A stretch of 64,000 bases of DNA, from assembly GCA_001724265.1 (NCBI GenBank), contig MEDY01000140.1, positions 1 through 64,000 of the forward strand. The letters are read 5' to 3'. The position numbers were made by a program, and so were the translations under genes. Positions within the stretch are counted from its first letter, which is position 1. Each line of letters begins with the position of its first letter. Source of the DNA: Rhizaria sp. SCN 62-66. Lineage: Eukaryota. The notes below the pieces were generated by a model. It worked only from the letters and a program-made list of their open reading frames with translations. It ran no database searches and was not told where the DNA came from. Below are positions 1-64,000 of this stretch, one piece after another.

Positions 1-1
1 C

Positions 2-879
2 GTGTACAAAGCGTTCTGCGTGCGGCTCTGCGACGTAAGTGTCGTCATTCTCGGTCAAGACCCCTGCCCCCGCGCGGAAGTCAACGTTTACTTGGAGGGG
101 TCAACGGAAGTCAGCGAAAACAAGCAGACAAACAACGGTTTCGCGTTTTGCACATGCGCAGACTGGACCGAAGATTGCCCTCCTTCGGTGCTCAACGTGA
201 TCGAAGAAATGTACAACTGCATGGCCCCGCCGCACTGCAGTATCCGCTATGACGACATGATCGACCCGCTGTTGAATCGCATCGACAAGCAGATCCCCGA
301 TGCCATGCTGCACGATCACGGCCGGTTTCTCGCGCGCCAGGGCGTGTTGCTGCTCAACTGCGCGTTGACCGTAGGTAACGAAACGCCTGGCTCTCACGTC
401 GGCGCGTACCGACCGCTGACGCGCGCGGTGCTCTCCGCGGTCGTTCAGGCGCGACAGGGCAAGGTCGTGCTTATCACTATTGGCAAGACCGCCGCTGAAA
501 TGGTTGAAGGAATTGCCGGAGGGTTCCTGGCCCACTTTGAGACGGGCCACCCGTCGACACTCAACCGGCAGGCGTTCGTTGAAGGAGCCAAGGGCCAGTT
601 CGTCGGTTCAGGCGTGTTTCGCGGCGCTAACGACGTCTTGCTGCGGCACGGGGTCGCCACGTACAGTCACAAGCGCGGATCTACCCAGCGCGCCGTCACC
701 GGTGTGCATTGGCTGCCGCCGGAGTGGCTGCCGGAGCGCTGGCGTCACACGCCGCAGTTGAGCTCCACTGAAGTCAAGCTGGAGCCGCTGCGCAAAGGGC
801 TCTGGCAACGCTCCTCACAGTTCGGGAAACCGCCGCCGTGCAATATGTCTCGCGCTCGGCCCGCGAATGATCTCGCCTC

Positions 880-921
<42 letters not shown>

Positions 922-1465
922 TGAGAGCGAGGTCGAAGAGAATGGCAACGGTGGAAAGTCTCGCGGTGGTTGGGCGGCGTATTGGGCTCAACGCAGAGCG
1001 CGCGAAGCGCAAGACGAGAACAAGGGCGAGGTCGAAGAGAATGGCAACGGTGGAAAGTCTCGCGGTGGTTGGGCGGCGTATTGGGCGCAACGCAGGGCGC
1101 GCGAAGCGGAAGAACGCGAAGAGCAAGACCGGCAAGAGCGTGCGCGCGAAGCGGAGCGGGAAAGGCGCCAACAGCACCAGGAGCGGCGGCGGCAGTGGCA
1201 TCAGGGAGGCGCGCGCGGCAAGCGGCGCTATCAAGACGATGACGACGAGTCTGGGGAGCAAGAGGACGACGATGAAGACCAAAGGGGCCGGCGCGGGTAC
1301 CGTGGCTGTGGCTATGGTCAGTGGGGTCAAGGACGCGCACAGAACCGTTATGAGAAGGAGCAATATGACGATGCTGAGGAAGAAGACGATGACCGCGAGG
1401 AAAAGGCCAAAGCTCGGAGGCTCTTCTGGGCCCGGAAGAACGCCGCACAAAAGCGCTGGCGATGA
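2..1465 (+). CDS. Divergent uracil-DNA glycosylase family-1 (UNG-like) protein, 5'-partial, with acidic/Arg-Gly-Trp-rich C-terminal tail
   Basis: Motifs VVILGQDPC (53-67), NGFAF, PPSVLNV, ARQGVLLLNCALTV, GSH, HPSTLN, F-GSG-F-AN-L, VHW in UNG order; ends TGA; the N-terminus lies outside the window. Confidence 0.88.
881..921 (+). repeat. (GAGGAC)n microsatellite encoding an EDEDED acidic run
   Basis: Direct reading of sequence. Confidence 0.9.
929..1108 (+). repeat. Two-copy 81-nt direct repeat (period 99 nt) encoding EVEENGNGGKSRGGWAAYWAQRRAREA
   Basis: 929-1009 and 1028-1108 differ only at two synonymous positions. Confidence 0.95.
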
Positions 1466-2824
1466 AGTACACATGGTCATGCCTGGGCGCTTGAACCATA
1501 TGATCGCAACGTCAAAGCAAAGTTGAGTTATTTTTCTTGAAGTGACTTAAAGTACAGAGGGTCCAATGACTTTGTCATCAATAGTGACGCACGCTAAAAA
1601 GACGTGCAAAAGATGCGACATCTCGAAAAAGCACATCAGAACGTGCGCACGACGGCCGGCTAATAATGCACTTTTGTTTTTCGGCTCAACCACCATATTC
1701 CTCCCTCAACATTGGTCACAGTTCAAAGAGAGGTAAGGGGCAAGGGGAAGAGCGAGCAGATGACATAATAAGTATCGACCAAAAAGACACCAACTTTGAC
1801 CGCCTCACTCGTCATCAGCCTCCGCACTATTCTCCATGCTCACAGTTTTTTCAGCACACCCGGGATTTGTATGGTGTAAACTACTTTTACACTCACGAAT
1901 ATACTTGAACAAGTTCGTCTTGGAGCGCGGCGCTTTGGTGCATGAGGTAGATGATCTTGTAGGGAATGGTGGTGTGGTTCAGGCGCTTGAGGAGGAACAG
2001 GGATGTAAAGCTGGCGGCGTAGCTGATGGGAAAATAGTACGCCCCGCACTCCATGGTGTTTGCGGGGGGTAGCCCTCTGCGTGTGGCCCCTCCGCATCCC
2101 CAGTCTTTATCAGCTCCTCAAAGATAGCAACTTTGAGCCACCAGACCATGTAGGGCCCCCTCCGGACCGGTACTCCCGAAAGCGCATCCTTGTGACGTGT
2201 GCTTAAGTTCAACCTTTTGTCCTCTGACATCTAGTCTTCAGGTGAAAATGCGATATAGAGGGTTGATGTCTTTGACCTGAAGTTTAGAGGGCGGTTTGAG
2301 CCGTTTGATGGGGCTAATCTACACGTATACTGCAAGACACACAATAATACTTAAAAAACGTATTTTCAACTACGCATAAATTACAATTCATACCGTTAAA
2401 TTTACATCGACGGCTATTTCATGTGGTAATCCAGTGATGTTTTTTGGGGATGGGGAGTCTGGCCGAGTGCCGCCACACCCAATTTGTGACCCCAGTGTGA
2501 GTGACTTTCTCCCCGAGGTCTTCAATGTCGTTGTGTATGACGCACAAGCGGCGTGTAATCGGAGGTGTTTTTTTATTTCGAAATAAATATGTATCATTGA
2601 TAACTGCTTTGATTGGATGTGAATGAGTTAACGCGAACTTTCCGCCGTAACTCCCCGCGACAAAGATTGTCCCCTTTCTGTGGGTCAGCCCGTCCAGCAC
2701 ATGACTCATCCCACATATTCTGACAGACCTACGCATGAATCAAACGGTATGATTTAATATAAGCACTGCTCACACGTGTGAAATGTGTATTGTGTTCTCC
2801 GTGTGACATTTAGCCTCTTTGCGG

Positions 2825-5731
2825 ATGAGCACTGCGAGGCTAGATCTCAAACAGCTCCACGACAAGGAGCGCGAATACCAACGCCTCTACTCCGCAGCCC
2901 GGATGGAAATGAAACGAGCTGAAGCCGCAGCTTCTGCCGCAGGCGCCATTCTTCCGGCTATGGATGGGCGCGTTATTGCAGCAACTGAGCATGCGAAGCA
3001 AGTTCACGCTGCTCTCGTGCAAGCCACGCAGGCCCTCGCTGCTGCCGAACGGGCACGTATGCCCGCCGCCGCTGCTGCAGCTCCTGCTCCCACTCCCCCC
3101 GTTGCGCCGACTCATGTGGCAAACGCGTCTCTCAAAGCGAAGCGTGCTCTTATGCAGCATACAGAACAAGCGTCCCTCGCACTCCGCCAGCAGGCGTCTG
3201 CCGCTCACAAGGCCCTAATCAATGCAAGGGCGCGTCCTCTGTCGCCCGATCCCGGCCAGGCCAAGCAGCAGCTCGACCAGATTGAGAAGCTTGTCCTGAC
3301 TGTCAGCGACCTTAGCAGCAAGGTGAATGCCGCCGTGGATGTTGCTAAGAAGGCGCTCAAGGAGTACAACTCGGCTGCTGCCTCCGCTGCTGCTCCCGCT
3401 GTTGCGCCCGCTGCGCCCTCTGCGCCCTCCCGCAACACTGCTGCGGCGGCTAAGTCCACAAACCCCGCACAGCCAGGTCAGCTCGCCAAGCTTCGTGCCG
3501 CGGCGACTGCAGCGCGGGCCAACGCTGATGAGATCGTTGCACGAGCGACTGCTGCGCGGATGGAGCTCAATGCGACCAAGGCGACTGCAGTGCCCAAAGA
3601 CGCTCGCCTGGCGCAGCAGCACCGCGATCTCATTAAGAACCTCGAGATCTTGGCAAAACATCATAGCGACAACGCATCTCGTGCGGGTGGCGAGGCGAAG
3701 CTTGCACAGGACAAGTATAACGCTGCTGTCGCGAAGGAGAGGCCGCTGCAGAACGCAAAGCCGAAGGCTTCGTCCAAGGGTCCTGAGGACGATGCCTCCA
3801 GCCACGCTACCGCCGCCGCGGCACGCAACGAGCTGCTCTTGCGTTATCAGGAGTTGCTGCGCGAGGCACGGACTCTTCAAGTCGCCGCGTCCGAGGCTAC
3901 CAAGACCGCGAACGCGGCTCAGCGCGCTCTCGCGTCCAATTCTAACGCTGGTGGCGCGCAGCAGCAGCGTGATCACGTCAACGCACTGAAGGCTGCCGGT
4001 AGGAGCGCTTGCTCAAGGGCCTCGATGGCCACAAACCTCGCCGACATTGCACTGCGCAACTACGAGGCTTTTGGCCGTCCCCTCGCAGTGCAGCAGGCTG
4101 CAGCGGCCAGACCGGCTCCAAACACCCGCCCGGCTGCTGCGGCCCGCCGTGCCGAGCAGCGCGTCCGTCGCCACGAAGAGGACCAGAACTACTCTGACGA
4201 TGAGGACAGCGACCGCAGTGACGACGATGACAGTGATGATGGCGGCGGTGGCGGCGGCGGTGATGATGGCGGCGGTGGCGGCGGCGGTGATGATGACGAT
4301 GATGACTACCCTGACGACGCACCGAACGCTCCGCGCATGAACGTTGCGTGGGAGTTTTACTCCACCACGTTACCGCACTACGACTGCGCCTGTCAGCCCT
4401 GTGTCAACAACAACTGTCGGTGTCGCGCTCGCCGCTGTATCGACGGCGTCAGGTGCCCCTGCGCAGACGTGCCCGAGTGGTACAACGATCTCGTGGAGAG
4501 CGATCCAAATATTCTGCTCCGCGTGCGTAGGTTGTTGAGGCGCGCCCACATTAAGCTTGACGAACGCAACTTCAACAAGCTTAAGAAGAAGCAGGAGGAG
4601 AGTGGTGAGCCTCTGCTGCCCGAGACTGCCCGCGCCAAGAAGCCGTACTGGGACGAAACAACGGAGATCACTCCTGCATTCCGCACTCAGCCGACGGAGC
4701 CCAGTGTGATTTTTGCTGCCTTTAAGCATGTGCCGCTTCACAAGGTGCGTGTTGTCGTGCTCGGCCAAGACCCCATGACTCGCGAAGGCGGTGCCAACGG
4801 CTACCCTTTCTGCTCAGCCACGGACGACATTAACGATGCGCACAACACGGTTGTCAACGTACTGCACGAGATGCACAACTGCACCAACAATGGTGTAACC
4901 GAGGTTTTAAGTTAGCCCACGCACATGAAGAACTTTACCGACCGCATCGTCAACTGCACTGAGGACGCGCCGTTATCCAAGCACGGTCAGTTCCTTGCTT
5001 CTCAAGGCGTGTTGATGCTTCATTCTGGGCTTACAGTCGCGAACGACAACCCGCGCTCGCACTTGCACGCGTGGCGACACTTTACACAAGCTATTCTTCG
5101 ACTCATCGTGCACACAAACCCGGACGTCCTTATCGTGCCTATCGGTGTGGTTGCGCGTGACATGGTGGCCACATCGCTCCTTGGTGTTAACTACAAAAAA
5201 CTGTGGAACGCCCGCTCACGCCGCCGCGTGCACGAGCTTGTCACGGGAACCTATATCGAGCGTGACGAGGACTGGATTCTCCACGACAACGTCGGTGCGG
5301 GCATTACTGCTGCTGGTCGCCGGATGTTTCGCCCATCCCAGATCTTTTACGCTGGCCACCCGTCGAAGCGGAATAGTGATTTGGAAAAAAGGGGCGCGCT
5401 GCACCGTTTCATCGGCTCCGATGTGTACCGCAAGGTGAATCGCTATCTTGCATAGCACGGCCGCGACCCCGTGCACTGGCTGCCCGCCGACTGGCTGGGG
5501 CCCCAGCCCGACTACCTCGATGACGAGCCGCTTGACATCGCCGACGAGGCCGAGATTCCCGGCTACATTAACGCGCCCCGTGGCCAGGATCATGTGATGC
5601 GCCGTCTGCCTGTGCCGGTGTCAATGGCCGACCTGGTGCCGCCTGTCCTGCCCGAGCCTCCGGGCCAGGAGGGCCCTGAGGGCCCTGCTGGCCCTGGCCC
5701 TGCTGCTGGCCCTGAGGGTCCTCATGCGTAA
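2825..5731 (+). CDS. Second UNG-like protein (~968 aa): N-terminal Ala-rich helical repeats, Asp/Gly linker, Cys-rich cluster, UNG-like domain; two in-frame TAG codons (4913, 5453)
   Basis: ORF-track pieces 2819..4915, 4925..5455 and 5471..5731 are one frame separated only by TAG; motifs VRVVVLGQDPM, ANGYPFCS, ASQGVLMLH-LTV, HPSKRN, NRYLA*HGRDPVHW span all three; ends TAA. Confidence 0.8.
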
Positions 5732-6998
5732 GCTAAGCCTCGAGTAAATGTGTGCGCGGCTTGTCAGTAGTTCTCACTCGTAACGCACCCTTGTGGCGTT
5801 ACACTCTCTCTACCCGACTCAGTGTATTGGCTGTGTAGTGTCTGTTTTTCGCTTTCACTTAAGTCAAACGTGTTCGCACCTTCACGCTCTATGGAGGGTG
5901 TGGTTTTAACCATATTTGAATGAGACGTATGTTTTTTTAATTTTCCTCTGATCCCATTGATCCCACTGACTGCCTTGTGTTTTTTGGGACAATGATGTGT
6001 GCATATTCGGGAATTGAGCTGAGACATACGCCTAACTGCGACCCTCGACTCAATCCGCGATGTCACCATTGTGTGCTTTTATTTTTGACTTTAATATCAC
6101 CCGTGTGACGCTTTGCCGCACGCCAGTTCTTTAATTTCATCATCATTGATTTTTTAACGCACCACGTTTATGTGTTGCTAATTGGCAGACTCGCGACTGC
6201 GACCGCTGTACGCAGCTACTTCTCGACCGCAAAACTGTCAACTCATTTGACACGCATGGATGTTCGTTCTAAGTAGCGTCCACTTCCTGGAGACTCACAT
6301 GACCTCGTATCGCGCGCAGCACGCGCCTGCAGCAATACTGAGTCACCTGGAACATGGGCCTCTGTATCTCCTAATACATTGCATACACATCTTTATGAGC
6401 ATATGCACAGTTTCATGTACATTGTGACTGGACTAACGTTCAGTTCCTTTGTGTTTTTCACACTACTCGGCGTTGTTTGGCCTCTATTCAACTTATATGC
6501 ATCTTACGTGGCACCGTTCGATTTTTTCGACCCAAGAAGTCAGCAAAGCGAGGCGGATCTCATCAAGATCCGATTACTTTATCGGACTTCTGTTGACACA
6601 CGGCGGTCGTGTGTGTGCATACTGTTCTTTGATGATATTGTGCGTGTGCTATTGTATATCTACAATTTGGAAATATTATCTTTCAACGAACTTAATACGG
6701 TTAAATCTGCGTATTAACATAGACTCAAGATCGGGTGATTGAATCACCAGAATGCAATATCGTCCTCAGCCCATGCTTAGCAATGCAGAATTTGGTTGGG
6801 GACATATTATGAAATGGTATGCTCGTGTGTCATCGATACTGCGCCGCGTGCATTTGACTTACACTTGAACTCGACCTCGTGATCGCCTCTTTCCGTCGCT
6901 TCCATTCAACGGTTGCCCCTCCCAACCATCGCTCTCCAACTATCCTATATCACCCGCAACCGGTCTCGATCACTGCAACAGAACTCAACTCTACAACC

Positions 6999-8584
6999 AT
7001 GGCCGAGAGTACGTACTATATCCTGCGCCAGCATCGCCTGAGTAATTAAATTGAACCTCATATCTCGCATCATTGTCCTTCATCTGAACCACGTGCTCAT
7101 TCTCACTCGCTTCGCCTACACACTGTTCTCATCGCACCACTGAACCCTCCACGCAGCCGCCTCCGTCTTTGCTTCCGTCCCCGTCGCGCCCGCGGACCCC
7201 ATCCTGGGCATGGCCGCGCTGTTCCGCGCCGACACCGACCCGCGCAAGGTGAACGTCTCCATCGGTGCCTACCGCACCGACGAGGGTAAGCCCATGGTTC
7301 TGCAGTGCGTCCGCGAGGCCGAGGCAGCGATCCTGGCCGACGCGTCCCTCGACAAGGAGTACCTCACCCAGCGCGGCAACGCCAACTTCTGCAACCTCGC
7401 CCGCGCCGTCATGCTCGGCGCTGACTGCCCCGCAACGGCTGAGGGACGTGTCGCGACGGTGCAATCACTGTCCGGCACCGGCGGCCTCCGTGTCGCCGCC
7501 GCGTTCGCCGCGCGCTTCCTCGCCCCGCCCGCGGTGTTTTGCCCCGCGCCGACGTGGTCCAACCATCTGTCGATCCTTGAGGATATCAACCTCAAGGCCG
7601 GCAAGTACCGCTACTGGTGCCCCAAGACCCGCGGTCTCGACATCGAAGGCATGATCGCCGACCTCAACGCCGCCCCGGCAGGCTCGCTCGTGCTGCTCCA
7701 CGCGTGTGCGCACAACCCCACTGGTGTGGACCCCACGCACGCGCAGTGGGAGCAGATCGCCGCTGTCTGCAAGGAGAAGAAGCTCATCCCCTGGTTCGAC
7801 TCGGCCTACCAGGTACGCAAAAGTCAAAACAATATCGATTCATTACAAGTGGCACACATGCACTCACATTGCAATAACGCGTTGGTTTGACTGATAACTC
7901 CAATTTTTCTTTCTGAAAGTCATAATTTATTTTGGATACTGATTGCTATCATGCCAAACTTGTCTAACCTTCTCTTCTTCTGATTCGTAACTCTTGTTGT
8001 GTAATCTATTCGTACAGGGCTTCGCGTCTGGCTCGCTGGACGAGGACGCTTGGGCCGTGCGCTACTTCATCAAGTCTGGCCTTGAGGTCCTGATCTGCCA
8101 GTCTTTCGCTAAGAACATCGGCCTTTACGGCGAGCGTATCGGCACTTTCTCCGTCGTCACCTCGTCCGCCGCTGCCGTGACCCCGATTCTGTCGCAGCTG
8201 GACCTCATCATCCGCACTCTGTACTCGTCCCCGCCGCTCCACGGCGCGCGCATCGTCGAGCGCGTGCTCTCCTCCCCCGAGCTGACCACCAAGTGGCACG
8301 AGGAGATGCGCGTGATGTCTTCGCGCATCCGCGACATGCGCGCTGCTCTGCGCAGTGAGCTTGAGACGCTCAAGACCCCGGGCCAATGGGGGCACATCAC
8401 CGACCAGATCGGCATGTTCTCGTTCACCGGGCTTACCCCCGAGCAGTGTGAGATCCTGATCAAGAAGCACCACATCTACCTGCTCAAGTCGGGCCGCATC
8501 TCGATGGCCGGCGTCACGTCGCACAACGTCAAGTACATCGCTGCTGCCATGGACGACGCCGTCCGCACCGCGCCTTCCGCGTAA
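6999..8584 (+). CDS. GOT1: Aspartate aminotransferase, cytosolic type; exons 6999-7008, 7157-7812, 8018-8584
   Basis: PADPILG, KVNVSIGAYR, LHACAHNPTGVDP, FDSAYQGFASG (across intron), SFAKNIGLYGER (PLP Lys), GRISMAG; GT-AG introns keep frame; no presequence; ends TAA. Confidence 0.95.
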
Positions 8585-8923
8585 AGTCCCACGTAGCACT
8601 TTATGTATGCGGCAGTTATGATTAAGAACAGTTTCCTTTTATATACAAAACAATGATTATGAACGGCTGTCTTGTTTTGGTCTGCATATCCTGTGATTTG
8701 TGCTGAATTGCATAGGCTGTCCGTGACAACATGAATCGGCTGCTCGGCTTGGTCAGCCGTCTTTTAATGTAGATATCTCACTGGTAGATCGTCACTTTAG
8801 TATTTAGTTAGGTGTGTGATATTTAGATTTAATATTTTATTGTTTCCCCTTTTAAAATATTCTGCAAATACCTAGGTCGCTCGCAAGAGAGCAGCCCTTA
8901 TTCTACTCTAGCCCTGACGAAAC

Positions 8924-11347
8924 ATGCTGCATCCCGTAATCACCATCGCGGGCGCCTCCGCTTGTGTCGTCCCGCTCTTCTGGCGCGCGCTAGTCCACCA
9001 CAACAGCTACAACGGCAGGTTTCCGGCGATTTTTATCCCGCGTCTCTTTTTCGTCGTTTACGCCTTCGCCGTCCCACTGGGCCTCCTCGCTTCGCTGTCG
9101 TTCGTGTTGTTCCTTCTCTGGCTGCTCTCGATCGTAACCCTGCTCGCCGCGCTCCGCGTATGCGTCGCGCTGCAGCGCCGCCGCGTGTCACACCCGCGCG
9201 CGACCGTGCTGGGTCTGTACCACCCGCACTGCGATCAGCGCGCGGGCGGCGAGAAGGTACTCTGGTCCCTCGTCGAGACTCTTCTCGCGCAGACAGCGTA
9301 TGACATCGTGATTTACTCCAACGCGCTCACAGCCGACCAGGTCAGCGCGGGTGCCAAGTGGATGCAGGAACGCGGAATCACCGTTGATAGCTCCGCAGCC
9401 AAGCTCGGCGACAAGGACTCCGGTGCCCTCGCCCTCGATGTCACCACTACCACTGGCGCTTTCGCTGGCACTGGCTGCGCTGGGGGAGCCACTCTGCGTC
9501 GTCTGCCTGTCTGGCAAGGGCACGGCCAGTTCATCCTCCACCAAGCCGCGTCCATCTTTGCCCTGCCTGCACTCACCACTCCTTCCGCACTGTCCCGCGT
9601 GCGCTTCGTCTTTCTTTCTCACACGGACATGACCGACGCCGCCCACCACCCACGCCTCACTCTCCTCACGCAGTCGCTCGCAGCGCTGCTCCCCGCGATT
9701 GAGGCCGCGCTCGCCACGGTGCTGCTGCCCGACGACGGCACCGCGCTGTGCAGCCTCGGGTCCATGCGGCTTAACTTATCCTTCCGTGCTCCTGACGCTG
9801 TGATGGACACGGCCGGGTACCCCTTTGCGGTGCCCGTGTTTGCCGCCGCGGTGGGTCTGGCGGGTGCGTATGTGCACTACCCGATCATCACGCACAGCAT
9901 GATTGCGCGTGTGGAGAGCGGACAGATCGAGATCGCGAACTCTCTCACTCTCAGCGATCGCACAGCGACTAATAGCGCTGTTGTGAAGCGGAGTAAGCTT
10001 GGTGAAGTCAAGGCGCGCGTCAAGATGGTATATTACCGCGTTTTCGCCGAGCTATACCGCCTTGCCGGTCTTGCCGCGACTGTTTTGACCGTTAATTCCC
10101 ACTGGACACAGCGGGAGCTCGACAAAGTCTGGCGCCGTTCCGGTGTTTCCCCGCACTGGCAACCCTCCACAGGTCGGGGTACGCATGGAAAACATGACGA
10201 GATGACTGTGAGCAAGGCGCTTGAGCTGCGTGAGCGCACGGTGCCCTGTGTGTTTCCGCCGTGCAAGACCGGGCCTCTGTCCCCCGCTCTCGCCACAGCA
10301 TTCGCCAACAGCAATAGCAGCGGTAAGAGGAAGAGCGTTGCGATTCCCGACGGCGAGCTGGTGACGGATGCAGACTCACAGCGCAAGCCCGTGTTTGTGT
10401 CGCTGGGCCAGTTTCGGCCAGAGAAGAACCACATGCTCCAACTCGACGCATTCGAACGCGCGCTCAAAACGCTCTCGTCTGACTCACTCCCCCAGTCCAC
10501 GTCCGACTCCAACCGTAACGCTGACTCTGCTTCTGTATCTGCGACAGGCTCCCACTCTGCGCCGCTGGAGCTCGTGATGATCGGCACAACGCGCGCCGAG
10601 GACATGGGCCGCATCGCCGCTCTGCAACAGGCCATCAAGGACCGCGGCCTCAGCCACTGTGCGCGAATGCTGTTCGACGTGCCGCGCGCAGAGCTCGACG
10701 CCGTGCTTGCCACGGCTTTGGGCGGACTACACTGCATGCGCGATGAGCATTTCGGCATCGGCGTTGTGGAGCTACTGGACGCCGGTATTGTGACCATTGC
10801 GCACCGCAGTGCGGGACCTGCGATGGACATTGTGGTGCCCGCGATCGTCGCTATTCCGGACTCCAGCACTGTTGATGCTGATGATAATGCCAAGAACAAG
10901 AACGCGATGAAGATGAAAATGGTTGTTGCGGCTGACCCCAGCGCGAGTCTGCAGTCCATCGCAGCCAGTGCAAGTACTCAGCATGGTGACCGTGAGCAGC
11001 CTGTAGACGGCGACGACGTGCAGCCCGTGGGGTACTTAGCCGAGACCGAGGCCGAGTACGCCGCGGCTATGGTTGACGTTATGCGCCGCTACCGTGCCGA
11101 AACCGCGGCTGCTAACAGCGCCAGCGCCAGCGCTAGTGGTAGTGTCAGTGGTCGTGACAATGCGAGTGATCGTGATCGTGCAAACACCAACGGACTGCGT
11201 CAGTTGCGTCAGGCGGCGCGGCTGCGTGCACGGGCGATGTTTGGCGAGGATTCGTTCGCCGTGAATGTGATGAAGCATATCGTGGCGCCCGTGGACAAGG
11301 CGGTGGGACGCGCGAGTGCGCCTGGAGCTGGCAAGAAGAGTGATTGA
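8924..11347 (+). CDS. ALG11: GDP-Man:Man3GlcNAc2-PP-Dol alpha-1,2-mannosyltransferase with low-complexity insertions, single exon
   Basis: N-terminal TM segments, HPHC---GGEKVLW, DTAGY-FA, AYVHYP, NSHWT, GQFRPEKNH, EHFGIGVVE (EX7E); ends TGA. Confidence 0.9.
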   Translation: MLHPVITIAGASACVVPLFWRALVHHNSYNGRFPAIFIPRLFFVVYAFAVPLGLLASLSFVLFLLWLLSIVTLLAALRVCVALQRRRVSHPRATVLGLYHPHCDQRAGGEKVLWSLVETLLAQTAYDIVIYSNALTADQVSAGAKWMQERGITVDSSAAKLGDKDSGALALDVTTTTGAFAGTGCAGGATLRRLPVWQGHGQFILHQAASIFALPALTTPSALSRVRFVFLSHTDMTDAAHHPRLTLLTQSLAALLPAIEAALATVLLPDDGTALCSLGSMRLNLSFRAPDAVMDTAGYPFAVPVFAAAVGLAGAYVHYPIITHSMIARVESGQIEIANSLTLSDRTATNSAVVKRSKLGEVKARVKMVYYRVFAELYRLAGLAATVLTVNSHWTQRELDKVWRRSGVSPHWQPSTGRGTHGKHDEMTVSKALELRERTVPCVFPPCKTGPLSPALATAFANSNSSGKRKSVAIPDGELVTDADSQRKPVFVSLGQFRPEKNHMLQLDAFERALKTLSSDSLPQSTSDSNRNADSASVSATGSHSAPLELVMIGTTRAEDMGRIAALQQAIKDRGLSHCARMLFDVPRAELDAVLATALGGLHCMRDEHFGIGVVELLDAGIVTIAHRSAGPAMDIVVPAIVAIPDSSTVDADDNAKNKNAMKMKMVVAADPSASLQSIAASASTQHGDREQPVDGDDVQPVGYLAETEAEYAAAMVDVMRRYRAETAAANSASASASGSVSGRDNASDRDRANTNGLRQLRQAARLRARAMFGEDSFAVNVMKHIVAPVDKAVGRASAPGAGKKSD

Positions 11348-11990
11348 GTGGCGTGATGGCTGATAGTTGGGCTGTGTCACTCGCTTACATAAGGCCAAAC
11401 AGTCGGTGTTTGTGCCGACTAATTAGTACTATTGGAATTATAAACAACTACGATGTGTATATAGTGTGTATCATTATAGTATAATACAAACTTAACTTAA
11501 ATACCCCGCATTATGGCGAACTATCGCGTGATATTCAATGGCACCACAAACGGGTCGGTCTGACCTCGGTGCTGGCTGGCGGCGGTGGCGAGGTGCGCGA
11601 AGCCGAGACCGTGTTTTGCGAACCAAGAATTCGACATGTTAGCATCATGAGATTGTGCTTTCTGTAGATTTCATGGATACTATTGAGACTCTAGTATACT
11701 ATATTTAATTGGCATTTTTAAAACATCTCACCTTGATCTTCTCCGACCGTACCCGCACTCGCCTTCTTCCGCTCGCAAACCCAGTCCTTCCACTGCTTCG
11801 CAGTCTCATCTGACTCGCCCACACCCAACTCTTTCCCAGGCGTCCGGTCTCTCTCGCGCGTCCGCGCTCTTTTACTCCCCGCGCGTCTTCTTCACGCGCC
11901 AGCCAGAGCCCCGCCTCGTTCCCGGCGCTCGCAAACTCTAGCGCCTCGGCAGCTGAGCACCGCAACTCCTCACACACACTAAGACAACAG

Positions 11991-12806
11991 ATGTTCATTC
12001 TGCTGAAGCTCGAGGACACGGTTCGCGTGCCCCCGACCGAGCTCACCCTGCTCGAGAAGGACCTGATGGCGTGCCTGCGCAGCGAGATCCATGCCAAGTA
12101 CGCCAACAAGATCATCTCTGACCAGGGCCTTGTGATCGGCGTCCACTCCATTCTCTCCCATAACGCACCGCAAATCTACCCCGGCGACGGCGGCGCCTAC
12201 GTCCGCGTCCGCTTCCGCGTCATCGTCTTCCAGCCCTTTGAGTCGGAGATCCTTGTCGGCACCATTAAGCACGTCTCCGCGCTCGGCCTGTTCGTCTCGG
12301 TTGGTTTCTTCGACTGGATCGTCATCTCCCCCGAGAACATGCCTTCCCCCTCTCGCTGGGTCCCCGAAGAGCGCGCCTGGGTCTGGGAGTTCGGCGATCA
12401 GACATTCTATCTCGAGGTTGGTGAGCCCATCCGCCTCAAGGTCCTCTCCACCGTATTCCTGCCTTTCAACCAGAAGAGTATCGAGCTCGCCTCTGCGTCG
12501 GACCCCGTCAAGCACTACGCCAACGTCCACGGCTACGTGCTGACCCAGACCGAGGAGGAGGCCGAAGCGACGGCCAGTAACGTCGCCAGCGCCAGCGCGG
12601 CCTTCCGCGCGCAGCAGGACGCCGCGGCCGCCGCCCCGCCCGCCGTCGCGGGCCCCGGCGGCGCTGTGACCGCCGGTGCCATCGCCGCAGTGCAGGGCAA
12701 GTCGGCCGCCGGTGAGGGCGAGGAAGGCAAGACGAGCCACGTGCCGCCCTTCCAGGTCCTCGCGACGATCGCCGACCAGGGCCTTGGTCCCATCTCCTGG
12801 TGGTGA
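11991..12806 (+). CDS. POLR3H: RNA polymerase III subunit RPC25/RPC8 (Rpb7 family)
   Basis: EDTVRVPP, KYANKII, PGDG, F-PF-SEILVG, VSVGFFD, C-terminal GLGPISWW typical of RPC25; ends TGA. Confidence 0.92.
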   Translation: MFILLKLEDTVRVPPTELTLLEKDLMACLRSEIHAKYANKIISDQGLVIGVHSILSHNAPQIYPGDGGAYVRVRFRVIVFQPFESEILVGTIKHVSALGLFVSVGFFDWIVISPENMPSPSRWVPEERAWVWEFGDQTFYLEVGEPIRLKVLSTVFLPFNQKSIELASASDPVKHYANVHGYVLTQTEEEAEATASNVASASAAFRAQQDAAAAAPPAVAGPGGAVTAGAIAAVQGKSAAGEGEEGKTSHVPPFQVLATIADQGLGPISWW

Positions 12807-13985
12807 GCGCGGTGAGGCAGCTCTCCGCGCGCTGTGCCTGCTGCTGATTGTGGGTTGATGGGTGGTGGTGACGGGCCAGAGCCGTCAAATTAGTTTATTT
12901 CGGGGACTTGCACGACTGGCAAGTCCGAATGAGTGGTATAGATAGAATACATTGATACTACAACGACGCTTGTGTGTGGAACTAGATGATAATCGTCTTT
13001 ATGTAACTGTTAACGTGCACATGGACAAGAAAGAAGAGCCGGTGCGCACCACTTGCTCTCTTGAGAGATTCGCTTCGAGAGCGATTGAGTATGTGGTTAC
13101 TTGTTGTCATGTCAAATGTGGTCCGGGAAGACCGTTGAATGACATCAGCGCTGTCGACTAGAGATCATATTATGACTCTTTTTTAGTCTTCTTATTAAAG
13201 TTGAAGACTCGTGAACTGCATTGCACTATAGCCTTCGAGAAGACACCCCTCAAGTCAAGCTCTTGTCGTCAGCGCAAACCCACACCATCGACTATATATC
13301 ACGACATCAACCGCATACCGAGCCACAGATGTGTGCTGATAGCTTATTCACAATTATTATATTTTAAAAAATAGCTCATTTTTGTATTCCACTGCATTTT
13401 TTTCCTGTAGAGCGAACTTTACCTCGCTCGACAGATCCTGCGTCAGCACCGAATCTATCGCAGTTCCGTCCCGTGCACCCTCCCCCGTGCCTGGTTACTG
13501 CGACGACCGACGCGTGCGTCAAGCCAGTTTCTCTTGTTTTTCAACCCTTGTCAGCTCTTTCAGCGCCAGAAGGTTGCGCCAGAGCGAAACATCCGCGCAA
13601 GCAGCAGCCGGATCCTTGGAAGGCAGTAACAACACGTGCAGCTTGCTCGTTACCCACAGCGTCACTCCAACGGCAGCAACAGCAGCAGTAGCAGCAGCAG
13701 TCCGCAGCAGCACTTGTTAGCCTGCGCCCCACGTGTGTGACCATATCTCGCAAGCGCCCCCATTCGCCCTTCAGCACCGACCGCGCAACAACTACCACTC
13801 GCGCTCACACCCGCAGCAACAGCAGCTCCACTGCTGGTTCGCCGAACGTTAACACGAAGACTCGGACGAGCACGCGCAGAGAGAGCGTGACCCCCACGCA
13901 CACCGCCACAACCGCTACACAGCCACACACGCAGCCACGCACTCAGTCCCAGGCGCAGTCCCGCTCACAGTCGCAGGCACAGCTC

Positions 13986-16900
13986 ATGTCAAAGATGCCC
14001 CCCCCGCGCCGTGCCCCAGCGCCCTCCGGGCGCCTCAACAGCAGCACCAGCACCAACAACAGCAATGGTGGCCAAGACCGCGAGGAACAGGATGCGCACA
14101 ACGACAGCGCAGTCGGTCTCGACGACATCAGCTTCACCACCGACGCCCCTCAACAATCGCAGTCCCGCTCACAGTCGCAGGCCCAGGCTCAGACCCAAGC
14201 ACATGCGAGGAGCTCACACTCGCTGGGCGCGGTGCTAGCGACGTCTCTGGTTCCGCCCCACCCGCGCCGCACGCTCCCGCTCTCTGAGCCCACGGCGGAT
14301 CCCCTCTCGGCGCTTCCGGGCACGCGCATCTGGGCGACCGCGAACGACCCCCCGCTCTTTACTACGGACGTCAGCCCCGAAGACCGCGCCGAGCTGATCA
14401 AGCTCGCCCGCACGTGCGCGCCCACCGATGCCTCGGAGCGCGTCGCTCCCGCCGAGGGCCCCGGCGCCGACGCAGACACGGGACTCGTTGCGCGCGCGCT
14501 CTTGGAGGCCGCGGACGCTGCTGTCCCGCAGGCGACGGTCGCGCTCGCATCGCCGCTGCCGCGGTCGGCGGCCGCGCATCCACTCCGCGGCCTCACCGGA
14601 CTCAGCAACCTGGGCAACACGTGCTACCTGAACTCGGTGCTACAGGCGCTGCTGCATACTGTCCCGCTTCTGACCATCTTCTCCCGCACTCTGGTCCCGC
14701 AGCCGCGGGCGACGGCCGGGATGACCCAGTCCGCCGCCAACGCTCTCGCGGCGCGCGGAACCCTCGCCCGCGAGTTCGCGACCCTTGTCCGCGCCGTGTG
14801 GGCCGAGCGCGCCGGCGGGGCGGTGCGGCCCGACGGGTTTGTGCGCGCGCTGTGGGGGGCGTGTTCGTTCTTCCAGGGGTACGAGCAGCACGACGCGCAC
14901 GAGGCGATCCGCGCCATCATCGACGCGCTCCAGGAGGCCACCGCAACTGAGGTGCAGTACTCCCACTGGCAGCATGACACGCGCGCGCCGCTGCCACTCA
15001 AGCTGCGCAGGGACAACCTTGCGACGAACACGGAGGACGCCAGCAGCAACAAGGGGAAGAAAAGCAGCAAAGACAAGAATGGCAAGAAGGACGATGGCGA
15101 CGATGATGATGATGAGAGCGAGGCTGGTAAGAAGAAGAAAAAGACGCCCCCACCGCCTCCGCCGGTTAAATTCCCCCGTTTGTGCCCCATCTCGGAGGTT
15201 TTCGAGGGAGAACTCACCTCGGAGGTCAAGTGCAGTAAGTGTGGCAACGTCAGTGTGACGAACGAGCGGTTTTACGACCTCTCGCTGGAGTTGCCCAGCG
15301 ACAAGCAGCTCAAGAAGGTCTCGCAAGAGCGCGGTACGTCAATTTTTTGTGAACAACATTCTTTTTATAGAATTGGAATTATATTGTATTTGTATGCTGT
15401 ACTCTTTCATTGCAACTCCTCTTATCTCGTTTTGTTAATTTCGTTGGTATTTTTGCGTGTTCATAGGTTCCGACGCGATCGTGGCTCCATCTGGTTCCCA
15501 AGGCATCTTCTCCCGCTTCGCCACCGCGATCGGCCTCAGTTCCGCGCCCCTATCTCTGGAGACGTGCTTACACTCGTTCTGCACCGGCGACCACTTGGAC
15601 CAGCAGGACCGCTACTTGTGCGAGAAATGCGACGAACGCGTTGAAGCGCAGAAGCATATGTCACTGTCGCGGCTGCCGGAAGTGCTCTGCTTGCACTTGA
15701 AGCGTTTTTCGCACTCGGCGGGCATCTTTGGTGGCATGGGCACGCACAAGGTTTCTGCTGCGGTCACATACCCGCTTGATGAGCTCGACATGGCGCCCGT
15801 ACGTCAACAGCTGATGCCACATTACAACACAAATCAATGAACTGTCTTAGGAACATGTGCCTAACTTTCATGGTAGATTCTATGTGTATAGTGTGATTCG
15901 TTGTATTGAAACTATTTTGACAACAAATCACATCATATTTGTGCATATCCAAACTGACCCTGAACTTTTGTGGTTTTTTCTTTCTTCGTTCGACAGTACT
16001 TGCACCACACGCACCCACGCGCGCCCTCGACGGTGCGCCGTCCTCCGGCCAAGGTGACCCTCCCGGACTTGCCGCCTGCGTCCCCTGTGGCGCCGCTCTT
16101 CGCTGGCTGGGACGGCGAGGCCGTCGCGTCAACGGCGTACACACTGACTGCGATGGTGCAACACATGGGGTCCGCGTCGTCCGGCCACTACGTCGCGCGG
16201 TGTCGCCACCCGCTCACGGGCCAGTGGCACCTCTTCGACGATCACCACGTGTCGCGCGCGCTCAACCCCGCCACCGACGTCGCCAACGCCGAAGCGTATA
16301 TCCTGCTCTACACCCGCAAGCCACAGCCTAACTCGGCACTCGCGGCCGCACACGCGCTGCTGCTGCGCCGCGCCGCCGCCGCCGCGCTCGCCGACTCTAA
16401 GGTGCTGCAGCCCAACACACTTGCACAGATCGCTGCCGCCTTCTCGGCCTACTCGCTCCCGGTTACGGACGCGTCCGAACGCGCCTTCGTTCTTCGCATC
16501 GTCGCGCGCGCCGTCGACGCCGCGGCGGCCGCGGGTGGCGCGCGCGCGAGCGACTCGTTCTTCCTCTCGCGCACCTGGGTCACCAAGGCGCTGACGTTTG
16601 CGCGCGTGCCTCCAGTCGACAACCGCGATCTGTGCTGCGTGCACGGCGTGCCGTTGACTCTCCGCGCGTCGTCGCCGGCGACCGCGGCCGCGGCGCGCGC
16701 GCGCCTGCTCCAGGCCTCGCGCCGCGCCGGTGTCCCTTTGACTGCGACTGCTGAGAATGAAAATGCGAGCGCAAGTGCGCGTCGCTTGCCAGTCGCTCCC
16801 GCGGCATGGCACACTGCGGACTTCGCGCAAGACTTCGCGGAGCACGCCGCTGCCGTCGTCGCCGCACTCAAGGCCGCATCCAGCGCCACCGCGGCCGGCC

Positions 16901-18228
16901 GCGCTGAAGCTGGCGCTGGCTCTGGTTCTGGGTCTAGCAGTCAAAGGACGCGCTCGCCGCACCGGGGCGCAGCCGCCGACGCCGCAACCGCTGCATTGGC
17001 CCTCTCCGCGCTGCCGCCGCTGCCGTCGCCGCAAGACCTCGCCAACGACGTTCTCTCTGCACAAAGCCAGCAGCAACAACAGCAGCAGCAGCAGAGTGAT
17101 TTGGAGGCGCGTGCGATCCGCGTTTCTGGCGCAGCCTGGCGTGAGCTTGTCGCGCGCTACGGCGGCGGACCGGAAGTCACCGGCGCGCCCCTGCCCCCCT
17201 TGCCTGGCTCTGGGCCGAGCGCCAGCGCCACCGCAGCCGCCAGTGCAACCGCGAGTTTGACTGCGAATTCCGACAGCGGTGCGATGTGGCTCCGCAACGC
17301 CATTGCCGTGTCGCTGTCGCCGTCGTCTCCTATCTTAGCGCTGCCGCCGTCCAATATCGTCCCTTCGCAGGCACTGCTCGCCGCGTCGCCGCCGCTGGCC
17401 TCGACCACGACGAAGTCCCCTCTGCCCGGCCCGACCCCCAGTCAGAGCTCCCGCAGCAACAGCGGTGGCGGCGCCAGCGCCAGCGCCCGCGCGCCCCCGC
17501 TGCCCGGCGGCTGCGCTCTGCTGACCTTCTCCGGCGCCTGTGCCCGCTGTGCTCTGCCACGCCTCGCAGCGGCTGAAACGTATTTAGTCAAGGTTGTTTC
17601 GCGCCTGATACCGACCGACGACAACGATCCATACATGCTTATTACGCGTGACTGGCTCGTGCGGTGGCGTGCGTTCGTCGGCTCCAACGGCGTCGCGCCG
17701 CGCCCCGGGCCCATTGACAACACGCCGTTGCTGCGCATTTCTCCAGCGAGCAGCGCCACTGGCGAGGGTGACGGTGCTGCGATGACGCTGAGGGCGCGGG
17801 AAGGGCTCGAGATCAACCACGACTACAAGACCCTTGCGCCTGCGTCCTTTTACGCGCTGCTGGGTGTGTACGGCGGCGGACCCGTGATCATGCGTTCCCA
17901 AGGCAACCTCTACGCCGGCGGCGACATCGACGGGCGCTGGTACTCGCTCCACACCGGTCTACCTCTCACCTCTGCTGTTGGGGGGAGTAATCCTTCTGGA
18001 AATCCCTCTAGGGGTAGTAATCCGTACCGCAGTGCGTTGGGAGACGCGAATGACGACCCCGCGGAGGACTACAACGACGGTGACGACAATGACGACGGCG
18101 ATGAGGAGGAAGATGAGGAGCTGAGCGGGGATAAGCCCCAGAGGCTGTGGCGCAGTGCACGCAGACTCGTGCGCGCGATGGAGCAAGACCTTGCCGATGT
18201 CGCCGCGCGCGCCGCGCCGCTGCTTTAA
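13986..18228 (+). CDS. Ubiquitin-specific protease (USP20/USP33-like: USP domain plus two C-terminal DUSP domains); exons 13986-15333, 15467-15798, 15997-18228; start uncertain
   Basis: Cys box GLSNLGNTCYLNSVLQ, QHDAHE, CxxC pairs, LPEVLCLHLKRF, His box GHYVA--W-LFDD, AYILLY; two P-P-DN...YGGGP DUSP-like units; splices keep frame; ends TAA. Confidence 0.88.
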
Positions 18229-18653
18229 GCAGAGCAACTCTGCTATAACAGTCGGCTGAGCACTGTAATCGCTGCATATATGGGCAGAGCAATCACTTGT
18301 GTCACAGCTCATTATGAGATGCGTGTGTTAAGTGACGAGTGTGACAATAATTAACTTTATTTCGTGGAGTTTAGTGGTGACGGTCTAATTATTTGTAATC
18401 TAGTCTCGGGCAGTGTATTCTGATATGTTTTGATGCAGCTACCAATGAAGGGACATGCAGTATTTTATGCGAACAGCCAATAAACACAGTATCTGTTGTT
18501 TTTACGTCTAAATAGCGTTGGATGTATTGATGAATACGGAGCAGTGCAATGACCCGACGACGCACCGAGAAAAAAAGTTATCTGTTGTTACCAGCGCATA
18601 AGTGCGATACATTTTGCCTCAGTGACTCAGTGGCGCCACATGAGCGAGTTTAC

Positions 18654-19678
18654 TCAGCATGAGGGCACGAGGTTGGGCAGGAACATGATTGCGATAAACG
18701 TGATAAATGCGAGCGCAATTGAGAGCCAGCCCCAGATAGGCCAAACCGCGATGATGAAGCTAAAGTAAGAACATAACAAATCAGAGATGTCAGATAGTGT
18801 GAGCATTGATCTCGCGTTAGAAACATGAAGACAGCAGTGAAAACAGTTGCGATCAGACTGATCAGACAGGGCTGATGTGCGTGTCATGTTGTGACGTACA
18901 AGATAAAGCAGAGCGAGCCCGACGCGGTTGCAGTGTAGATCGTGCGCGGCGCAAACCGGTCAAACTCGGCGTCCGGCACACCTGTTTGTTGTTGACGTTG
19001 AGCAACACATTGTGCATGTTTGATGGTGCGTGTAAGCAGAAATAGCAAGATTTAAGCAAGGCATGAGAAAATAAAGTTAGATTCTGGTCAAAAAACGTTA
19101 CAAATAGAGCATGTGCCAGCATAGACTTTCATAAGACAGATGACAAGTTTGAGTGCGAGATATGAGATCAATTGACAACTAAAGGCTAGCATCGACTGGG
19201 CACGTACCCTTCATCTGGGGAGTAATAACAATAGTGAAATAGAGAAAGCACGCGGTGACAATCACTGCGGTAATGCAGCCGAGGTAGAGGAACGACGTAT
19301 TGATGCGCTGATCGTTAAAGAGAACATACGCGATGTTGCCCTTCCACCACATGTATCCGGCGAGCGAGACCCAGAAGAGCGTGTGCGCGAGCGAGCTAAT
19401 CGTCGTGCTCCACGTCACGGGCGCCGTGCCGGCCTCGCGCGCGCGCTGACGCCTAAGATGGGGCCGGACAAGAGAGAGGCAGGCGTTGGTGACGAAGAGT
19501 GAAGACGGTGAGTGAGGTTTGAGCGGGACGATAAGAGGAATAGGACGCTGGAGAACCAAAACATCAAAGTGGGGAGCAAAGGAACGTACTCGCTGTACTC
19601 AAGGTCGCGGGGGAGCACGTCGGGGTGTGGGAGCAGCGGGACTGACTCGCGGGGGGCAGCGCGGGCACGAAGATTCAT
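18654..19678 (-). CDS. Small multi-pass membrane protein, TMEM128-like; exons 19678-19590, 19452-19208, 18981-18900, 18759-18654
   Basis: Three GTACGT...AG introns join in frame; hydrophobic helices and an AVWPIWGWLS motif resembling TMEM128; ends TGA. Confidence 0.72.
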
Positions 19679-20222
19679 GTTTCGCTGCTTGTCAGGAGAG
19701 AGCCGACGGCAAAAGAAGGGTTAAGTTAGGACTATTGATCAATAATCAACGTCAATAGTCACATATGTATAATACTGTATGCAGATATAGTGGAAAATTG
19801 ACATATCTTAATTAGAAAACAGAAAAAGCTTACTAAGGATGATAATTCACTCGTTTATCTGTCTCCACCACAAACGCTTTGGGGCGTTTGCAGGCCGACC
19901 GTGGGCAGCAGTTGACTGAAGAGTGCGCCTGGTTGCAAAACAGATTCGTGGACACAGATAATCTCTTCGTTGTCTGAGCTTCTTCTGCAATTCGTCGCGC
20001 TCTGTAATTTGTCCTGTGGGTAATATCTCTACTTCTAGTATAATATAGCTTTTTTTGATGAGGTTTCCTTCCAGGAAAACTGTGTTCTATGGTCAACAAA
20101 GAGTCACTCACTTATTGTCATTGAACTACACCTTATCCGCCTATTTTACTGCATCCGTGCGCGTTTTTTTGCACCAGCTCACGGTTCGCGCTTTGTAAGC
20201 CGACTCTTCGTTTGAGCTCAAC

Positions 20223-23200
20223 ATGTCTGACGGTCAACGCCGTGGACGTGGCGCCCACTCCCAGGGCGATTCCGCCCCTCGCAGGGGCGGCTCGAGCTCT
20301 CGCAACCGGCGCCGCAACGACACGGACGGCGGCGACAAGGACATCCACGCGACGAGCCACTTCGACCCTTCCGCGCGCGACGGCGGCGACGACGACTTCG
20401 GTCTCGCCGCGCCCGTCTACGACAGCACGGTGCCGCCTTCGTCTTCGGGCATGAACAACCCGCTTCGCAAGGTCATCGTCACCGCCGCCGGCCGCGCCAA
20501 GGCCGCCGGAGGCAAGAAGGGCGACTCGGACGACGAGTCGCTCAACGTCAACGAGCGTGCGCAGCGCCGCCCCATCACTGTGGTTAAGCGCGCGGACCAG
20601 CCCGAGTACCAGCATGGGCTCGAGCTCCAGCAGCAGTACCAGTACCACAACAAGAGCCACCAGCAGCAGCAGCAGCAGCAGCAGCAGTCGCAGCCGCCGC
20701 AGCGCGGTGGCGCCCACAACAACAGCAACAACAAGAACGACCGCGGCAGTAACAGCCGCGGCCGTGGCGAGCGTCTCGACGCTGACGAGCGTGATCATCC
20801 TCACGACCGCAAGCGCCACGAACGCGCCGACCGCGACGAACGCGCCCCCCGCGACCGTGACCGCGACCACAAGCGCGGCGGCGACCGCGGCGGTGACCGC
20901 GGCGCTGGTGGCCGTCCCGGCGTGACGAAGGAGATGCAGGGCGATACACTGACCACCAATCTGCGCTCGCACTTGCGCTACCCTCCTTTCCTCTCCGAGC
21001 ACGACGCCGCCGTGTGGCTCTCCCCTGCGTTCCCCCTGCCGGCGCACCTGCGGCCCGCGGCGTACACGCAGGCCGCCGACGTCAACGCCGCGGCCGCCGC
21101 GGGCAAGACTGCGCCCGCGCAGTCGCAGGCGCAGCTCGGCTGGCTCCAGCGTCAAATCCGCGACGTGTCTCTCGTGCCCACGGTCCCCCCGTCCACGGTC
21201 GCCATTCTTGCCGCCAAGCCCGACAGCCGCAACGACGATAAGAACAGTGGCAAGAAGGACGGCAGCAACGACAGCAAGGTCGTCGCCGTCCCCAAGCCCG
21301 CCATGGTGCCGTCTCAGGACGCGCGCTCTGCGGTTGACGTCGACTCGGCCAACACGCGCAAGGCATGCATGGCCGCGCTTGCGCCTGTATTCCCGCTGCT
21401 TACGGCGCACGTCCCCGACCTGCCCTCCGTTAACGAGGCCGCCAAGGTACGATCGATATGCATCGCGAAATAAGAAAAACATGTGTTTGTGTTCAATGAA
21501 AAACTGAAATATTTTAAAACTCATCCCTTGCGTGTTGTTTTGTTTTTGGTTTATCTTATTTTCTCTTAGGCGCTGGCGGACGTTGGCGACGACGTCAACG
21601 CGGACGGCTCTCTGTCGGCCTCCGAGATCTCCGACATCACCAACTCGCTGCCGATCTTGGCCGAGGCGAACTTTCGCGGCGCCCCTCAGGGCAATGGCAT
21701 CAGCTTCTGCTCCGTACCCGGCCTCCGCAACGACGTCTTGCTCGACTCGGCGCGCGCCCGCAACCGCGCCTTCGGCGGCGACGCTGTGATCGTGGCGTTC
21801 AACGTGGCCGCTTCGTGGAAGTCCAAGCCTCTCCCCGGCACGCAGGCCGCCGAGGCGTTCCTCACGCGCATGGGCGGCGGCGGCGGCGGTCGCGGCGGCC
21901 GTGGTGGCCGCGGCGGTCGTGGCGGCTCCCGCGGCGGCCGCGGCGGCCGCGGCGGCGGTGCTGCCGGCGGCAAGCAGCCGTTTCTTAGCTTCCGCAATAT
22001 GCCGGACTCGCAGCGCGCTGCTTTGACGTCTCCGGCCCTCCGCGAGCTTCTGGCGGCCGAGTACGCGCGCCAGCAGCTGGCGCAGGCCCTCGTCGCCGCG
22101 GGCGTCGCCGTCACGGCCGCCGAGGTTGACGACGCCGCCGCGCAGTACGCCAGCGCCTGCGCATCTCTCGTCGAGGACACCTATCAGTCCGCCTCCGCTG
22201 CGCGCGCGGGCGCCGCCGCCGGTGTGGATGCGCTGTCGCAGTCGCAGCGCCGCGGGCTCTTTGCCGCGCTCTACGGCGCACAGCCCGCGCCCGCGCTCGT
22301 GGCGCTGCCGACGCCCGCCGCAGCCGCGGGGTCCGGACAGGCCACCGCCACGCCCGCCACCGGCCCCGCCGTCTGGGCCATTCAGGTACGACTATTATGA
22401 CGAAACTTGAACGCTTTAATGTCACTCTTTAAAATTTTATTTGGTGTAAATAAGTGTGTAACTCAATTTAATTGATGGCGTAATATCTAACTTTCGCGCC
22501 CCGTTTTTTGCTTTTGCTTCCTAATTACAGGTGACTCTGAACTACCTGCACGCGATGTTCCCCGACCACGAGTTCCGCGCGTCCGCCGAGGTCGTCCGCG
22601 TGCGCAACCACTTCCAGCCCGCCGTGCCCGGTCCAATCTACCCCGCGCCCGTCGCCGCCACTGACGCCGACTCCGCCGCCCCCGAGCTCGGCAACACAGG
22701 CGCGAACGAGAAGACGTCGATCTTCGCCGCGTCGGCTGACTCTGCCCCCGCGCAGTCGAGCACGATGCCGACCATTCCGCCCGCCGCGGCGTCGGCCTAC
22801 GCAACCCGCAGCCGCTACTTCGCGTCTGGTTTCATTGCCGCCGCGTTCGACCTCGACGACGTCAACGCCGCCGTCTCGCCGGGTGCGAACAAGACGGGCG
22901 CGCTGGCGGTGCAGCACGGGACCGCGGCTGACCCGCTGCAGCTCTCAGCTTCGCTGCTCTTCACCCCGCAGGACCCCACGTGCCCGGCGACCAAGATTCC
23001 CGTCACTGTCTCCATCGCCGGCGACGCGCTGTGGACGCGGACCCACGCCGGCGAGACGCTTCCCGTGGTCTCGGCCGCGGTCAAGCACGCCAAGTCGCTT
23101 CACGCGACCGCGCTGGCCCGCGCCACGGTCCTCGCCCGCGCGCGCGCCAACGCCGCCGCGCTGGCACAAGGGCTCGAGCCGCTCGCGGCCGACTCTAAGG

Positions 23201-26200
23201 ATGCCGCCGCGCTGCAAGACATCGCACAATCAGCCGCGCAGGCCGCCAACGACGCCGTCAACAAGTTGCCCTGCCCGGACTCTACCGTCATGGGTCTCGT
23301 CGACGGCGCGGGCGTTACGGTGGCAGCAGCGGACGGAGTTGCGATCGCTCGGGACTCGGCGCCGCTGCTGCTTGAGTGGGCTGCGGCGGCCGCGGTGACG
23401 ACGCTGCGCCAGACCGTCTGGCACCTCGCTGTCAACCGCATGTTCGCCGACCTCCGGTCTGCGGCCAACAACCAGAAGAAGGCCGCCGACAACGCCACCA
23501 AGGCCGCCCGGGAGAAGGAACTTCAGCAGCAACACGCTAACGAGGCTGACGCTGACGCTGGCAGCGACAAGAAGTCGTCCAAGCCCGTCGAGAGCGCCAA
23601 GACCGCCGACGACGATGCCAACACTGGCAGTCAGAACGAGGGCGGCGCGCTCGTCGACGTATCCCTCGCTGCTTCCGCCGAGGCCGACTCTCTATTCGGA
23701 AACACCAGCGACGACTTCCCTCTGGCCGCACTCGACGCCGTGTCCTCGACGATGGTGTCCCGTTTTCTGCCCGCGCTGTTCCTGGTGCAGTATGTGCACT
23801 GGTCGCCGCGCACCGAGCTCCCCGTGCTCGTCGTCCACTCCGAGGTCGCCGGTTTGGAGCTCATCACGGGCCGCGACAAGGTGCTGCCCACGCTCGTCGA
23901 GAACAACGTCACGCACTCGGACATCTTCCCCACCGACGTCGAGGCCGAGATGAAGGCCTTCCTCCGCTCGCTCAAGCAGAAGCCGACACAGCCTACGTAC
24001 GTCCTCGCCTCCGCGGCGCCCTCCGTGTCCGAGTCACAGAAGACCGCCCCCGCCGCTGCTGACCCCGATTCCGCTGCCGCCGGCGACGACGACAAGACTG
24101 GTGAGATTGCGGATCCTGAGGCTGAGGCTGAGGAGCACCCACACGCACCCGTGGACCCGTCCTCGTGGTCTGTGCCCGCGACCGAGCTCGCCGCGCGCGC
24201 CGACCTCCGCGAGCGCATCATCTACTCGATCGACCCGCCCACCGCACGCGACCTCGACGACGCGCTCTCCGTCGAGCCCTTGCCCGACGGCACGTTCCGC
24301 GTCGGCGTCCACATCGCTGATGTCTCCTTCTTCGTGCGCCCCGGAATGAAGGTCGACGCTGAGGCTGTGTACCGCGCCACGTCAGTCTACCTGAGCAACT
24401 TTGTCGTGCCCATGCTGCCGCGCATCCTGTGCGAGGAGCTCTGCTCACTCAACCCCGGCGTGGACCGCCTCGCCTTCTCGTGCTTCTTCCGCATGGACAC
24501 TGCGGGCAACATTATCCGCGAGGCCGAGAGTGACAAGTTAAGCCGCGTCGGTAAGTTCGTGACCGAGACGGGTGCGCCTGCGGTGGAGAACGCGTACAAG
24601 TACGTGCGCCCGCTCGGCGGCGACAACGGCAAGTCTGGCCCTAAGAAGGGCGGCAACAGCAACGAGGCCAAGCGCAACGACGACGACGATTCTGATGACG
24701 ACGATGACGATGAGGATGGTGGCGCGAAGCAGCGTCGCCCCCGCAAGGACCAGGGCGCCCCCAGCAAGAAGGGCAGCGGCGGCAAGGACAACTCTGCGCC
24801 CAAGGAGCCCCCGCGTCGCAACCTGATCGAGGACGCGTGGTTCGGCAAGTCCGTCATCCGCTCCTGCATCAAGCTCGACTACGCGACCGCGCAGCAGCTT
24901 GTCGACTGCGGTTTCGACGGCGTCGACCTGGACTCCGCCGTCGCCGCCGGGAAGGCCATGCCCGCGGTGTGCGCGCGCGTTGGCGTCACCCACTCTCTGC
25001 GCGACCTCACGGCCAAGACCAACCTTAACGCCGACGAGGCCATCCTGGCCCAGCTCCGCGGCCGGCCCGACCTCTGGGCCACGGTCTCCTCGGGCGGTCG
25101 CTGCGCGCCGGTCGACCAGGCGCTGCTGCCCGAGATCGTCCGCAGCGCGCGTATGCTGCACGCGCTCGGCATGCATCGCCGCGCGTGGCGCTTCCGCACC
25201 GGCTCGCTCGCGCTCAACCGCTCCGCGCTCGCGTACAAGTACGGCGTCGAGGGCGCGGCGTACAACGCCGAGCACGCCAACGACGCCTCGAAGGCGGGGA
25301 CTGACCCCGCTGCCGCGGGCATGCCCAACGCGGCTGTGACGGACGCGCCAGGCTTGCTCAAGACTGTACAGAGCTTCTCCCGGTACCCGATGTACGACGC
25401 CAACAACGTCATCGAAGAGTTCATGCTTCTGGGCAACCTGTTCGTCGCGCAGCGCATCTCGCGTGTGTTTCCGGCCACGTCGCTCGTGCGCAACCACCCG
25501 GCGCCGAACAAGCTCGAGGCCATCGTCGCCGGCCTCGCCGTGCACGGCGTGGAGATCAACCCTGCGTCGGCGCACACGGTGCACGACTCACTGCAGAAGC
25601 TCACGCGGCTGCAGGAGGAGTACCGCGCTAACGGCGGCAAGCTCGTCGCCGGCTCCGTCATGATCGTGCCCCCCGCGGCGCCGTGGTCGCCCGACGCCAA
25701 GGCCAACAGTAACAACAACGGCAAGAAGGGCGCCGCGCCCGTGTCCGCGCCCGCGGTGCGGTCGGTGCAGGACAAGACCGCCAAGCTCATGGAGCTGCTG
25801 AGTCGGCTGGCGCCGTCCGGCCTGGGCATCGTCGACGCGCTGGAGGAGATCATCCTGCGCGGTATGATGCGCGCCAACTACATCTGCACGGGCAACAACA
25901 AGGGCCGCGACGACAACACGCCGCCCAGCTCGTGGCACCACTACGCGCTCAACTTCGATGAGTACACGCACTTCACGTCGCCTATTCGTCGCTATCCCGA
26001 CGTTGCCGTCCACCGCCTCCTCGAGGCCTCCCTACAGGTACATCTTTATCCCACTTATGCTTTGATTAAAGTAAGCTTTGCTTGAATTGCTGTTGAGAAC
26101 TTGTTTTATTTTCTACTTTCTATCATCTTTGACACTGCTCACTAAACTCCCACATTTCTGTCACATGTTTGTTTCTTTTTTCACACTTTAGGTCGAGTCC

Positions 26201-28441
26201 GTGATCACGTCGCTGCCGTTCGCGCCCTTCTACGCCGCGGGCGCCGTCGAGCGCACCCAGACGCCCTACTCCGGCGCGCTCACCGACGCCGCCTACCAGC
26301 GGTGGGCCCACGTCCCGCTCGTCATGGGCGCTCGCCCCGGCAAGACCGCGGCCCCCAACACCGGCATCAAGACCTCTGGCGGCAAGACCCGCCGCAGCGG
26401 CGCAAACAACGACGACGTCGACGGCGATGAGATCGACGAAGTCGACGCCGCTGCCGCTGAGGCTGATGACGATGACTCCGCGTTTGACCGTGAGGCAGAG
26501 TACGAGGGCGCCCTCGACGAGGCCGTCGCCGAGACCTACGGCGGCAAGGACGGCAAGAAGGGCGGTAAGAAGGGCAAGGGCAGGGCTGCCGCTGCTGAGG
26601 CTAAGGACAAGCTCGCCAAGACTCGCCAGGCTGTTCCGTCCGCCAACACTGCCGTGGCCGCCGCGTTGACCAAGGCGCCTCTGGTTCCCCTGTACCTGCC
26701 TCTGCCCGTCACGGCCTCGGCGCAGGCGTCGCTCAACTGGGCCCGCCGCGTGCGGCCCGAGACGATGGCGGCCATCTGCGACCACTCGAACGAGCGCAAG
26801 GTCGAGGCCAAGGCGTGCTCAAACGGCGCGATCACGCTCATGTTCTGCGAGCTCGTTTTGCGCCGCACTCTGCAGCGTGACGCCGTGCTCAAGGCGCTGC
26901 ACGTCACCCTCGGCTTCGGCGCCGCACCCGCCACGCCTCTGCCCGCGTTGATGCACGTCGCCGTCGAGCGCCGCATCGCCACCGCCGCCGCTGCCGCTGC
27001 CGAGTCCGCCACCGCTGTTGTCCCCGCTGTCCCGGCCGCGGGCTCGCTCATAGCCGCCGCGCCCGTCAAGGCTGCGTCGAGCTCGAGCCGCCGCCGCCGC
27101 GCGGGCGCTGGCGCCGCCGCGGACAAGAGCGCGGCGCCCGAGCTCATCACGAGCGCGATGGGCAACAAGAAGAGCGCCAAGCTTGGTCCTGACGCCGCGT
27201 CAGTCGAGCAGCGCGGGCTCATCGCCGCCACACGCCACGCGCGCATCTTCGCCGCCGAGGCCCCCGCCGTCGTCGCGGCGCACAGTCCCTACGAGGCGCA
27301 CCTGCTCGCGGTCGCCGAGCGTGCGGTAAAGCCGCTGCTCAAGTGGGCCGGGGCGCCGCTGGTGCTGGCGCTGGCGCCGCTGATCGTGGAGGAGGGCATT
27401 GTCGTCGAGCTCGCCGACGGCGCCATCGAGGTTTTCTGCCCGCGCATCAACCTGACGATCGGCGTAAAGGTTGACGCGATCGTCGGCGCGGTTGTGGGCC
27501 GGATCGTCCAGGTCAGCAGCGGCGGCGCGGCCCCCGGGGCGGACGAGGACGGCCAGGGCGCGCGCCGCGGCGGCAAGGCCAAGGCGGGCCAGCGGGGCAA
27601 GGTCGGCAACAAGCGTCGCGGGCCCCGCGCCGGTGATGCCGAGGGCAACGACGACGTCGACGACGACGAGGAGGAGGCTGACGACAACGATGACGACAAC
27701 GAGGATGACTACGCCAAGTACGAGGAGCAGTACGACAAAGACAACGCCGAGGAGCGCGCGCTGGCGAAGCGCAACGGCCGACTGCACCGCGGTGACGCTC
27801 GTGGCGGCAAGGGCGCGCACGGCGGCGGCGGCAGTGACGTGACTGTCGCGGCCAAGCGCGGTGGCAAGGGCAAGGGTGGCGATGATGATGACGAGCTCGG
27901 TGAGACCGTGGCTGAGGTGGCGTGGAGCGAGTCGTTCGCGCAACTCGCCAACTGGGCATGGGCCGACCCCACCACCATCATCTCGAGCTCTAGCGCGAGC
28001 GCCAATACCACTGACAAGGACAGTGTCGCGATCGATGGCAGCGACGGCGTGACCCGCGTGTTCGACCTCTCGGCCGACTCCGTCTGGCGCAATCTGCCGA
28101 CCTGGGTCGACGGCCAGTGGGACGAGGGCGAGGGCGCGGCAGTGCTCCCCGCCGGGTCCGCTGCGGCCGCCGCGAAGGGCTCCGCGAGCGCAGCCGCCGA
28201 GCGCGCTGAGAACGACGGCGCTGACGACGAGGCTGACGAGGAGGATGAAGATGAGGACGAGGACGATGACGATGATGAATCTCGCCCGGCCACGCCCGTC
28301 AAGGCTGGCAAGGGCGGCAAGATTAACCGTCAGGTGATTCGTCTGTTGAGCACGGTGCGTGTCGGCGTGTGCGTTATGCTGCCCGAGATGAAGCCCAAGG
28401 GTGTCCTGCTTCCCAACCTTGTCAAGCAGAAGCAGCAGTAA
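20223..28441 (+). CDS. DIS3L2: DIS3-like exonuclease 2 (RNase II/RNB family), ~2,598 aa; exons 20223-21446, 21570-22385, 22531-26037, 26192-28441
   Basis: RNRAFGGD cold-shock motif, R-DLR, [65 protein letters not shown]; no PIN domain recognised; ends TAA. Confidence 0.9.
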
Positions 28442-29143
28442 GCAGGCAGTCTGCAAGAAGCACGCTCACGCAAGTTTGTTATGTGCCCACTTGCATGTCT
28501 CAACGCGAGTCGTCACTGTACACTAAGCCGATGGTGGTAAGACGAGCAATCATGTCTTGCTTGTTTGTCTGTGTCAATGGGTAGTCTAAGATGCAATATG
28601 ATTATGATGGTGCAACTGAAGATCATTAGAACGTGGAAAGTAATATGAATGACACGTTGTGGTGTGTTCCACATGACTCTTGAGTCCTGGAGCATAAGGG
28701 AAGAAAAGGAGGTTAATGACAATGAATCTTCATGAATAATTTGAATAATGAGTATGAACTCACAATAATAATGATAATAAGATAATTTATCAGAAAAAGT
28801 ACGTGTATAATTGGTTAATAAGTACCACAAAACGATTTAATTATCCGAGTGTATATGTTGTGCCCGACGTTTGGGTGATCGTGAATGCATGAAAAGCACT
28901 ATAGCGGCGTTCGTTCGCGCTGCCTCAGTGCTGATGGTGTGTCTCCGCCTTGTCTTCGCCTTGTTGTTGTGACTTGCTGTGCTGCGAACACAGTCCTTCA
29001 TAGTAACTTGACTCCGACCGACATTGTCATCTCACCAACGATAATTCACGATCCTCAGAACCAATGCACAATGACTCCACTTCTCACAAAATACAAAAAT
29101 AAATACATGTCAAGCTCAAACACGCACTATTGAAAAGGCTGTG

Positions 29144-29202
29144 AGAACCATCAATCAACAAAAGACGTATCAGAACCATCAATCAGCAAAAGACGTATCA
29201 GA
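29144..29202 (+). repeat. Intergenic 28-nt tandem duplication (2 copies, 1 mismatch)
   Basis: AGAACCATCAATCA(A/G)CAAAAGACGTATC at 29144-29171 and 29172-29199. Confidence 0.9.
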
Positions 29203-29661
29203 CAATCTACGATTCATGTGTGCTCAAGTATCAAGTGGCATGAACAGCGATAACAATGACATGACAACACGCAAGCGAATGAGACCAAGCCCAAGACGAA
29301 AAAATCACGTTAAACGCATCTCTATCTCGCACATTCAAAAAAACAAGCTGAATGAAGCTGAATGAATCTATGTATCGAACCACACAAGAACTGCCAAAAC
29401 CACGTGAAACAAGAAAAAAATAGAGGAACAGAATCTTGCAGACGGCAGTCTCCTTTTCCTCCTCCTCCTTTACTTTGTGTGACTAGATAAGTTTGAATAG
29501 TAGAGTGAAAAGAGAGTAAAAGTATATCTTTTTTGCTGAAAAACTCAACAAGTTAGATCACATGAGAACGAACCTCATTTTGTTTCTTGCAGCGTCACCA
29601 TCGCGAAGCTAAACAAGTACCCCATGTCTCAGTTGCGACGGAACGTCAGTTGTGCAGCCAC

Positions 29662-31863
29662 TCAGCCAACGATGGTGCCCTGCTTAGCGTTGGGCGCTGG
29701 TGGCGAGTCCGGCTTCGCGAACATCTTGATCGCGCGCGGCACAACCGCGATGTAGACAGCGCCCGCGGACTCGAACATCTCCCCGTCGACGTTGATCACG
29801 CCGCGCTCACTGTCATCCCACGCCGCAGCCGGTGTGCCGCTCTCGGTGTGATTGCTGTTCTGGTGGAAGTTGCGGCGCGCGACCGTGAGGCGGCACGCGG
29901 GGACCTGAACCTGCCGCACCAGCGCGTTGCCCAAGTGCGCACCGACCGGTAGCTGCGCGAAGATGGCCAGGATCTGCGCCCGCGTGGCGTCGCATGCGAA
30001 CGTGAGGTCGAGCAGGCCGTCGTCGAGCAGAGCCACGGGCGCCACGCGCATGCCCTGGCCGAAGTGTTGGGTGTGATTCGCGAACGCAGTCACCATCGGC
30101 GACGACACCGTCACGAACTCACTCTCGCTCTCACTCGCACTCTCACGAGCACTCGCGCTTGCGTGAGAAGCAGCAGGGTCAGATGCACTGCTCTCCTTCT
30201 TCTTCTTAAGAGCGAGTGCGACTGAGGATGACGATGCAAGCGCGACATCGTTCCCGTTGTCACTGTGGCCGTTGCCGTTGCGCACCACCGTCGGCTTCGC
30301 AATCCCCCCTGCACTTGCACTGCCCGCCGCCGCAGCAGCAGCAGCGATGGCGGCGGCCGTGGACGGGAACGCGGGGCGCGGGTACACGACCTCTGTGTGG
30401 AGCTTCTGCAGCTTCATCGCCGCCCAGAGCCCGCAGAGATCGTACCGCGCGGGCCCCAGGTTGCGGCAGCTCTCAGCCGTGGCTCCGATATCCCCGATCA
30501 GCCCCAGCGCGATCTCGTTCGACGAGAACACCGCCAGCGGTACCGCGCTCGCGCTCTCGCTCGCACTCTCTGCGTCCACACCCGCACCGGTGATCCGTCC
30601 GTCGCGGCTGCCATGAGTGGTCGTATCCGTGGAGTCGGTGCAGGTGGGGTATGTGTCGTAGCCGCCGGCGGGGGGCGCGGGCAGGCCGAACAGCGGCTGC
30701 GCGACTGAGCTCTCCCCTGTGCTCACCACCGCGTCTCCACCGCCTCTCGACACAGCCGCAGTCGGGGTCGCGGTCGCGGTGGTGCGAGTGGCGAGGTCTG
30801 CGGCGGCGGCGGCGTCGGCGGCGGCGACGTCGGCGCGCGCGATGGGGTTTAGTGACAGCATCAGCTCGAACATCATGTTCCGGTGCCAACTACTACTACT
30901 CGCACTAGCCGTCGCCCCCTCACTCGCACTCGCACTCTCGGTCGCCTCAGTCTCCGTTGCAGTCGTAGTCGCAGTCTTGGCTTTCTCTGTCAAAGCGCGT
31001 GCGCGGCGCCGGCGCTCGGCCGCGTGCGCGGCCATAAACGCGCCGTCCACCACGAGATTCACGTCCGAGTCAAACGCGACGCCCGCGATGACGTTCGCGA
31101 CGGCCTCGCTGCAGCGGAGCGTGCCCAGGTCCGTGGCGACCGAGTTGCCCGAGCCGCCGGGCACGAGTCCCACGGGTAACCGCGCGCCGTCGGGGCGGCT
31201 TAACATTCCGTTGACGGTCTCCATGAGGGATCCGTCGCCGCCGATAACAACGAGCGCGTCGTAGCCAGCGAACGGCACCGTCAGCGCGTAGTCGCGCGCG
31301 TGGCCGCCGTACTGCGTCTCGAGTACGGTCACGGCGACGCCCGCAGCGGTGAAGGCGGGGAGAACGATGTCGTGGAGGATGCGGTAGCCGAGGCGGGTGC
31401 CGGAGGTGGTGTTGCAAATGACGTAGACGGCGCGCACGGGCACGGCGGGCGGCGCCGCGGCGGCGAACACGGGGCGCAGCGCGGGCGCAGCCGGCAGGGT
31501 GCAGGGCAAGCCAGCGGACATGACTGGCACGAACACGATCATGACGCGTAGGAGAGACAGTCCAAGCACGGCCGAGAGCACGACGGTGCCCGCAATGCCG
31601 CCGCCGGAAGACAGGTCGGAGACGAAGTAGCCCTCCTGATGTACGGCGAGCAGCACGGCGGCCGCCACGATGCCCAGGCCAAGGTAGACGACGATGTTGG
31701 TGTTGAAGACGCAGGCGCCCTCGCATGTCGCGGGGACGCGCCGCGCAAGGTCGTGCTTAATGAACATGCGGTCCAGCGGCGCGCGCAGGCCCTTCGCAGT
31801 CTCCAGCATCGCGGATGCCTCGGCTGAAAGCTCGGGCTCAGAAGGAGCGGGAGCAGAACTCAT
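29662..31863 (-). CDS. Sphingosine/ceramide/diacylglycerol kinase family (DAGK_cat) lipid kinase with two N-terminal TM helices
   Basis: N-SG, LETQYGGHA, GGDG, E-VNGM, PGGSGN, G-GMRVAP-A-LDDGLLD, NVDGE; ends TGA. Confidence 0.88.
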   Translation of the reverse strand: MSSAPAPSEPELSAEASAMLETAKGLRAPLDRMFIKHDLARRVPATCEGACVFNTNIVVYLGLGIVAAAVLLAVHQEGYFVSDLSSGGGIAGTVVLSAVLGLSLLRVMIVFVPVMSAGLPCTLPAAPALRPVFAAAAPPAVPVRAVYVICNTTSGTRLGYRILHDIVLPAFTAAGVAVTVLETQYGGHARDYALTVPFAGYDALVVIGGDGSLMETVNGMLSRPDGARLPVGLVPGGSGNSVATDLGTLRCSEAVANVIAGVAFDSDVNLVVDGAFMAAHAAERRRRARALTEKAKTATTTATETEATESASASEGATASASSSSWHRNMMFELMLSLNPIARADVAAADAAAAADLATRTTATATPTAAVSRGGGDAVVSTGESSVAQPLFGLPAPPAGGYDTYPTCTDSTDTTTHGSRDGRITGAGVDAESASESASAVPLAVFSSNEIALGLIGDIGATAESCRNLGPARYDLCGLWAAMKLQKLHTEVVYPRPAFPSTAAAIAAAAAAAGSASAGGIAKPTVVRNGNGHSDNGNDVALASSSSVALALKKKKESSASDPAASHASASARESASESESEFVTVSSPMVTAFANHTQHFGQGMRVAPVALLDDGLLDLTFACDATRAQILAIFAQLPVGAHLGNALVRQVQVPACRLTVARRNFHQNSNHTESGTPAAAWDDSERGVINVDGEMFESAGAVYIAVVPRAIKMFAKPDSPPAPNAKQGTIVG

Positions 31864-32391
31864 CGTGGAAAGCGAGCTCGGCAGAGTCAAGGCTCGGTGT
31901 ATAGGGGTCTTGGAAAAAGAAGTCGGAGGAGGGATAAATTAAGTGACTAAGATGAATAATTAAAATATAATGAAATTAGAGTATGATTAATTTTGAATTT
32001 GTGCTGTTTGTTGCATTTGACGGCGAGTATATGACGTTAAATGTTGTTCCGTTTCGTGGCTTTCGTCAAGTCCTTGTGGTCGGAGCTCGGGCAGAGTATT
32101 TGCAAGTGACTTTTATCTAAGCATTTCGAGTTCCATAATATCACCATGAAAGTAAAACGATCATGGGGAAAACAGTAAAATTAAGCACATCAAATGTACA
32201 TGATACTTAAGAGAGAAAATGAACAGATAAATGAGTATTTGTGAAGAGGGAATCAACTTTAAATAAATTTTATTGCGACCCTTGTTACAAAGGTGGCACT
32301 CTCGCTCGTTCATCGCTAAGGTAAAACATCAAATCATCAATTCGTGCTAAATAACACAGTTGTTCCATAAAGTACTTTGTTCCTTCCATCT

Positions 32392-35300
32392 TTACATTTG
32401 CTTGTCATCTGTCATATCGATAACCTTCGATGCCACCGCACTTGTGGCCGCAGCTGCGCTCGCAGCGGCAGCAGTCGTCGTCGCAGCGTTTGCGGCTGCA
32501 GTAGCAGCAGCAGCAGCAGCAGAAGCAGCAGCCGCCGCTGCCGCATTTTTAGCGGCAGCGTTGGCGGCCTGCACGGCTGCGTGTCCGATCATGCGCTCAC
32601 CCATAGTGACATCCCAGACCAGCCCCGCGCCCGTGCCCGCCGCAGTGGACGCGTTGGCGGCGGCCAACAGCACGCGCCGAGCCAGCGCCCGGCGCGGCCG
32701 CGGCATCGCGCGCCACCACGCCGCCGCGCCGCGCTCGTCCTCATCCTCATCGTCCTCGTCTTCGTCCGCGGTGACGTCCTGCGCCGCGTCAGAGCCGCAG
32801 CCGTCGCCGCCTGCGACCGGCCGCGGGCTACGGGGCGGGCTAGGCCGCGCGGCCGCTGCGCCTGACGCGGTGCGCTTGCCGCGACTGCGACCGTCGCTGG
32901 CTTGCTCGTACGCATGGAGAGGACGCGCAGACATGTTGGTGCGTCCCGGCCAGGGCCAGGGCTGCTCGAGCGTGGCCAGCAGAACGACGCCGCGCCCGCC
33001 GCTGCCGACGTCACTGCCGCCGCACGCCGTCGCCGCGGCCGCAGCGCCCTGAACAGCAGTGCGCGCGTGCGCGGCCGCGAGCAGGGCTGCGTCGTACCGT
33101 GACAGCGCCGAGGGCTTCGCCTGCAGCCGCGCACGCGAAAGCGCGGCCTCAGCTTCGTCATCGCCCTCGGGCACCACCGCGCTCGCCTCGGCGGCCTCGG
33201 CGGCAACGGCGGCTTCGGCGGCGTCCGCGGCAAAGGCGGCGGCGCGCGAGCCAGACGGCGCCCAGAGCCGCGAAAGCTCGCTGTACAGCGTGGTCAGCAG
33301 CCCCAGCGGCGCGCGCGAGAGCCAAAGGTCGAGCCGCGGCAGCACAAGCACCGACGCAGGCGGCGGCGGTGGCGGCGCAGATGCGGACGCAGACGCAGCG
33401 TGCGCGTGACCACCGGCGTGCCTCGAGCCCGCAGCGACCGCGGCCACCGAGGTGTGATCGACGTGGCTCTGCGCGAGCTGGCGGGCGGCGGACACGGCGG
33501 CGGCGAAAGCCTCGGTCACGGCCCAGCAGGCCTCGGCGCCGGCGTCGGCCGTGGCGTCGGAGTCGGCGGCGGAGGCCAGCGCGGACGCCAGAGCTGCGGG
33601 CACGCCGGCGGTGACGAGCGCGGAGACCGACTGCGAGGCCGCGGCGGTGGCGGCCGCGTGCGGTGCAATGCTCGGCAGATACAGATACTGGATGGGGCAC
33701 TGCGCGAACGGCCCCGCAGCGCCCTCGGTCGTCGCGGCACTGTTAGACCGCTCGATGGCGCTGCCGGAGTGACCGTGAGCGAGGACCTCGTGGAGCAAGT
33801 CGCCTGGGCAGGACGCCAGCAGCAGCGAGCGCAGCTGCGGGGGTAGACGCATGCGCGGCGGTAGTGCCAGCAGAGGTCGCGCGGACGCAATGGGCGCAAC
33901 ACTCACAAGCGGCGGCGTAGATGCCGGGAAAGTGTCTGCAGCAGGAGTTACACCAGAGGCGATCGCGCTTTTGTCAGTCAATGCAGCAGTCACTGCCTTA
34001 CACGCGCTCGTTTTGGTGGACGCAGCAGCAAGGTACGCGGCAAATGCAGCAGCCGCAGAAGTGTGCCCACGGAAGCCGAAGTCACTACTCGCCGTGGGGG
34101 CGTTGACAAGAGCGGTCGCGGCGGCAGCGCCTCCGTTGGCAGCCACCGTCGCCGCCGCCGCAGCAGCAGCAGCCGCCGCAGCAGCAGCAGAGGCAGCAGA
34201 GGATAACGGCGCAACGGGCGCGGCGAGCGCTGCGACTAAAGAGAGCGCCTTGCGCGTGCGGCGCAGCATCGTCGCCGAAGCCGCGCTCCACAGCTGCCCG
34301 TGGCCGCCACCAGCGCCGTGGCCTGTGGCTGTTGGCGGCAGGCAGATGCGCGACAGCAGATACCCCGCGTGCCGCGCCCACGGCGTCGGCGGTGCGGAGG
34401 GCATCTCGGCCGCCGCTGCCGCAGCCGCAGCAGACTCCGGAGTCGCGGTGTCGCTGCTGTGGAGGCCCGACGCAGCGAGCGAGGCGAGGAGCCCGCCTGC
34501 GCCGCCGTTGGCGCTGGCGAGTGCGTCGGCGCCAGCAGTGGCAAGCAAGAAAGGGTTCGCGTCGCCAGTACGGGCGATCGACGGCTTAACTTTGAACAGA
34601 GCCTGGTCGAAGTGCCTGTCGTGCACGCACACCAGCTCCAGGTTCAGCGGCGCAGTGAACGCGAGCGGCGTGCCTTCAGCTGCGGCGGCGCCGGACGGGG
34701 TGGCGGTGAGCGCAGGAGCGCCGGTCTCGAGCTGGTTCTGCTCCGAGGCCTCGGAGATGGCGCAAAAGAGCGCCTCGCGGCACAGAGCCTCCATGTCCGC
34801 GCCAGAGTAGCCCACAGTAGCCGCCGCGACGCGCGACAGCGACAGGGGCGCACCGGAGGTGCTGCTCGTCGTGCCGGCAGTGGCGGCAGCGGAGGCCGCC
34901 GCGGTGGCAGCGAAGACAGCGCGAGCCTCAGCCGCGTCGGCGGCCGCGCTTGCAGCGGCGATATTGGCGATCGAGGCCGCAGCTGACGCAGCAGTTGCGT
35001 CACCCGAGTCAGCGTCCGCATTCACCGAAGCGAGCAGTGCCGCAACCTTGCTGTGGGTCTCATCAGCCTCAGCACGGGCAGTCTGCGCAGCCGCTGCGGC
35101 CGCGCGGGCCGCGTCACGAAGCGCGCGCTTGCGGTCGCTCTCACGCGGCCACTTGGAGGTGACGCGGCGCAGGATATCGAGGCGCCCCGCGGCGTCGGGC
35201 AGCCCGACCTGGATCTCGCGGTCGAAGCGTCCCGGCCGGCGCAGCGCGGGGTCGATGGCGTCGGGACGGTTGGTCGCCGCGATCACGGCCACGCCGCCGC

Positions 35301-38300
35301 GCGAGCCGACACCGTCGAGCAGCGAGAGCAGCGTGGCCACGATCGACGAGTGCACCTGGTCCTGGCGCGAGGACCGCACGGGCGCCAGCGCGTCGACTTC
35401 GTCCAGGAACACCACGGCGGGCGCCATTTGCGCCGCGAGCGCGAACAGATCGCGCAGCCGCCGCTCGGTCTCGCCGTAGAAGCGCGAGAGCACGTCAGAG
35501 CCCTTGCGCGCGAAGAAGCTCACGCGCGCACCGCGCAGCCAGCGCTGCGGCGTCGTCGCCCAGCGCAGGCGCGGCGGCTGCGGCGCGTCGGGTGGCTGCC
35601 CGTCCGCGGCGCCCGGGGCCGCCGGCTGGCCGCGCTTGCGGCGCGGGGTGACGCCCAGCAGCGAGAGCGTGCCAGCCCTGACCGCGGCCTTTTCTTCCTC
35701 GGTCAGACCTTCGAAGTCACTGTTCTCTTCGTCGTCATCGTCGTCCTCCTCATCGTCTTCCTCGTCGTCGTTATTCTTGTCCTCTTCGTCGTCGTCGCTG
35801 CCCTTCTTGCCTTTGCCCTTCGTACCCTTGGTGTCTTTGTCCTTGCCCTTGCCATGCTTAAGCTTCTTGCCGTTAAGGTCAAGCCCCAGTTTCTTCTGTG
35901 CATGCTTGAACGCGCGCAGCCAGCTGCCCACCTCAGCGCCAGCGTCTGTGGGCACTGTAGCGTACGCCTCCGCAGCAGTGATTGCCGCCGCCGCAGCGCT
36001 CTCGGCGACAGATGCAGCAGCCTTCGCCGCCGCTGTAGCAGCTTTGCGCGAGCCTGCGGTGGCGCCAGCCGCCAGTTCAGCCACTGCGGAGCCTGCCGTG
36101 GACCAGGAGGAGAGTGTGTTCGCAGGGGCACGAGTCTCACGGGCACTACGGCGTGAAGCGGCGGCACGAGCAGTGTTTCTATCTTCACGATCCTTTGCGT
36201 CTGCGTTCGTGGACACTGTTGCCACAGGGGCGCTACTGGCGACAATCGGCTTCTGAGCAGCAGACTTAGCGGCACGCTTGCGCTTGGCGACATGTCTAAC
36301 ACGGCGTTTCTTGCGGGCGCCGCCATCGTCGTCGTCATCATCGTCATCGACGTCGTTGTCGTCATCAACATACTCATCATCGTCGGCGTCCATATCGTTG
36401 CTATCATCGTCATCGTCGTCGCTCGCATTGTTGTACGCAGTGGCCTCAGCAGCGTCTTCATCGCCGTCACTGAGCGCGGCAGAGGCGCGCGGCACAGGCG
36501 CTCCACCCGCGGCCTCAACACCGGCCGCAGCCATCGCCTCCTCCATCGCCAGCTTGACTGCGCGCGCGACGCCCGGCGCCGCGGCGTCGCCGCCGTCGAA
36601 GCAGAGCGCGTCGCACGCCGCCGCGACGGTGCGCGCAAGCAGCGTCTTGCCTGTGCCGGGCGGGCCGTGCAGCAGCACGCCCGACGGCGGCTGTGCAGAG
36701 AAGCGCGCGTACAGCCCCGGGCACGCGAAGGGCAGCAGCAGGCCCTAGACGAGCGCGGTCACCGCGGTCGTGTTGCCGGCGACGGCGCGCCACGCCGGCG
36801 AGCACCGCAGTCGCGTGAACAACTCGACGGACCGCGCCGTGAACAGCGGACCGTGGTTCACTGTCGTTGCCGTCGCCGACGCAGAGGACGAGGCAGTTGA
36901 CTTGACAGGCGCTGCGACAGTCGACGCAGAGGCAGCAGCCGCAGCAGCGACTGAGGGTCGCCCTGCGAGAGCACGGATACTGTCCTCGTCACCCACCGCA
37001 GTGATGGCGGCGGCAGCGATGCCCACAGTCGTACCAACGGTAGTCGCACTGTCAGTCGCGTCGCCCATTGCGGAGGCCATCGGCGTCACGAAGTGCAGCG
37101 TGTCGAACACGGGGGCCGCGGAGGCGGCGTCCGCACGGCGTTGCTGCGGCGGCGCAGTGGCGATGGATACGAGCTCCTTGGCAGCAGCCGCGCACACCGT
37201 CGCCAGAGCGGCGCCGCCGGCCTCGTTGGCAGCGGCCGCGGCGGCCTCGAAGCGTTTCCACGCGACCGCGCCAGCGCGCGCCCTGTCAGCGGCCGTCACG
37301 GGCTCAGCCTCAGCGAAAACGTCACCAGCGGTGAGCGCCGTGGCCGGCGCGTCAACCGCGGCGGCCGCGGCGAGGTAAAGCTTGGTGGCGACGGCGTCGA
37401 GAGGTGAAAAGGTGTAGCTGGAGACCGACGCAGAGAGCGCGCGCACGCGGTCGCTGTCGCGCAGGCCCACAGTTGTCGTCGCCGCCACAGCCTCCGCGCC
37501 TGCCGGCGTCACCGTGACAGCCGTTGGGGCAGCCTCAGTGGCGACGGGTGCGTCCGCGCCTGTGGCAGCAGCAGCAGCAGCAGCGGCAGCAGCGGCAACG
37601 GCAGCGGCCGCGGCGGCCGACTCGGGATCCGCATTTTCGGCCGACTCAGCAGGCGCTGCAGACACCGCCGCGGGAGGCACGTATGAGTCAAAGAAGCGAG
37701 CCTGTTGCCGCTGCTTTGCGATGAAGCGGGCCAGCACGCGAGCGGCGCTGCGGGCGCGCGCGGCCACCGCGTTGACACGGGCCGCAGCAATCGAAGCAGC
37801 GTTCTTCTCACGAGCTGCGTTTGTCACTGCCTTTGCGCTCTCATCGGTGGCACCAGAGACAGTCGACTCTGCAGCGACAGCTGTCGTCGCGGCTGCGTTT
37901 GTGACAGGCTTCTCTTTAACACTAGTGACAAGCGCGTGCCAAGCAGCCTGCTCCGCAGTGCGCACGAACATAAGATAGCGCAGCGCGCGCGCGGCCTTGG
38001 CGCGCTCGAGGTTCCGCGCTGTCGCCATCGCCTCGGCCGCGCCGCCAGAGGAGCGCGCGGCCTCAAGTGCGGCAGTCGCAGCCTTGGCCGCGGCCTCGGC
38101 CTGCGCGAGCGCCTGCTGCGCCGCTGCGGCTGCGGCGGCTGCGGCCTGCTCGCGCGCCTTCTTGCTCATCTTGCGCATGCCCGCCGCGGTCGTCGTCGGC
38201 GCATTGGGGTCGTTCTGGGCCGACGAGGCGGCCGCGGCAACCGCGGCGGTGGCGGCGGTGGTCGCCGCTGTCACAGCAGCCGCCTGCGCGCGCGTCGCGG

Positions 38301-41300
38301 TCTCGGCGGCCGCGGCGGCCGTTGGCGGCACCCAGAGCACCTCCGCGCCCGCAGCAGCGCCCGCGGCCGCGGCGACAACAGCGGCCTCTTCGGCGCCCAG
38401 CGCAGCAGCCGCGGCCGTGGGGATCGTCGAGAGTGGGCGCCGGCGGTGGCGCGAGTTGACCAGCGCGACAAGGCGGCCCAACTTTCCTGGCAGTGGCAGC
38501 CGGGGAACAAGAGAGGTGTCGTGTGAGCTTGAAGCAGGAGCGGGCGACAGGAGCAAACCGACTGTTGGCGTGGGAAGAGCCACGGCAGCGCCAGCGTCGG
38601 TCACTGTCGCGGATGCTGTCGCAGCCTCGGGCTTACGCTTGTCGTCATAGTCTTCGTCGTCGCTGTCGCTGTCATTACCGAGTGCAGAGGCCAAGCGCGA
38701 ACGCTTGCTGGCCTTGGCTTGGCGCATCCGGCGACGAGTGCCAGCGCTCATATCTCCGTCCTCCTCCTCTTCCTCCTCCTTCTCATCATCACCGTCGTCA
38801 TCAGCCAGCAGACGCTTGCGTCCCTTGCTTTTCTTAGCAGCAACGGCGGCAAGCTCCTGCTCTTCCTGATCCACAATCGCACCAGTGGCAGTCCAGACAG
38901 CCGCCGTCGCCGTCTCCGCGGTCGCAGCATCCCCGCCTGCCGCGATGCGCGTCGCGCGCACACTCTCCTCGAGCACTTCGAGAGCGCCCTTGCCAGTGGC
39001 GGGTCGCGAGCTCATCGCAGTCCACCACGCAGACGCCGCGTTGGGATACAAACGCTGCGCCGCAAGCGCCGCGCGCAGTCGCCGCTCGCGCCGCTCGACG
39101 CGGCGCTGCGCGCGCCACTCCTCGAGGGTCAGCGGCACGCTGTGGTCGCGGCGCGTCAGTGGCAGAGCCGCGCGGCCACCGCGCTGCAGCGCTGCGGGCG
39201 CGAGGCGGGACGCGGCTTCAGAAAGCCACGCCGCGGCCGCGGCCGGGCGTGCTGCGGCCAGCGCGGCCGTGGCAGCCGCCGGCAGCGCGCTTGCGGCGCC
39301 CGTCAACGGCTCCGACGCGACTGTGTACGCGTTGCTAGGCAGTGCAGCACGCCCAGTCAGCGCGGACAGCGGAGGCAGCAGCGGCAGCGCAGCCACACCG
39401 CGCGCGCCGTCGTCGACAAAGCGATCCAGGTTGCGTAAAAAGCTGTTGCGTGCCACAACCCCGTCGCCGGCCGTCGGTGCTGTCGCGCCACGCGTGCTTG
39501 CGTGCGGCCTGCGCTGGCGCGCAGCGCGCAACTCCCCACGGGCAGTCCGGCGCTGCTCGCTTACGGCGCTGATGTCGATGGACGCGGCCACGACAGAAGC
39601 AGCATTGCCCTCAATGCTCCCGGACATCGAGCGCGAAGCAGGCTTGTTGTAGATGTCAACGGCGTACTCAGCGGCTTTCACTGCGCGCGCCTCAGAGCCT
39701 GACAGGGGGACCGCGCTCAGCGCCGCGATGATGGCGCTGACCGACTCAGCGACCGCAGTGTCTCCACGCTGGCGGCGCCGGGATAAGCGTGAAGCAGCTC
39801 GCGCGGCGCGGGCTTCAGCACGCGCCTTCGCGCGACTTGCTTTGGCGTCCGTCGCAGCTTCACTCGCTGTCTGAGCGTCGGCATCGCCCTTCTTGGCGGC
39901 TGAATCAGAGCCTGAATCTGAGCCTGCGTCCGACTCTGAGGAGCTCTGCGATGTAGGTGTAAACTCGCACTGCGCGAGCTCCAAAGCCTCGACCACAGCG
40001 GAGTTCACGACTGCGCCCACGGCTCCCGCTTCAACACGCTCTTCATCTGTGCTATCGCTTTCGTCGCTGCTCGCGCCGCCCAGCAACGCCTCAGGCAGCG
40101 CCATCGCGAAGGGCCCGCCAGTCCACACTGCGCGGTTCGCGATCTCACGCGCGCCCGCCAGCGTCTGCAGCGCCACCGCGCGCGCCTCGATCAGCGCCGT
40201 CGCCTCGGCCACGCCCGCGTCCGCGCAGCCGAGGTGCGCGTCCCACGCCTTGGCTCCCGTGGCAGCGCCGGCGACCGCGCCCGCAGCGGTCACTGCGGCA
40301 GTAGGAGGGCCCTTGAGGCGCTCTCCGTCGTGCGCTGCAACGTCGGCAGCGTCGGCAGCGATGCTCGCAACGGCGGCGAGCGCGGCGGCGCGGCGGCCCG
40401 CGCGGACGCCAGTAGGCCTGAGCGGGAGCGCGGGCAGCGGTGCGTGCGGGACGCGTGACTGCATCATCGACGCGCGGTGATGATCCGGACACAGAACGGA
40501 GTATGACTGGTACTGCATGCCGCAGCCCGAGGCCGGATCGGCAGCGCAGGGCAGGTGGTACGTCTTGCTGCACGAGGGGACATTGCACCCGATGTTCGCG
40601 CCGACGCACTGGCACTCTGCGCACACACTGCCCGCGGCGCGCTCGATCTCGGCGGCGACGTTCCTGAGCACGCCGCCCTGCTGATACACCTGCGGCGACC
40701 ACAACGCGCACTCGTAGTGCACGGCGACGGCCTCCAGTCCCAGTGAAGCGAGGAAGCGCCGCGTCGCCATCGTCGCGGGTGCGCGCGCGTTGGGCTGGCC
40801 GCGTGCATAGAGCGCGCCCTCGAGCTCGGTGCTCATGAGCTCGCGCCTGCGCCGGTCTGTGCGCGACAGCGCCGAGGCCAGCGCAGAGCCGGGGCGCGCG
40901 TGCGTCGGCGTGCGGGCGGTCGACACCAGCAGCGGGCCCAGCAGCGCCTTGTTCTGCCGCCGTGACGTGGGCAGCATCGGCATCGCGTCCGCGGCCGCGC
41001 GCGCAGCCGCCACGGACGCCGCGCGCGAAGGGACGCCGAGGTTCGGCGGCTCGTATCCGCCCGCGGCGCCGCGGAAGACCTCGTTGCTGTTGCTTTCGCG
41101 GCCGAGCCCCATGTTGGCCTCGACCTCGGCCTGCGCGGTCGCGGTCGAGACGAGCGTGACATGAGCGACGCCGCGCGGGTGCAGCAGCGTCGTGCGCACT
41201 GCGGCCGAGGGCTCCAGTCGCGGCTCTGCGGCCACCGCCAGGTCCGCGAGCGACGGCGGCCGGATCGGCACCGGCGCGGTCAGGGCGGACGAGGTCGCCA

Positions 41301-44300
41301 ATGCGGCCGTGTCGCGCACGTGCATCGCATTGGAGCCTGTGCCGACGGACGTTATGCCGGCCGTGGCCGCCGCGGCCGTGGTGGACGAGGTCAGAGCGGG
41401 CGCCGACGCGCACATTGAGAGATTGTGGTTGGCGTAGAAGGCTGCGAGACGCGGTGTCCACCCTGTGAAAGTCGTCAGTGACCGCATGAAGGCCTCCTCT
41501 TGCTTCGTCAGCGCGGGCGCGTACGCCTCCTTGAGCGCGTTCTTGCCGCTGCCGTCGGTGTCCAGGTCATCGCTGAGATCTGAGTCGTCGTCGGCGTGAT
41601 TATCCACCTCGCCAGCCGCGCGCTTTGCCTTGGCGGCGGCCTTTGCAGCAGCCTTGGCAGCCGCTTTGGCGCCCGCAGCGGCCGCCTCAGTCTCGCTTGG
41701 CGGCTTCGCGTGCGCCGCGTCGATCGGCGCGGCGATGCTGGGCGGCACAGTGGCCCATGCAGCCACGGCAGCAGCCTCGGCGACGGCGTCCTGCATGCTT
41801 GCGCGGCCCAGACCCACGACGGCGGAGCCCGCGGGCGCGGTGCCCACCCCGTTGCCGCTAGTCGCAGCTTCTGCCGCAATGGCCTCGGCCGCAGCGGCAG
41901 TGCCAGGAGCCGGGAAGTACATCGCGGAGCCAGACGCGGCGTTGGGCAGCGCAGCGGCGTAGCCGGTGGTCGGTGGCAGCAGTAGTCCCGGTTCAGAGGC
42001 AGGCGCTGCCATGAGAGACGGGTCAGTCAACGGCCGCGGCGGGCGCGCGCGTGGTGCGGCGGGGAAGGCAGTGGCTGCCAGCAAGTGGAGTGCACCCGCG
42101 GGCGGCGTGAACGGCATCGACAGCACGAAACGCGCCTCCGCAAGCGCGGCTGACAGCTCCACAGCACTCATCTTGGCCGCGGCAGCGGGCGTGATAGGCA
42201 TAGGACCGTCAGCGCCGGCAGCGGCTTGGTCGTCATCATCGCCATCGTCGTCAGCCATGCGACTCGCTGCGCTACGAGGTGCCACTGGTGCGGGAGCAGT
42301 CGCCTCGCCGTCGCCGCTCTGTGTTTGTGTCACCGGCGCGTTCAGCGCCGCCATCGCGGCCGTGAGCGTCGCTTCGTCCGCCGCGGCGCGAGCCCGGTTG
42401 GCGTGGTGCCTGGTCAGGGCCGCGATGACTTCATCGCGCACGCGCCGCTTGAAATCGAGCAGCGCGTCGCGGTAACCGACGACGGCGTCGGCGTGCGCGC
42501 GCCGCGCCTCGGCCTCGCGCATCGTCTCCTTCATCAGCGCGTACGTGTCGAGCGCGGCCTGCGCGTGTGCAGGCGCCGGCAGCCCGGGCCGCAGACACAG
42601 CGCGCAGCACGGCGCCGCGACGGCGTCGATGGCGGCCCACGACGCCACGGCTTCGATGTCGTCGTCATCGTGCTCCTCGCCACCGACGAGCCCGTGGTCG
42701 TCGTCGGCGCACGAGTCGTTGCCGCTGTCGCTGCCGTGGCGGGGCTCAGCGAACGCGTCGACGGCGGCGGCACGCAGCGCGGGGAGCCCACCACCGCCGT
42801 GGTAGCGGAGAGGCCGCACGCCGCGCGCGGCCGCCGCGGAGTCGCGGTACGCCGGAATCGTGTCGACCAGCAGGCGCGGCAGCATGCGGGGCTGCGGGGG
42901 CGCCGCGGGCAGCTTGGTCCTCGCGGGCGGGGCGGAGAGCCAGCGAGACGCTGCGATCGAAGTGTCGTCAAGCGAAGGTACGTGATTTATGGCGCACCGT
43001 GACTCCTTTTCAGACTCGCTGGTGATGTTGTTGTCACCATCATCGTGCGTCTGTGCCGGCGGGAGCAGTGTGAGCGAATTGACGATGTTTTCCGCTTCCG
43101 ACTCAGAGTCGCTCGAGATTGACAGCGCTTCAGAATTGGGGGTCTCGTCAGACGACTCTGAGTAGTCAAGCATCGCGCGTCTCCTGCTCTTGGCGTCGCT
43201 CACCTCTCCAGCTGCAGATGCAGCGGCGGCGGGCTCTGTATCTGTCGTTGTCGCTGTTGCTGCCACTGCAGTGGCCTCTGCGTCGGCCTGAGACTTGACC
43301 GCCTTCGCAGCCGCAGCCTCGGCAGTCGCGGCCTCGGTGGCAGCAGCAGCCTCAGCAGCAGCAACCTTCGCAGCCTCCGCAGCTGCTGCCTCCTCGGCGT
43401 CCTCGCGCTCGAACTGCGCGCGCATCGCGGCCATTTCCTCCTGCGCAGTGCGCGGGCGCGGCACGGCGCGGCGGTGCTGTCCCGTCCCGTCGCCGTGGTC
43501 ATCGTCCTCGTCGGCGTAGCTCACCGCGGTCACCGCCGCCAGCGACGTCAGCGCAGAGAGGATCGCGCGCGACCCGCCCGCGCCGGTGCTCGCGCCGCTG
43601 CGGATCGACGCCGCGCGGGAAAGACCCCCGGCCACGAATGATCCGACGGCGGAGACGGGGACAGCGACGGGGCGCGACGGCGAGTACGGCATCGAAGCCG
43701 AAGACGGCAGCGCAGCGCCGGCGCGCAAGGCGGTGGGCAAGCGCGCGGGCACGGAGAACGAGACCGACGATGCCTTGTTTGACGGAGACGTCGGGACTGC
43801 AGACGCTGCAGCAGTGGCAGGGCTTTGCAGCGACGCGGGCGTCGTGCGCGAAAGGGGTAAATCCCCAGCCGCGCCTGTAGGCGCTCCATCATCATCAGCA
43901 GCAGCAGCAGCCTCAGCAGCAGCGGAGGCGGCCACAGCGGCCGCAGTGGCGGTGATCGAGGCGGGCAGCGGCGTGAGGAAGAAGGGCGACGACACAAAGC
44001 CCGCGGGAATGTCGTTGACTGCAGTCGCCGCTGACGAGGCCGCGGGCGACATCGGCGGCTGGTTGGACCGGGGACGGCCGCGCGTGGGCGCGGGCGTCGC
44101 TGCAGCGGCGGCCAGCAATGTCCTCGCCCTTGTCCTGATCTGGCCGGTCGGCAGGGTCACGTCGAGCGCGGCCACGCTGTCGCTGCTTTCAAGACTCGCG
44201 GTGGCCGCCGCAGTGGCTGCAGCTGCGGCGGCGACGGCACTCGCTGGCACGCCCCTGTGCAATGCAACGGACGCGCGCCAGCCGTGCTCCGCGACGAGCG

Positions 44301-47226
44301 CTGCGTCCTCCTTCGCGTTCTCAGTGCGCTTCGCTTTGCCCTTGAGCTTGCTCTTGCTCTTGCTCTTGCCCGGATGAAGGGCCTCCTCGTCGTCCGCGGC
44401 AGCGTCGTCGCCGTCGCCCGTCTCGGCGGCATAGCGCGGCGGGGCGACCTTAAGCGCTCCGGCGCCGCCCCTGCGCTGCAGCTCGGCGATGCCCGACCGC
44501 GTGAGCCCGCCGGTGCAGAGCGGGCACCGCCACACGCCCTCTGGCGGGTCGCGCGCGAAGCCGATGCAGCGCAGATGGTACGAGCCGGGGCACAGCGGCA
44601 TGTCGCAACACAGCAGCTCGCCGCCGTCAGCGCACACGAGGCACAGCGGCGACGACGCCAGCGCCTGTGCGCGCAGAGAAAGAAGCGACTGCGTGCCCGC
44701 GCACGGCGGGCAGTCCCAGCGGCCCGGCGGCGGCGCTTCGAGCCGCACGCACGTCGGGTGGAAGCTGTCGGGGCAGTTGTCGCAGCAGAGCAGCTCGCCC
44801 GCGCCCATGCACACGCGGCAGTAGTCGGCGCTGCTCTTGACCACGCCCGCAGTGTCGCCTGCCTCGCACTGGCCCACGCACCGCGGGCAGCTGAACATCA
44901 AGCCGCCGGGGGTCGAGCACGCGTCGCGCGGCATCAGCACGTCGTGGCGGTCGTCGCCACTGCTGGCAGCGCTGCCTTCCGCAACTTTGTCGTCGACGAT
45001 GAACAGAGGCAGCGGGATCCCGCGCGATGACGCCGCCGTGGCCGCCGTAGCGACCGACGCGGCCAAGCACTTGGCGTGGATGCGAGTGGGGCAGCCGCCG
45101 CGACAGGCGACGAGGACCAGCTCGGCGCGCTTTGACTTGGACTTCGCCGCTTCCGAGTCAGCGCCGCTGCTCTTCTGATCGTCGCTGTGACGCTGACTGG
45201 GGATACGGTCATCGTCGTCCTTGCCACAATAGCAGCACAGGTCGCGCTTGGGCATCGCGCGCAGCAGCGAGCGCAGCGGGGTTGAGAACACGCTCGCCGC
45301 CGCAGCCGTATTTTGCATCGCGCCAGAGCCGCTGCCGCTGCCGCCGCTGGTGGCGCCACGGCGGGATATGTGGCCCCCGCGCGCCGCGACAGCCGCGGCC
45401 GCGGCGGCGCTTTGTCCGGCGTACAGCAGCGCTGCGGTCGCAAGCGGCGGCAGCGCGCCAGGCTCGTCCTCGTCGACCGCACTAGCGCCGGCGCCGGCCT
45501 GCGGCAAAGTGGCCTGCGCCAGCGCTGCCTGCACCGCGGCAGCCGCGGTCATCGGCGGCGCGGCGGGCTGCGGACGCGAGCGGCTCCCGCTGCTGCTCGG
45601 CTGCGCGCGCTGCTGCTGCAGCTGCTGCGCGAAGAGCTTTTGCGCGACGAGCGCCGTGTTGACCGCGGAGGCAGCGACTTCGCGGTGTGCGACGGCCGCG
45701 TAGCCCGTGCCGTAGGGCTCCAGAGCGACGGCAACGGGCTGCGGCAGCGGGGCTGCCATCGCGCTGCTGCCGGGCTTGCCGCCCAGCAAGAGCGTGACCC
45801 TGGCGGCGGCGGGCAGGCGCGCGGCCGCGACGCCGGCGAGCACCTCGGCGGGCAAAACGCGGCCCACGCAGCACGGACACACGAACGCGTCCGGGTCCCC
45901 GCCCGCGCGCGCGAGCAGCTCGCTCATGGCGGCTTGGCTTTCGAACAGCGCGGCGGCTTCGTCCAGAGTGCGCACACCGTACTCGGCCCCCACGTCGACG
46001 TTGCCAGCGGCCGAGGCCCGCGCCTTTGCGTCATCCGCGTCGGTATCAGCGCCAGCGCCAGCGCCAGCGGAAATGTCGGGCGGAGGCAGTTCCGCGGTGT
46101 AGCGGCGCACTGCGTCGCGCGTGACGAGGCCGGCGCGCGCGCACACAGCCAGCGCGCGGAGGTAGAAGCGGCGGCGGTGCGCGGCGGCGCGGCGCGCGGT
46201 GGCCACGCCGGCGCGCGCGAGACAGCGCGGGTGGTACTCGTGGCGGCACACTACGCACCACCACGCCCGCGACGACGACACGGACGGCGACGCGGCTGCG
46301 GTTGATGTGGACGCTGCGCCCGCGTTAGCTGGCGCCAGAGCAGGGCCAGCAGCAGTAGCAGCAGCAACAGCCCCGTCCGTCATATCAGTTGCCGAGACTG
46401 TGTCCGTGTTGGTACTCGCACGAGGCGCGACTATAGCGCACTCGCCGCCGCCGTTATCGCCGTCGCAGTCGTCGTCGTCGCTGATGCTGTCTGCGTCTGT
46501 GGCGACGCCGCAGAGCGCGCAGGCGGCCTCGTCGTGCGGACACCGCGCGGCGGCAGCCGCAGCGGCCACAGCCTCTGGCGCCAGCGCAGTCAGAGTTACG
46601 GTCGGCGCAGCGACGCGGAGGCTGTGTGCGGTCCCGCCGTGTGCAACGGAGGTGCGGCTGTGTGTATGGCTGTGCGCAGCGTTGGCTTGGTGACTGGGCG
46701 CAGCATGTGCGTGGTGACTGTGTGCTGCGGGGGTCGAGTTTGCGAGCTGGAGCCGCAGCGGGACAGCGGATGCGCTAGCCGAGGCGGCAGACGCTGCCGT
46801 GGCAGTCGCAGCCAAGGGAAATACTTGTGCTGGCGCCGATGGCGCCACCGTTGCTGCCGGCGCATGTGCTTGTGCCAGTGCAGGAGCTGAAGTTTGAGCT
46901 TGATCTTGTGTCGATGCGGGTGCAGTCGCAGCTTTGTCGGCAGTCTTGGTCCGGTTGCTGGTGCGACTGGGCCTGTCGTCGAGGCGGCTGGAAACAACTA
47001 CGACGTCGCTGCCATCGCTCTCGCTCTCGCCGCTGCTGCTGCTGCTCAGACTGCTGCTGCTACTGACCTCGCCGCCGCTACTGCTGCTGTCAAGCGTTCT
47101 GCGCTTGGCCGGAGTCGCGGCCGCGGCTGGCTTCGTTGGGGCCGTCTTAGAGCTGTTTGACTTGGTCGCAGCGGCCTTGCTGATTACGGCTGTCCTACCG
47201 CCATCATCACCATCGTTGTCGTCGCC

Positions 47227-47263
<37 letters not shown>

Positions 47264-47334
47264 GACTCGAGCTTGCGGAGCACCTTCTGCGCAGGGGCAG
47301 ACGCAACAGCAGCGCCTGTAGACGAGGATGATGA

Positions 47335-47374
<40 letters not shown>

Positions 47375-48201
47375 TAGGACGACGATGACGCAGTCAGCTG
47401 CAGCCGCAGCCCGGCGCCGGCTCCGGTGCCGCTGCCCAAAGGCGCGGGAGCGGGCCCAACCGAGCCGCGGGGCAGCGCCAGCGATACCACTCCAGACTTT
47501 GAGCTCGAGACGGAGCTCGCACTTGTTTTTGCAGTGCTGCCTCCAGTGGTCGAAGACGCAGCCACATTAAGCCGCAGATTCGCGCCCCCACTGTTGCTGT
47601 TGCTGCTCTTTACGCTGCTGCGCTGCGAGTTGCTGTTGCTATTGCCACCACGTCCGCGGCTGTCGTTGTGGTAGATGTACCCCGTCTCCGAGTCCGAGCT
47701 CGAGCTCTCAGCGGCCGCCGCGGACGAACGCAACGGGATCGGGATCGAAACAACGCCGCTGCTGCCGCGCGCGCCACTGCCACCGTGGCGCTGCTGCGAG
47801 TGCTGCGCGGGGGCGGCGCCCTTGTCGTGGCTGGTGCCACTGCTGCGGTTGCCACTGTGACGGTCACTGTGACTGTTCCTGTGGGCACTATGACTGTGAC
47901 TATGCCCGTGACCGTGACTATGACTGTGGCCGCCGTGGAGGCGCGATGCCCCCGCTGGGCCCGACACGGCCGCGGTAACCTGCGCAAGGCGGCTGGCAGC
48001 AGCGTCGCGCTGGTGGTAGCTGGCCGAGGCGTGGCGGCCGTCCGCCAGCGGGCGCGACACTGCCGCGGCGGCCGAGAGCAGCTGGCGAGTCGCGCGCACC
48101 CCCGGCGGCAGCAGCGCGGCCGCCGCGGCCTCAGACTCGGCCGCGGACGCCGTGGGCGCGGACGGGGTGCTGCCGCGCGTAGGGCGGTGGTGACCTGACA
48201 T
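32392..48201 (-). CDS. Giant (~5,269 aa) chromatin protein: several PHD fingers, AT-hook-like RGRP, extended PHD (HC5HC2H) and ATAD2/Yta7-type AAA+ ATPase; two in-frame TAG (47374, 36745)
   Basis: ORFs 47374..48201, 36745..47283 and 32392..36678 share one frame broken only by TAG; canonical PHDs at ~44510-44825; [10 protein letters not shown]...HLPCA...CPDH at ~40480-40725; [57 protein letters not shown]; ends TAA. Confidence 0.8.
47336..47373 (-). repeat. (TCG)n poly-Ser microsatellite immediately following the in-frame TAG
   Basis: (GAC)n on + strand. Confidence 0.9.
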
Positions 48202-48580
48202 CGGTCGGGCGAACGCGGAACGACGGAAGCCAAGGGACTGCGGACTGTCGAGGGTGAGATCGGCTTCTTTGTGCGGTCAAGAGCGGACTTCTTCTACAGC
48301 AAAAATCGAAGGCAAGAACGAGTTTTTAGTGAGTATAATAAGAGCGCCCGGCAGAAATTTATCAATCAATTTAGTACAGCAGGTCACTGTGCAATTAACG
48401 ATCAATACATGTACATAGCTCAGCCGCAAGATCCCGTGCCTGAGGGCGCGGACTGACCGACCGACCAGCCGATGTACTGCAGACCAGCCGCGGCGGCCGT
48501 GCCAAGCAAGCGAAGGTTCATGAAGCCACAGGTTTGTTGAGTTGACCTGTTTTTTTTTGCCGTCGTGCAAAGGAAAACGG

Positions 48581-49179
48581 ATGACCCGTGGTAACCAAGT
48601 ACGTTTATCTTCATTCTTGCAAATTGATAGGCTCGCAACTGTCTGTTATTGCTGCTAATTTTGTGTCGAAAAACTTGCCATGATGACCAATGACGCCAGC
48701 AGCGTTGCTCACCCCCGTCTACCACGATTTCTCCCCACTTTCTTTCATCTCTCTAGCGTGATATTGACCGCAAGCGCGCCGAGGCTCGTGCCAAGGCCAC
48801 TGCTGGTTCTACCAAGAAGACTTCGAAGGAGGAGTACGTCGTATCAGCATCAGCCACTTCTAGCCACCACCTGCTATTCAAGAACAAACCTATGCGTTGC
48901 CCCACCTAGATGTCTTTTCGTCATAAGATCAACAATGATTTGATATGGATGGCTATGTATTCTACGCGGATCGTGCGTTTTATCTGCGACGCGGTTGGTT
49001 ATGCCGCTCTGTTTCCCACAACCCTCTAACCATGCCTCGTCAGCGCTCACCCAGCTCCCTTCGCTTTTCTCTTGACTCGCCTTGTTGCCCACCATTGTAG
49101 CGATGCTGACCGTCTCCGCGCGAAGCAGGCCGCTGCCAACGCCCGCAAGGAGGCCGAGGCTGCCGCTGGCAAGAAGTAA
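48581..49179 (+). CDS. SERF: Small EDRK-rich factor (4F5/SERF family); exons 48581-48598, 48757-48833, 49101-49179
   Basis: Spliced product MTRGNQRDIDRKRAEARAK...KEDDADRLRAKQAAANARKEAEAAAGKK; diagnostic MTRGNQR start; ends TAA; missed by the ORF track. Confidence 0.9.
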
Positions 49180-49676
49180 ACGATCTTGTTTGAGCTCAAC
49201 TATTGACTACATAACCAGATTTCCACTTCCCTCCCCGTTGCTTCAGGACGCATACCGCTCCTGAATAACGTAACTGACAACGAAAAAAACATGTCATATG
49301 CCATCGTGACAAAAGAATACACACCGATTGCATACTTTTTTTGCCGTGCTCGTCTCGTTATATCTCGCTATCTTTGAAATTCATGACTTCGTATCCGTTT
49401 GTGGTGAATGGCGCGAAGTCTGGAAGCCAAGAAAGAACCCAATCTTTGTTTGATTCAGTTCGTCACTAGGCATCCGTCAAATCGCATAGCGCGCTGGTTT
49501 CATATCAACGATGTTGTTTATACTTATCACCATTTCATTGTCGTTTTAACTGTGTCTCTGTATCTGTCCTATTTCGTCCCCACAACCTCAGCCCTTAATG
49601 ACCGTTTCTATTGTTGTCTCACCCTCGTTCAACCTCACTGCTCCCGCACTCCCCGCGCCTCACGCCGCTCCCCAGC

Positions 49677-50188
49677 ATGGCGAGCCAGGTGCAGTACAGC
49701 ACGGCGTAGGCCTGGCTGAAGGCACACATTGGCGCGGTGCCTAACACCTCCACAGGCTGGTTCCGCGCGGGCGTGGGCTTCTACAACAAGCGCGAGTACG
49801 CGTTCTCCATCCAGTGCTTCGAGAAGGCCATCGCGCTCGACCCCAAGAACTACAACGCCTACCAAGTCATGAGCCGCGCCTGCATTGCAGTTAATCGTAC
49901 GCTATCTTGCGCAGATCTGCTTCTCCTCTCCTGGTGTCACGAACAGTAGTCTGCTGCACGATATTCGCTCACTCACCCTTCTCTCTTCGTTATTTCCACT
50001 CACTTGTTTTGCTGTCTCTCCGCGCGACAGGCCGCGACCTGGCGATCATCGCGCTCAAAGAAAGTGTGAAGCTGAACAACCCCTCTGACTGGCATCTCTT
50101 GGTCGAGCTCACTGCCCAGGAGGCCGACCTCAAGGCCAAGGGCGACTCGGCCAACGCCGTGCATGTGCCGCAAGAGAACGACGCGTAA
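49677..50188 (+). CDS. Small TPR-repeat protein (~125 aa); exons 49677-49896, 50031-50188; in-frame TAG at 49707
   Basis: WF-AG--FY----Y--SI-CFEKAIALDPKNYNAY is a TPR; the only ATG upstream of the TPR is at 49677, ten codons before a TAG; ends TAA. Confidence 0.8.
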
Positions 50189-50732
50189 TTGCCGTCAAAG
50201 AGTTTCCGGCCCACACCTGACGACATCACAAGCAACGTCGCGCCTACTTCTAGAGACAGCGACGAGTAACCAGGCAGCAGTTGATGCGCAAACAAACAAG
50301 GTGACTGCAAATCACTAGAACTCGACGTGATGTGACAAATATTAACTGACTCGTGGCTCGTGACACAGCTGCAGCTGGGAGTCTGCTGTCCGTTCCACCC
50401 AGTAGCTCGCTTGGTCGGTTATATTGCTCAGTGCGCGTCACTGGCAGGCGTCACACACCGCGTGATGGGCATCGGGCCAGGAAGGATCTGATGTGCAAAA
50501 GCAATGAATGGCTATGTACTGTATCACGATATAATGGCCCCAGTTAGTGTCAAGCAGCGGCTTAGATATGTGACCTTTAGCGGCAGATAGTTCGATTTAT
50601 CACCAAAAATTCCTACATTAGTACTTACAACTCATATAACTCAAATAACATTCAAAACTCTACAAATACAAAACAAGACTTCACTCCACCTGCCTAACCC
50701 CAACTTGGCGCAACATCAATCAAACCCTCCCT

Positions 50733-51532
50733 TCACGCCGGCCCTAGACCGCCGCCGAGGCCGCCGTTGTGCTGCGGAGCGAGCGCGGCGCTGTTCGCGG
50801 CGTCGGAGATGGAGATGCGGGATGCGCCAGGGGCCAACGCGCCGGCGACGGCGTCGGCCACCGCGCGCGCCAGCGCCGCCACGGCCGCCGCAGAGTCGCG
50901 CGAGTTGCTGTGACCATGTGACAAGAAACAAGAGACAACGCCAGAGAACAAGAGGCAAAAGACGAGAGAGGTTGAATAAGATGTGCGAGTGAGTTCGTGT
51001 GAAAAACTCGAGTTGCGGTCGATGATCGTTGACAAATCAGTCGTGATACCATGCAAACAACAATGAAATCAGATGCAGTCCATTTTGTCTGAAATGGCAT
51101 CAGAACTTCGTTCGATACAAGAACGTACCAGACGACGACGATCGCGGCGACGACGACGGCGGCCATGGCAGTCACCACGAGACACGCGCACGCGCACGTG
51201 CGCCGCTGCACCGGACTCCACCGCGCCAGCGCAAGCCCCACGGCCGCGCCGGCCTCCGCCGCGGCCTCGCCCGCAGACAGCGTCGCATAGCCCCCATCAT
51301 CAGCGCCAGCACGAGTGTGGTTAGAGCTTTTGACGCCTTTGTAGCGATAGTCGCTCACGCTGCTGCTGTTGCTGCTGCTGATGTAGCCCAGACTGCCGCT
51401 CTCACTGTCTCGCTCGCTGTGCCCGCGCTCACTGTGGTGGCCACCGTCGCTGTGGAGCTCGCCACGGTCACTCTGCCCACGGTCACTCTGCCCACGGTCA
51501 CTGTGGCGACTGAAGCTGCTGTGGAGAGACAA

Positions 51533-51564
<32 letters not shown>

Positions 51565-51665
51565 GGGTGCTGAAGCCGTCGCTGTCGTCCTGATATCGCC
51601 TGCTCCCACAGCCTTGGCCGACATAGTTCTTGCTGGCAGTCTTGGCCGCACTCGCCACCGCGTCT

Positions 51666-51700
<35 letters not shown>

Positions 51701-52739
51701 GGAGCTGATGCTGATGTGGTCGTCGCCGAGCGACTGTGAGCGGCCAAGGCGGCTTGAGTTCACGCCGCCGATCGCCACATCACCGTTCCGCCCCCCGGCC
51801 CCGGCCCCGCTACCCTCCGCCGCAGACGGCAACGCACCGTCGCCGCAGCAGACGCAGCAAGCGCGGAGAGCGCGGAGAGCGCGGGCAAGAAGCAGGTACA
51901 GGGACAGCAGCACAGCGGTTACGGCAGCGCCCAGAGCGGCGAGGGCGGCCGCCGCGGCCGCGAGGCAGTGCGCAGTGCAGAAGAACACGGCGTCCAGACA
52001 CGCGTCGCAGCATGACATGGCGCAGGCGTCGCCGGAGGCCGAGTCTGAAGCCGAGGCGGAGAAGCGCGGGCCGTCGGGGCCAGGCATCGAGGACAGAAAC
52101 GAGTTCCACGACGAGCTATGTTAAGGCAGTATAAATACACGAATACAAAGCACTTTCAGAATATAAATATGATTTTATACATGGAATTACAGTTACATAT
52201 GTAAAACTCAAATACTATTACAGTGAGCCTTTGCTAAGATCGATTAATGTGCATAGATATCAAATTGTTTGCTTGTCGTACCCTTTGGCGGCGGCCTTGG
52301 CGAGGGCGCCGACGCCGACGACTGTGGCGCCTGGGGGCGGCGCCAGCAGCTTGCGCCGGGCCTGGTCAAGCAGGCGGCGCTGCTGCTGCTGGCGTTGGTG
52401 CTGCTGCAGCGACTGCGCCTGCTGCTGCAACACGGTCGGGAGCAGCAACGAGCCGTCAGGCATCGAAGCGACACCTGCTGCTGCTGCTGCTGCTGTTGCT
52501 GCTGTTTGGAGTGCTGAGGACTTGTGTCGCGCTGCGTAGCTGCCGCCGTATGCCTCCACGTGCGTAGGTGCGGCGCGCAGCGGGTCGGTGGAACCTTGCA
52601 CGCGCTGTGCAAAGGCGGGGAGTGCGGACGACGACGGGGGCTGCGGGGCGGTAGAGGAGGCAAAGGGGGCCTCGGATGAGGGCGGGGCCGGTCCCAGGAG
52701 CGGCTGGACCGAGCGGCCAGACGGGCTGAACTGCGACAT
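50733..52739 (-). CDS. Uncharacterised low-complexity membrane protein (~539 aa); exons 52739-52282, 52115-51129, 50907-50733
   Basis: Two GTACG...AG introns join three ORF pieces in frame; two hydrophobic segments flanked by Cys clusters; poly-Q/N/G runs; ends TGA. Confidence 0.7.
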
Positions 52740-53020
52740 GACGTAGTTCACACGCCCAATACCCTAGAAAATATAGCGCATAATGTTGGGAAGGAATGTA
52801 TCATGAGATAATCGTGCAGATAGGGGTCAGACAGGAGCAGGCTTGCAGGAGCGAAATGGGAGGCAACGGATGTGATTGATTTGAAAAAGTGTCTGGTCGT
52901 TGCATCTGTCCGTCAACAGATACACCCGTTTTACCCCGAAGACACCACATAGGTTTGTCTATAATCCCTATTTTATACTCGCTAGAAGCGCCTTTATCAC
53001 ACAAATCCACTTCAAACAAA

Positions 53021-54631
53021 ATGTTGTCGAGCCTCGCGGCCTACGGCAGCAGCGACAGCGAGGCCAGCGACGCCGAGACCGCGCCCACCAAGCACTCACC
53101 TAAGGCCTCTGATGTCGCGGTCGTCTCCGCCGCGTCTAGGCTGACATCTCTGTTTGCGGACGACGCTGACGACGCCGACAGTGCTCCCGCCGGTCCGGTC
53201 GCCGCAACCGCAACGGCTCCCGTCCATCCAGCCACAAACGCAACCACAAACTTGGGCGCTAAGCCCGCAACTGCGGCCACAGTCGCCAAGCCTGCCAGCA
53301 GCACCGGCGGCATTAACTGGGGCGTTCTTTCCGCGCCCTCAGCTGCCGCCACAGCCGCGACCACTGGCGCTGGCATGACCTCTACTAGCTCTGGCTCCTC
53401 TAGCTCTAGCTCTGGCTCTGGCTCTGGCTCTGCTGCTGCGGAGGCTGACGGCGGCGACGGCGGCGCGGACATTGCCCCCAGCATCAAGCGCCCCCGCGTC
53501 ATCACCTCGGCGGCCGCAGCCCCGCTCACAGTCACTCTCGGCGGCCCCTCCGCCTCAGCCACATCCGCATCAGCAGCCGCAACCGCTGCCACCGGCTCAG
53601 CAACAGCAGCGACAGGCAGCAGTGGCAGCGCGATGTTGCTGCAACGCTCGCGCGCACTGATGGCGGGCTTTTCTTCCACAGCCGGTGCCGCCGCCGCCGG
53701 CCCCGCGCCCGCGCCTGCTGCTGCTGCGGCGGCGGTGACAGCAGCATCGACCGACTCGAGCTCGAGCTCTGCTGCAGAGACACCTGCGCCTGCTCCTGGA
53801 GCTGCGGACGCTGCTCCTGCGCTGAACAGCACCGCCGCGGCGCTGGCGATGATGCGCCGGTACGCGGCCGCGAGCGCCACGGCCGACGCTGAGGCCGCGG
53901 CCGCGGTCGCCGCGGCGGCGCAGGCGGACGCCGCCGCAGCCAAGGCGGCTACAGAGGCGGCAGCGATCGCAATCTGGGCCGCCACTGAGACCAAGGCCAA
54001 GGCCGACGCAGAAGCCAAGGCCAAGGCTGCGGCAGCTGTTGTCACCGCTGAGACTGACGCTGGTGCCGCTGTTGATGTTGCAGCCAGCACCGGCAGCGAC
54101 ACGCAATCGAGCCCTGCCGCGCCCGCCTCAACTGCGAACTCCACCTCGACTGCAAACTCCGCCTTAGCTGTTGCGACTGCCAAGGCGCCGGCCCCCGGCA
54201 GTCTGGCCGCGTTGGCGGCTCGCGACCGCACTTTGCGCCGCGAGCTCCTCGCCGCCGGCCTCCTCAACACACAGAGCGACGGCACCGGCGACACCTGTGA
54301 CGACTACGAAGATGCTGACTCAGCCAAGCCATCCCGCCGCGGCGCGACCGTGGTGAGCGTGTCGCAGGCCTCGCTGACCGCGCTCTCGCGCGAGGAGCGG
54401 CTGCGCGCCGAGGTCGAGGCGCAGGTCCGCGCGCAGCACGCTGCACAGACCCGCGCCGTGACCGGCATGACGCGCTGGGACGCCGCGCTCGGTCGCGAGG
54501 TCACTGTCGAGTCAGCTACAGGCGGCGGGGCCGGCGATAGGGCCGCCAAGAGCCGGATCGGCGTGCTCGCGGAGCAGGCAATCAAGACGGAGCTCGCAAT
54601 CGCGCTCAAGAAGGCCGTGGGGCGTCGATGA
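53021..54631 (+). CDS. Ala/Ser-rich protein, possibly PRCC-like
   Basis: N-terminal LSSLAAYGSSDSE and C-terminal KSRIGVLAEQAIKTEL resemble the PRCC termini; the rest is low complexity; ends TGA. Confidence 0.55.
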   Translation: MLSSLAAYGSSDSEASDAETAPTKHSPKASDVAVVSAASRLTSLFADDADDADSAPAGPVAATATAPVHPATNATTNLGAKPATAATVAKPASSTGGINWGVLSAPSAAATAATTGAGMTSTSSGSSSSSSGSGSGSAAAEADGGDGGADIAPSIKRPRVITSAAAAPLTVTLGGPSASATSASAAATAATGSATAATGSSGSAMLLQRSRALMAGFSSTAGAAAAGPAPAPAAAAAAVTAASTDSSSSSAAETPAPAPGAADAAPALNSTAAALAMMRRYAAASATADAEAAAAVAAAAQADAAAAKAATEAAAIAIWAATETKAKADAEAKAKAAAAVVTAETDAGAAVDVAASTGSDTQSSPAAPASTANSTSTANSALAVATAKAPAPGSLAALAARDRTLRRELLAAGLLNTQSDGTGDTCDDYEDADSAKPSRRGATVVSVSQASLTALSREERLRAEVEAQVRAQHAAQTRAVTGMTRWDAALGREVTVESATGGGAGDRAAKSRIGVLAEQAIKTELAIALKKAVGRR

Positions 54632-54998
54632 CCTGTTCAAAGTACGAATGGTAAGCTTATTGCTCTATGTTTGGTCCGTTCTTGACTCCTGGCCCAGAGG
54701 CATACAGTTAAGATTTGTTGCAATTGTGCAAGAAACATAACATACACAGTGAATTTCTAACTACGTACGCTTATTGATCATAAGCTCATGAAACGAACTC
54801 GCTATATGTGTGGTGTCGTTTACAGGTTATGACACCGCATGGCGCATGAAATGTAATCAACATCTGTACGACGTAAAATCAGTTGTATTGTGTACAAATT
54901 AATAACTTGACATATTTCGACACTCATACATTCATTGAATCAAACCTCTCTCGCAATCACTTCGCAACGGCTGACTTAAGCTGAGTAATGCTAACTGC

Positions 54999-55622
54999 TT
55001 AGACGAGGGAGACGTTGTTGGTCCAGAACTCGACGGACTTGTTGTAGGCGTCGCGGTCGAGCGGGATGCCGGAGCCGCCGTGCTCGGTGCCCAGTGCGTT
55101 GCGGAGCATCGTGATAGGCTGCATGGGCGTCTCGAAGCCGTCGTTCTGGGCCTTGACGGAGACGATGCCCCACTCGGCCGTGTCGGTGCTCTCGGTGCCC
55201 ATCGACGCGTTCTCGATCTTGATCTGCTCGCGCGAGTAGAGGATCAGGTCCAGGTAACCCGCGGGCGCCACGGAGGGCAGTGAGGCAAGCGGGACAAAGC
55301 GGTTGAGCACGGGGAGCTCCTTGTCAGTGCGCGCGGCGTAAGACGTCTTGACCAGGGGCTCGACCTCAGGGGTGAGAGCAACGTAGCACGGCTTCGTCTG
55401 GGTGAAGTTGGGGACGAAGATGTGCTTGCAGAAGGGCGCGTAGCCGTCGACGAGTACCTCGGCACCCTTGGCCTGCTGTGCGGCAACGTACTCAAGGCAC
55501 TTGGCCAGGAAGGCGTCCTTGTCGTAGTCAATGGTGCCAGACGAGGCGTCGCCGGAGCCGGCGCCGAACTGGCGCATGCAGAAGGCGTCGATGCACAGGA
55601 AAGCGGGCTTATCGGAAGACAT
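54999..55622 (-). CDS. DUF3228 family protein (alternative upstream in-frame ATGs at 55649 and 55814)
   Basis: LVDGYAPFCKHIFVPNFT, Y-AR--KELPVL-R, YLDLILYSREQI, PM-PITM-RNALG---GGSG-PLDR-AY--SV-FW; ends TAA. Confidence 0.88.
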   Translation of the reverse strand: MSSDKPAFLCIDAFCMRQFGAGSGDASSGTIDYDKDAFLAKCLEYVAAQQAKGAEVLVDGYAPFCKHIFVPNFTQTKPCYVALTPEVEPLVKTSYAARTDKELPVLNRFVPLASLPSVAPAGYLDLILYSREQIKIENASMGTESTDTAEWGIVSVKAQNDGFETPMQPITMLRNALGTEHGGSGIPLDRDAYNKSVEFWTNNVSLV

Positions 55623-56517
55623 CGCAGAGCGAGGTGTCGAGCTAAGCATGCGTCCAACGTGCAGTTGAGATTTCGGCGTCAGATGCGATGATGGCGATGG
55701 GAAACGGGGGTACAGAGAAACAGCAAGGCTTTGGTGTGAGCTGAAGCGCGCTATCGTCACAAGCAAGGGGGTGGAGGCCACACGCGAGCTCTCTTTCAGC
55801 CGCGACAGCAGCATACCAGCCGTGTTCTCAGTACCAATGTTGGGACGATCACAGACAAGTGTGCTCAGAGACAGTAGCTACTGTGCGGCGCTGGATCCAG
55901 AGAGGGCGAGATGCGTTAAGAGGCCAAGCACGTGATTTGCAGATCGGTCGAAACAGAGATATAGATTAAGTGCAACACCAGATTTAAAAACAAAATATAA
56001 TTTCTGAGGCAGTTTCATTCTGATCAAATGACACCGTCGAGTTTCAACAGATTTTTCCTCATCATCTATGCCTCGCAAGATCGACTGCGAATCTTCTGCT
56101 GGTCGCTTGCCAGTCCCCACACTCGACCACAAACGCTTATCAATCATTTGGATAAATGACATTCGTGCATGCTTATACTTGCCTTGTGGCGAAAGAATCT
56201 ACTCTGAACAATAAAATATGGCTTACTTTGCTGTATGGCTTATTTTCTTGTCCCTCGCGAAGCGTTCGGGAAGAAATTGCGCATTAAAAGGCCGACAAGT
56301 ACTCACCAGTCACTGGTCACCATACGACTTCGAGCAAAAATGTGTAACCGGTTTTGCAAAAATGTATTAAAAGATTGGCCTGTTCGTAATCAAGCATCAC
56401 TCGAACAGAAACAACTCTGGCCCTCGTTGTCGTATCAATCTGATTCCCAGAAATCTTTCACACACAATATCCAAGACGTTGCTCGCACAGCGACGCGCAC
56501 TCACGCAGGTGTTCATT

Positions 56518-58674
56518 TCATGTCGAAGGACGCTTGACCTGGAAAGCCACAGAACCATCACCCTCGCTGCCGTCCAGCTGATCCTGCTCCTGTAGCGGCT
56601 CATTTTGCTCGCGCTCGTCCTAATCATTCTCATCATCCGCATCCGCGCTCGCAGCCACGTCAGCCGCAGCCCCCGGCGCGGCCCTCTTGACACCGCCCTT
56701 AGAGCACGCCGCGGCCGCCGCGACAAGCACCTTCTGCAGCGCCTCTTTGCGCGCAACGGCGGCGTCAACTGCGCCGCGGAGCTCGTCGCACTCGCGCAGC
56801 TCCTGGCGCGCGCGCTCGTGCATGCCCGTGAGCAGCGCAAACAGCTGCTGCGCGCCGCCCATGACGCGCAGGAAGCCCTCGAGCTTGGAGCCTGACTCGA
56901 CGACCGACTGCACAAAGGCCTTGTTGGGCAGCTGTCGGGCGTCAGAGGCGAAGTTGAGCGTCGTCACCGTCTCCTGAGCGTTGCTGGGCGAGGGCGAGAT
57001 GTTGGCGATGAGGCAGAGCTTGCTGTTGCCGCCGATGAGCCCGCGCAGCAGCAGTGTAAGCTTCGAGTTGCGGTACGACTTGTACTGTTGGTTCTGCACC
57101 AGTGAGCGCAGCATCGAACCCAGCTCAGACAGAGACTTGTTGATGTTCGACGCCTCATTGAGCTGCGAGCCGCCCGACGCGCCCGTGGTCTTGGCGCACT
57201 CGGAGCCGGCCAGATCCACAAGCGTGAGCTTCGACGTCGTCGCCACAGTGCCCAGGTCCGTCACGCGGCGCGCAGTGATAGTCACGGTAAAAAACGAGTG
57301 CGAGCGCGATGACTTGGCGTTCATGAGCGTCGCGCCGCTGTGCCGGTTCGCGTTGCCCGCGCGCAAGTGCGCTAGTGCGTCCTCGGCGGACGTGATCACG
57401 TGCTCCACCAAGTTCACCGGCTCGCCGTTCATGATGCGCACTTCGGTGTTCTCGACAGGGCCGGGGCCCGTGGACACGGCGGGCGGCGCCAGCAGGTCGA
57501 ACACCTTGATGTTGTAGATCTCCAGGAATGAGCAACGGCACTCGACGATTGCGCCCTCGCTCGCCTGCTGCGCGCGGATCTTACTGAACAGGTCGGCCAG
57601 TACACGCGGGATCAGACCGCGCTGGTCGCTGCTGTCATAAAAGCCAGACTGTGCGTACGCCTGCGCCTGCGCCTGTGCGCTGGGGGCGTCGAGCGTCGGG
57701 CCCATCATCGTGAACGTCTTGCCCGAGCCCGTCTGCCCGTAGACAAGAATGGTCCCGTTGAAGCCGGCGAGACAGGAGTCGACGACTGGACGGCCCGCGT
57801 GCTCGTACACAGCGCCCTGCGTCGTGGCCTGGTCGAGCACAGAGTCGAAGTTGAACTGCCGCGGCGGCGCGCCGGGCTGCTGCACGACGACGGAGCCGTG
57901 GCCGTCAAACTTGAGAAAGCCGTCGCCCTCGGCCGCCGAGCCCAGCGCGCGCGTCTCGTTCATGTTGGCCGGGCGCACGCGCACGAGCACGGAGACGCTG
58001 TTGTTGGCCAGCGCGGCCGCGGCGGCGGCGGCAGAGGCGGACACCGCGGCGCTGCTGTTGTTCGCGGAGGCGGCGCTGGATAACAGCGCGGGTGCGGAGG
58101 CAACGAGGGACTGCGCGCCCAGGGCCGCGGCGGAGACTGGGAGAGGCGCGGACGCAGAGGTCGGCGTCGGAGTGCCAGCCGCAGCGGCCGCCGCGGCGGC
58201 CGGGTCGCTGGCAGACATGGTGCCGGAGCTGGTGCTGTTCAGCGAAAGCGAAACGTGCGGGTTCGAGCCGCTACGCGCGCGCATGCCGGGAATCAGGCCG
58301 GACGTCTTGCCGCCCTGTGATGCGGAAGCGGAGGCAGAGGCAGCGGATGCACCAACAGCGGCGGCGGACGGGGCGGAGGACATGGCAGTGCCGGCGACGG
58401 AGCTGGGAGCAGTGCTAGGACGCATGTTCTCGGGCGCCATAACGGCGGCAAGCACAGCGGACTCACGCTCGGTCAAAGAACGCGCAGGGGCGCGAGGAGA
58501 CTTGAGCAAGTTGTTGAACGGGTTGCCGCCAGAGGGAGCGCCCGAAGCAGCGGCCGCGGCCGCGAGGGCGAGCGCCGCACCTGATGGACGCGCGCTATAA
58601 GCGTTATTGGAAGACGTGGAGGATCCCACGGCGCCAAGAATCGAGTCCTTGCGCTGCTTCGCCGAGTGTTGCAT
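56518..58674 (-). CDS. Kinesin motor protein with long low-complexity N-terminus and short tail; in-frame TAG at 56620, probable true stop TGA at 56518
   Basis: V-VRVRP, F-FD-V, GFNGTILVYGQTGSGKT, N-KSSRSH, LVDLAGSE, NINKSLS-LG, YRNSKLT-LL, GGNSK, IANISP, ET-TTL-FA. Confidence 0.9.
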
Positions 58675-59158
58675 CCGGAACAACAGACACCAGAGAGAAC
58701 GAGGTCACAAACAACTCGCAATGGAGCGGCACGAGGTGGTGGGGACTGTGCAGAAGGAAACATGTTTCGTTTAGAAATCGATTAAAAGAAGATATGAGAA
58801 ATAGTGAATAGTTAGATAATTGATCGTGAAAATAGAATATATGGCGTTCATTAAGTTTCACTGAATGACCATAGAGCAGTGTGTGAAATAAAATGACTCG
58901 TGTCTGGGCGAGATAGCCGTTGGCGTTTCGAGGCTGACAATCGGATCCAACGGCTAGATCAACGGCGGTTTGTTGTATAAGGATAGACGTATATTCTATA
59001 AATTAAATTAAGCGATAGTCAAATGAATAGACTACTAATGTGTTGCTCCCTATACTCAGTAAATTATGCACATTGAAAACGTTCGTTTATATGCTGAAAC
59101 TCACCCTCTATCACACACTCTGTTGTCGCACGCACTATCCGCTCTTAGAAGTCGCCCC

Positions 59159-62100
59159 ATGTCCGAAGACTCTGCGGACACCACGACATCTATTCTTGAC
59201 GATCTTGTACGTTTTATAATCGTGCTTTGCGTAATGTTGCTTTATCCTCGCATCTTGTTCTTACCTGGCATATCCTTCTTTCCTGCCTGAACCCGGCTCC
59301 AACTGACACGACATCACCTTGACTTCTGACCACTCTCTCATACCATTTGCTTCTCAACATAGAACGGCTCGTTCGCCGAGCGCCACGGTGACCTTCTAGC
59401 GGATGTTGCTGACGTGACCGTTGGCGACGCTGGCGAGTGGTCCAACACCATTCCCGAAGACGCCGAGGAGGCCGAGGACGATAACGAGAACGTTGCCCCG
59501 CTCCCCAGCGCTCCCCCCACCGCCCGCGCCGCCGCGACCGCTGCCGCCGCCGCGCGCACCAGCAAGACCGCCGTTGTTGCCGCATCTACTGGCGTGAAGC
59601 GCTCGCTGACTGCGCGCCCTGGGCTCTCCGTTGCGGGCACGTCCCGCGCCAGCCTCGCGGCGGGCTCTGTGCCCTCGGCCTCCGTCGCGGGCTCCAGCCG
59701 CCTCTCGGTGGCCCCCAGTGCGGGCGTGCCGCGCTGCGCGACGTCGCGCCTTACGCTGAGCAGCTCCGCGTCGGTCTCGGCCGCGGCAGCGCTGTCTGCG
59801 GGCGACCAGGGCAAGCTGCGCGACCTGGAGCGCAAGATGAAGGAGCTGAACCAGCAGCTCAACGACAAGGCCCGCGAGGCCGCGCAGGCCGCCGCCGCGC
59901 GCGACGCCGCCGAGCGCGCGGCCAAGCTCGCCAAGGACGAGAGCGAGAAGCTGCGCGCGCGCGTGGCCGAGTCGCGCGAGGAGGTCCGACTGGCGGGCGC
60001 CGAGAAGACGCGGCTCAGCAAGGAGCTCGCCGGGCTCCAGAGCCGCCTCACGGGTGCAAGCAAGGACGCGGACAAGATCGCCGCGCTCGAGGCAACGAAG
60101 AAGGAGATTGCTGCGCAGCACCAGGAGCAGAGCAAGAAGGCCGACGCCGCGGCCAAGGCGCTCAAAGACGCCGGCCGCCGCGCCGAGGAACTGGAGCGCG
60201 AGATGCAGCAGCAGGCGCGCGCGCACGAGGACGCCACGGCCGCGCTCGAAGCCAAGGTTGCCGCCGCTGAAGCCGCGACGGCCGCGCAGAAGGACGCCGC
60301 GTTCAAGGTGGCCGAGCAGATGCGTATGCTCGAGGGCCGGCTCTCCGACGCGCAGTTGCAGTCGCTGCGTGACGCACAGGGCCAAGAACACGAGGTCTCC
60401 AAGGTGCGCGAGCTTGTCGACGCCGAGCGCGACGCCAAGAAAGAGGTCCAGACCGCGCTGGAGAAGGCGCAGCGCGCGCTGGCGCAGTCTGAGGCCGAGC
60501 GCGAGCGCCTCATCGGGCAGGTCGCGACCGCCAACGTGCAGACGGGCAACGCGACCGCGGACCTGGAGGCCGCGCGCGCCGAGAATGCTGCTGCCAAGGC
60601 GCGCCGGCTCGAGATGACCGAGAAGCTTATCGCGCTCGAGGCCGAGCAGGCCGCGCGCGCTCAGGAGGCAGCCGCGCTGACCGAGCAGCTCGCCGCGGCC
60701 GTGGCCGAGACTGAGACTCTGACTGCCGCCCGCGATGAGCTGCTCAGCGAGCGCGACGCCGCGCAGCAGGCCGCCGAGGAGCTCGCCGCCGCCGTCGCGG
60801 CCACGCAAGCCGAGCTCGAGGTAGCGCGCGGCGATGCGGCGGGCCAGTCGCAGCGCGCGGCCGCCGCCGAGGAGCAGAGCACCGAGCTGCAGGCCACGCT
60901 TACCGCGACCGAGTCCGCGCTTGCCAACGCCGTGGCGCAGATGGGCGCGCTGGGCACCGACGAGAAGCGGCTCCAGACCGAGCTCGCGGCCGCGCGCAAG
61001 CGCCAGCAGGACCTCGAGGCGCTCGTAGCTACTGCTGACGGCCGCGTTGACGAGCTCGAGGAGGAGCTGGCCGGCGCTAAGGCCGAGATCGCGCGTGTCG
61101 GCGAGGAGCTCGCGGGCAAGAGCGAGGAGCTGGTCAAGTACGAGGAGATGTGGACCGCTTGCGAAAAGAATCTCAATGAGACCAAGGTCGCGCTTGCCTC
61201 CTCTGAGGACGCGTGCTCCACTCTCAAGGATCAGCTTGCTTCCGCGGAGGCTGCTGCCGAGACCGCCGCCGCCGAGCACGCCGCCGCTGCTGCCACCGCG
61301 TCCGAGAAGCTCGTCGCCTCCGAGGCCGCGCACGTCGAGACGACCGCCGCGCTTGCCGCCGCCACCGCCCGCGGTGACTCGCTCGCCGCCGAGCTCGCCA
61401 CCGAGCAGAGCGCGCACAGCGAGACGCGCACCGAGCTTGCCAGCACCGAAGCCGCGCGCGCCGCTGCTGCAGCCGAGTGCGAGTCGCTTCGCGGCTCCCT
61501 CGACGGCACCGGCGCGAACCTGAGCGAGACCGCCGCCGCGCTGGCCGCTGCTTCCGCGCAAGCCGCCGCTTTCGGCGAGGACAAGACCGCGCTCGAGGCC
61601 ACCGTTGCCGAGCTGCGCGCCGCACTAGCTGCGCTTCAGACCGCCAAGGCCGAGGGCGACGCCGCTGCTGATGCCGCCGCCGCTGCCGCGCGCGAGGCTG
61701 CCAACGCAGCCGCTAAGGCTGCCGCAGCTGCTGCTGAGGCCGCCGCCGACGAGATCGAGCGCCGTGACGCCGCCATTGCTGAGGCCCAGGCCGAGCGCGA
61801 CGTCGCCCAGGCCGCTCTCGAGGACTCCGCTGCGCAGCTGACCGCTGCCAAGGCCGCCAGCGACGCACTGCGCGCTGACATCGCCGCCCTGCGCGAGAAG
61901 AACGCGGGTAGCGAGGTCGAACGCGGCGCCGCTGCTCTGCGCGCCGACGAGTTCGAGTCCGCGCTCACTGAGGCCAAGGCCGTGAGTGAGCGCATCGAAC
62001 AGTCGCTGGGCAAGTCGCAGGCGGCGCTTGCGGCGTCCGAGGCCGCGGTCAAGGCGCTCCGCAGCGACAAGGCCCAAGTTGAGGACGAGCTCGCGACCGC

Positions 62101-64000
62101 GCAGGCCGCGCTGTCCAGCGCTGAGGGCTCACTGGCGACTGTGACCGGCGAGCTCAAGGCTGCGCGCATCGCGATCGAGGAGGCCAACGTGGCCAAGGAC
62201 GAGACCGCGACCGAGCTGGCCACGGCCCGCGGCGAGCTTGCCGCGCGCGAGAGCGAGCTGGCGAAGCTGCAGGTAATCAAGGCGCGTCTGGAGGAGAACT
62301 ATGAGCAGGCCAAGTCCGCTATCAGCGAGGCCGACGCCGAGTGCGGCGATCTGGGCCGCGAGCTTGACGAGACCAAGGCCGCGCTCGCCGACGCGCTCGC
62401 CGACGCCGCGGCCAACGCGCGCGAGACTGAGTCGGTGCGCCGCGCGCTGGAGCTGTCGCGCAAGACGACCGAGGAGACGCTGCACGAGCTCGAGTCGGTG
62501 CGCCAGCTGCGCTCGTCAACTGATTCGCGCATGTGCGAGACGGAGACCAAACTGACTGCCGCGCTGGCCCAGGCCGAGGAGCTCTCCGCCAAGCTCGTTG
62601 TCACGACCAGCCAGAATAAGGCGCTGGGCACGGAGCTGGAGGAGCTCCGCCGCAGCAAGCACGCGCAGGAGGAGAAGCTGCTTTGCACGCAGGACGAGGT
62701 CGCTGTGCTGCAGTCTAAGCTCGACTCTGCCACGCGCGCTGATGCCGCCGCGCGCGCGCAGCTCGCCGAGACGTCCGCCGCGCTTACCAGCACCGCAGCG
62801 TCTCTTGAGACGGCCGAGGCGGCGCTCGCGCAGTCGCAGGATGCCGCCGTGACGGCCACGTCCCGCGCCGAGCTCGCCGAGGAGCGCGTCCAGGAGCTCC
62901 AGCAGCTCCAGGAGGGCTCCGCGTCCGATTCGCGCCAGCTCAAGACGGAGCTGCTCGAGGCCAACCGGCGCATCGAGACGCTGCGCGCGCGCGAGCGCGA
63001 GCTGAGTCAGTGCGAGGAGAAGCAGCGCGAGCGTGCGACGGCGCAGGAGCTGCGCGCGGGCAATGCCGAGGAGGCGTTGCTCGCGGCTGAGCGCGCGCGT
63101 TCCGAGCTCGAGCTGGCTCTTGCGACCGCCAAGGACGAGCTTGCCAACAGCACCGACGCCGTGAGCCGCGGCGACAAGAAGCTCACGAAGCGCAACGAGG
63201 CGTACCAGACGCTTAAGGGCGAGCTAGACGAGGTGCAGAAGCGGCTCCGCGACGCCGAGGGCCGCGAGCGCGAAGGCGCCAAGGCCAGCGAGGCGCTCGC
63301 GCGCCGTCTGGAGCACTTCGAGTGCGAGCACGCCAACGTGTCGCAGCAGCTCGCGCAGGTGCAGCAGGCGCTGGCCGAGGCCAAGTCCGTGCGCTCGCAG
63401 ATCGAGATGGCGCACCGCGCGGCGTCGACCTCGCTCGAGGAGTACAACACCGCGCTCGCGGAGGCCAACGCCAACACCGAGGCCGCGGCTGCCGACGCCA
63501 CCAAGCAGCGCGAGGCCCGTCGCGCGGCGTGCGCCGAGGTCGCTGTGCTCAAGCGCCGCGAGCTTGATCTCCGCGCTGAGGTCGAGGGCCTCCAGGAGCA
63601 GATCAAGCAGAAGGACGTGCGCATCAAGACGCTTACGTCGGTGCAGATCTCTCTGCGCCCTGCACCCGCGTCCTCGACGGCGGCCGTCTCTGCTGCCGCG
63701 CCCGCCGCAGCCACCGCTCCTGTCGCCGCCAGTGCGGAGCCTGTCGCCGCGAGCGTGACCAAGGTCGCCTCAGTCTCTGCTGCCGCTCCTGCCGCGGACG
63801 CCGGCACCGACCTCCCCGCCGCCGTCACCGCCGCGTCGCTGCGTACGTCCACGCGCGCGCGCGGTGGCATTCTCTCCGCGCTTGGCAGTAGCAACACGCG
63901 CCGCGCCGCTGCGGCTGCGCCCGAGGGCGGTGAGTTTGAGAAGCCCGCCGCCGCGCCCGCCGCTGGCACGGCGCGCCGCTCAACGCGCGCCGCCGCCGCG
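59159..64000 (+). CDS. Long Ala/Glu-rich coiled-coil protein, 3'-partial; exons 59159-59206 and 59363->64000
   Basis: ATG 59159, GTACGT donor 59207, acceptor 59362; the frame reads as heptad-like A/E/L/K/R sequence to the window end with no stop seen, hence absent from the ORF track. Confidence 0.85.

What the first reader, a model, noticed from the sequence alone, without database searches (positions are those of the whole stretch)
53..570. UNG paralogue 1 carries a natural Tyr-to-Cys change in the thymine-exclusion gate (GQDPC)
Seen: GQDPC replaces GQDPY, while the catalytic Asp, pocket Phe, PPS, Asn (GVLLLN) and HPS-L are kept; a ~15-aa insertion follows the motif. Known: in human UNG, Tyr147 sterically excludes 5-substituted pyrimidines, and the engineered Y147A/C/S mutants excise thymine. 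Inference: this may be a natural glycosylase for thymine or a 5-modified uracil (5-hydroxymethyluracil etc.), with a possible role in epigenetic base turnover, antiviral defence or toxicity; of interest for base editing.
Basis: partly seen in the sequence, partly recalled or inferred. Interest (0 to 1): 0.78.

Follow-up and report, generated by a model that had tools for sequence, protein, structure and literature searches.

The report
Uracil glycosylase paralogue lacking gate tyrosine
A divergent copy of the DNA-repair enzyme uracil-DNA glycosylase in an uncultured wastewater protist really lacks the tyrosine that normally keeps thymine out of the active site, which may widen what it removes from DNA, but its activity is untested.

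Summary
Window 2-1465 (+) is the 3' 487 codons of an open gene. Its first 230 residues are a family-1 uracil-DNA glycosylase (UNG) domain with GQDPC (53-67) in place of GQDPY. It keeps the catalytic Asp, pocket Phe, CPPS, GVLLLN and HPSTL, and has a 16-residue insertion after the motif.

It belongs to a small family found only in metagenomes. Type 1 comprises this gene, at least three 82-95% identical copies that also carry GQDPC, and a 46% identical orthologue with GQEPS. Type 2 is the neighbour at 2819-5731 (GQDPM, with Asn and Leu lost) and its 49% identical orthologue. No member has the Tyr. All have Leu->Phe/Tyr and Ser->Cys beside the pocket Phe.

Substrate range could not be tested. My best reading (0.4) is an active glycosylase with a pocket remodelled at C5, taking U and perhaps 5-substituted U, but not general thymine excision. 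Evidence that weakens this:
- Asp->Glu in the orthologue.
- dN/dS of 0.62 (0.38-1.11) between copies.
- A possible compensating aromatic residue.

The closest natural precedent is bacterial BdiUng (GQDPA), which excises 5hmU.

Separately, TAG seems to be read as a sense codon in this organism. So paralogue 2 and the sister copies are probably not pseudogenes.

The parts
2..1465 (+). UNG paralogue 1 (type 1): 487 codons, 5'-truncated by the window edge, TGA stop at 1463-1465, no in-frame stop of any kind
53..67 (+). Water-activating loop GQDPC. The catalytic Asp is at 59-61. Cys (TGC, 65-67) stands in the column of the Tyr gate.
77..124 (+). 16-residue insertion after GQDPCPRA. It is modelled as a beta-hairpin with pLDDT 63-74 in the sister copy P0001.
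137..151 (+). GFAFC strand with the pocket Phe at 146-148. It carries two family-specific changes: Phe at 140-142 where canonical UNGs have Leu, and Cys at 149-151 where they have Ser.
176..187 (+). Pro-rich loop, CPPS
221..283 (+). Second family-specific insertion of about 20 residues, between the Pro-rich loop helix and the uracil-recognition strand
341..358 (+). Uracil-recognition strand GVLLLN, Asn kept
548..565 (+). Minor-groove intercalation loop HPSTLN, His and Leu kept
704..730 (+). VHWLPPEWL, the equivalent of the C-terminal 'IDW' strand of canonical UNGs. It is conserved in both types and both species.
878..1462 (+). Low-complexity acidic/basic tail with two 27-residue tandem repeats (starting at 929 and 1028). 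Copy L001 lacks one repeat through an in-frame 81-nt gap.
2819..5731 (+). UNG paralogue 2 (type 2). It has an Ala-rich helical N-terminal half, a Cys-rich module (4379-4480), and a UNG-like domain with GQDPM (4763-4777), GYPFC, AHNT in place of PPS, GVLMLH (Asn->His) and HPSKRN (Leu lost). There are two in-frame TAG codons (4913-4915, 5453-5455) and a TAA stop at 5729-5731.

Best explanation
Window 2-1465 is a real nuclear gene of an uncultured GC-rich protist. It encodes a divergent family-1 UNG-fold protein (type 1) from a lineage-specific two-gene family. I think it is most likely still a base-flipping pyrimidine-DNA glycosylase. Asp activates the water, Phe stacks on the base, Asn and His read and stabilise the uracil-like face, and Leu of HPSTL pushes the base out. 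The C5 side of the pocket has been rebuilt: Tyr->Cys, together with Leu->Phe and Ser->Cys on the neighbouring strand and a 16-residue hairpin next to the loop. The expected result is excision of uracil and tolerance of some 5-substituted uracils (5hmU, 5fU or similar), not bulk excision of thymine from normal DNA.

Shown: the fold, the motifs, conservation of a non-aromatic gate, and the presence of several copies.

Inferred: catalytic activity and substrate range.
For: - Fold and family: Pfam UDG; PDB matches are all UNGs; Foldseek TM 0.76-0.78 to E. coli, V. cholerae and human UNG.
- All catalytic and DNA-handling residues except Tyr are aligned and kept.
- These motif blocks are identical between the window copy and the 85.7% identical copy L001. 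The 40 of 222 residue differences fall outside them.
- The gate is non-aromatic in every member: C, C, C, S, M, L.
- Long-term retention: the type 1 orthologue P0040 is 46% identical over 265 residues. Type 2 and P0041 are 49% identical over 412 residues. The duplication therefore predates the two species.
- RNA-library contigs identical to the window cover 335-614, 1078-1393 and 1444-1684. One of the same runs holds a spliced contig of the neighbouring aminotransferase gene.
- Precedents: hUNG Y147A gains weak thymine excision. BdiUng (GQDPA) excises U, 5hmU and xanthine, and A59Y lowers the last two.
Against: - No activity data exist.
- dN/dS against L001 is 0.62, with a bootstrap interval of 0.38-1.11, so neutrality between recent copies is not rejected.
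- The orthologue P0040 has Glu for the catalytic Asp, IPT for PPS and a shifted Leu. Pfam does not recognise it at E 0.01.
- Type 2 has lost Asn, Leu and, in P0041, His, so the family tolerates loss of catalytic residues.
- The Phe/Tyr at -2 from the pocket Phe, present in 6 of 6 members, may refill the gate.
- The active-site loops were poorly modelled in the window copy itself (pLDDT 61.7). I could not inspect model coordinates.
- The N-terminus of the window copy is not in the window.
Confidence: 0.4

Rival explanations
1. It is an ordinary uracil-specific glycosylase, possibly the organism's working UNG. The lost Tyr is compensated by the family-wide Leu->Phe/Tyr and Ser->Cys changes on the pocket strand, so 5-substituted bases are still excluded.
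For: - The co-changes are present in 6 of 6 family members. In the 116 canonical sequences the same columns are Leu in 93 and Ser in 88.
- All other uracil-recognition residues are kept.
- A thymine-excising enzyme is genotoxic. Y147A degrades normal DNA and is a mutator, so selection should disfavour an open gate.
Against: - A small set of canonical GQDPY sequences already has Tyr or Phe at that column (4 Tyr among 116; 3 Tyr and 2 Phe of 122). The aromatic is therefore not tied to loss of the gate.
- The spatial relation could not be checked.
- Several diverging copies plus a degenerate partner are unusual for a housekeeping UNG.
Confidence: 0.25
2. It is a non-catalytic or barely catalytic DNA-binding protein. 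The family uses the UNG fold for DNA scanning or binding, comparable to the catalysis-independent role of poxvirus D4, and type 1 is simply less degenerate than type 2.
For: - Type 2 lacks Asn and Leu, and His in P0041, yet is conserved at 49% over 412 residues.
- P0040 has Asp->Glu and no PPS.
- Both types have added Cys-rich N-terminal modules and long low-complexity tails.
- dN/dS is 0.62.
- The abstract of PMC1936997, seen in the listing, describes a catalysis-independent role for vaccinia UDG.
Against: In the window's species every catalytic residue of type 1 except Tyr is kept, and is identical across copies that differ at 40 of 222 other positions. That is not expected if catalysis were dispensable.
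Confidence: 0.22
3. It is a decaying duplicate (pseudogene) drifting neutrally.
For: - The upper bound of dN/dS reaches 1.11.
- Sister copies and paralogue 2 carry in-frame TAG codons.
- The gene belongs to a multi-copy family next to a high-copy repeat.
Against: - The window copy has no stop or frameshift in 487 codons.
- The gaps between copies upstream of L001's TAA stop are 60 and 81 nt, both in frame.
- TAG also interrupts a 5,295-codon AAA-ATPase gene inside its conserved domain, so TAG is probably translated.
- Orthologues are intact in a second species.
- RNA-library contigs cover the gene.
Confidence: 0.08

Closest known systems
Family-1 uracil-DNA glycosylase (UNG; human UNG, E. coli Ung)
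   Same: - Same fold: Foldseek TM 0.76-0.78.
- GQDP with the catalytic Asp, pocket Phe, Pro-rich loop Ser, LLLN Asn and the HPS-x-L intercalation loop are all kept.
   Different: - Tyr gate replaced by Cys, and His148 by Pro.
- Leu->Phe and Ser->Cys beside the pocket Phe.
- Insertions of 16 and about 20 residues.
- About 13 extra residues before the C-terminal strand.
- A Cys-rich N-terminal module in full-length copies and a 250-residue low-complexity tail.
- Only about 30% identity.
Engineered hUNG Y147A (thymine-excising mutant; basis of glycosylase thymine base editors)
   Same: A small residue replaces the gate Tyr in an otherwise intact family-1 active site.
   Different: It is a laboratory mutant with weak thymine excision and a mutator effect (PMC2853124 passages; PMC11289083 passages). 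Here the change is natural, conserved, and accompanied by other pocket changes. Kavli 1996 itself is not held, and I confirmed only Y147A, not the C or S mutants.
BdiUng (Blr0248) of Bradyrhizobium diazoefficiens, motif A GQDPA
   Same: It is a natural enzyme with GQDP and no Tyr. It excises U, 5hmU and xanthine, and A59Y lowers 5hmU and xanthine excision but not U. No G:T thymine excision was seen (PMC5449639 abstract and passages).
   Different: It is bacterial, with an overall fold like family 4 and no classical motif B. It is a dimer and is assigned to a new UDG family. The window protein is a true family-1 fold with HPSTL.
Other natural Tyr-less UNG-like domains in metagenome proteins (P0057 GQDPA, P0130 GQDPS, P0138 GQDPG, P0086 GQDPF, P0044 GQEPP, P0053 GAEPV)
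   Same: These are family-1-like domains with GVLLLN or a close variant. Most keep an HPS/HPA motif, although the motif scan found none in P0138. All lack the Tyr.
   Different: They are unrelated lineages at about 35-42% identity over partial matches, some as the second domain of tandem UNG fusions. None shares this family's insertions or its Phe/Cys co-changes. All are uncharacterised as far as my searches show.

Membership tests
Family-1 UDG (UNG) | UNG alpha/beta fold | tested here: met
   The model of sister copy P0001 (86% identical; pLDDT 78) gave 116 PDB matches with E <= 0.001, and every hit shown in the listing is a UNG, with TM 0.76-0.78. The window copy alone modelled poorly (pLDDT 61.7).
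Family-1 UDG (UNG) | Water-activating loop GQDPYH: catalytic Asp | tested here: met
   GQDP is kept, with the Asp at window 59-61. Motif definitions are taken from PMC5538708.
Family-1 UDG (UNG) | Water-activating loop GQDPYH: Tyr that excludes 5-substituted pyrimidines | tested here: not met
   Cys at 65-67. The family as a whole has C/C/C/S/M/L.
Family-1 UDG (UNG) | Pro-rich loop (PPPPS) | tested here: met
   CPPS at 176-187, with the Ser aligned to the invariant Ser column.
Family-1 UDG (UNG) | Uracil-binding motif LLLN | tested here: met
   GVLLLN at 341-358.
Family-1 UDG (UNG) | Gly-Ser loop | tested here: inconclusive
   Gly is kept and Ser is replaced by Lys (TIGK, 476-487). This column varies in the canonical set too: A 31, N 22, K 18, R 15, S 11 of 116.
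Family-1 UDG (UNG) | Minor-groove intercalation loop HPSPLS (His, Leu) | tested here: met
   HPSTLN at 548-565.
Family-1 UDG (UNG) | Strict uracil specificity; inhibition by Ugi | not testable with these tools
   Needs enzyme assays.
BdiUng-type UDG (GQDPA class) | Family-4-like fold with an extended protrusion instead of motif B | tested here: not met
   The window protein has a classical HPSTL motif B and matches family-1 structures. The BdiUng description comes from PMC5449639.

The most novel reading that the evidence does not exclude
Type 1 is a natural family-1 glycosylase for 5-substituted uracil or thymine-like bases. It works with its catalytically dead tandem partner (type 2) in handling a modified thymine, such as a 5hmU-type base, either in the protist's own DNA or in invading DNA. 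The host is an unsampled eukaryotic lineage that also reads TAG as an amino acid. If so, it would be a ready-made natural scaffold for thymine or 5hmU glycosylase base editors.
Probability: 0.15. Interest if true: 0.8.

Novelty: new variant of a known kind. Interest (0 to 1): 0.52.

Why it matters
In the passages I read, the Tyr gate is the residue that keeps family-1 UNGs off thymine. Thymine-excising forms have so far come from mutagenesis and now underlie deaminase-free thymine base editors.

A naturally selected, conserved, Tyr-less family-1 enzyme would show how evolution opens or re-closes that gate without killing the cell. It could also supply new editor scaffolds or 5hmU-specific reagents.

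The family also shows a UNG fold drifting towards a non-catalytic partner (type 2).

The side observation that TAG is translated in this eukaryote matters for gene calling. Public predictions of these proteins (P0001, P0002, P0042) are truncated at TAG. If confirmed, it would add a nuclear code variant in an unsampled lineage.

Tried and rejected
- Own-genome search for a canonical UNG: no genome is held.
- Viral-contig scan with the protein: 9 pattern matches, none a relative. A giant-virus or provirus origin was set aside. The neighbours are ordinary eukaryotic genes: ALG11, USP/UCH, an RNB exonuclease, a DAG-kinase-like gene, AAA ATPase, kinesin, Rpc25 and aspartate aminotransferase. GC3 is similar to theirs.
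- A trypanosomatid host, which I had guessed from the strand clusters, was set aside. A GT..AG intron at 7810-8014 is spliced out in an RNA contig, and the aminotransferase has no close named relative, with the best named hits at 49-59%.
- Rfam and tRNA scans of the window found nothing.
- Earlier-findings look-ups: nothing on this genome or sequence. The word search returned two unrelated TAG-recoding notes.
- The first structure model from a 6-sequence alignment was too poor for the active-site loops (pLDDT 61.7).
- The ESM Atlas gave only generic bacterial UDG clusters.
- TAG as the 3' end of in-frame introns: rejected for the AAA gene, where homology runs through without a gap, and for L001, where the window copy has CAG in otherwise identical sequence. 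It is not excluded for the TAG at 4913, where a 21-nt GT..AG can be drawn.
- Depth in the RNA runs was not used to rank expression. Parts of the gene without RNA contigs are not evidence of silence.
- Net charge and pI of the copies showed nothing telling.
- Kavli 1996 could not be read, and a search for Y147C found no paper.
- Supplementary files were not consulted. The supplementary structure figures of BdiUng and of Y147A could bear on the pocket geometry.

Full report
**1. What is at 53-570**

The + strand, frame 2, is open from the first bases of the window to a TGA at 1463-1465, giving 487 codons. The window edge cuts the gene. The sister copy P0001 has about 94 further N-terminal residues, which include a C-x2-C-x6-C-x-C module and the usual 'W...L...YF' start of UNG domains.

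Residues 1-230 are a UNG domain:
- Pfam UDG: E 5.2e-6, 27 bits against a cut-off of 24.3.
- PDB phmmer: 42 matched sequences up to E 1, all UNGs. The best is Deinococcus UNG at 6.2e-10. The herpesvirus UNGs align over the longest stretch.

Alignment with GQDPY UNGs and with 116 canonical sequences places the key features as follows; coordinates are.
- GQDPC at 53-67, with Cys (TGC, 65-67) in the Tyr column.
- Pocket Phe at 146-148.
- CPPS at 176-187.
- GVLLLN at 341-358.
- HPSTLN at 548-565.
- A 16-residue insertion at 77-124, and a second insertion of about 20 residues at 221-283.

The 116 canonical sequences were chosen because they carry G[QML]DPY and HPS. Their invariant Tyr and His are therefore true by construction.

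The five family-1 motifs are as listed in PMC5538708 (passages).

**2. Fold**

A model of the window fragment from a 6-sequence alignment was poor: pLDDT 61.7, with the active-site loops below 50. A model of the full-length 86% identical copy P0001 from a 122-sequence alignment was better:
- pLDDT 78 and pTM 0.80, with the core above 90.
- The insertion is a beta-hairpin at pLDDT 63-74.

Foldseek against the PDB gave 116 matches with E <= 0.001. Every hit shown in the listing is a family-1 UNG:

| Structure | TM on target |
|---|---|
| E. coli 1lqm | 0.76 |
| V. cholerae 2jhq | 0.78 |
| human 2ssp | 0.77 |

I had no access to coordinates, so the pocket itself could not be inspected.

**3. The family**

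In 5.8 billion clustered proteins, only two are close to the window protein: P0001 at 86% and P0002 at 82%. The other 36 hits are ordinary UNGs at 27-33%.

An exhaustive HMMER pass over 1.84 billion representatives with P0001 found 558 proteins at E <= 0.001. Only four stand above the generic UNGs:

| Protein | E-value |
|---|---|
| P0002 | 1.9e-140 |
| P0040 | 4.4e-63 |
| P0041 | 3.1e-17 |
| P0042 | 1.0e-11 |

P0042 is the window's own ORF 4925-5455. All come from metagenome assemblies and carry no names.

The family has two types.
- **Type 1** is the window gene, the copies P0001, P0002, P0192 and P0193 (all GQDPC), and P0040. P0040 is 46% identical over 265 residues and comes from an organism with Asn-rich low-complexity tails.
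- **Type 2** is the neighbouring gene at 2819-5731 and P0041, which is 49% identical over 412 residues.

Both types therefore exist in two species, so the duplication is old and both genes have been kept.

Key columns:

| Feature | Type 1, window species | P0040 | Paralogue 2 | P0041 |
|---|---|---|---|---|
| Gate residue | C | S | M | L |
| Catalytic Asp | D | E | D | D |
| Pro-rich loop | PPS (PSS in P0002) | IPT | HNT | HDT |
| Asn of LLLN | N | N | H | Q |
| His of motif B | H | H | H | N |
| Leu of motif B | L | shifted (HPSLE) | lost | lost |

Two further changes are shared by all six members. The residue two before the pocket Phe is Phe or Tyr, where the canonical set has Leu in 93 of 116. 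The residue after the pocket Phe is Cys, where the canonical set has Ser in 88 of 116.

**4. Copies and selection**

Locus L001 is a metagenome contig. A second contig returned by the same scan, L002, is 100% identical to window 3939-5594. L001 is 85.7% identical to window 19-1014 at the DNA level.

A DNA run that holds the window at a depth of about 30-38 also holds variant contigs of 65-623 at a depth of about 53-74. The organism or population therefore carries several type 1 copies. P0192 and P0193 look like mosaics of the P0001-like and window-like sequences.

Over the ungapped 666 nt of the UNG domain:
- The copies differ at 69 nt and at 40 of 222 residues.
- Nei-Gojobori dS is 0.157, dN is 0.098 and dN/dS is 0.62, with a bootstrap interval of 0.38-1.11.

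Constraint between recent copies is thus relaxed, and neutrality is not strictly rejected. The differences are clustered, however. Every motif block is identical between the copies: GQDPCPRAEVNVY, GFAFCTCA, EEMYNCMAPPHCSIR, RIDKQIPDAML, FLARQGVLLLNCALTVGN, AYRPLTRAVLSAVVQARQGKVVLIT and GHPSTLNRQAFVEGAKGQFVG.

**5. Expression**

Contigs from RNA libraries, all identical to the window, cover these stretches:
- 335-614 and 1078-1393 in run X5.
- 1078-1393 in run X6.
- 1444-1684 in the polyA run X8.
- Parts of paralogue 2: 3614-4262, 4427-4682, 5131-5429 and 5397-5995.

The tool warns that DNA can be present in such libraries. Run X5, however, also holds a contig that joins 7809 to 8015. That removes a GT..AG intron of the aspartate aminotransferase gene, so at least some of X5 is true cDNA. 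I take this as suggestive evidence of transcription, not proof.

**6. TAG (side finding that changes the reading of the neighbours)**

Paralogue 2 has two in-frame TAGs, and homology to the intact P0041 continues on both sides of each.

L001, read in frame, has four TAGs. Three align clearly, with CAG, CAT and TGG of the window copy. Upstream of a TAA its gaps against the window are 60 and 81 nt, both in frame. A 38-nt gap lies only after that TAA. The first TAG lies before the conserved C-terminal 'VHW' strand of the UNG fold, so the public predictions P0001 and P0002 are truncated inside the domain.

Independently, the minus-strand frame 48276-32392 is open for 5,295 codons except for two TAGs. 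The second of these (36747-36745) lies inside an AAA domain. phmmer alignments to Afg2 and Cdc48 run through it without a gap, placing it on a Ser or Glu position 20 residues before the Walker A motif.

In 14,936 codons of 15 confident gene segments there are 5 in-frame TAGs. TAA and TGA are absent from these frames by construction. Most genes in the window end in TGA or TAA.

The simplest reading is that this organism translates TAG, and I put that at about 0.75. Which amino acid it encodes cannot be told from these few sites. The alternatives are several independent nonsense mutations, or efficient read-through. Either way, the window's paralogue 1 contains no TAG and is intact as far as the window shows.

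**7. What the protein probably does**

The passages I read establish three things.
- In hUNG, Tyr147 blocks the 5-methyl group of thymine. Y147A gains weak thymine excision that is inhibited by Ugi, degrades normal genomic DNA in vitro, and raises A-to-G mutations in E. coli (PMC2853124; PMC11289083).
- E. coli Y66W stays uracil-specific, and Y66H loses about 170-fold in activity.
- The natural bacterial BdiUng has GQDPA. It excises U, 5hmU and xanthine from ssDNA, shows no G:T thymine excision, and loses 5hmU and xanthine activity but not U activity when Ala is changed to Tyr (PMC5449639).

No held paper contains GQDPC, GQDPS, GQDPM, GQDPL or GQEPS.

On this basis I favour an active glycosylase with a pocket remodelled at C5, taking U and probably some 5-substituted uracils (0.4). 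The rivals are:
- A uracil-specific enzyme in which the Phe and Cys co-changes refill the gate (0.25).
- A non-catalytic DNA-binding role, for which type 2 and P0040 show the family's tolerance (0.22).
- A decaying copy (0.08).

Free thymine excision from the organism's own DNA is unlikely, because the engineered equivalents are genotoxic.

**8. How unusual it is**

Six proteins outside this family also have a UNG-like domain without the Tyr:
- P0057 (GQDPA, twice)
- P0130 (GQDPS)
- P0138 (GQDPG)
- P0086 (GQDPF)
- P0044 (GQEPP)
- P0053 (GAEPV)

Natural Tyr-less family-1-like domains are therefore rare but recurrent, and my searches found none characterised. The window gene is a new variant of a known kind: a true family-1 fold with a conserved non-aromatic gate, inside a lineage-specific two-gene family.

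**9. Limits**

- No genome is held, so the presence of a canonical UNG and of base-modifying enzymes is unknown.
- The host is unidentified. The aminotransferase's best named relatives are only 49-59% identical.
- There are no coordinates for the pocket and no enzymology.
- Supplementary files of the cited papers were not seen.

Noticed in passing
window 36745-36747 and 47374-47376 (minus strand), 4913-4915 and 5453-5455 (plus), 56620-56622 (minus); L001 codons 223, 286, 347, 388: In-frame TAG codons lie inside genes whose homology continues across them: an AAA domain, the UNG paralogues and a kinesin tail. TGA and TAA end the genes. TAG is probably translated in this uncultured eukaryote, which would be a nuclear code variant; the amino acid is unknown. 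Public protein predictions are cut at these TAGs.
   Followed up: partly
window 32392-48276 (minus): A single frame of 5,295 codons is interrupted only by two TAGs. It is Ala/Ser-rich with Cys-rich (possibly zinc-finger) stretches that I did not scan, and carries two AAA ATPase stretches near the C-terminus. Gene callers would split it into three proteins.
   Followed up: partly
window 2819-5731 (plus): UNG paralogue 2 has about 500 residues of Ala-rich helical repeats and a conserved eight-Cys module (4379-4480). Its UNG-like domain has lost Asn (His), PPS and the intercalating Leu and has a 48-residue insertion before HPS. It is conserved at 49% identity with the 883-residue P0041, so it is likely a non-catalytic relative kept by selection.
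   Followed up: partly
window about 2089-2480: This intergenic stretch between the two UNG genes lies at a summed contig depth of about 900-1300 in a DNA run where flanking single-copy sequence lies at about 35-38. It is a high-copy repeat of the organism or community. It does not recur elsewhere in the window.
   Followed up: partly
window 7144-8584 (plus): Aspartate aminotransferase gene with a 205-nt GT..AG intron (7810-8014), confirmed by a spliced RNA contig. GC3 is about 0.88. The best named relatives are only 49-59% identical, so the host lineage is poorly sampled.
   Followed up: yes
window 13737-15644 and 15970-18228 (plus): The N-terminal and C-terminal halves of a ubiquitin hydrolase (UCH) domain lie in two ORFs in different frames about 325 nt apart. 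This is probably another intron; it was not checked against RNA.
   Followed up: no
proteins P0057, P0130, P0138, P0086, P0044, P0053 (metagenome hits): Other, unrelated UNG-like domains naturally lack the gate Tyr (GQDPA, GQDPS, GQDPG, GQDPF, GQEPP, GAEPV). Some occur as the second domain of tandem UNG-UNG fusions. They form a scattered, uncharacterised class worth a survey.
   Followed up: partly

Follow-up and report, generated by a model that had tools for sequence, protein, structure and literature searches.

The genes in the 64,000-nucleotide stretch of DNA analysed here (the window) are best explained by a genetic code in which UAG is probably a sense codon, while UAA and UGA are kept as stops. 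This reading is based on open frames, the continuity of protein domains, the coding signal past TAG, and gene ends that lack TAG. The 19 curated coding segments of the window (15,345 codons) contain six in-frame TAGs in four genes, all of them in frame and where the first-pass annotation had placed them, and no TAA (0) or TGA (0), as it had also reported. Its proposal of a non-standard nuclear code is upheld as far as the sense-like TAG and TAA and TGA as the sole terminators are concerned, but not in the assignment of UAG to "probably Gln". The DNA is regarded as nuclear DNA of a eukaryote. RNA contigs carry spliced GT..AG introns. The organism would be an uncultured, GC-rich, intron-poor microbial eukaryote of bioreactor or wastewater metagenomes, and the G+C content of its DNA is 57-72%. 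The evidence base is 64 kb and six TAG sites, four strong and two weak (49707 and 56620), and the four strong TAGs (4913, 5453, 36745, and 47374) cannot be terminators. The four genes and their TAGs are as follows:

2825..5731, plus strand: UDG-like gene B, 968 codons, TAA end
4913..4915, plus strand: in-frame TAG, codon 697 of gene B, between the GQDP and HPS motifs, in a lineage-specific insertion
5453..5455, plus strand: in-frame TAG, codon 877 of gene B, within the N..L..G...W segment that family-1 UDGs conserve at the C terminus
32392..48201, minus strand: giant gene, 5269 codons, PHD fingers and one AAA domain, TAA end
47374..47376, minus strand: in-frame TAG, codon 276 of the giant gene, set in a Ser-codon run, with 4 before it and 19 after
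36745..36747, minus strand: in-frame TAG, codon 3819 of the giant gene, 16 residues into the AAA module and 25 before GPPGTGKT
49677..50188, plus strand: TPR gene, exons 49677-49896 and 50031-50188, intron 49897-50030 (GTACGC..GACAG), TAA end
49707..49709, plus strand: in-frame TAG, codon 11 of the small TPR gene, weak site
56518..58674, minus strand: kinesin gene, 718 codons with read-through, TGA end
56620..56622, minus strand: in-frame TAG, codon 685 of the kinesin gene, in the acidic tail, 33 codons before the TGA, weak site

Seventeen gene ends are visible in the window, nine formed by TAA, eight by TGA, and none by TAG, a small sample in which several gene models are inferred. The previous count of 16 ends (8 TAA and 8 TGA) was right about the two codons and is revised in number. 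Frequent TAG termini, named earlier as an observation that would speak against reassignment, were looked for in the window and found at 0 of 17 ends. Past the 17 terminators, the next in-frame stop is TGA in eight cases, TAG in five, and TAA in three, with none within 33 codons in the remaining one; given this TAG share (5/16), the probability of 0/17 TAG terminators is ∼0.002. TAA closes 9 of the 17 genes despite a GC3 of 0.67-0.87, and a replacement of former TAG stops by TAA would be expected to yield TAA-rich gene ends at such a GC3. On both strands of the window, the trinucleotide TGA (1703) is threefold commoner than TAG (569). The rarest of the 15,345 curated codons are TAG (6), ATA (7), and AGA (8), and the rarity of TAG is in keeping with strong genome bias or with a reassignment that is still young.

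In UDG-like gene B, reading through TAG joins the standard-code open reading frames (ORFs) 2825..4915 and 4925..5455 into one frame, 2825..5731 (968 aa). The two TAGs split a uracil-DNA-glycosylase-like domain, and homology to solved UDG structures is found before TAG 4913, between both TAGs, and across TAG 5453 (E 3e-12 overall). Alignment with the window's own paralogue also crosses both TAGs (E 1e-29), with an Ala after a 9-residue gap in the paralogue at TAG 4913. The seven codons upstream of TAG 5453 have counterparts, the conserved N and L among them, in the paralogue and in 11 bacterial UDGs, and so are translated. Taken alone, the stretch spanning TAG 5453 is weak (4.4 bits), and the Pfam UDG match of gene B is under the curated cut-off (22.6 versus 24.3 bits). 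A protein search with the UDG-like protein found nothing closer than bacterial UDGs (25-32% identity). The two UDG-like genes, a lineage-specific pair, arose by duplication and are divergent, and database copies of the protein are 578 or 587 aa long.

In the giant gene, read-through joins three ORFs (47374..48201, 36745..46383, and 32392..36546) into 32392..48201 (5269 aa), and the only two stops in this 5269-codon frame, at 47374 and 36745, are both TAG. The gene aligns to the AAA proteins Afg2, Cdc48, and VAT without a gap over a stretch that opens 16 residues ahead of TAG 36745 and continues past Walker A. The Pfam AAA domain lies entirely downstream of this TAG, and the first ATG past it is 66 codons on (36546), beyond Walker A. 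TAG 47374 adjoins a (TCG)n repeat, and past it the frame stays open for 3542 further codons. An exhaustive search for an orthologue of the AAA N-terminal region of the giant gene returned none, the matches being generic AAA proteins only (best E 4.9e-28).

The two remaining TAGs, at 49707 and 56620, are the weak sites. The TPR gene starts at the ATG at 49677, so that TAG 49707 is codon 11, which corrects an earlier note. The TPR motif (residues 27-58) sits between this TAG and the next ATG (codon 65). TAG 49707 might also close a small upstream ORF, translation of the TPR protein then starting past it at a non-ATG codon. In the kinesin gene, the ORF 56620..58674 lengthens to 56518 (718 aa) when the TAG is read through, and the orthologue in a related species (P0292) has 715 aa, versus 718 with read-through and 684 without. 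The 684-aa ORF that ends at TAG 56620 is recorded in six contigs from three sources.

Codon usage is coding-like past five of the six TAGs. Over the 33 codons that follow, the coding score is +0.68 bit/codon at 4913, +0.98 at 5453, +0.26 at 36745, +0.95 at 49707, and +0.61 at 56620 (versus -0.29 past the kinesin TGA), and it is -0.21 in the poly-Ser stretch at 47374. The score is negative past all 17 TAA/TGA terminators (-1.21 to -0.03), and G+C is 0.34-0.47 past these true stops versus 0.56-0.76 past the TAGs. No RNA structure common to the regions downstream of the TAGs was found (fold z of -0.14, -0.55, +1.07, -1.91, -0.59, and -0.47, the lowest being a repeat), and the base right after each TAG is C, C, G, T, G, and G. 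Neither the shared 3′ context nor the stimulatory structure of programmed read-through was seen at the six sites. With no shared structure and mixed next bases, the reading of UAG looks global rather than driven by a local signal.

The same evidence bears on an alternative in which UAG is an ambiguous or leaky stop that falls short of full reassignment: a weak suppressor or near-cognate tRNA would read it with some efficiency, a few genes would tolerate it, and gene ends would avoid it. What keeps it in consideration is the extreme rarity of in-frame TAG (6/15,345 codons, in 4 of ∼19 genes), whereas ciliates with a reassigned UAG have one in 78-91% of their genes according to the available text of PMC11687900. 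At such a low frequency, inefficient read-through is indistinguishable from full reassignment. However, truncation of an AAA or UDG domain in some molecules, deep in long genes, would be costly, the sites are without a read-through motif or structure, the sense codons ATA (7) and AGA (8) are about as rare as TAG, and TAG terminators number 0/17. We therefore consider a leaky stop unlikely.

The in-frame TAGs were also sought in other assemblies, where five of the six are present as the same TAG, unchanged. Run X3, which belongs to another study, has contigs with 0 differences over 36745, 49707, and 56620; TAG 49707 is also covered unchanged by run X4, and TAG 56620 by a contig of run X6, a run graded "probably DNA" though it carries spliced joints. 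An X6 contig begins at 50031, the start of TPR exon 2. From a JGI metagenome, contig L001 matches 3939-5594 at 100% identity, with both UDG TAGs included, and was the only identical contig (1656 nt) in a metagenome scan with the UDG-like protein. TAG 47374 is covered by no contig among those listed. In the polyA RNA run X7, no TAG is covered among the contigs listed, and the bin of TAG 49707 has no depth. The same TAGs recur in assemblies of several studies and years.

The TAGs might instead be removed or changed in RNA, either as 21-nt GT..TAG introns (4913, 5453, and 49707) or by editing of UAG to UGG or CAG, which we judge to be decidedly improbable. An in-frame GT lies exactly 21 nt upstream of 3/6 TAGs, versus 39/569 of all TAG trinucleotides (6.9%), an excess that is not fully explained. 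Dropping the 21 nt at 4913 would narrow the gap to the paralogue, and no RNA read crosses the sites in the runs examined. On the other hand, the seven codons at 5453 align with the paralogue and the 11 bacterial UDGs and hence are protein, the AAA alignment at 36745 is ungapped, and no in-frame GT occurs within 45 nt of 47374 or 56620. The GTAC[GA]Y start shared by all seven recognised introns, two of which are confirmed by RNA contigs, is not that of the candidate donors (GTAACC, GTGAAT, and GTGCAG), and the six real introns with both ends placed are 134-267 nt long. The absence of Trp (0/214) at the AAA column of TAG 36745 speaks against editing to UGG, and neither splicing nor editing accounts for the TAG-free terminators.

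Several other candidate stops and gene models were rejected. A 67-nt intron over TAG 49707 would break the TPR frame. The ORF 50744..52087 (minus strand) appears to end in TAG, but an intron at 50908-51128 (GTACGT..CACAG) shifts its frame, and the real end is the TGA at 50733-50735. The TAG at 26189-26191 belongs to an RNB-gene intron, whose 3′ splice site it forms, and the TGAs at 7888 and 15642 are both within introns. Two TAGs fall in ORF 52801..54468 on the minus strand, which is a shadow of the plus-strand gene (-0.11 versus +0.31 bit/codon).

The least probable explanation, to which we give very little credence, is a standard code, with nonsense alleles fixed in the four genes or the genes reduced to pseudogenes: frameshifts, TAA, and TGA are all absent from 5269 + 968 + 718 codons, the coding signal past the TAGs is undiminished, the same TAGs are present in assemblies of several studies and years, TAG terminators are 0/17, and 4 of ∼19 genes would have to be dead in a gene-dense region. 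In its favour, gene B belongs to a duplicated pair that is divergent and lineage-specific, and 69% of one-step nonsense changes at this codon usage yield TAG (probability of 6/6, ∼0.11), so that the restriction to TAG is weak evidence when taken alone.

Given that UAG is probably a sense codon, the six sites also bear on the residue it specifies. The preference for Gln in the first-pass annotation was not borne out, as the conserved AAA column favours Glu, the poly-Ser site favours Ser, and the total favours no single residue. The alignment with the C terminus of Escherichia coli Ung on which that preference drew is real, but the column at TAG 5453 is variable (G in 5, S in 3, A in 2, and R in 1 of the 11 bacterial UDGs; R in the window paralogue and K in the Deinococcus enzyme). 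The ATAD2-type "Glu position" at 36745 proved to be the sole strongly conserved column: among 214 AAA domains, drawn from matches to the AAA N-terminal region of the giant gene, it holds E in 161, Q in 10, S in 2, and W in 0. TAG 47374 suggests Ser, being set among 23 consecutive Ser codons. A crude score over five sites gave 2.7 bits for S, 2.1 for D, 2.0 for E, 1.1 for A, and 0.3 for Q, with no clear winner and with Leu, Trp, and Tyr outside the ten best residues. These results are compatible with a polar or small residue; Glu, Ser, and Gln all fit. The six TAGs compare with 1312 Ser, 844 Glu, and 497 Gln codons in the curated segments (about 0.5-1.2%). An independent reassignment with very low UAG use, in a lineage without a known code variant (possibly of Discoba or Rhizaria affinity), with UAG as Glu (or Ser) and UAA and UGA as stops, is offered only tentatively, as one possibility.

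On the favoured reading, UAG would be decoded as an amino acid throughout the nuclear genes, with termination by UAA and UGA only. The residue would be inserted by a putative tRNA with the anticodon CUA, reading UAG but not UAA, and recognition of UAG by eRF1, whose motifs for stop recognition are set out in PMC5304391, would be lost or weakened. Searches of the 64-kb window found no tRNA genes (ARAGORN 0, Rfam 0), no other Rfam RNA genes, and no eRF1 gene.

UAA and UAG usually change meaning together, and each uncoupled case tests ideas on why the code resists change. Reassignment of UAG only is rare and is known in about eight other protist lineages. The available text of Panek et al. 2017 (PMC5304391) describes UAG=Gln in Iotanema spirale (Fornicata) and UAG=Leu in the rhizarian sp. 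exLh (Sainouroidea), inferred from in-frame UAG in conserved genes, with the tRNA(CUA) predicted but not found. The window resembles both in having a probable nuclear sense UAG with UAA and UGA stops in a non-ciliate protist; it differs in offering six sites in a GC-rich genome, where theirs were transcriptomes with many sites and a settled residue (PMC5304391, same text), and, unlike in exLh, Leu is outside the ten best residues here. In phyllopharyngean ciliates, as far as the accessible part of McGowan et al. 2024 (PMC11687900) reports, three uncultivated TARA metagenome-assembled genomes use UAG=Leu, Hartmannula sinica and Trochilia petrani use UAG=Gln, and so does Protocruzia tuzeti; UAG makes up 6.5-32% of the codons of its residue, and 78-91% of genes contain an internal UAG. 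Like the change proposed here, theirs is UAG-only and was found partly in metagenome-assembled genomes, and their UAA terminator share rose afterwards (PMC11687900, same part). Here, in contrast, UAG amounts to about 0.5-1.2% of the codons of a candidate residue, and the long genes, GTACGY introns of 134-267 nt, and 57-72% G+C are not ciliate-like.

Precedents for UAG=Glu are given, in the available portions of the sources, by the oligohymenophorean ciliate PL0344 (UAG=Glu, UAA=Lys; McGowan et al. 2023, PMC10553269) and by peritrichs and Blastocrithidia (UAR=Glu; cited in PMC11687900; PMC12153298), but UAA is reassigned there too. No report of UAG=Glu with UAA and UGA both stops turned up in the literature searched. 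In the green alga Scotinosphaera, UAG=Ser and UAA is a stop (via PMC11687900, as available); if UAG were Ser here as well, the 24-residue Ser run at 47374 would be uninterrupted, yet Ser is only 2/214 at the AAA column and there is no link to green algae. The precedents listed previously hold as named cases, but the list was incomplete: from the accessible text of PMC11687900, Scotinosphaera, Protocruzia tuzeti, and three phyllopharyngean lineages belong to it also.

If true, sense UAG in the window would add a case that comes not from the AT-rich ciliates but from a genome with 57-72% G+C. Because UAG roughly matches the rarest sense codons in frequency, the case could represent the takeover of a stop codon at an early stage. 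Gene callers cut proteins of this organism short, and eukaryotic bins from sludge metagenomes need a check of their code; the database copy of the kinesin is 684 aa. The nearest named kinesins are from Pharyngomonas, Acrasis, and Percolomonas (Heterolobosea) at 43-44% identity, and a scan of prokaryote genome contigs with this protein yielded nothing better than a 32% match. A kinesin tree built on 25 chosen named rows leaves the query and P0292 by themselves on a long branch. A look-up of Rpc25 in the Atlas went no further than "eukaryote". Among aspartate aminotransferases, the closest named ones are those of Lapot and Mataza (Rhizaria) and of Eutreptiella and Ploeotia (Euglenida), at 62-63% identity.

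The window has a G+C content of 57 to 72% and its genes are eukaryotic, as follows.

2-1465, forward strand: first of two tandem uracil-DNA-glycosylase-like (UDG-like) paralogues
2825-5731, forward strand: second paralogue (gene B); TAG read-through fuses standard-code ORFs into 968 codons with 2 TAG
32392-48201, reverse strand: PHD/AAA gene; TAG read-through fuses standard-code ORFs into 5269 codons with 2 TAG
48581-49181, forward strand: SERF-like gene with two introns, product starting MTRGNQRD
From ATG 49677, forward strand: small TPR gene, with TAG 49707 as codon 11
56518-58674, reverse strand: kinesin gene, 718 codons with its 1 TAG read through
Also in the window: aspartate aminotransferase, ALG11, RNA polymerase III Rpc25, USP-type ubiquitin hydrolase, RNB exonuclease, diacylglycerol/sphingosine-type kinase, and a DUF3228 gene

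Six TAG codons, at 4913(+), 5453(+), 36745(-), 47374(-), 49707(+), and 56620(-), had been claimed as in frame in a first-pass annotation, and all were found in frame at these positions; we place the start of the TPR gene at the ATG at 49677 and not 49678. The curated coding segments, 19 in number and totaling 15,345 codons, contain these six as their sole in-frame stops, with 0 TAA and 0 TGA, as the annotation had held. The 17 gene ends in the window, several of them in models inferred from frames and homology only, are TAA (9) or TGA (8) and never TAG; this count replaces an earlier 16 (8 TAA and 8 TGA), and the absence of TAG stands. Two candidate TAG stops were rejected: the terminator of the ORF at 50744..52087(-) exists only if intron 50908-51128 is left unspliced, the spliced gene ending at TGA 50733, and the RNB intron 26038-26191 has TAG 26189 as its acceptor. 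The first in-frame stop beyond the 17 terminators is TAG in 5 cases, TGA in 8, and TAA in 3, with none within 33 codons in 1, which shows that TAG is not rare in noncoding DNA. At a noncoding TAG share of 5/16, the probability of 0/17 TAG terminators is ∼0.002 by our own arithmetic. The 5269-codon PHD/AAA frame holds no TGA and no TAA, despite TGA being threefold commoner than TAG in the window (1703 versus 569, both strands). UAG as a sense codon, with UAA and UGA kept as stops, is the best-supported reading and a probable one; open frames, domain continuity, coding signal, and the gene ends all favor this central proposal of the annotation.

A codon log-odds model trained on the genes without TAG was used to score the 33 codons after each stop. 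Scores after the TAGs are +0.68 (4913), +0.98 (5453), +0.26 (36745), −0.21 (47374), +0.95 (49707), and +0.61 (56620) bit/codon, the sole negative value belonging to a poly-Ser tract, and the codons following 17/17 TAA/TGA terminators score negative (−1.21 to −0.03).

Solved AAA ATPases (Afg2, Cdc48, and VAT) align without gaps over a stretch that opens 16 residues upstream of TAG 36745 and takes in GPPGTGKT. The Pfam AAA domain lies wholly downstream of this TAG and the next ATG is 66 codons on, beyond Walker A, so that a separate downstream gene would have no P-loop. Besides several PHD-type zinc fingers, the giant protein carries a single AAA domain, whose Walker A part is ∼340 residues from the rest with acidic low-complexity sequence between; the AAA N-terminal region, used as the query of an exhaustive search, retrieved no orthologue. 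In gene B, matches to solved uracil-DNA glycosylases (best E value, 3e-12) cover the part upstream of TAG 4913 (GQDP motif), the segment separating the two TAGs, and the region spanning TAG 5453, the last match being weak alone (4.4 bits); the Pfam UDG match of the gene is slightly below the curated cutoff (22.6 versus 24.3 bits). The paralogue at 2..1465 aligns across both TAGs (E value, 1e-29), and 11 bacterial UDGs also align across the C-terminal site at 5453. The paralogues are divergent (30% identical over the domain), and the protein search found nothing closer to gene B than bacterial UDGs (25-32% identity); the 560-residue N-terminal part of gene B is Ala-rich and acidic, and the gene also carries a Cys-rich motif and, in the UDG core, an insertion of ∼60 residues. 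The kinesin has a length of 718 with read-through and 684 when truncated, versus 715 in P0292, an orthologue from a related uncultured species (62% identical over the motor); this match, between proteins whose tails align poorly, lends modest support to read-through at 56620.

Inefficient suppression of UAG in a genome that avoids the codon may be at work, and the present data look alike for this and for full reassignment. Splicing is a second alternative. An in-frame GT lies exactly 21 nt upstream of 3/6 TAGs, versus 39/569 of all TAG trinucleotides, which suggests tiny introns ending in TAG and removed from RNA. At 5453, however, the seven codons from GT to TAG align with homologues, and the alignment at 36745 has no gap. 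The candidate donors are also unlike those of the few introns in the window genes: 7/7 recognized introns (two confirmed by RNA and five inferred) have GTAC[GA]Y donors, at 7813, 15334, 26038, 48599, 48834, and 49897 (+) and 51128 (−), and the six for which both ends could be placed range from 134 to 267 nt. Tiny introns may nevertheless occur at 4913 and 49707, where homology gives no counterevidence. In the SERF-like gene, the transcript with the best coverage in the RNA runs, two GT..AG introns (48599-48756 and 48834-49100) are spliced out in contigs from X7 (polyA RNA) and X6, with 48598 joined to 48757 and 48833 joined to 49101, which indicates that the window DNA is nuclear and transcribed. 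The donor is unusually uniform, yet the window contains no excess of the GTACGY hexamer (58 matches versus 58.4 expected). An X7 contig over 50737-51336 reads through the predicted intron 50908-51128 without splicing and is 12 nt short at 51244; it could be unspliced RNA, DNA carryover, or a strain variant. Immediately 5′ of the TPR gene ATG, a pyrimidine-rich tract ending in CAG (49640-49676) resembles a 3′ splice acceptor and suggests a 5′-UTR intron.

Pseudogenes or nonsense alleles under the standard code are unlikely. Since 69% of one-step nonsense changes yield TAG under the window codon usage, 6/6 TAG has a probability of ∼0.11 and the restriction to TAG is not strong evidence alone. 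Against decay, the genes have no frameshifts and keep their coding signal, a decay reading would have to cover 4 of about 19 adjacent genes, and identical TAGs recur in several studies. Contigs of X3, from another study, cover 36745, 49707, and 56620 without difference, as do X4 at 49707 and X6 at 56620; a JGI metagenome contig matches 3939-5594, spanning 4913 and 5453, at 100% identity, and the 684-aa ORF ending at TAG 56620 is recorded from 6 contigs of three sources. As a check for assembly error, this leaves 5/6 sites unchanged, and 47374, adjoining a (TCG)n repeat, is covered by none of the pieces listed. In the low-complexity N-terminal part of the giant PHD/AAA gene, 3 nt at 47047-47050 are absent from contigs of three runs (X3, X4, and X7), either an in-frame length polymorphism or a mislaid repeat. 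No context or structure common to the six TAGs points to signal-dependent read-through, and RNA editing of UAG to UGG would place Trp where 0/214 AAA domains have it.

Under the reassignment of UAG, a tRNA with anticodon CUA would decode UAG and not UAA, a specificity argued in PMC5304391 and PMC11687900, and would act with an eRF1 that has lost release at UAG; no tRNA or other Rfam RNA was found within the 64-kb window. TAA ends 9/17 genes despite a GC3 of 0.67-0.87. Former TAG stops may have shifted to TAA, raising its share at gene ends, and the UAA share is reported to have risen after ciliate reassignments (PMC11687900). UAG-only reassignment is already known from other protists, to which the present organism would be an additional case: PMC5304391 describes a sainouroid rhizarian (Leu) and Iotanema (Gln), and PMC11687900 describes Scotinosphaera (Ser), Protocruzia tuzeti (Gln), and three phyllopharyngean ciliate lineages (Leu once and Gln twice). 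The present case differs in high G+C, very low UAG use, and possibly lineage, and our literature search found no UAG-only code for a wastewater eukaryote. Ciliate PL0344 is given in PMC11687900 and PMC10553269 as UAG=Glu with UAA=Lys; the search found no code with UAG=Glu in which UAA is still a stop. Should UAG turn out to encode Glu, the code variant itself would be new, beyond one more UAG-only case.

The AAA column at TAG 36745, counted over the 214/340 aligned domains that passed a gap filter among the best 150 proteins of the exhaustive search (none an orthologue), holds E 161, R 13, D 12, Q 10, A 4, N 3, K 2, T 2, S 2, L 2, I 1, M 1, and V 1. At TAG 5453, the UDG C-terminal column has G 5, S 3, A 2, and R 1 (11 bacterial sequences); the paralogue has R there and the Deinococcus enzyme has K. 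A Gln assignment made from E. coli Ung carries no weight in so variable a column. TAG 4913 lies opposite Ala in the paralogue and TAG 56620 opposite Asp in P0292, and TAG 47374, one base change from TCG, breaks a run of Ser codons. Under a crude BLOSUM-weighted sum over sites, the scores are S 2.7, D 2.1, E 2.0, A 1.1, and Q 0.3 bits, with Leu, Trp, and Tyr outside the ten best residues; Leu and Trp had already been judged improbable. A polar or small residue is thus favored by the aligned columns. With priors from known codes included, we estimate Glu as the leading if tentative candidate, Gln as possible, Ser as rather doubtful, and any other residue as unlikely.

Metagenome runs in which the stretch occurs carry the labels bioreactor, wastewater, activated sludge, and microbial fuel cell; they make up 12 rows from 8 studies, and four of these rows each contain at least half of its words. 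Uncultured relatives occur in databases (aminotransferase, 77% and 70% identity; kinesin, 62% identity), so the spread of the code is open to testing. A kinesin-like match (L002 382-690; 32% identity; E value, 2e-13) lies on a 20-kb contig of a MAG labeled uncultured Elusimicrobia bacterium and probably reflects contamination of that bin by eukaryotic DNA.

Follow-up and report, generated by a model that had tools for sequence, protein, structure and literature searches.

A uracil-DNA glycosylase derivative with a rebuilt pocket and two in-frame TAG codons in an uncultured eukaryote

Family-1 uracil-DNA glycosylase (UNG) is the textbook case of an enzyme locked onto one base. Two neighboring genes in the 64,000-nucleotide stretch of DNA analyzed here (the window) encode relatives of this enzyme, and the second of them, paralogue 2, combines substitutions in the uracil pocket with two TAG codons in its reading frame. 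This raises the question whether paralogue 2 is a gene in use, and which base its product would handle. The reading we favor, to which we give a probability of about 0.4, is that paralogue 2 would be a gene in use in an uncultured wastewater eukaryote with GC-rich DNA and introns, that UAG would be translated, and that paralogues 1 and 2 would be UNG derivatives of altered specificity, duplicated long ago and both retained, acting as glycosylases or base readers on something other than uracil.

If TAG is read as sense, the frame is open from 2807 to 5731, and no intron was seen in the gene (2825..5731). The product would be a protein of about 968 residues in three parts: an N-terminal half rich in Ala, then a module with eight Cys, and at the C-terminus the UNG-derived domain. 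P0068 in the lines below is the orthologue of paralogue 2.

2825..5731, + strand: paralogue 2, whole gene, first ATG to TAA, 968 codons including two in-frame TAG
2825..4309, + strand: N-terminal half, Ala-rich (26% Ala), mainly predicted low-complexity/helical, with an acidic/Gly run at its end
4337..4483, + strand: eight-Cys motif MNVAWEFYS..YDCxCxPCx4CxCx4Cx5CxCADVPEWY, from alignment with P0068
4667..5500, + strand: UNG-derived domain with family-1 UDG fold, from PF03167, PDB phmmer, AlphaFold and Foldseek
2..1465, + strand: paralogue 1, 5'-truncated by the window edge, from PF03167 (27.0 bits), PDB phmmer and alignments

The similarity of the C-terminal domain to UNG is far beyond chance. 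A phmmer search of the PDB found D. radiodurans UNG as best match (E 2.8e-12). The Pfam UDG profile PF03167 scored 22.6 bits (E 1.2e-4), below its gathering cut-off of 24.3, as did P0068 with 22.9 bits; paralogue 1 passes the cut-off, and P0070, an orthologue of paralogue 1, gave no Pfam match at all. The AlphaFold core has a mean pLDDT of 79–97 in most 10-residue blocks, with one block at 68. Foldseek returned 76 matches to the model at E <= 0.001, with probability 1.00 to UNG structures; all matches listed are family-1 UNGs, those of EBV, KSHV, D. radiodurans and E. coli at the top, with target-normalised TM-scores of 0.67–0.71. When the domain was used in a word-index search for homologues (212-678 aa), 65 matches resulted, and the sole one above 35% identity was the gene itself.

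Upstream of the domain, the N-terminal half had no significant match in Pfam at E <= 1, no usable match in the ESM Atlas and no BLASTP similarity to the N-terminus of P0068. An internal repeat suspected by eye was dropped after self-BLASTP found none. The eight-Cys module that follows may be a metal binder. It is the best-conserved stretch in the alignment of paralogue 2 with P0068, occurs in P0070 in a reduced, 4-Cys form and is poorly modelled by AlphaFold (pLDDT < 50 at model residues 18-54). A pattern scan of JGI metagenomes for the Cys motif turned up a single contig, which has the sequence of the window, and scans of viral contigs and prokaryote genomes found no relative. Searching longer proteins by word index with the 71-aa motif recovered the gene itself only, which is weak evidence because even P0068 was missed.

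The pocket was compared with 56 canonical UNGs, chosen from the best 150 homologue matches plus 6 from a word-index search, and with seven members of the family to which the two paralogues belong.

4763..4777, + strand: motif A, GQDPM, from alignment to canonical UNGs
4808..4810, + strand: base-stacking Phe, retained (F in 7/7 of the family and 53/56 canonical)
4841..4849, + strand: HNT at the PPS DNA-pinching loop, from alignment
5006..5023, + strand: GVLMLH strand, from alignment
5162..5344, + strand: region with about 48 extra residues, without counterpart in canonical UNGs or paralogue 1
5357..5395, + strand: motif B HPSKRN (5357-5374) and the 7-residue extension SDLEKRG, from alignment
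5471..5500, + strand: VHWLPADWLG, family-specific C-terminal motif, 3' of TAG 2, kept in P0068, paralogue 1 and P0070

An earlier note, made from the letters of the window alone, had described a differently rebuilt pocket, and the alignments bear out its substitutions one by one. The Tyr gate, Tyr in 56/56 canonical sequences, is Met at 4775-4777, and the uracil-reading Asn of GVLLLN, equally invariant (56/56), is His at 5021-5023. The PPS loop reads H-N-T at 4841-4849, where the canonical set has Pro (41/56), Pro (41/56) and Ser (53/56). At 5369-5371 the intercalating Leu is Arg; Leu is the commonest residue of the canonical set at this site (22/56), and Arg occurs in 6/56. Both the catalytic, water-activating Asp of motif A (4769-4771) and the His of motif B (5357-5359) are retained, as had been noticed, each being present in 56/56 canonical sequences. 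The insertion before HPS is likewise real, at about 48 residues. It sits between the G(S) loop and HPS and is modelled as two helices (295-312 and 320-329) at middling confidence (block pLDDT 54-74). Three features come in addition to those described before: 7 extra residues directly after HPSKRN lengthen the Leu loop, an insertion common to paralogue 1 lies between motif A and GVLLL, and the Gly-Ser loop reads Gly-Val.

Across the seven family members motif A keeps its Gly, Gln and Pro in 7/7 and its Asp in 6/7 (Glu in P0070), and both Ser-His and the Pro-Ser of motif B are found in 7/7. At the Tyr site the residues are M, L, L, L, C, C and S, at the Leu site R, S, S, S, L, L and E, and at the Asn site H, Q, Q, Q in group A, to which paralogue 2 belongs, and N, N, N in group B, that of paralogue 1. 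Since GQDP, the stacking Phe and Pro-Ser are conserved but the specificity sites vary, we favor a putative glycosylase, or a base reader, whose specificity has moved away from uracil. With most uracil-specificity residues replaced, the domain probably handles a base other than uracil.

We regard it as very improbable that paralogue 2 is still mainly a uracil-DNA glycosylase, perhaps of broadened range, serving as a second or organelle-targeted UNG in ordinary repair. Asp, His and Phe are present, as such a role would ask, and the bacterial enzyme BdiUng still excises uracil with the motif A GQDPA (PMC5449639, in part). Set against this, the two residues that are canonical in 56/56 sequences, Tyr and Asn, are both replaced and PPS, GS and Leu are changed as well; P0068 is without the motif-B His, and the 500-residue N-terminal half together with the Cys module is unlike repair UNGs.

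P0068 (883 aa) is 54% identical to paralogue 2 over the domain (E 1e-106) and carries both the Cys motif and the insertion before HPS, the latter partly conserved. Its pocket reads GQDPL, with Gln at the Asn site and NPSSSN as motif B, thus without the His. Paralogue 1, with its orthologues P0069 and P0070, has the motifs GQDPC, PPS, GVLLLN and HPSTLN. The suggestion that the two neighbors are true paralogues altered in different ways at the same specificity sites therefore holds: in paralogue 1 the Tyr is replaced and Asn, PPS and Leu are kept, in paralogue 2 the corresponding features are GQDPM, His, HNT and Arg. A quick tree unites groups A and B in a single clade (SH-aLRT 100), whose stem is 1.79 changes per column long; both lineages occur in each group. 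Because each paralogue has orthologues and the clade is a single long-branched one, the two genes go back to an old duplication, and neither was lost afterwards.

The same comparison gives weight to a reading that seems somewhat doubtful to us, though a serious contender, in which the protein is a non-catalytic pseudo-enzyme: its UDG fold would serve as a DNA- or protein-binding reader or scaffold, with a drifting pocket and no excision. The poxvirus protein D4 sets a precedent, its UDG fold acting as processivity subunit of the polymerase, a role that does not depend on catalysis. Between orthologues the pockets differ (M/L, H/Q, H/N and KR/SS), one group-B member has Glu at the catalytic Asp, the stem branch is very long, and conservation in the protein peaks at the Cys motif rather than at the pocket. 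True enzymes usually fix active-site residues of the kind that differ here between orthologues, namely the motif-B His and those at the Asn and Tyr sites, and this counts against the favored reading. At about 14 pocket and DNA-contact positions, as we read the alignments, identity between orthologues is about equal to the domain average, so no extra constraint on the pocket is visible. On the other side, G-Q-D-P, the stacking Phe, Ser-His and P-S are kept in 6 to 7 of 7 sequences despite the long branch, a retention that is hard to explain with unconstrained active-site loops. Family-2 enzymes use Asn at the position of the motif-B His, so that loss of the His alone does not kill catalysis. 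A search of the literature for protist UNG paralogues without activity found nothing relevant. The earlier inference of non-uracil substrates or modified-base reading keeps the support of the divergent specificity sites and of mutant precedents, while the differing pocket of P0068 fits a relaxed, non-catalytic pocket and continued re-specification equally well.

Whether the whole domain is made depends on how the two TAG codons are read.

4913..4915, + strand: in-frame TAG 1, in the loop of the insertion shared with paralogue 1, aligned with Arg in P0068
5453..5455, + strand: in-frame TAG 2, at the end of the fold's last confident helix (372-382, pLDDT block 96-97)

Both codons are real, being present in independent assemblies: JGI contig L001 contains them with 0 differences over 3939-5594, as does a contig of DNA run X4 from a different study (4266-5607, 0 differences), and TAG 2 is also found in cDNA contig 5397-5995 of run X5. 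Public gene callers split the gene into three proteins (P0002/P0219, P0067 and P0206). In P0068 the ORF is uninterrupted across both positions. Introns confirmed in the window are AT-rich and 100-200 nt long. A 12-nt GT..AG intron around TAG 1 was considered and rejected, being unlike these real introns, and paralogue 1 and P0068 match paralogue 2 in length there.

Under the standard code the two TAGs are premature stops, and paralogue 2 would be a decaying copy, a young pseudogene in this species whose product ends at residue 696; TAG 1 is codon 697 counted from the ATG at 2825, and the truncated product would hold the first third of the fold only. TAG is also the nonsense codon expected from the GC3-rich usage: codons one base away from it (CAG 410, GAG 713, AAG 470, TCG 329 and others) are far more numerous than precursors of TAA or TGA, so random nonsense would mostly give TAG anyway. 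After this count we no longer take the exclusive occurrence of TAG in frame as strong proof of recoding. In-frame TAG is moreover rare, and the residues opposite the TAGs are inconsistent, being Arg/Ala in P0068, Arg in paralogue 1, Lys/Ser in PDB UNGs and Glu/Ser in AAA proteins. We nevertheless consider decay quite unlikely. The 968 codons contain no frameshift, TAA or TGA, and by a rough inference two neutral nonsense hits should have brought several indels along. GC3 is 0.63-0.83 either side of each TAG and remains at coding level past them (0.68 and 0.83), and similarity to canonical UNGs and P0068 runs on beyond each TAG. Past TAG 2 UNG homology continues (HGRDPVHW versus HGRAPIDW), with WLPADWLG and a near-invariant Trp intact. 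The sequence is identical in assemblies of different studies, and RNA-library contigs map to the gene, with TAG 2 and the 3' end among the stretches covered.

In cDNA run X5 the contigs of paralogue 2 span 3772-4262, 4490-4753 and 5397-5995, and in polyA-RNA run X7 one contig spans 4427-4682; the RNA contigs listed leave TAG 1 uncovered, a gap that counts for neither reading, and DNA may be present in the RNA libraries. X5 also contains the neighboring aminotransferase gene with its intron spliced out (joint 7809 to 8015, GT..AG). The earlier note had named the lack of a transcript as grounds for giving up its proposal; the library with the spliced neighbor has paralogue 2 contigs too. The aminotransferase protein itself matched generic bacterial clusters only in the ESM Atlas. 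Another gene of the window, DIS3L2-like, is without close relative (best non-self match 274 bits, self 1582), and its named matches mix chytrids, plants, algae and animals.

The pattern of paralogue 2 recurs in the window. Among 15,081 confident codons there are 5 in-frame TAG, 0 TAA and 0 TGA, about one TAG per 3,000, and coding sequence flanks 4 of the 5 on both sides (4913, 5453, 36747 and 47376). The TAGs at 50746 and 56622, the latter being the fifth in-frame one, are close to gene 3' ends and possibly real stops, and 0 to 2 of about 13 gene ends may be terminated by TAG. A PHD/AAA gene of 5,295 codons (ORF 32392..48276) is open except for two TAGs, one of them shortly before the Walker-A P-loop in the AAA domain; that it has the same TAG pattern speaks further against decay of paralogue 2. 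UAG is probably translated, whether because it has a sense meaning or because it is efficiently read through. For the residue inserted, the earlier proposal to recode TAG to CAG fares less well than its premise of translation: one conserved site elsewhere points to Glu, and a TAG in a poly-Gln run at 13689, which may be outside a coding region, might hint at Gln. No tRNA genes or Rfam families were found within the 64-kb window. TAGs in frame in otherwise intact genes make this lineage a candidate for a UAG-only code change, which to our knowledge is rare outside ciliates. Reassignment of UAG alone is known, in part from PMC5304391 and PMC11687900, for Rhizaria sp. exLh, Iotanema and some phyllopharyngean ciliates.

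Under the favored reading of a re-specified glycosylase or base reader, the domain would keep the DNA-binding, nucleotide-flipping and water-activating parts of UNG, that is G-Q-D-P, the stacking Phe, Ser-His and P-S, with the motif-B His retained in paralogue 2 and not in P0068. The restriction to uracil would be lost through Met in place of the Tyr that acts as gate against C5 substituents and His in place of the Asn that reads the uracil face. Changed PPS and GS pinching loops, an Arg in place of the Leu wedge on a longer loop and the added two-helix insertion would complete the remodelling. A pyrimidine other than plain uracil might then be flipped into the enlarged pocket, the likeliest substrates being bases with a C5 substituent, for instance 5-hydroxymethyluracil, thymine-like bases or modified cytosines, and the flipped base would be slowly excised, or held.

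The most specific version, a UAG-decoding lineage with a conserved UNG-derived pair that excises or reads modified pyrimidines of the 5-hydroxymethyluracil type or modified cytosine, is unlikely as a package. If true, nature would have re-specified the glycosylase with the strictest known preference for uracil, and done so at the same sites that engineers mutate to obtain T- and C-excising base editors. A natural, duplicated lineage in which the Tyr is replaced throughout and the Asn in one branch, with the water-activating loop kept, would show how the scaffold can escape from uracil. It would also supply starting points for glycosylase base editors, which now rely on engineered Y147A/N204D, and if the DNA of the organism has modified pyrimidines, the paralogues would be candidate erasers or readers of them.

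Compared with known systems, paralogue 2 stands nearest to family-1 UNG (2boo/4uqm, 2uug, 2j8x, 5nnu). It has the same fold and motif order, with GQDP, the stacking Phe, the GVL.L strand, Ser-His, H-P-S, the C-terminal helix and the Trp. It is unlike these enzymes in Tyr to Met, Asn to His, PPS to HNT, GS to GV and Leu to Arg, and in having the insertions of about 48 and of 7 residues and the one shared with paralogue 1, the 500-residue N-terminal half, the eight-Cys module and in-frame TAGs. By the usual marks of family 1, the fold is nearest family-1 structures, whereas GQDPY, HPSPLS, the Asn of GVLLLN, the PPS/GS loops and the PF03167 gathering score are all missed; H-P-S of HPSPLS is present and its Pro, Leu and Ser are changed. 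GQDPY is the motif A of family 1 (PMC5449639, in part).

The gammaherpesvirus UNGs of EBV and KSHV occupy Foldseek ranks 1-4, at a sequence identity to paralogue 2 of just 18-20%. Their leucine loop is longer by several residues as well, and they retain Tyr, Asn and Leu and are uracil-specific. A comparison of the extended Leu loop of paralogue 2 with EBV/KSHV UNG, made with a short query, gave chance matches only. Two of the pocket sites changed in paralogue 2 are also those of the engineered human enzymes: the statement that N204D shifts human UNG to cytosine is confirmed, N204D excising C and Y147A excising T (PMC11162499, in part). Unlike in these mutants, the changes in paralogue 2 are natural, involve other residues (Met and His), are combined and come with loop remodelling.

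The motif B HPSKRN agrees with HPSPRN of family-3 SMUG at 5/6 positions, Arg included, and human SMUG1 removes 5-hydroxymethyluracil (PMC5449639 and PMC13230825, each in part). Motif A is GQDPM and not the GMNPG of SMUG, and family 1 supplies every one of the best matches in sequence and structure. Because the orthologue P0068 reads NPSSSN, the SMUG-like motif is not a family trait; the likeness is, on these motifs, a resemblance and not membership. Family-2 MUG/TDG enzymes have GINPG and MPSSSAR (PMC5449639, in part), unlike GQDPM and HPSKRN of paralogue 2, and just the NPSSSN of P0068 recalls the second of these. A natural parallel for a GQDP motif without Tyr is BdiUng (Bradyrhizobium Blr0248), in which PPS and GS are replaced as well and which excises 5-hydroxymethyluracil and xanthine in addition to uracil (PMC5449639, in part). 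BdiUng differs in its family-4-like fold without the HPS motif B and in keeping the Asn (same source, in part), whereas paralogue 2 has the family-1 fold and HPS and is without the Asn.

Direct translation showed that the plus-strand frame of paralogue 2 (2819–5731) is open apart from TAG at 4913 and again at 5453. The span 4763–5485 named in the earlier note lies within the C-terminal third of this gene. The Pfam match of paralogue 2 to the UDG superfamily reached 22.6 bits, slightly below the cut-off of 24.3, and paralogue 1, the upstream neighbour (2–1465, 5' end cut by the window), scored 27.0. Searching PDB sequences with phmmer at E <= 1 returned 45 matches for paralogue 2, uracil-DNA glycosylases without exception and led by D. 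radiodurans UNG (E 2.8e-12), and 40 uracil-DNA glycosylase matches for paralogue 1.

2825–5731, plus strand: paralogue 2, first ATG at 2825, stop TAA at 5729–5731
4913–4915, plus strand: first in-frame TAG (TAG 1)
5453–5455, plus strand: second in-frame TAG (TAG 2)

We tabulated the key columns in an alignment of 63 rows, seven from the family of both paralogues and 56 from canonical UNG relatives, the latter being a chosen subset of the best 150 matches of an exhaustive search plus six from another homologue search.

Key positions in the canonical rows and in paralogue 2
Asp of GQDPY: canonical Asp 56/56; paralogue 2 Asp
Tyr of GQDPY: canonical Tyr 56/56; paralogue 2 Met
Asn of GVLLLN: canonical Asn 56/56; paralogue 2 His
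His of HPS: canonical His 56/56; paralogue 2 His
PPS: canonical P 41/56, P 41/56, S 53/56; paralogue 2 HNT
GS loop: paralogue 2 GV, in alignment with canonical UNG relatives
Leu wedge: canonical Leu 22/56, Arg 6/56; paralogue 2 Arg

Motif B of paralogue 2 reads HPSKRN, the stacking Phe is retained, and the alignment places about 48 additional residues before HPS and seven after HPSKRN. Translation and alignment of both paralogues with canonical UNGs bear out the residue-level changes described earlier from the sequence; since all coordinates were right as well, we regard that observation as confirmed. With Tyr and Asn replaced, and despite the retained Asp and His, an ordinary uracil repair enzyme is the least probable reading of paralogue 2.

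An AlphaFold model of the domain, built from the 63-row alignment, had a mean pLDDT of 74.0 and a pTM of 0.75. Block means over 10 residues were 79–97 in most of the UDG core and 68 in one block; the 48-residue insertion was modelled as two helices (block means 54–74) and a stretch with eight Cys fell below 50. Comparing the model with the PDB, Foldseek gave 76 matches at E <= 0.001. Those listed are all family-1 UNGs, EBV and KSHV first, then D. radiodurans and E. coli, with target-normalised TM-scores of 0.67–0.71 for the leading structures.

Exhaustive HMMER searching of 1.84 billion representatives yielded 2,073 matches at E <= 0.001, only three of them at E <= 1e-30. Two of these are pieces of paralogue 2 itself, split at the TAGs by public gene callers: P0002 ends at TAG 1 and P0067 lies between TAG 1 and TAG 2; a tail piece, P0206, stands further down the list. 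The third is the orthologue P0068 (883 aa, 54% identity, E 1e-106). By BLASTP it is 49% identical to paralogue 2 across 412 residues spanning the Cys motif and the entire UDG domain, with no similarity detected between the N-terminal halves. P0068 has the eight-Cys motif, the insertion and a C-terminal WLPAEWLG, and its pocket differs (GQDPL, GVLLLQ, NPSSSN). Orthologues of paralogue 1 are P0069 (222 aa) and P0070 (526 aa; motifs GQEPS and HPSLEN). A quick maximum-likelihood tree places all seven family rows in a single clade (SH-aLRT 100, stem 1.79 changes per column). Within it, group A (support 98) unites paralogue 2 with P0068 and near-copies of the latter, and group B (support 88) consists of paralogue 1, P0069 and P0070. 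Since each group mixes lineages, the duplication is older than the divergence of two lineages or more. Judged by these relationships, both UNG-derived copies have been retained in both lineages and paralogue 2 is no orphan.

Paralogue 2 and P0068 are most alike in the eight-Cys motif (4337–4483) directly upstream of the UDG domain; a reduced, four-Cys version precedes the P0070 domain. The motif had no family match, and Cys-motif pattern scans of viral contigs and prokaryote genomes found no relative of the family. The metagenomic proteins P0071, P0072, P0082 and P0087 carry a tandem pair of UDG domains whose second copy lacks Tyr or His in its motifs (e.g. GQEPP.., GQDPG.., HPAV.., HPIA..); P0082 additionally has an EndoIII-like N-terminus. 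These proteins do not belong to the family studied here and are other natural derivatives of UNG in which the motifs have changed.

Within the seven family rows the Tyr site reads M, L, L, L, C, C, S, the Asn site H, Q, Q, Q, N, N, N, and the Leu site R, S, S, S, L, L, E, and the PPS loop is likewise variable. In UNG these are the positions on which uracil specificity and the pinching of DNA depend. Variation extends to the motif-B His site (H, N, N, N, H, H, H). Enzymes normally fix the His, the Asn-site and the Tyr-site residue, yet P0068 and paralogue 2 differ at all three, and therefore a purely non-catalytic module, reader or scaffold, is a serious rival. We nevertheless rank it below our preferred reading, as all seven rows keep the G, Q and P of motif A, the stacking Phe, Ser-His and P-S of motif B; the motif-A Asp is found in six. 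The earlier interpretation of a divergent pocket is supported in part: alignment and tree show two neighbouring UNG-derived paralogues, old and both retained, with a uracil pocket rebuilt differently in each; the role in substrate choice or reading is a candidate only.

Both TAGs are real. A JGI metagenome contig equals 3939–5594 exactly, TAGs included, DNA run X4, which belongs to another study, has a contig with zero differences over 4266–5607, and a contig from run X2 over 4318–7450 has four, at positions not listed. A single Gly/Asp repeat copy in paralogue 2, at about 4250–4300, distinguishes a 63059-bp assembly (P0002) from the window. Homology runs on through both TAGs: the P0068 frame is unbroken there, with Arg and Ala aligned, and the spacing of conserved residues around TAG 1 equals that of P0068 and is at most one residue off paralogue 1. 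In the HMMER alignment '..NRYLAxHGRDPVHW' matches UNGs of D. radiodurans, B. thailandensis and S. aureus at their C-terminal helix and Trp, the family motif WLPADWLG is found downstream of TAG 2, and GC3 remains at coding level beyond each TAG. A decaying pseudogene with homology continuing past both codons is unlikely.

In the 15,081 confident codons of the window, TAG occurs in frame five times and TAA and TGA never; off frame, the same codons hold 529 TGA, 98 TAA and 65 TAG. This pattern is weak evidence of recoding, since codon usage is GC3-rich and single-base precursors of TAG dominate: nonsense mutations arising at random would in most cases produce TAG in any event. Two TAGs interrupt one very long frame.

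32392–48276, minus strand: frame of 5,295 codons with PHD-finger, PHD-like zinc domain and AAA ATPase, open but for two TAGs
47376–47374 and 36747–36745, minus strand: the in-frame TAGs of this frame

From its domain order we take this protein to be ATAD2/Yta7-like. One TAG sits in a TCG poly-Ser run. The other precedes the Walker-A P-loop by 23 codons; of the four printed PDB alignments reaching this site, three have Glu and one has Ser. Residues aligned with in-frame TAGs are inconsistent between sites. Probable gene ends in the window are TGA or TAA; TAGs at 50746 and 56622, near gene ends, may be true stops. UAG is probably translated in the source organism, via reassignment or efficient read-through; this uncultured, GC-rich eukaryote may thus have a code altered at UAG alone, or may read through the codon. 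UAG-only reassignment is of an already known kind (PMC5304391, PMC11687900).

The stretch is present in runs from several bioreactor, wastewater and activated-sludge studies. In a contig of cDNA run X5 the aspartate aminotransferase intron (GT..AG) is removed, with 7809 joined to 8015 across a gap of 205 bases; this run does therefore contain RNA. Its contigs on paralogue 2 cover 3772–4262, 4490–4753 and 5397–5995, the last with TAG 2 unchanged and extending 264 bases beyond the TAA; a contig of the PolyA-RNA run X7 covers 4427–4682. TAG 1 is spanned by none of the RNA contigs listed. As the evidence consists of contigs and DNA carry-over is possible, transcription of paralogue 2 is probable, short of proof.

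The window is eukaryotic. Exons are GC-rich and introns AT-rich (GT..AG, 100–200 bases), and the neighbours are cellular genes: aminotransferase, ALG11, Rpc25, a UCH/DUSP protease, a DIS3L2-like RNase, a lipid kinase, kinesin and DUF3228. For the DIS3L2-like protein no close relative was found among 5.8 billion proteins (best non-self 274 bits versus self 1582), and named matches are a mixture of chytrids, plants, algae and animals.

7810–8014: aspartate aminotransferase intron, canonical, AT-rich, GT..AG, removed in the X5 cDNA contig
about 15335–15467 and 15800–15997: AT-rich interruptions of the UCH/DUSP gene, resembling that intron
about 21470–21570: similar AT-rich interruption of gene 20199–22400
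about 26085–26200: similar AT-rich interruption of the DIS3L2-like gene
28441–29662 and 58704–59330: switches of gene orientation

Genes are oriented in blocks, plus from 1 to about 28.4 kb, minus at about 29.7–58.7 kb and plus from about 59.3 kb. In DNA runs a stretch of the spacer between the paralogues (2100–2450) has a contig depth of 250–320 versus about 6 nearby, and its contigs include many variants; it resembles an element present in repeats or multiple copies, or sequence common to other organisms of the samples. Many foreign contigs and spurious joints in the read mapping fall on the acidic tail of paralogue 1 (600–1200), a GAC/GAG repeat.

Our preferred reading, at roughly four chances in ten, is that paralogue 2 would be a re-specified, non-uracil glycosylase or base-flipping reader. 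Such a UNG-derived scaffold would still need the water-activating loop and stacking platform, without selecting uracil. Passages in PMC11162499 describe thymine or cytosine excision by human UNG with Tyr or Asn replaced, and parts of PMC5449639 report a natural GQDPA enzyme excising uracil, 5-hydroxymethyluracil and xanthine, and HPSPRN as motif B of the SMUG family. Paralogue 2 resembles SMUG in motif B, a resemblance only, since its motif A is not that of SMUG; from family 1, whose motif patterns it does not match, it differs in a motif A without the gate. Paralogue 2 thus pairs a gateless motif A of the family-1 type with HPSKRN, a motif B resembling that of SMUG.
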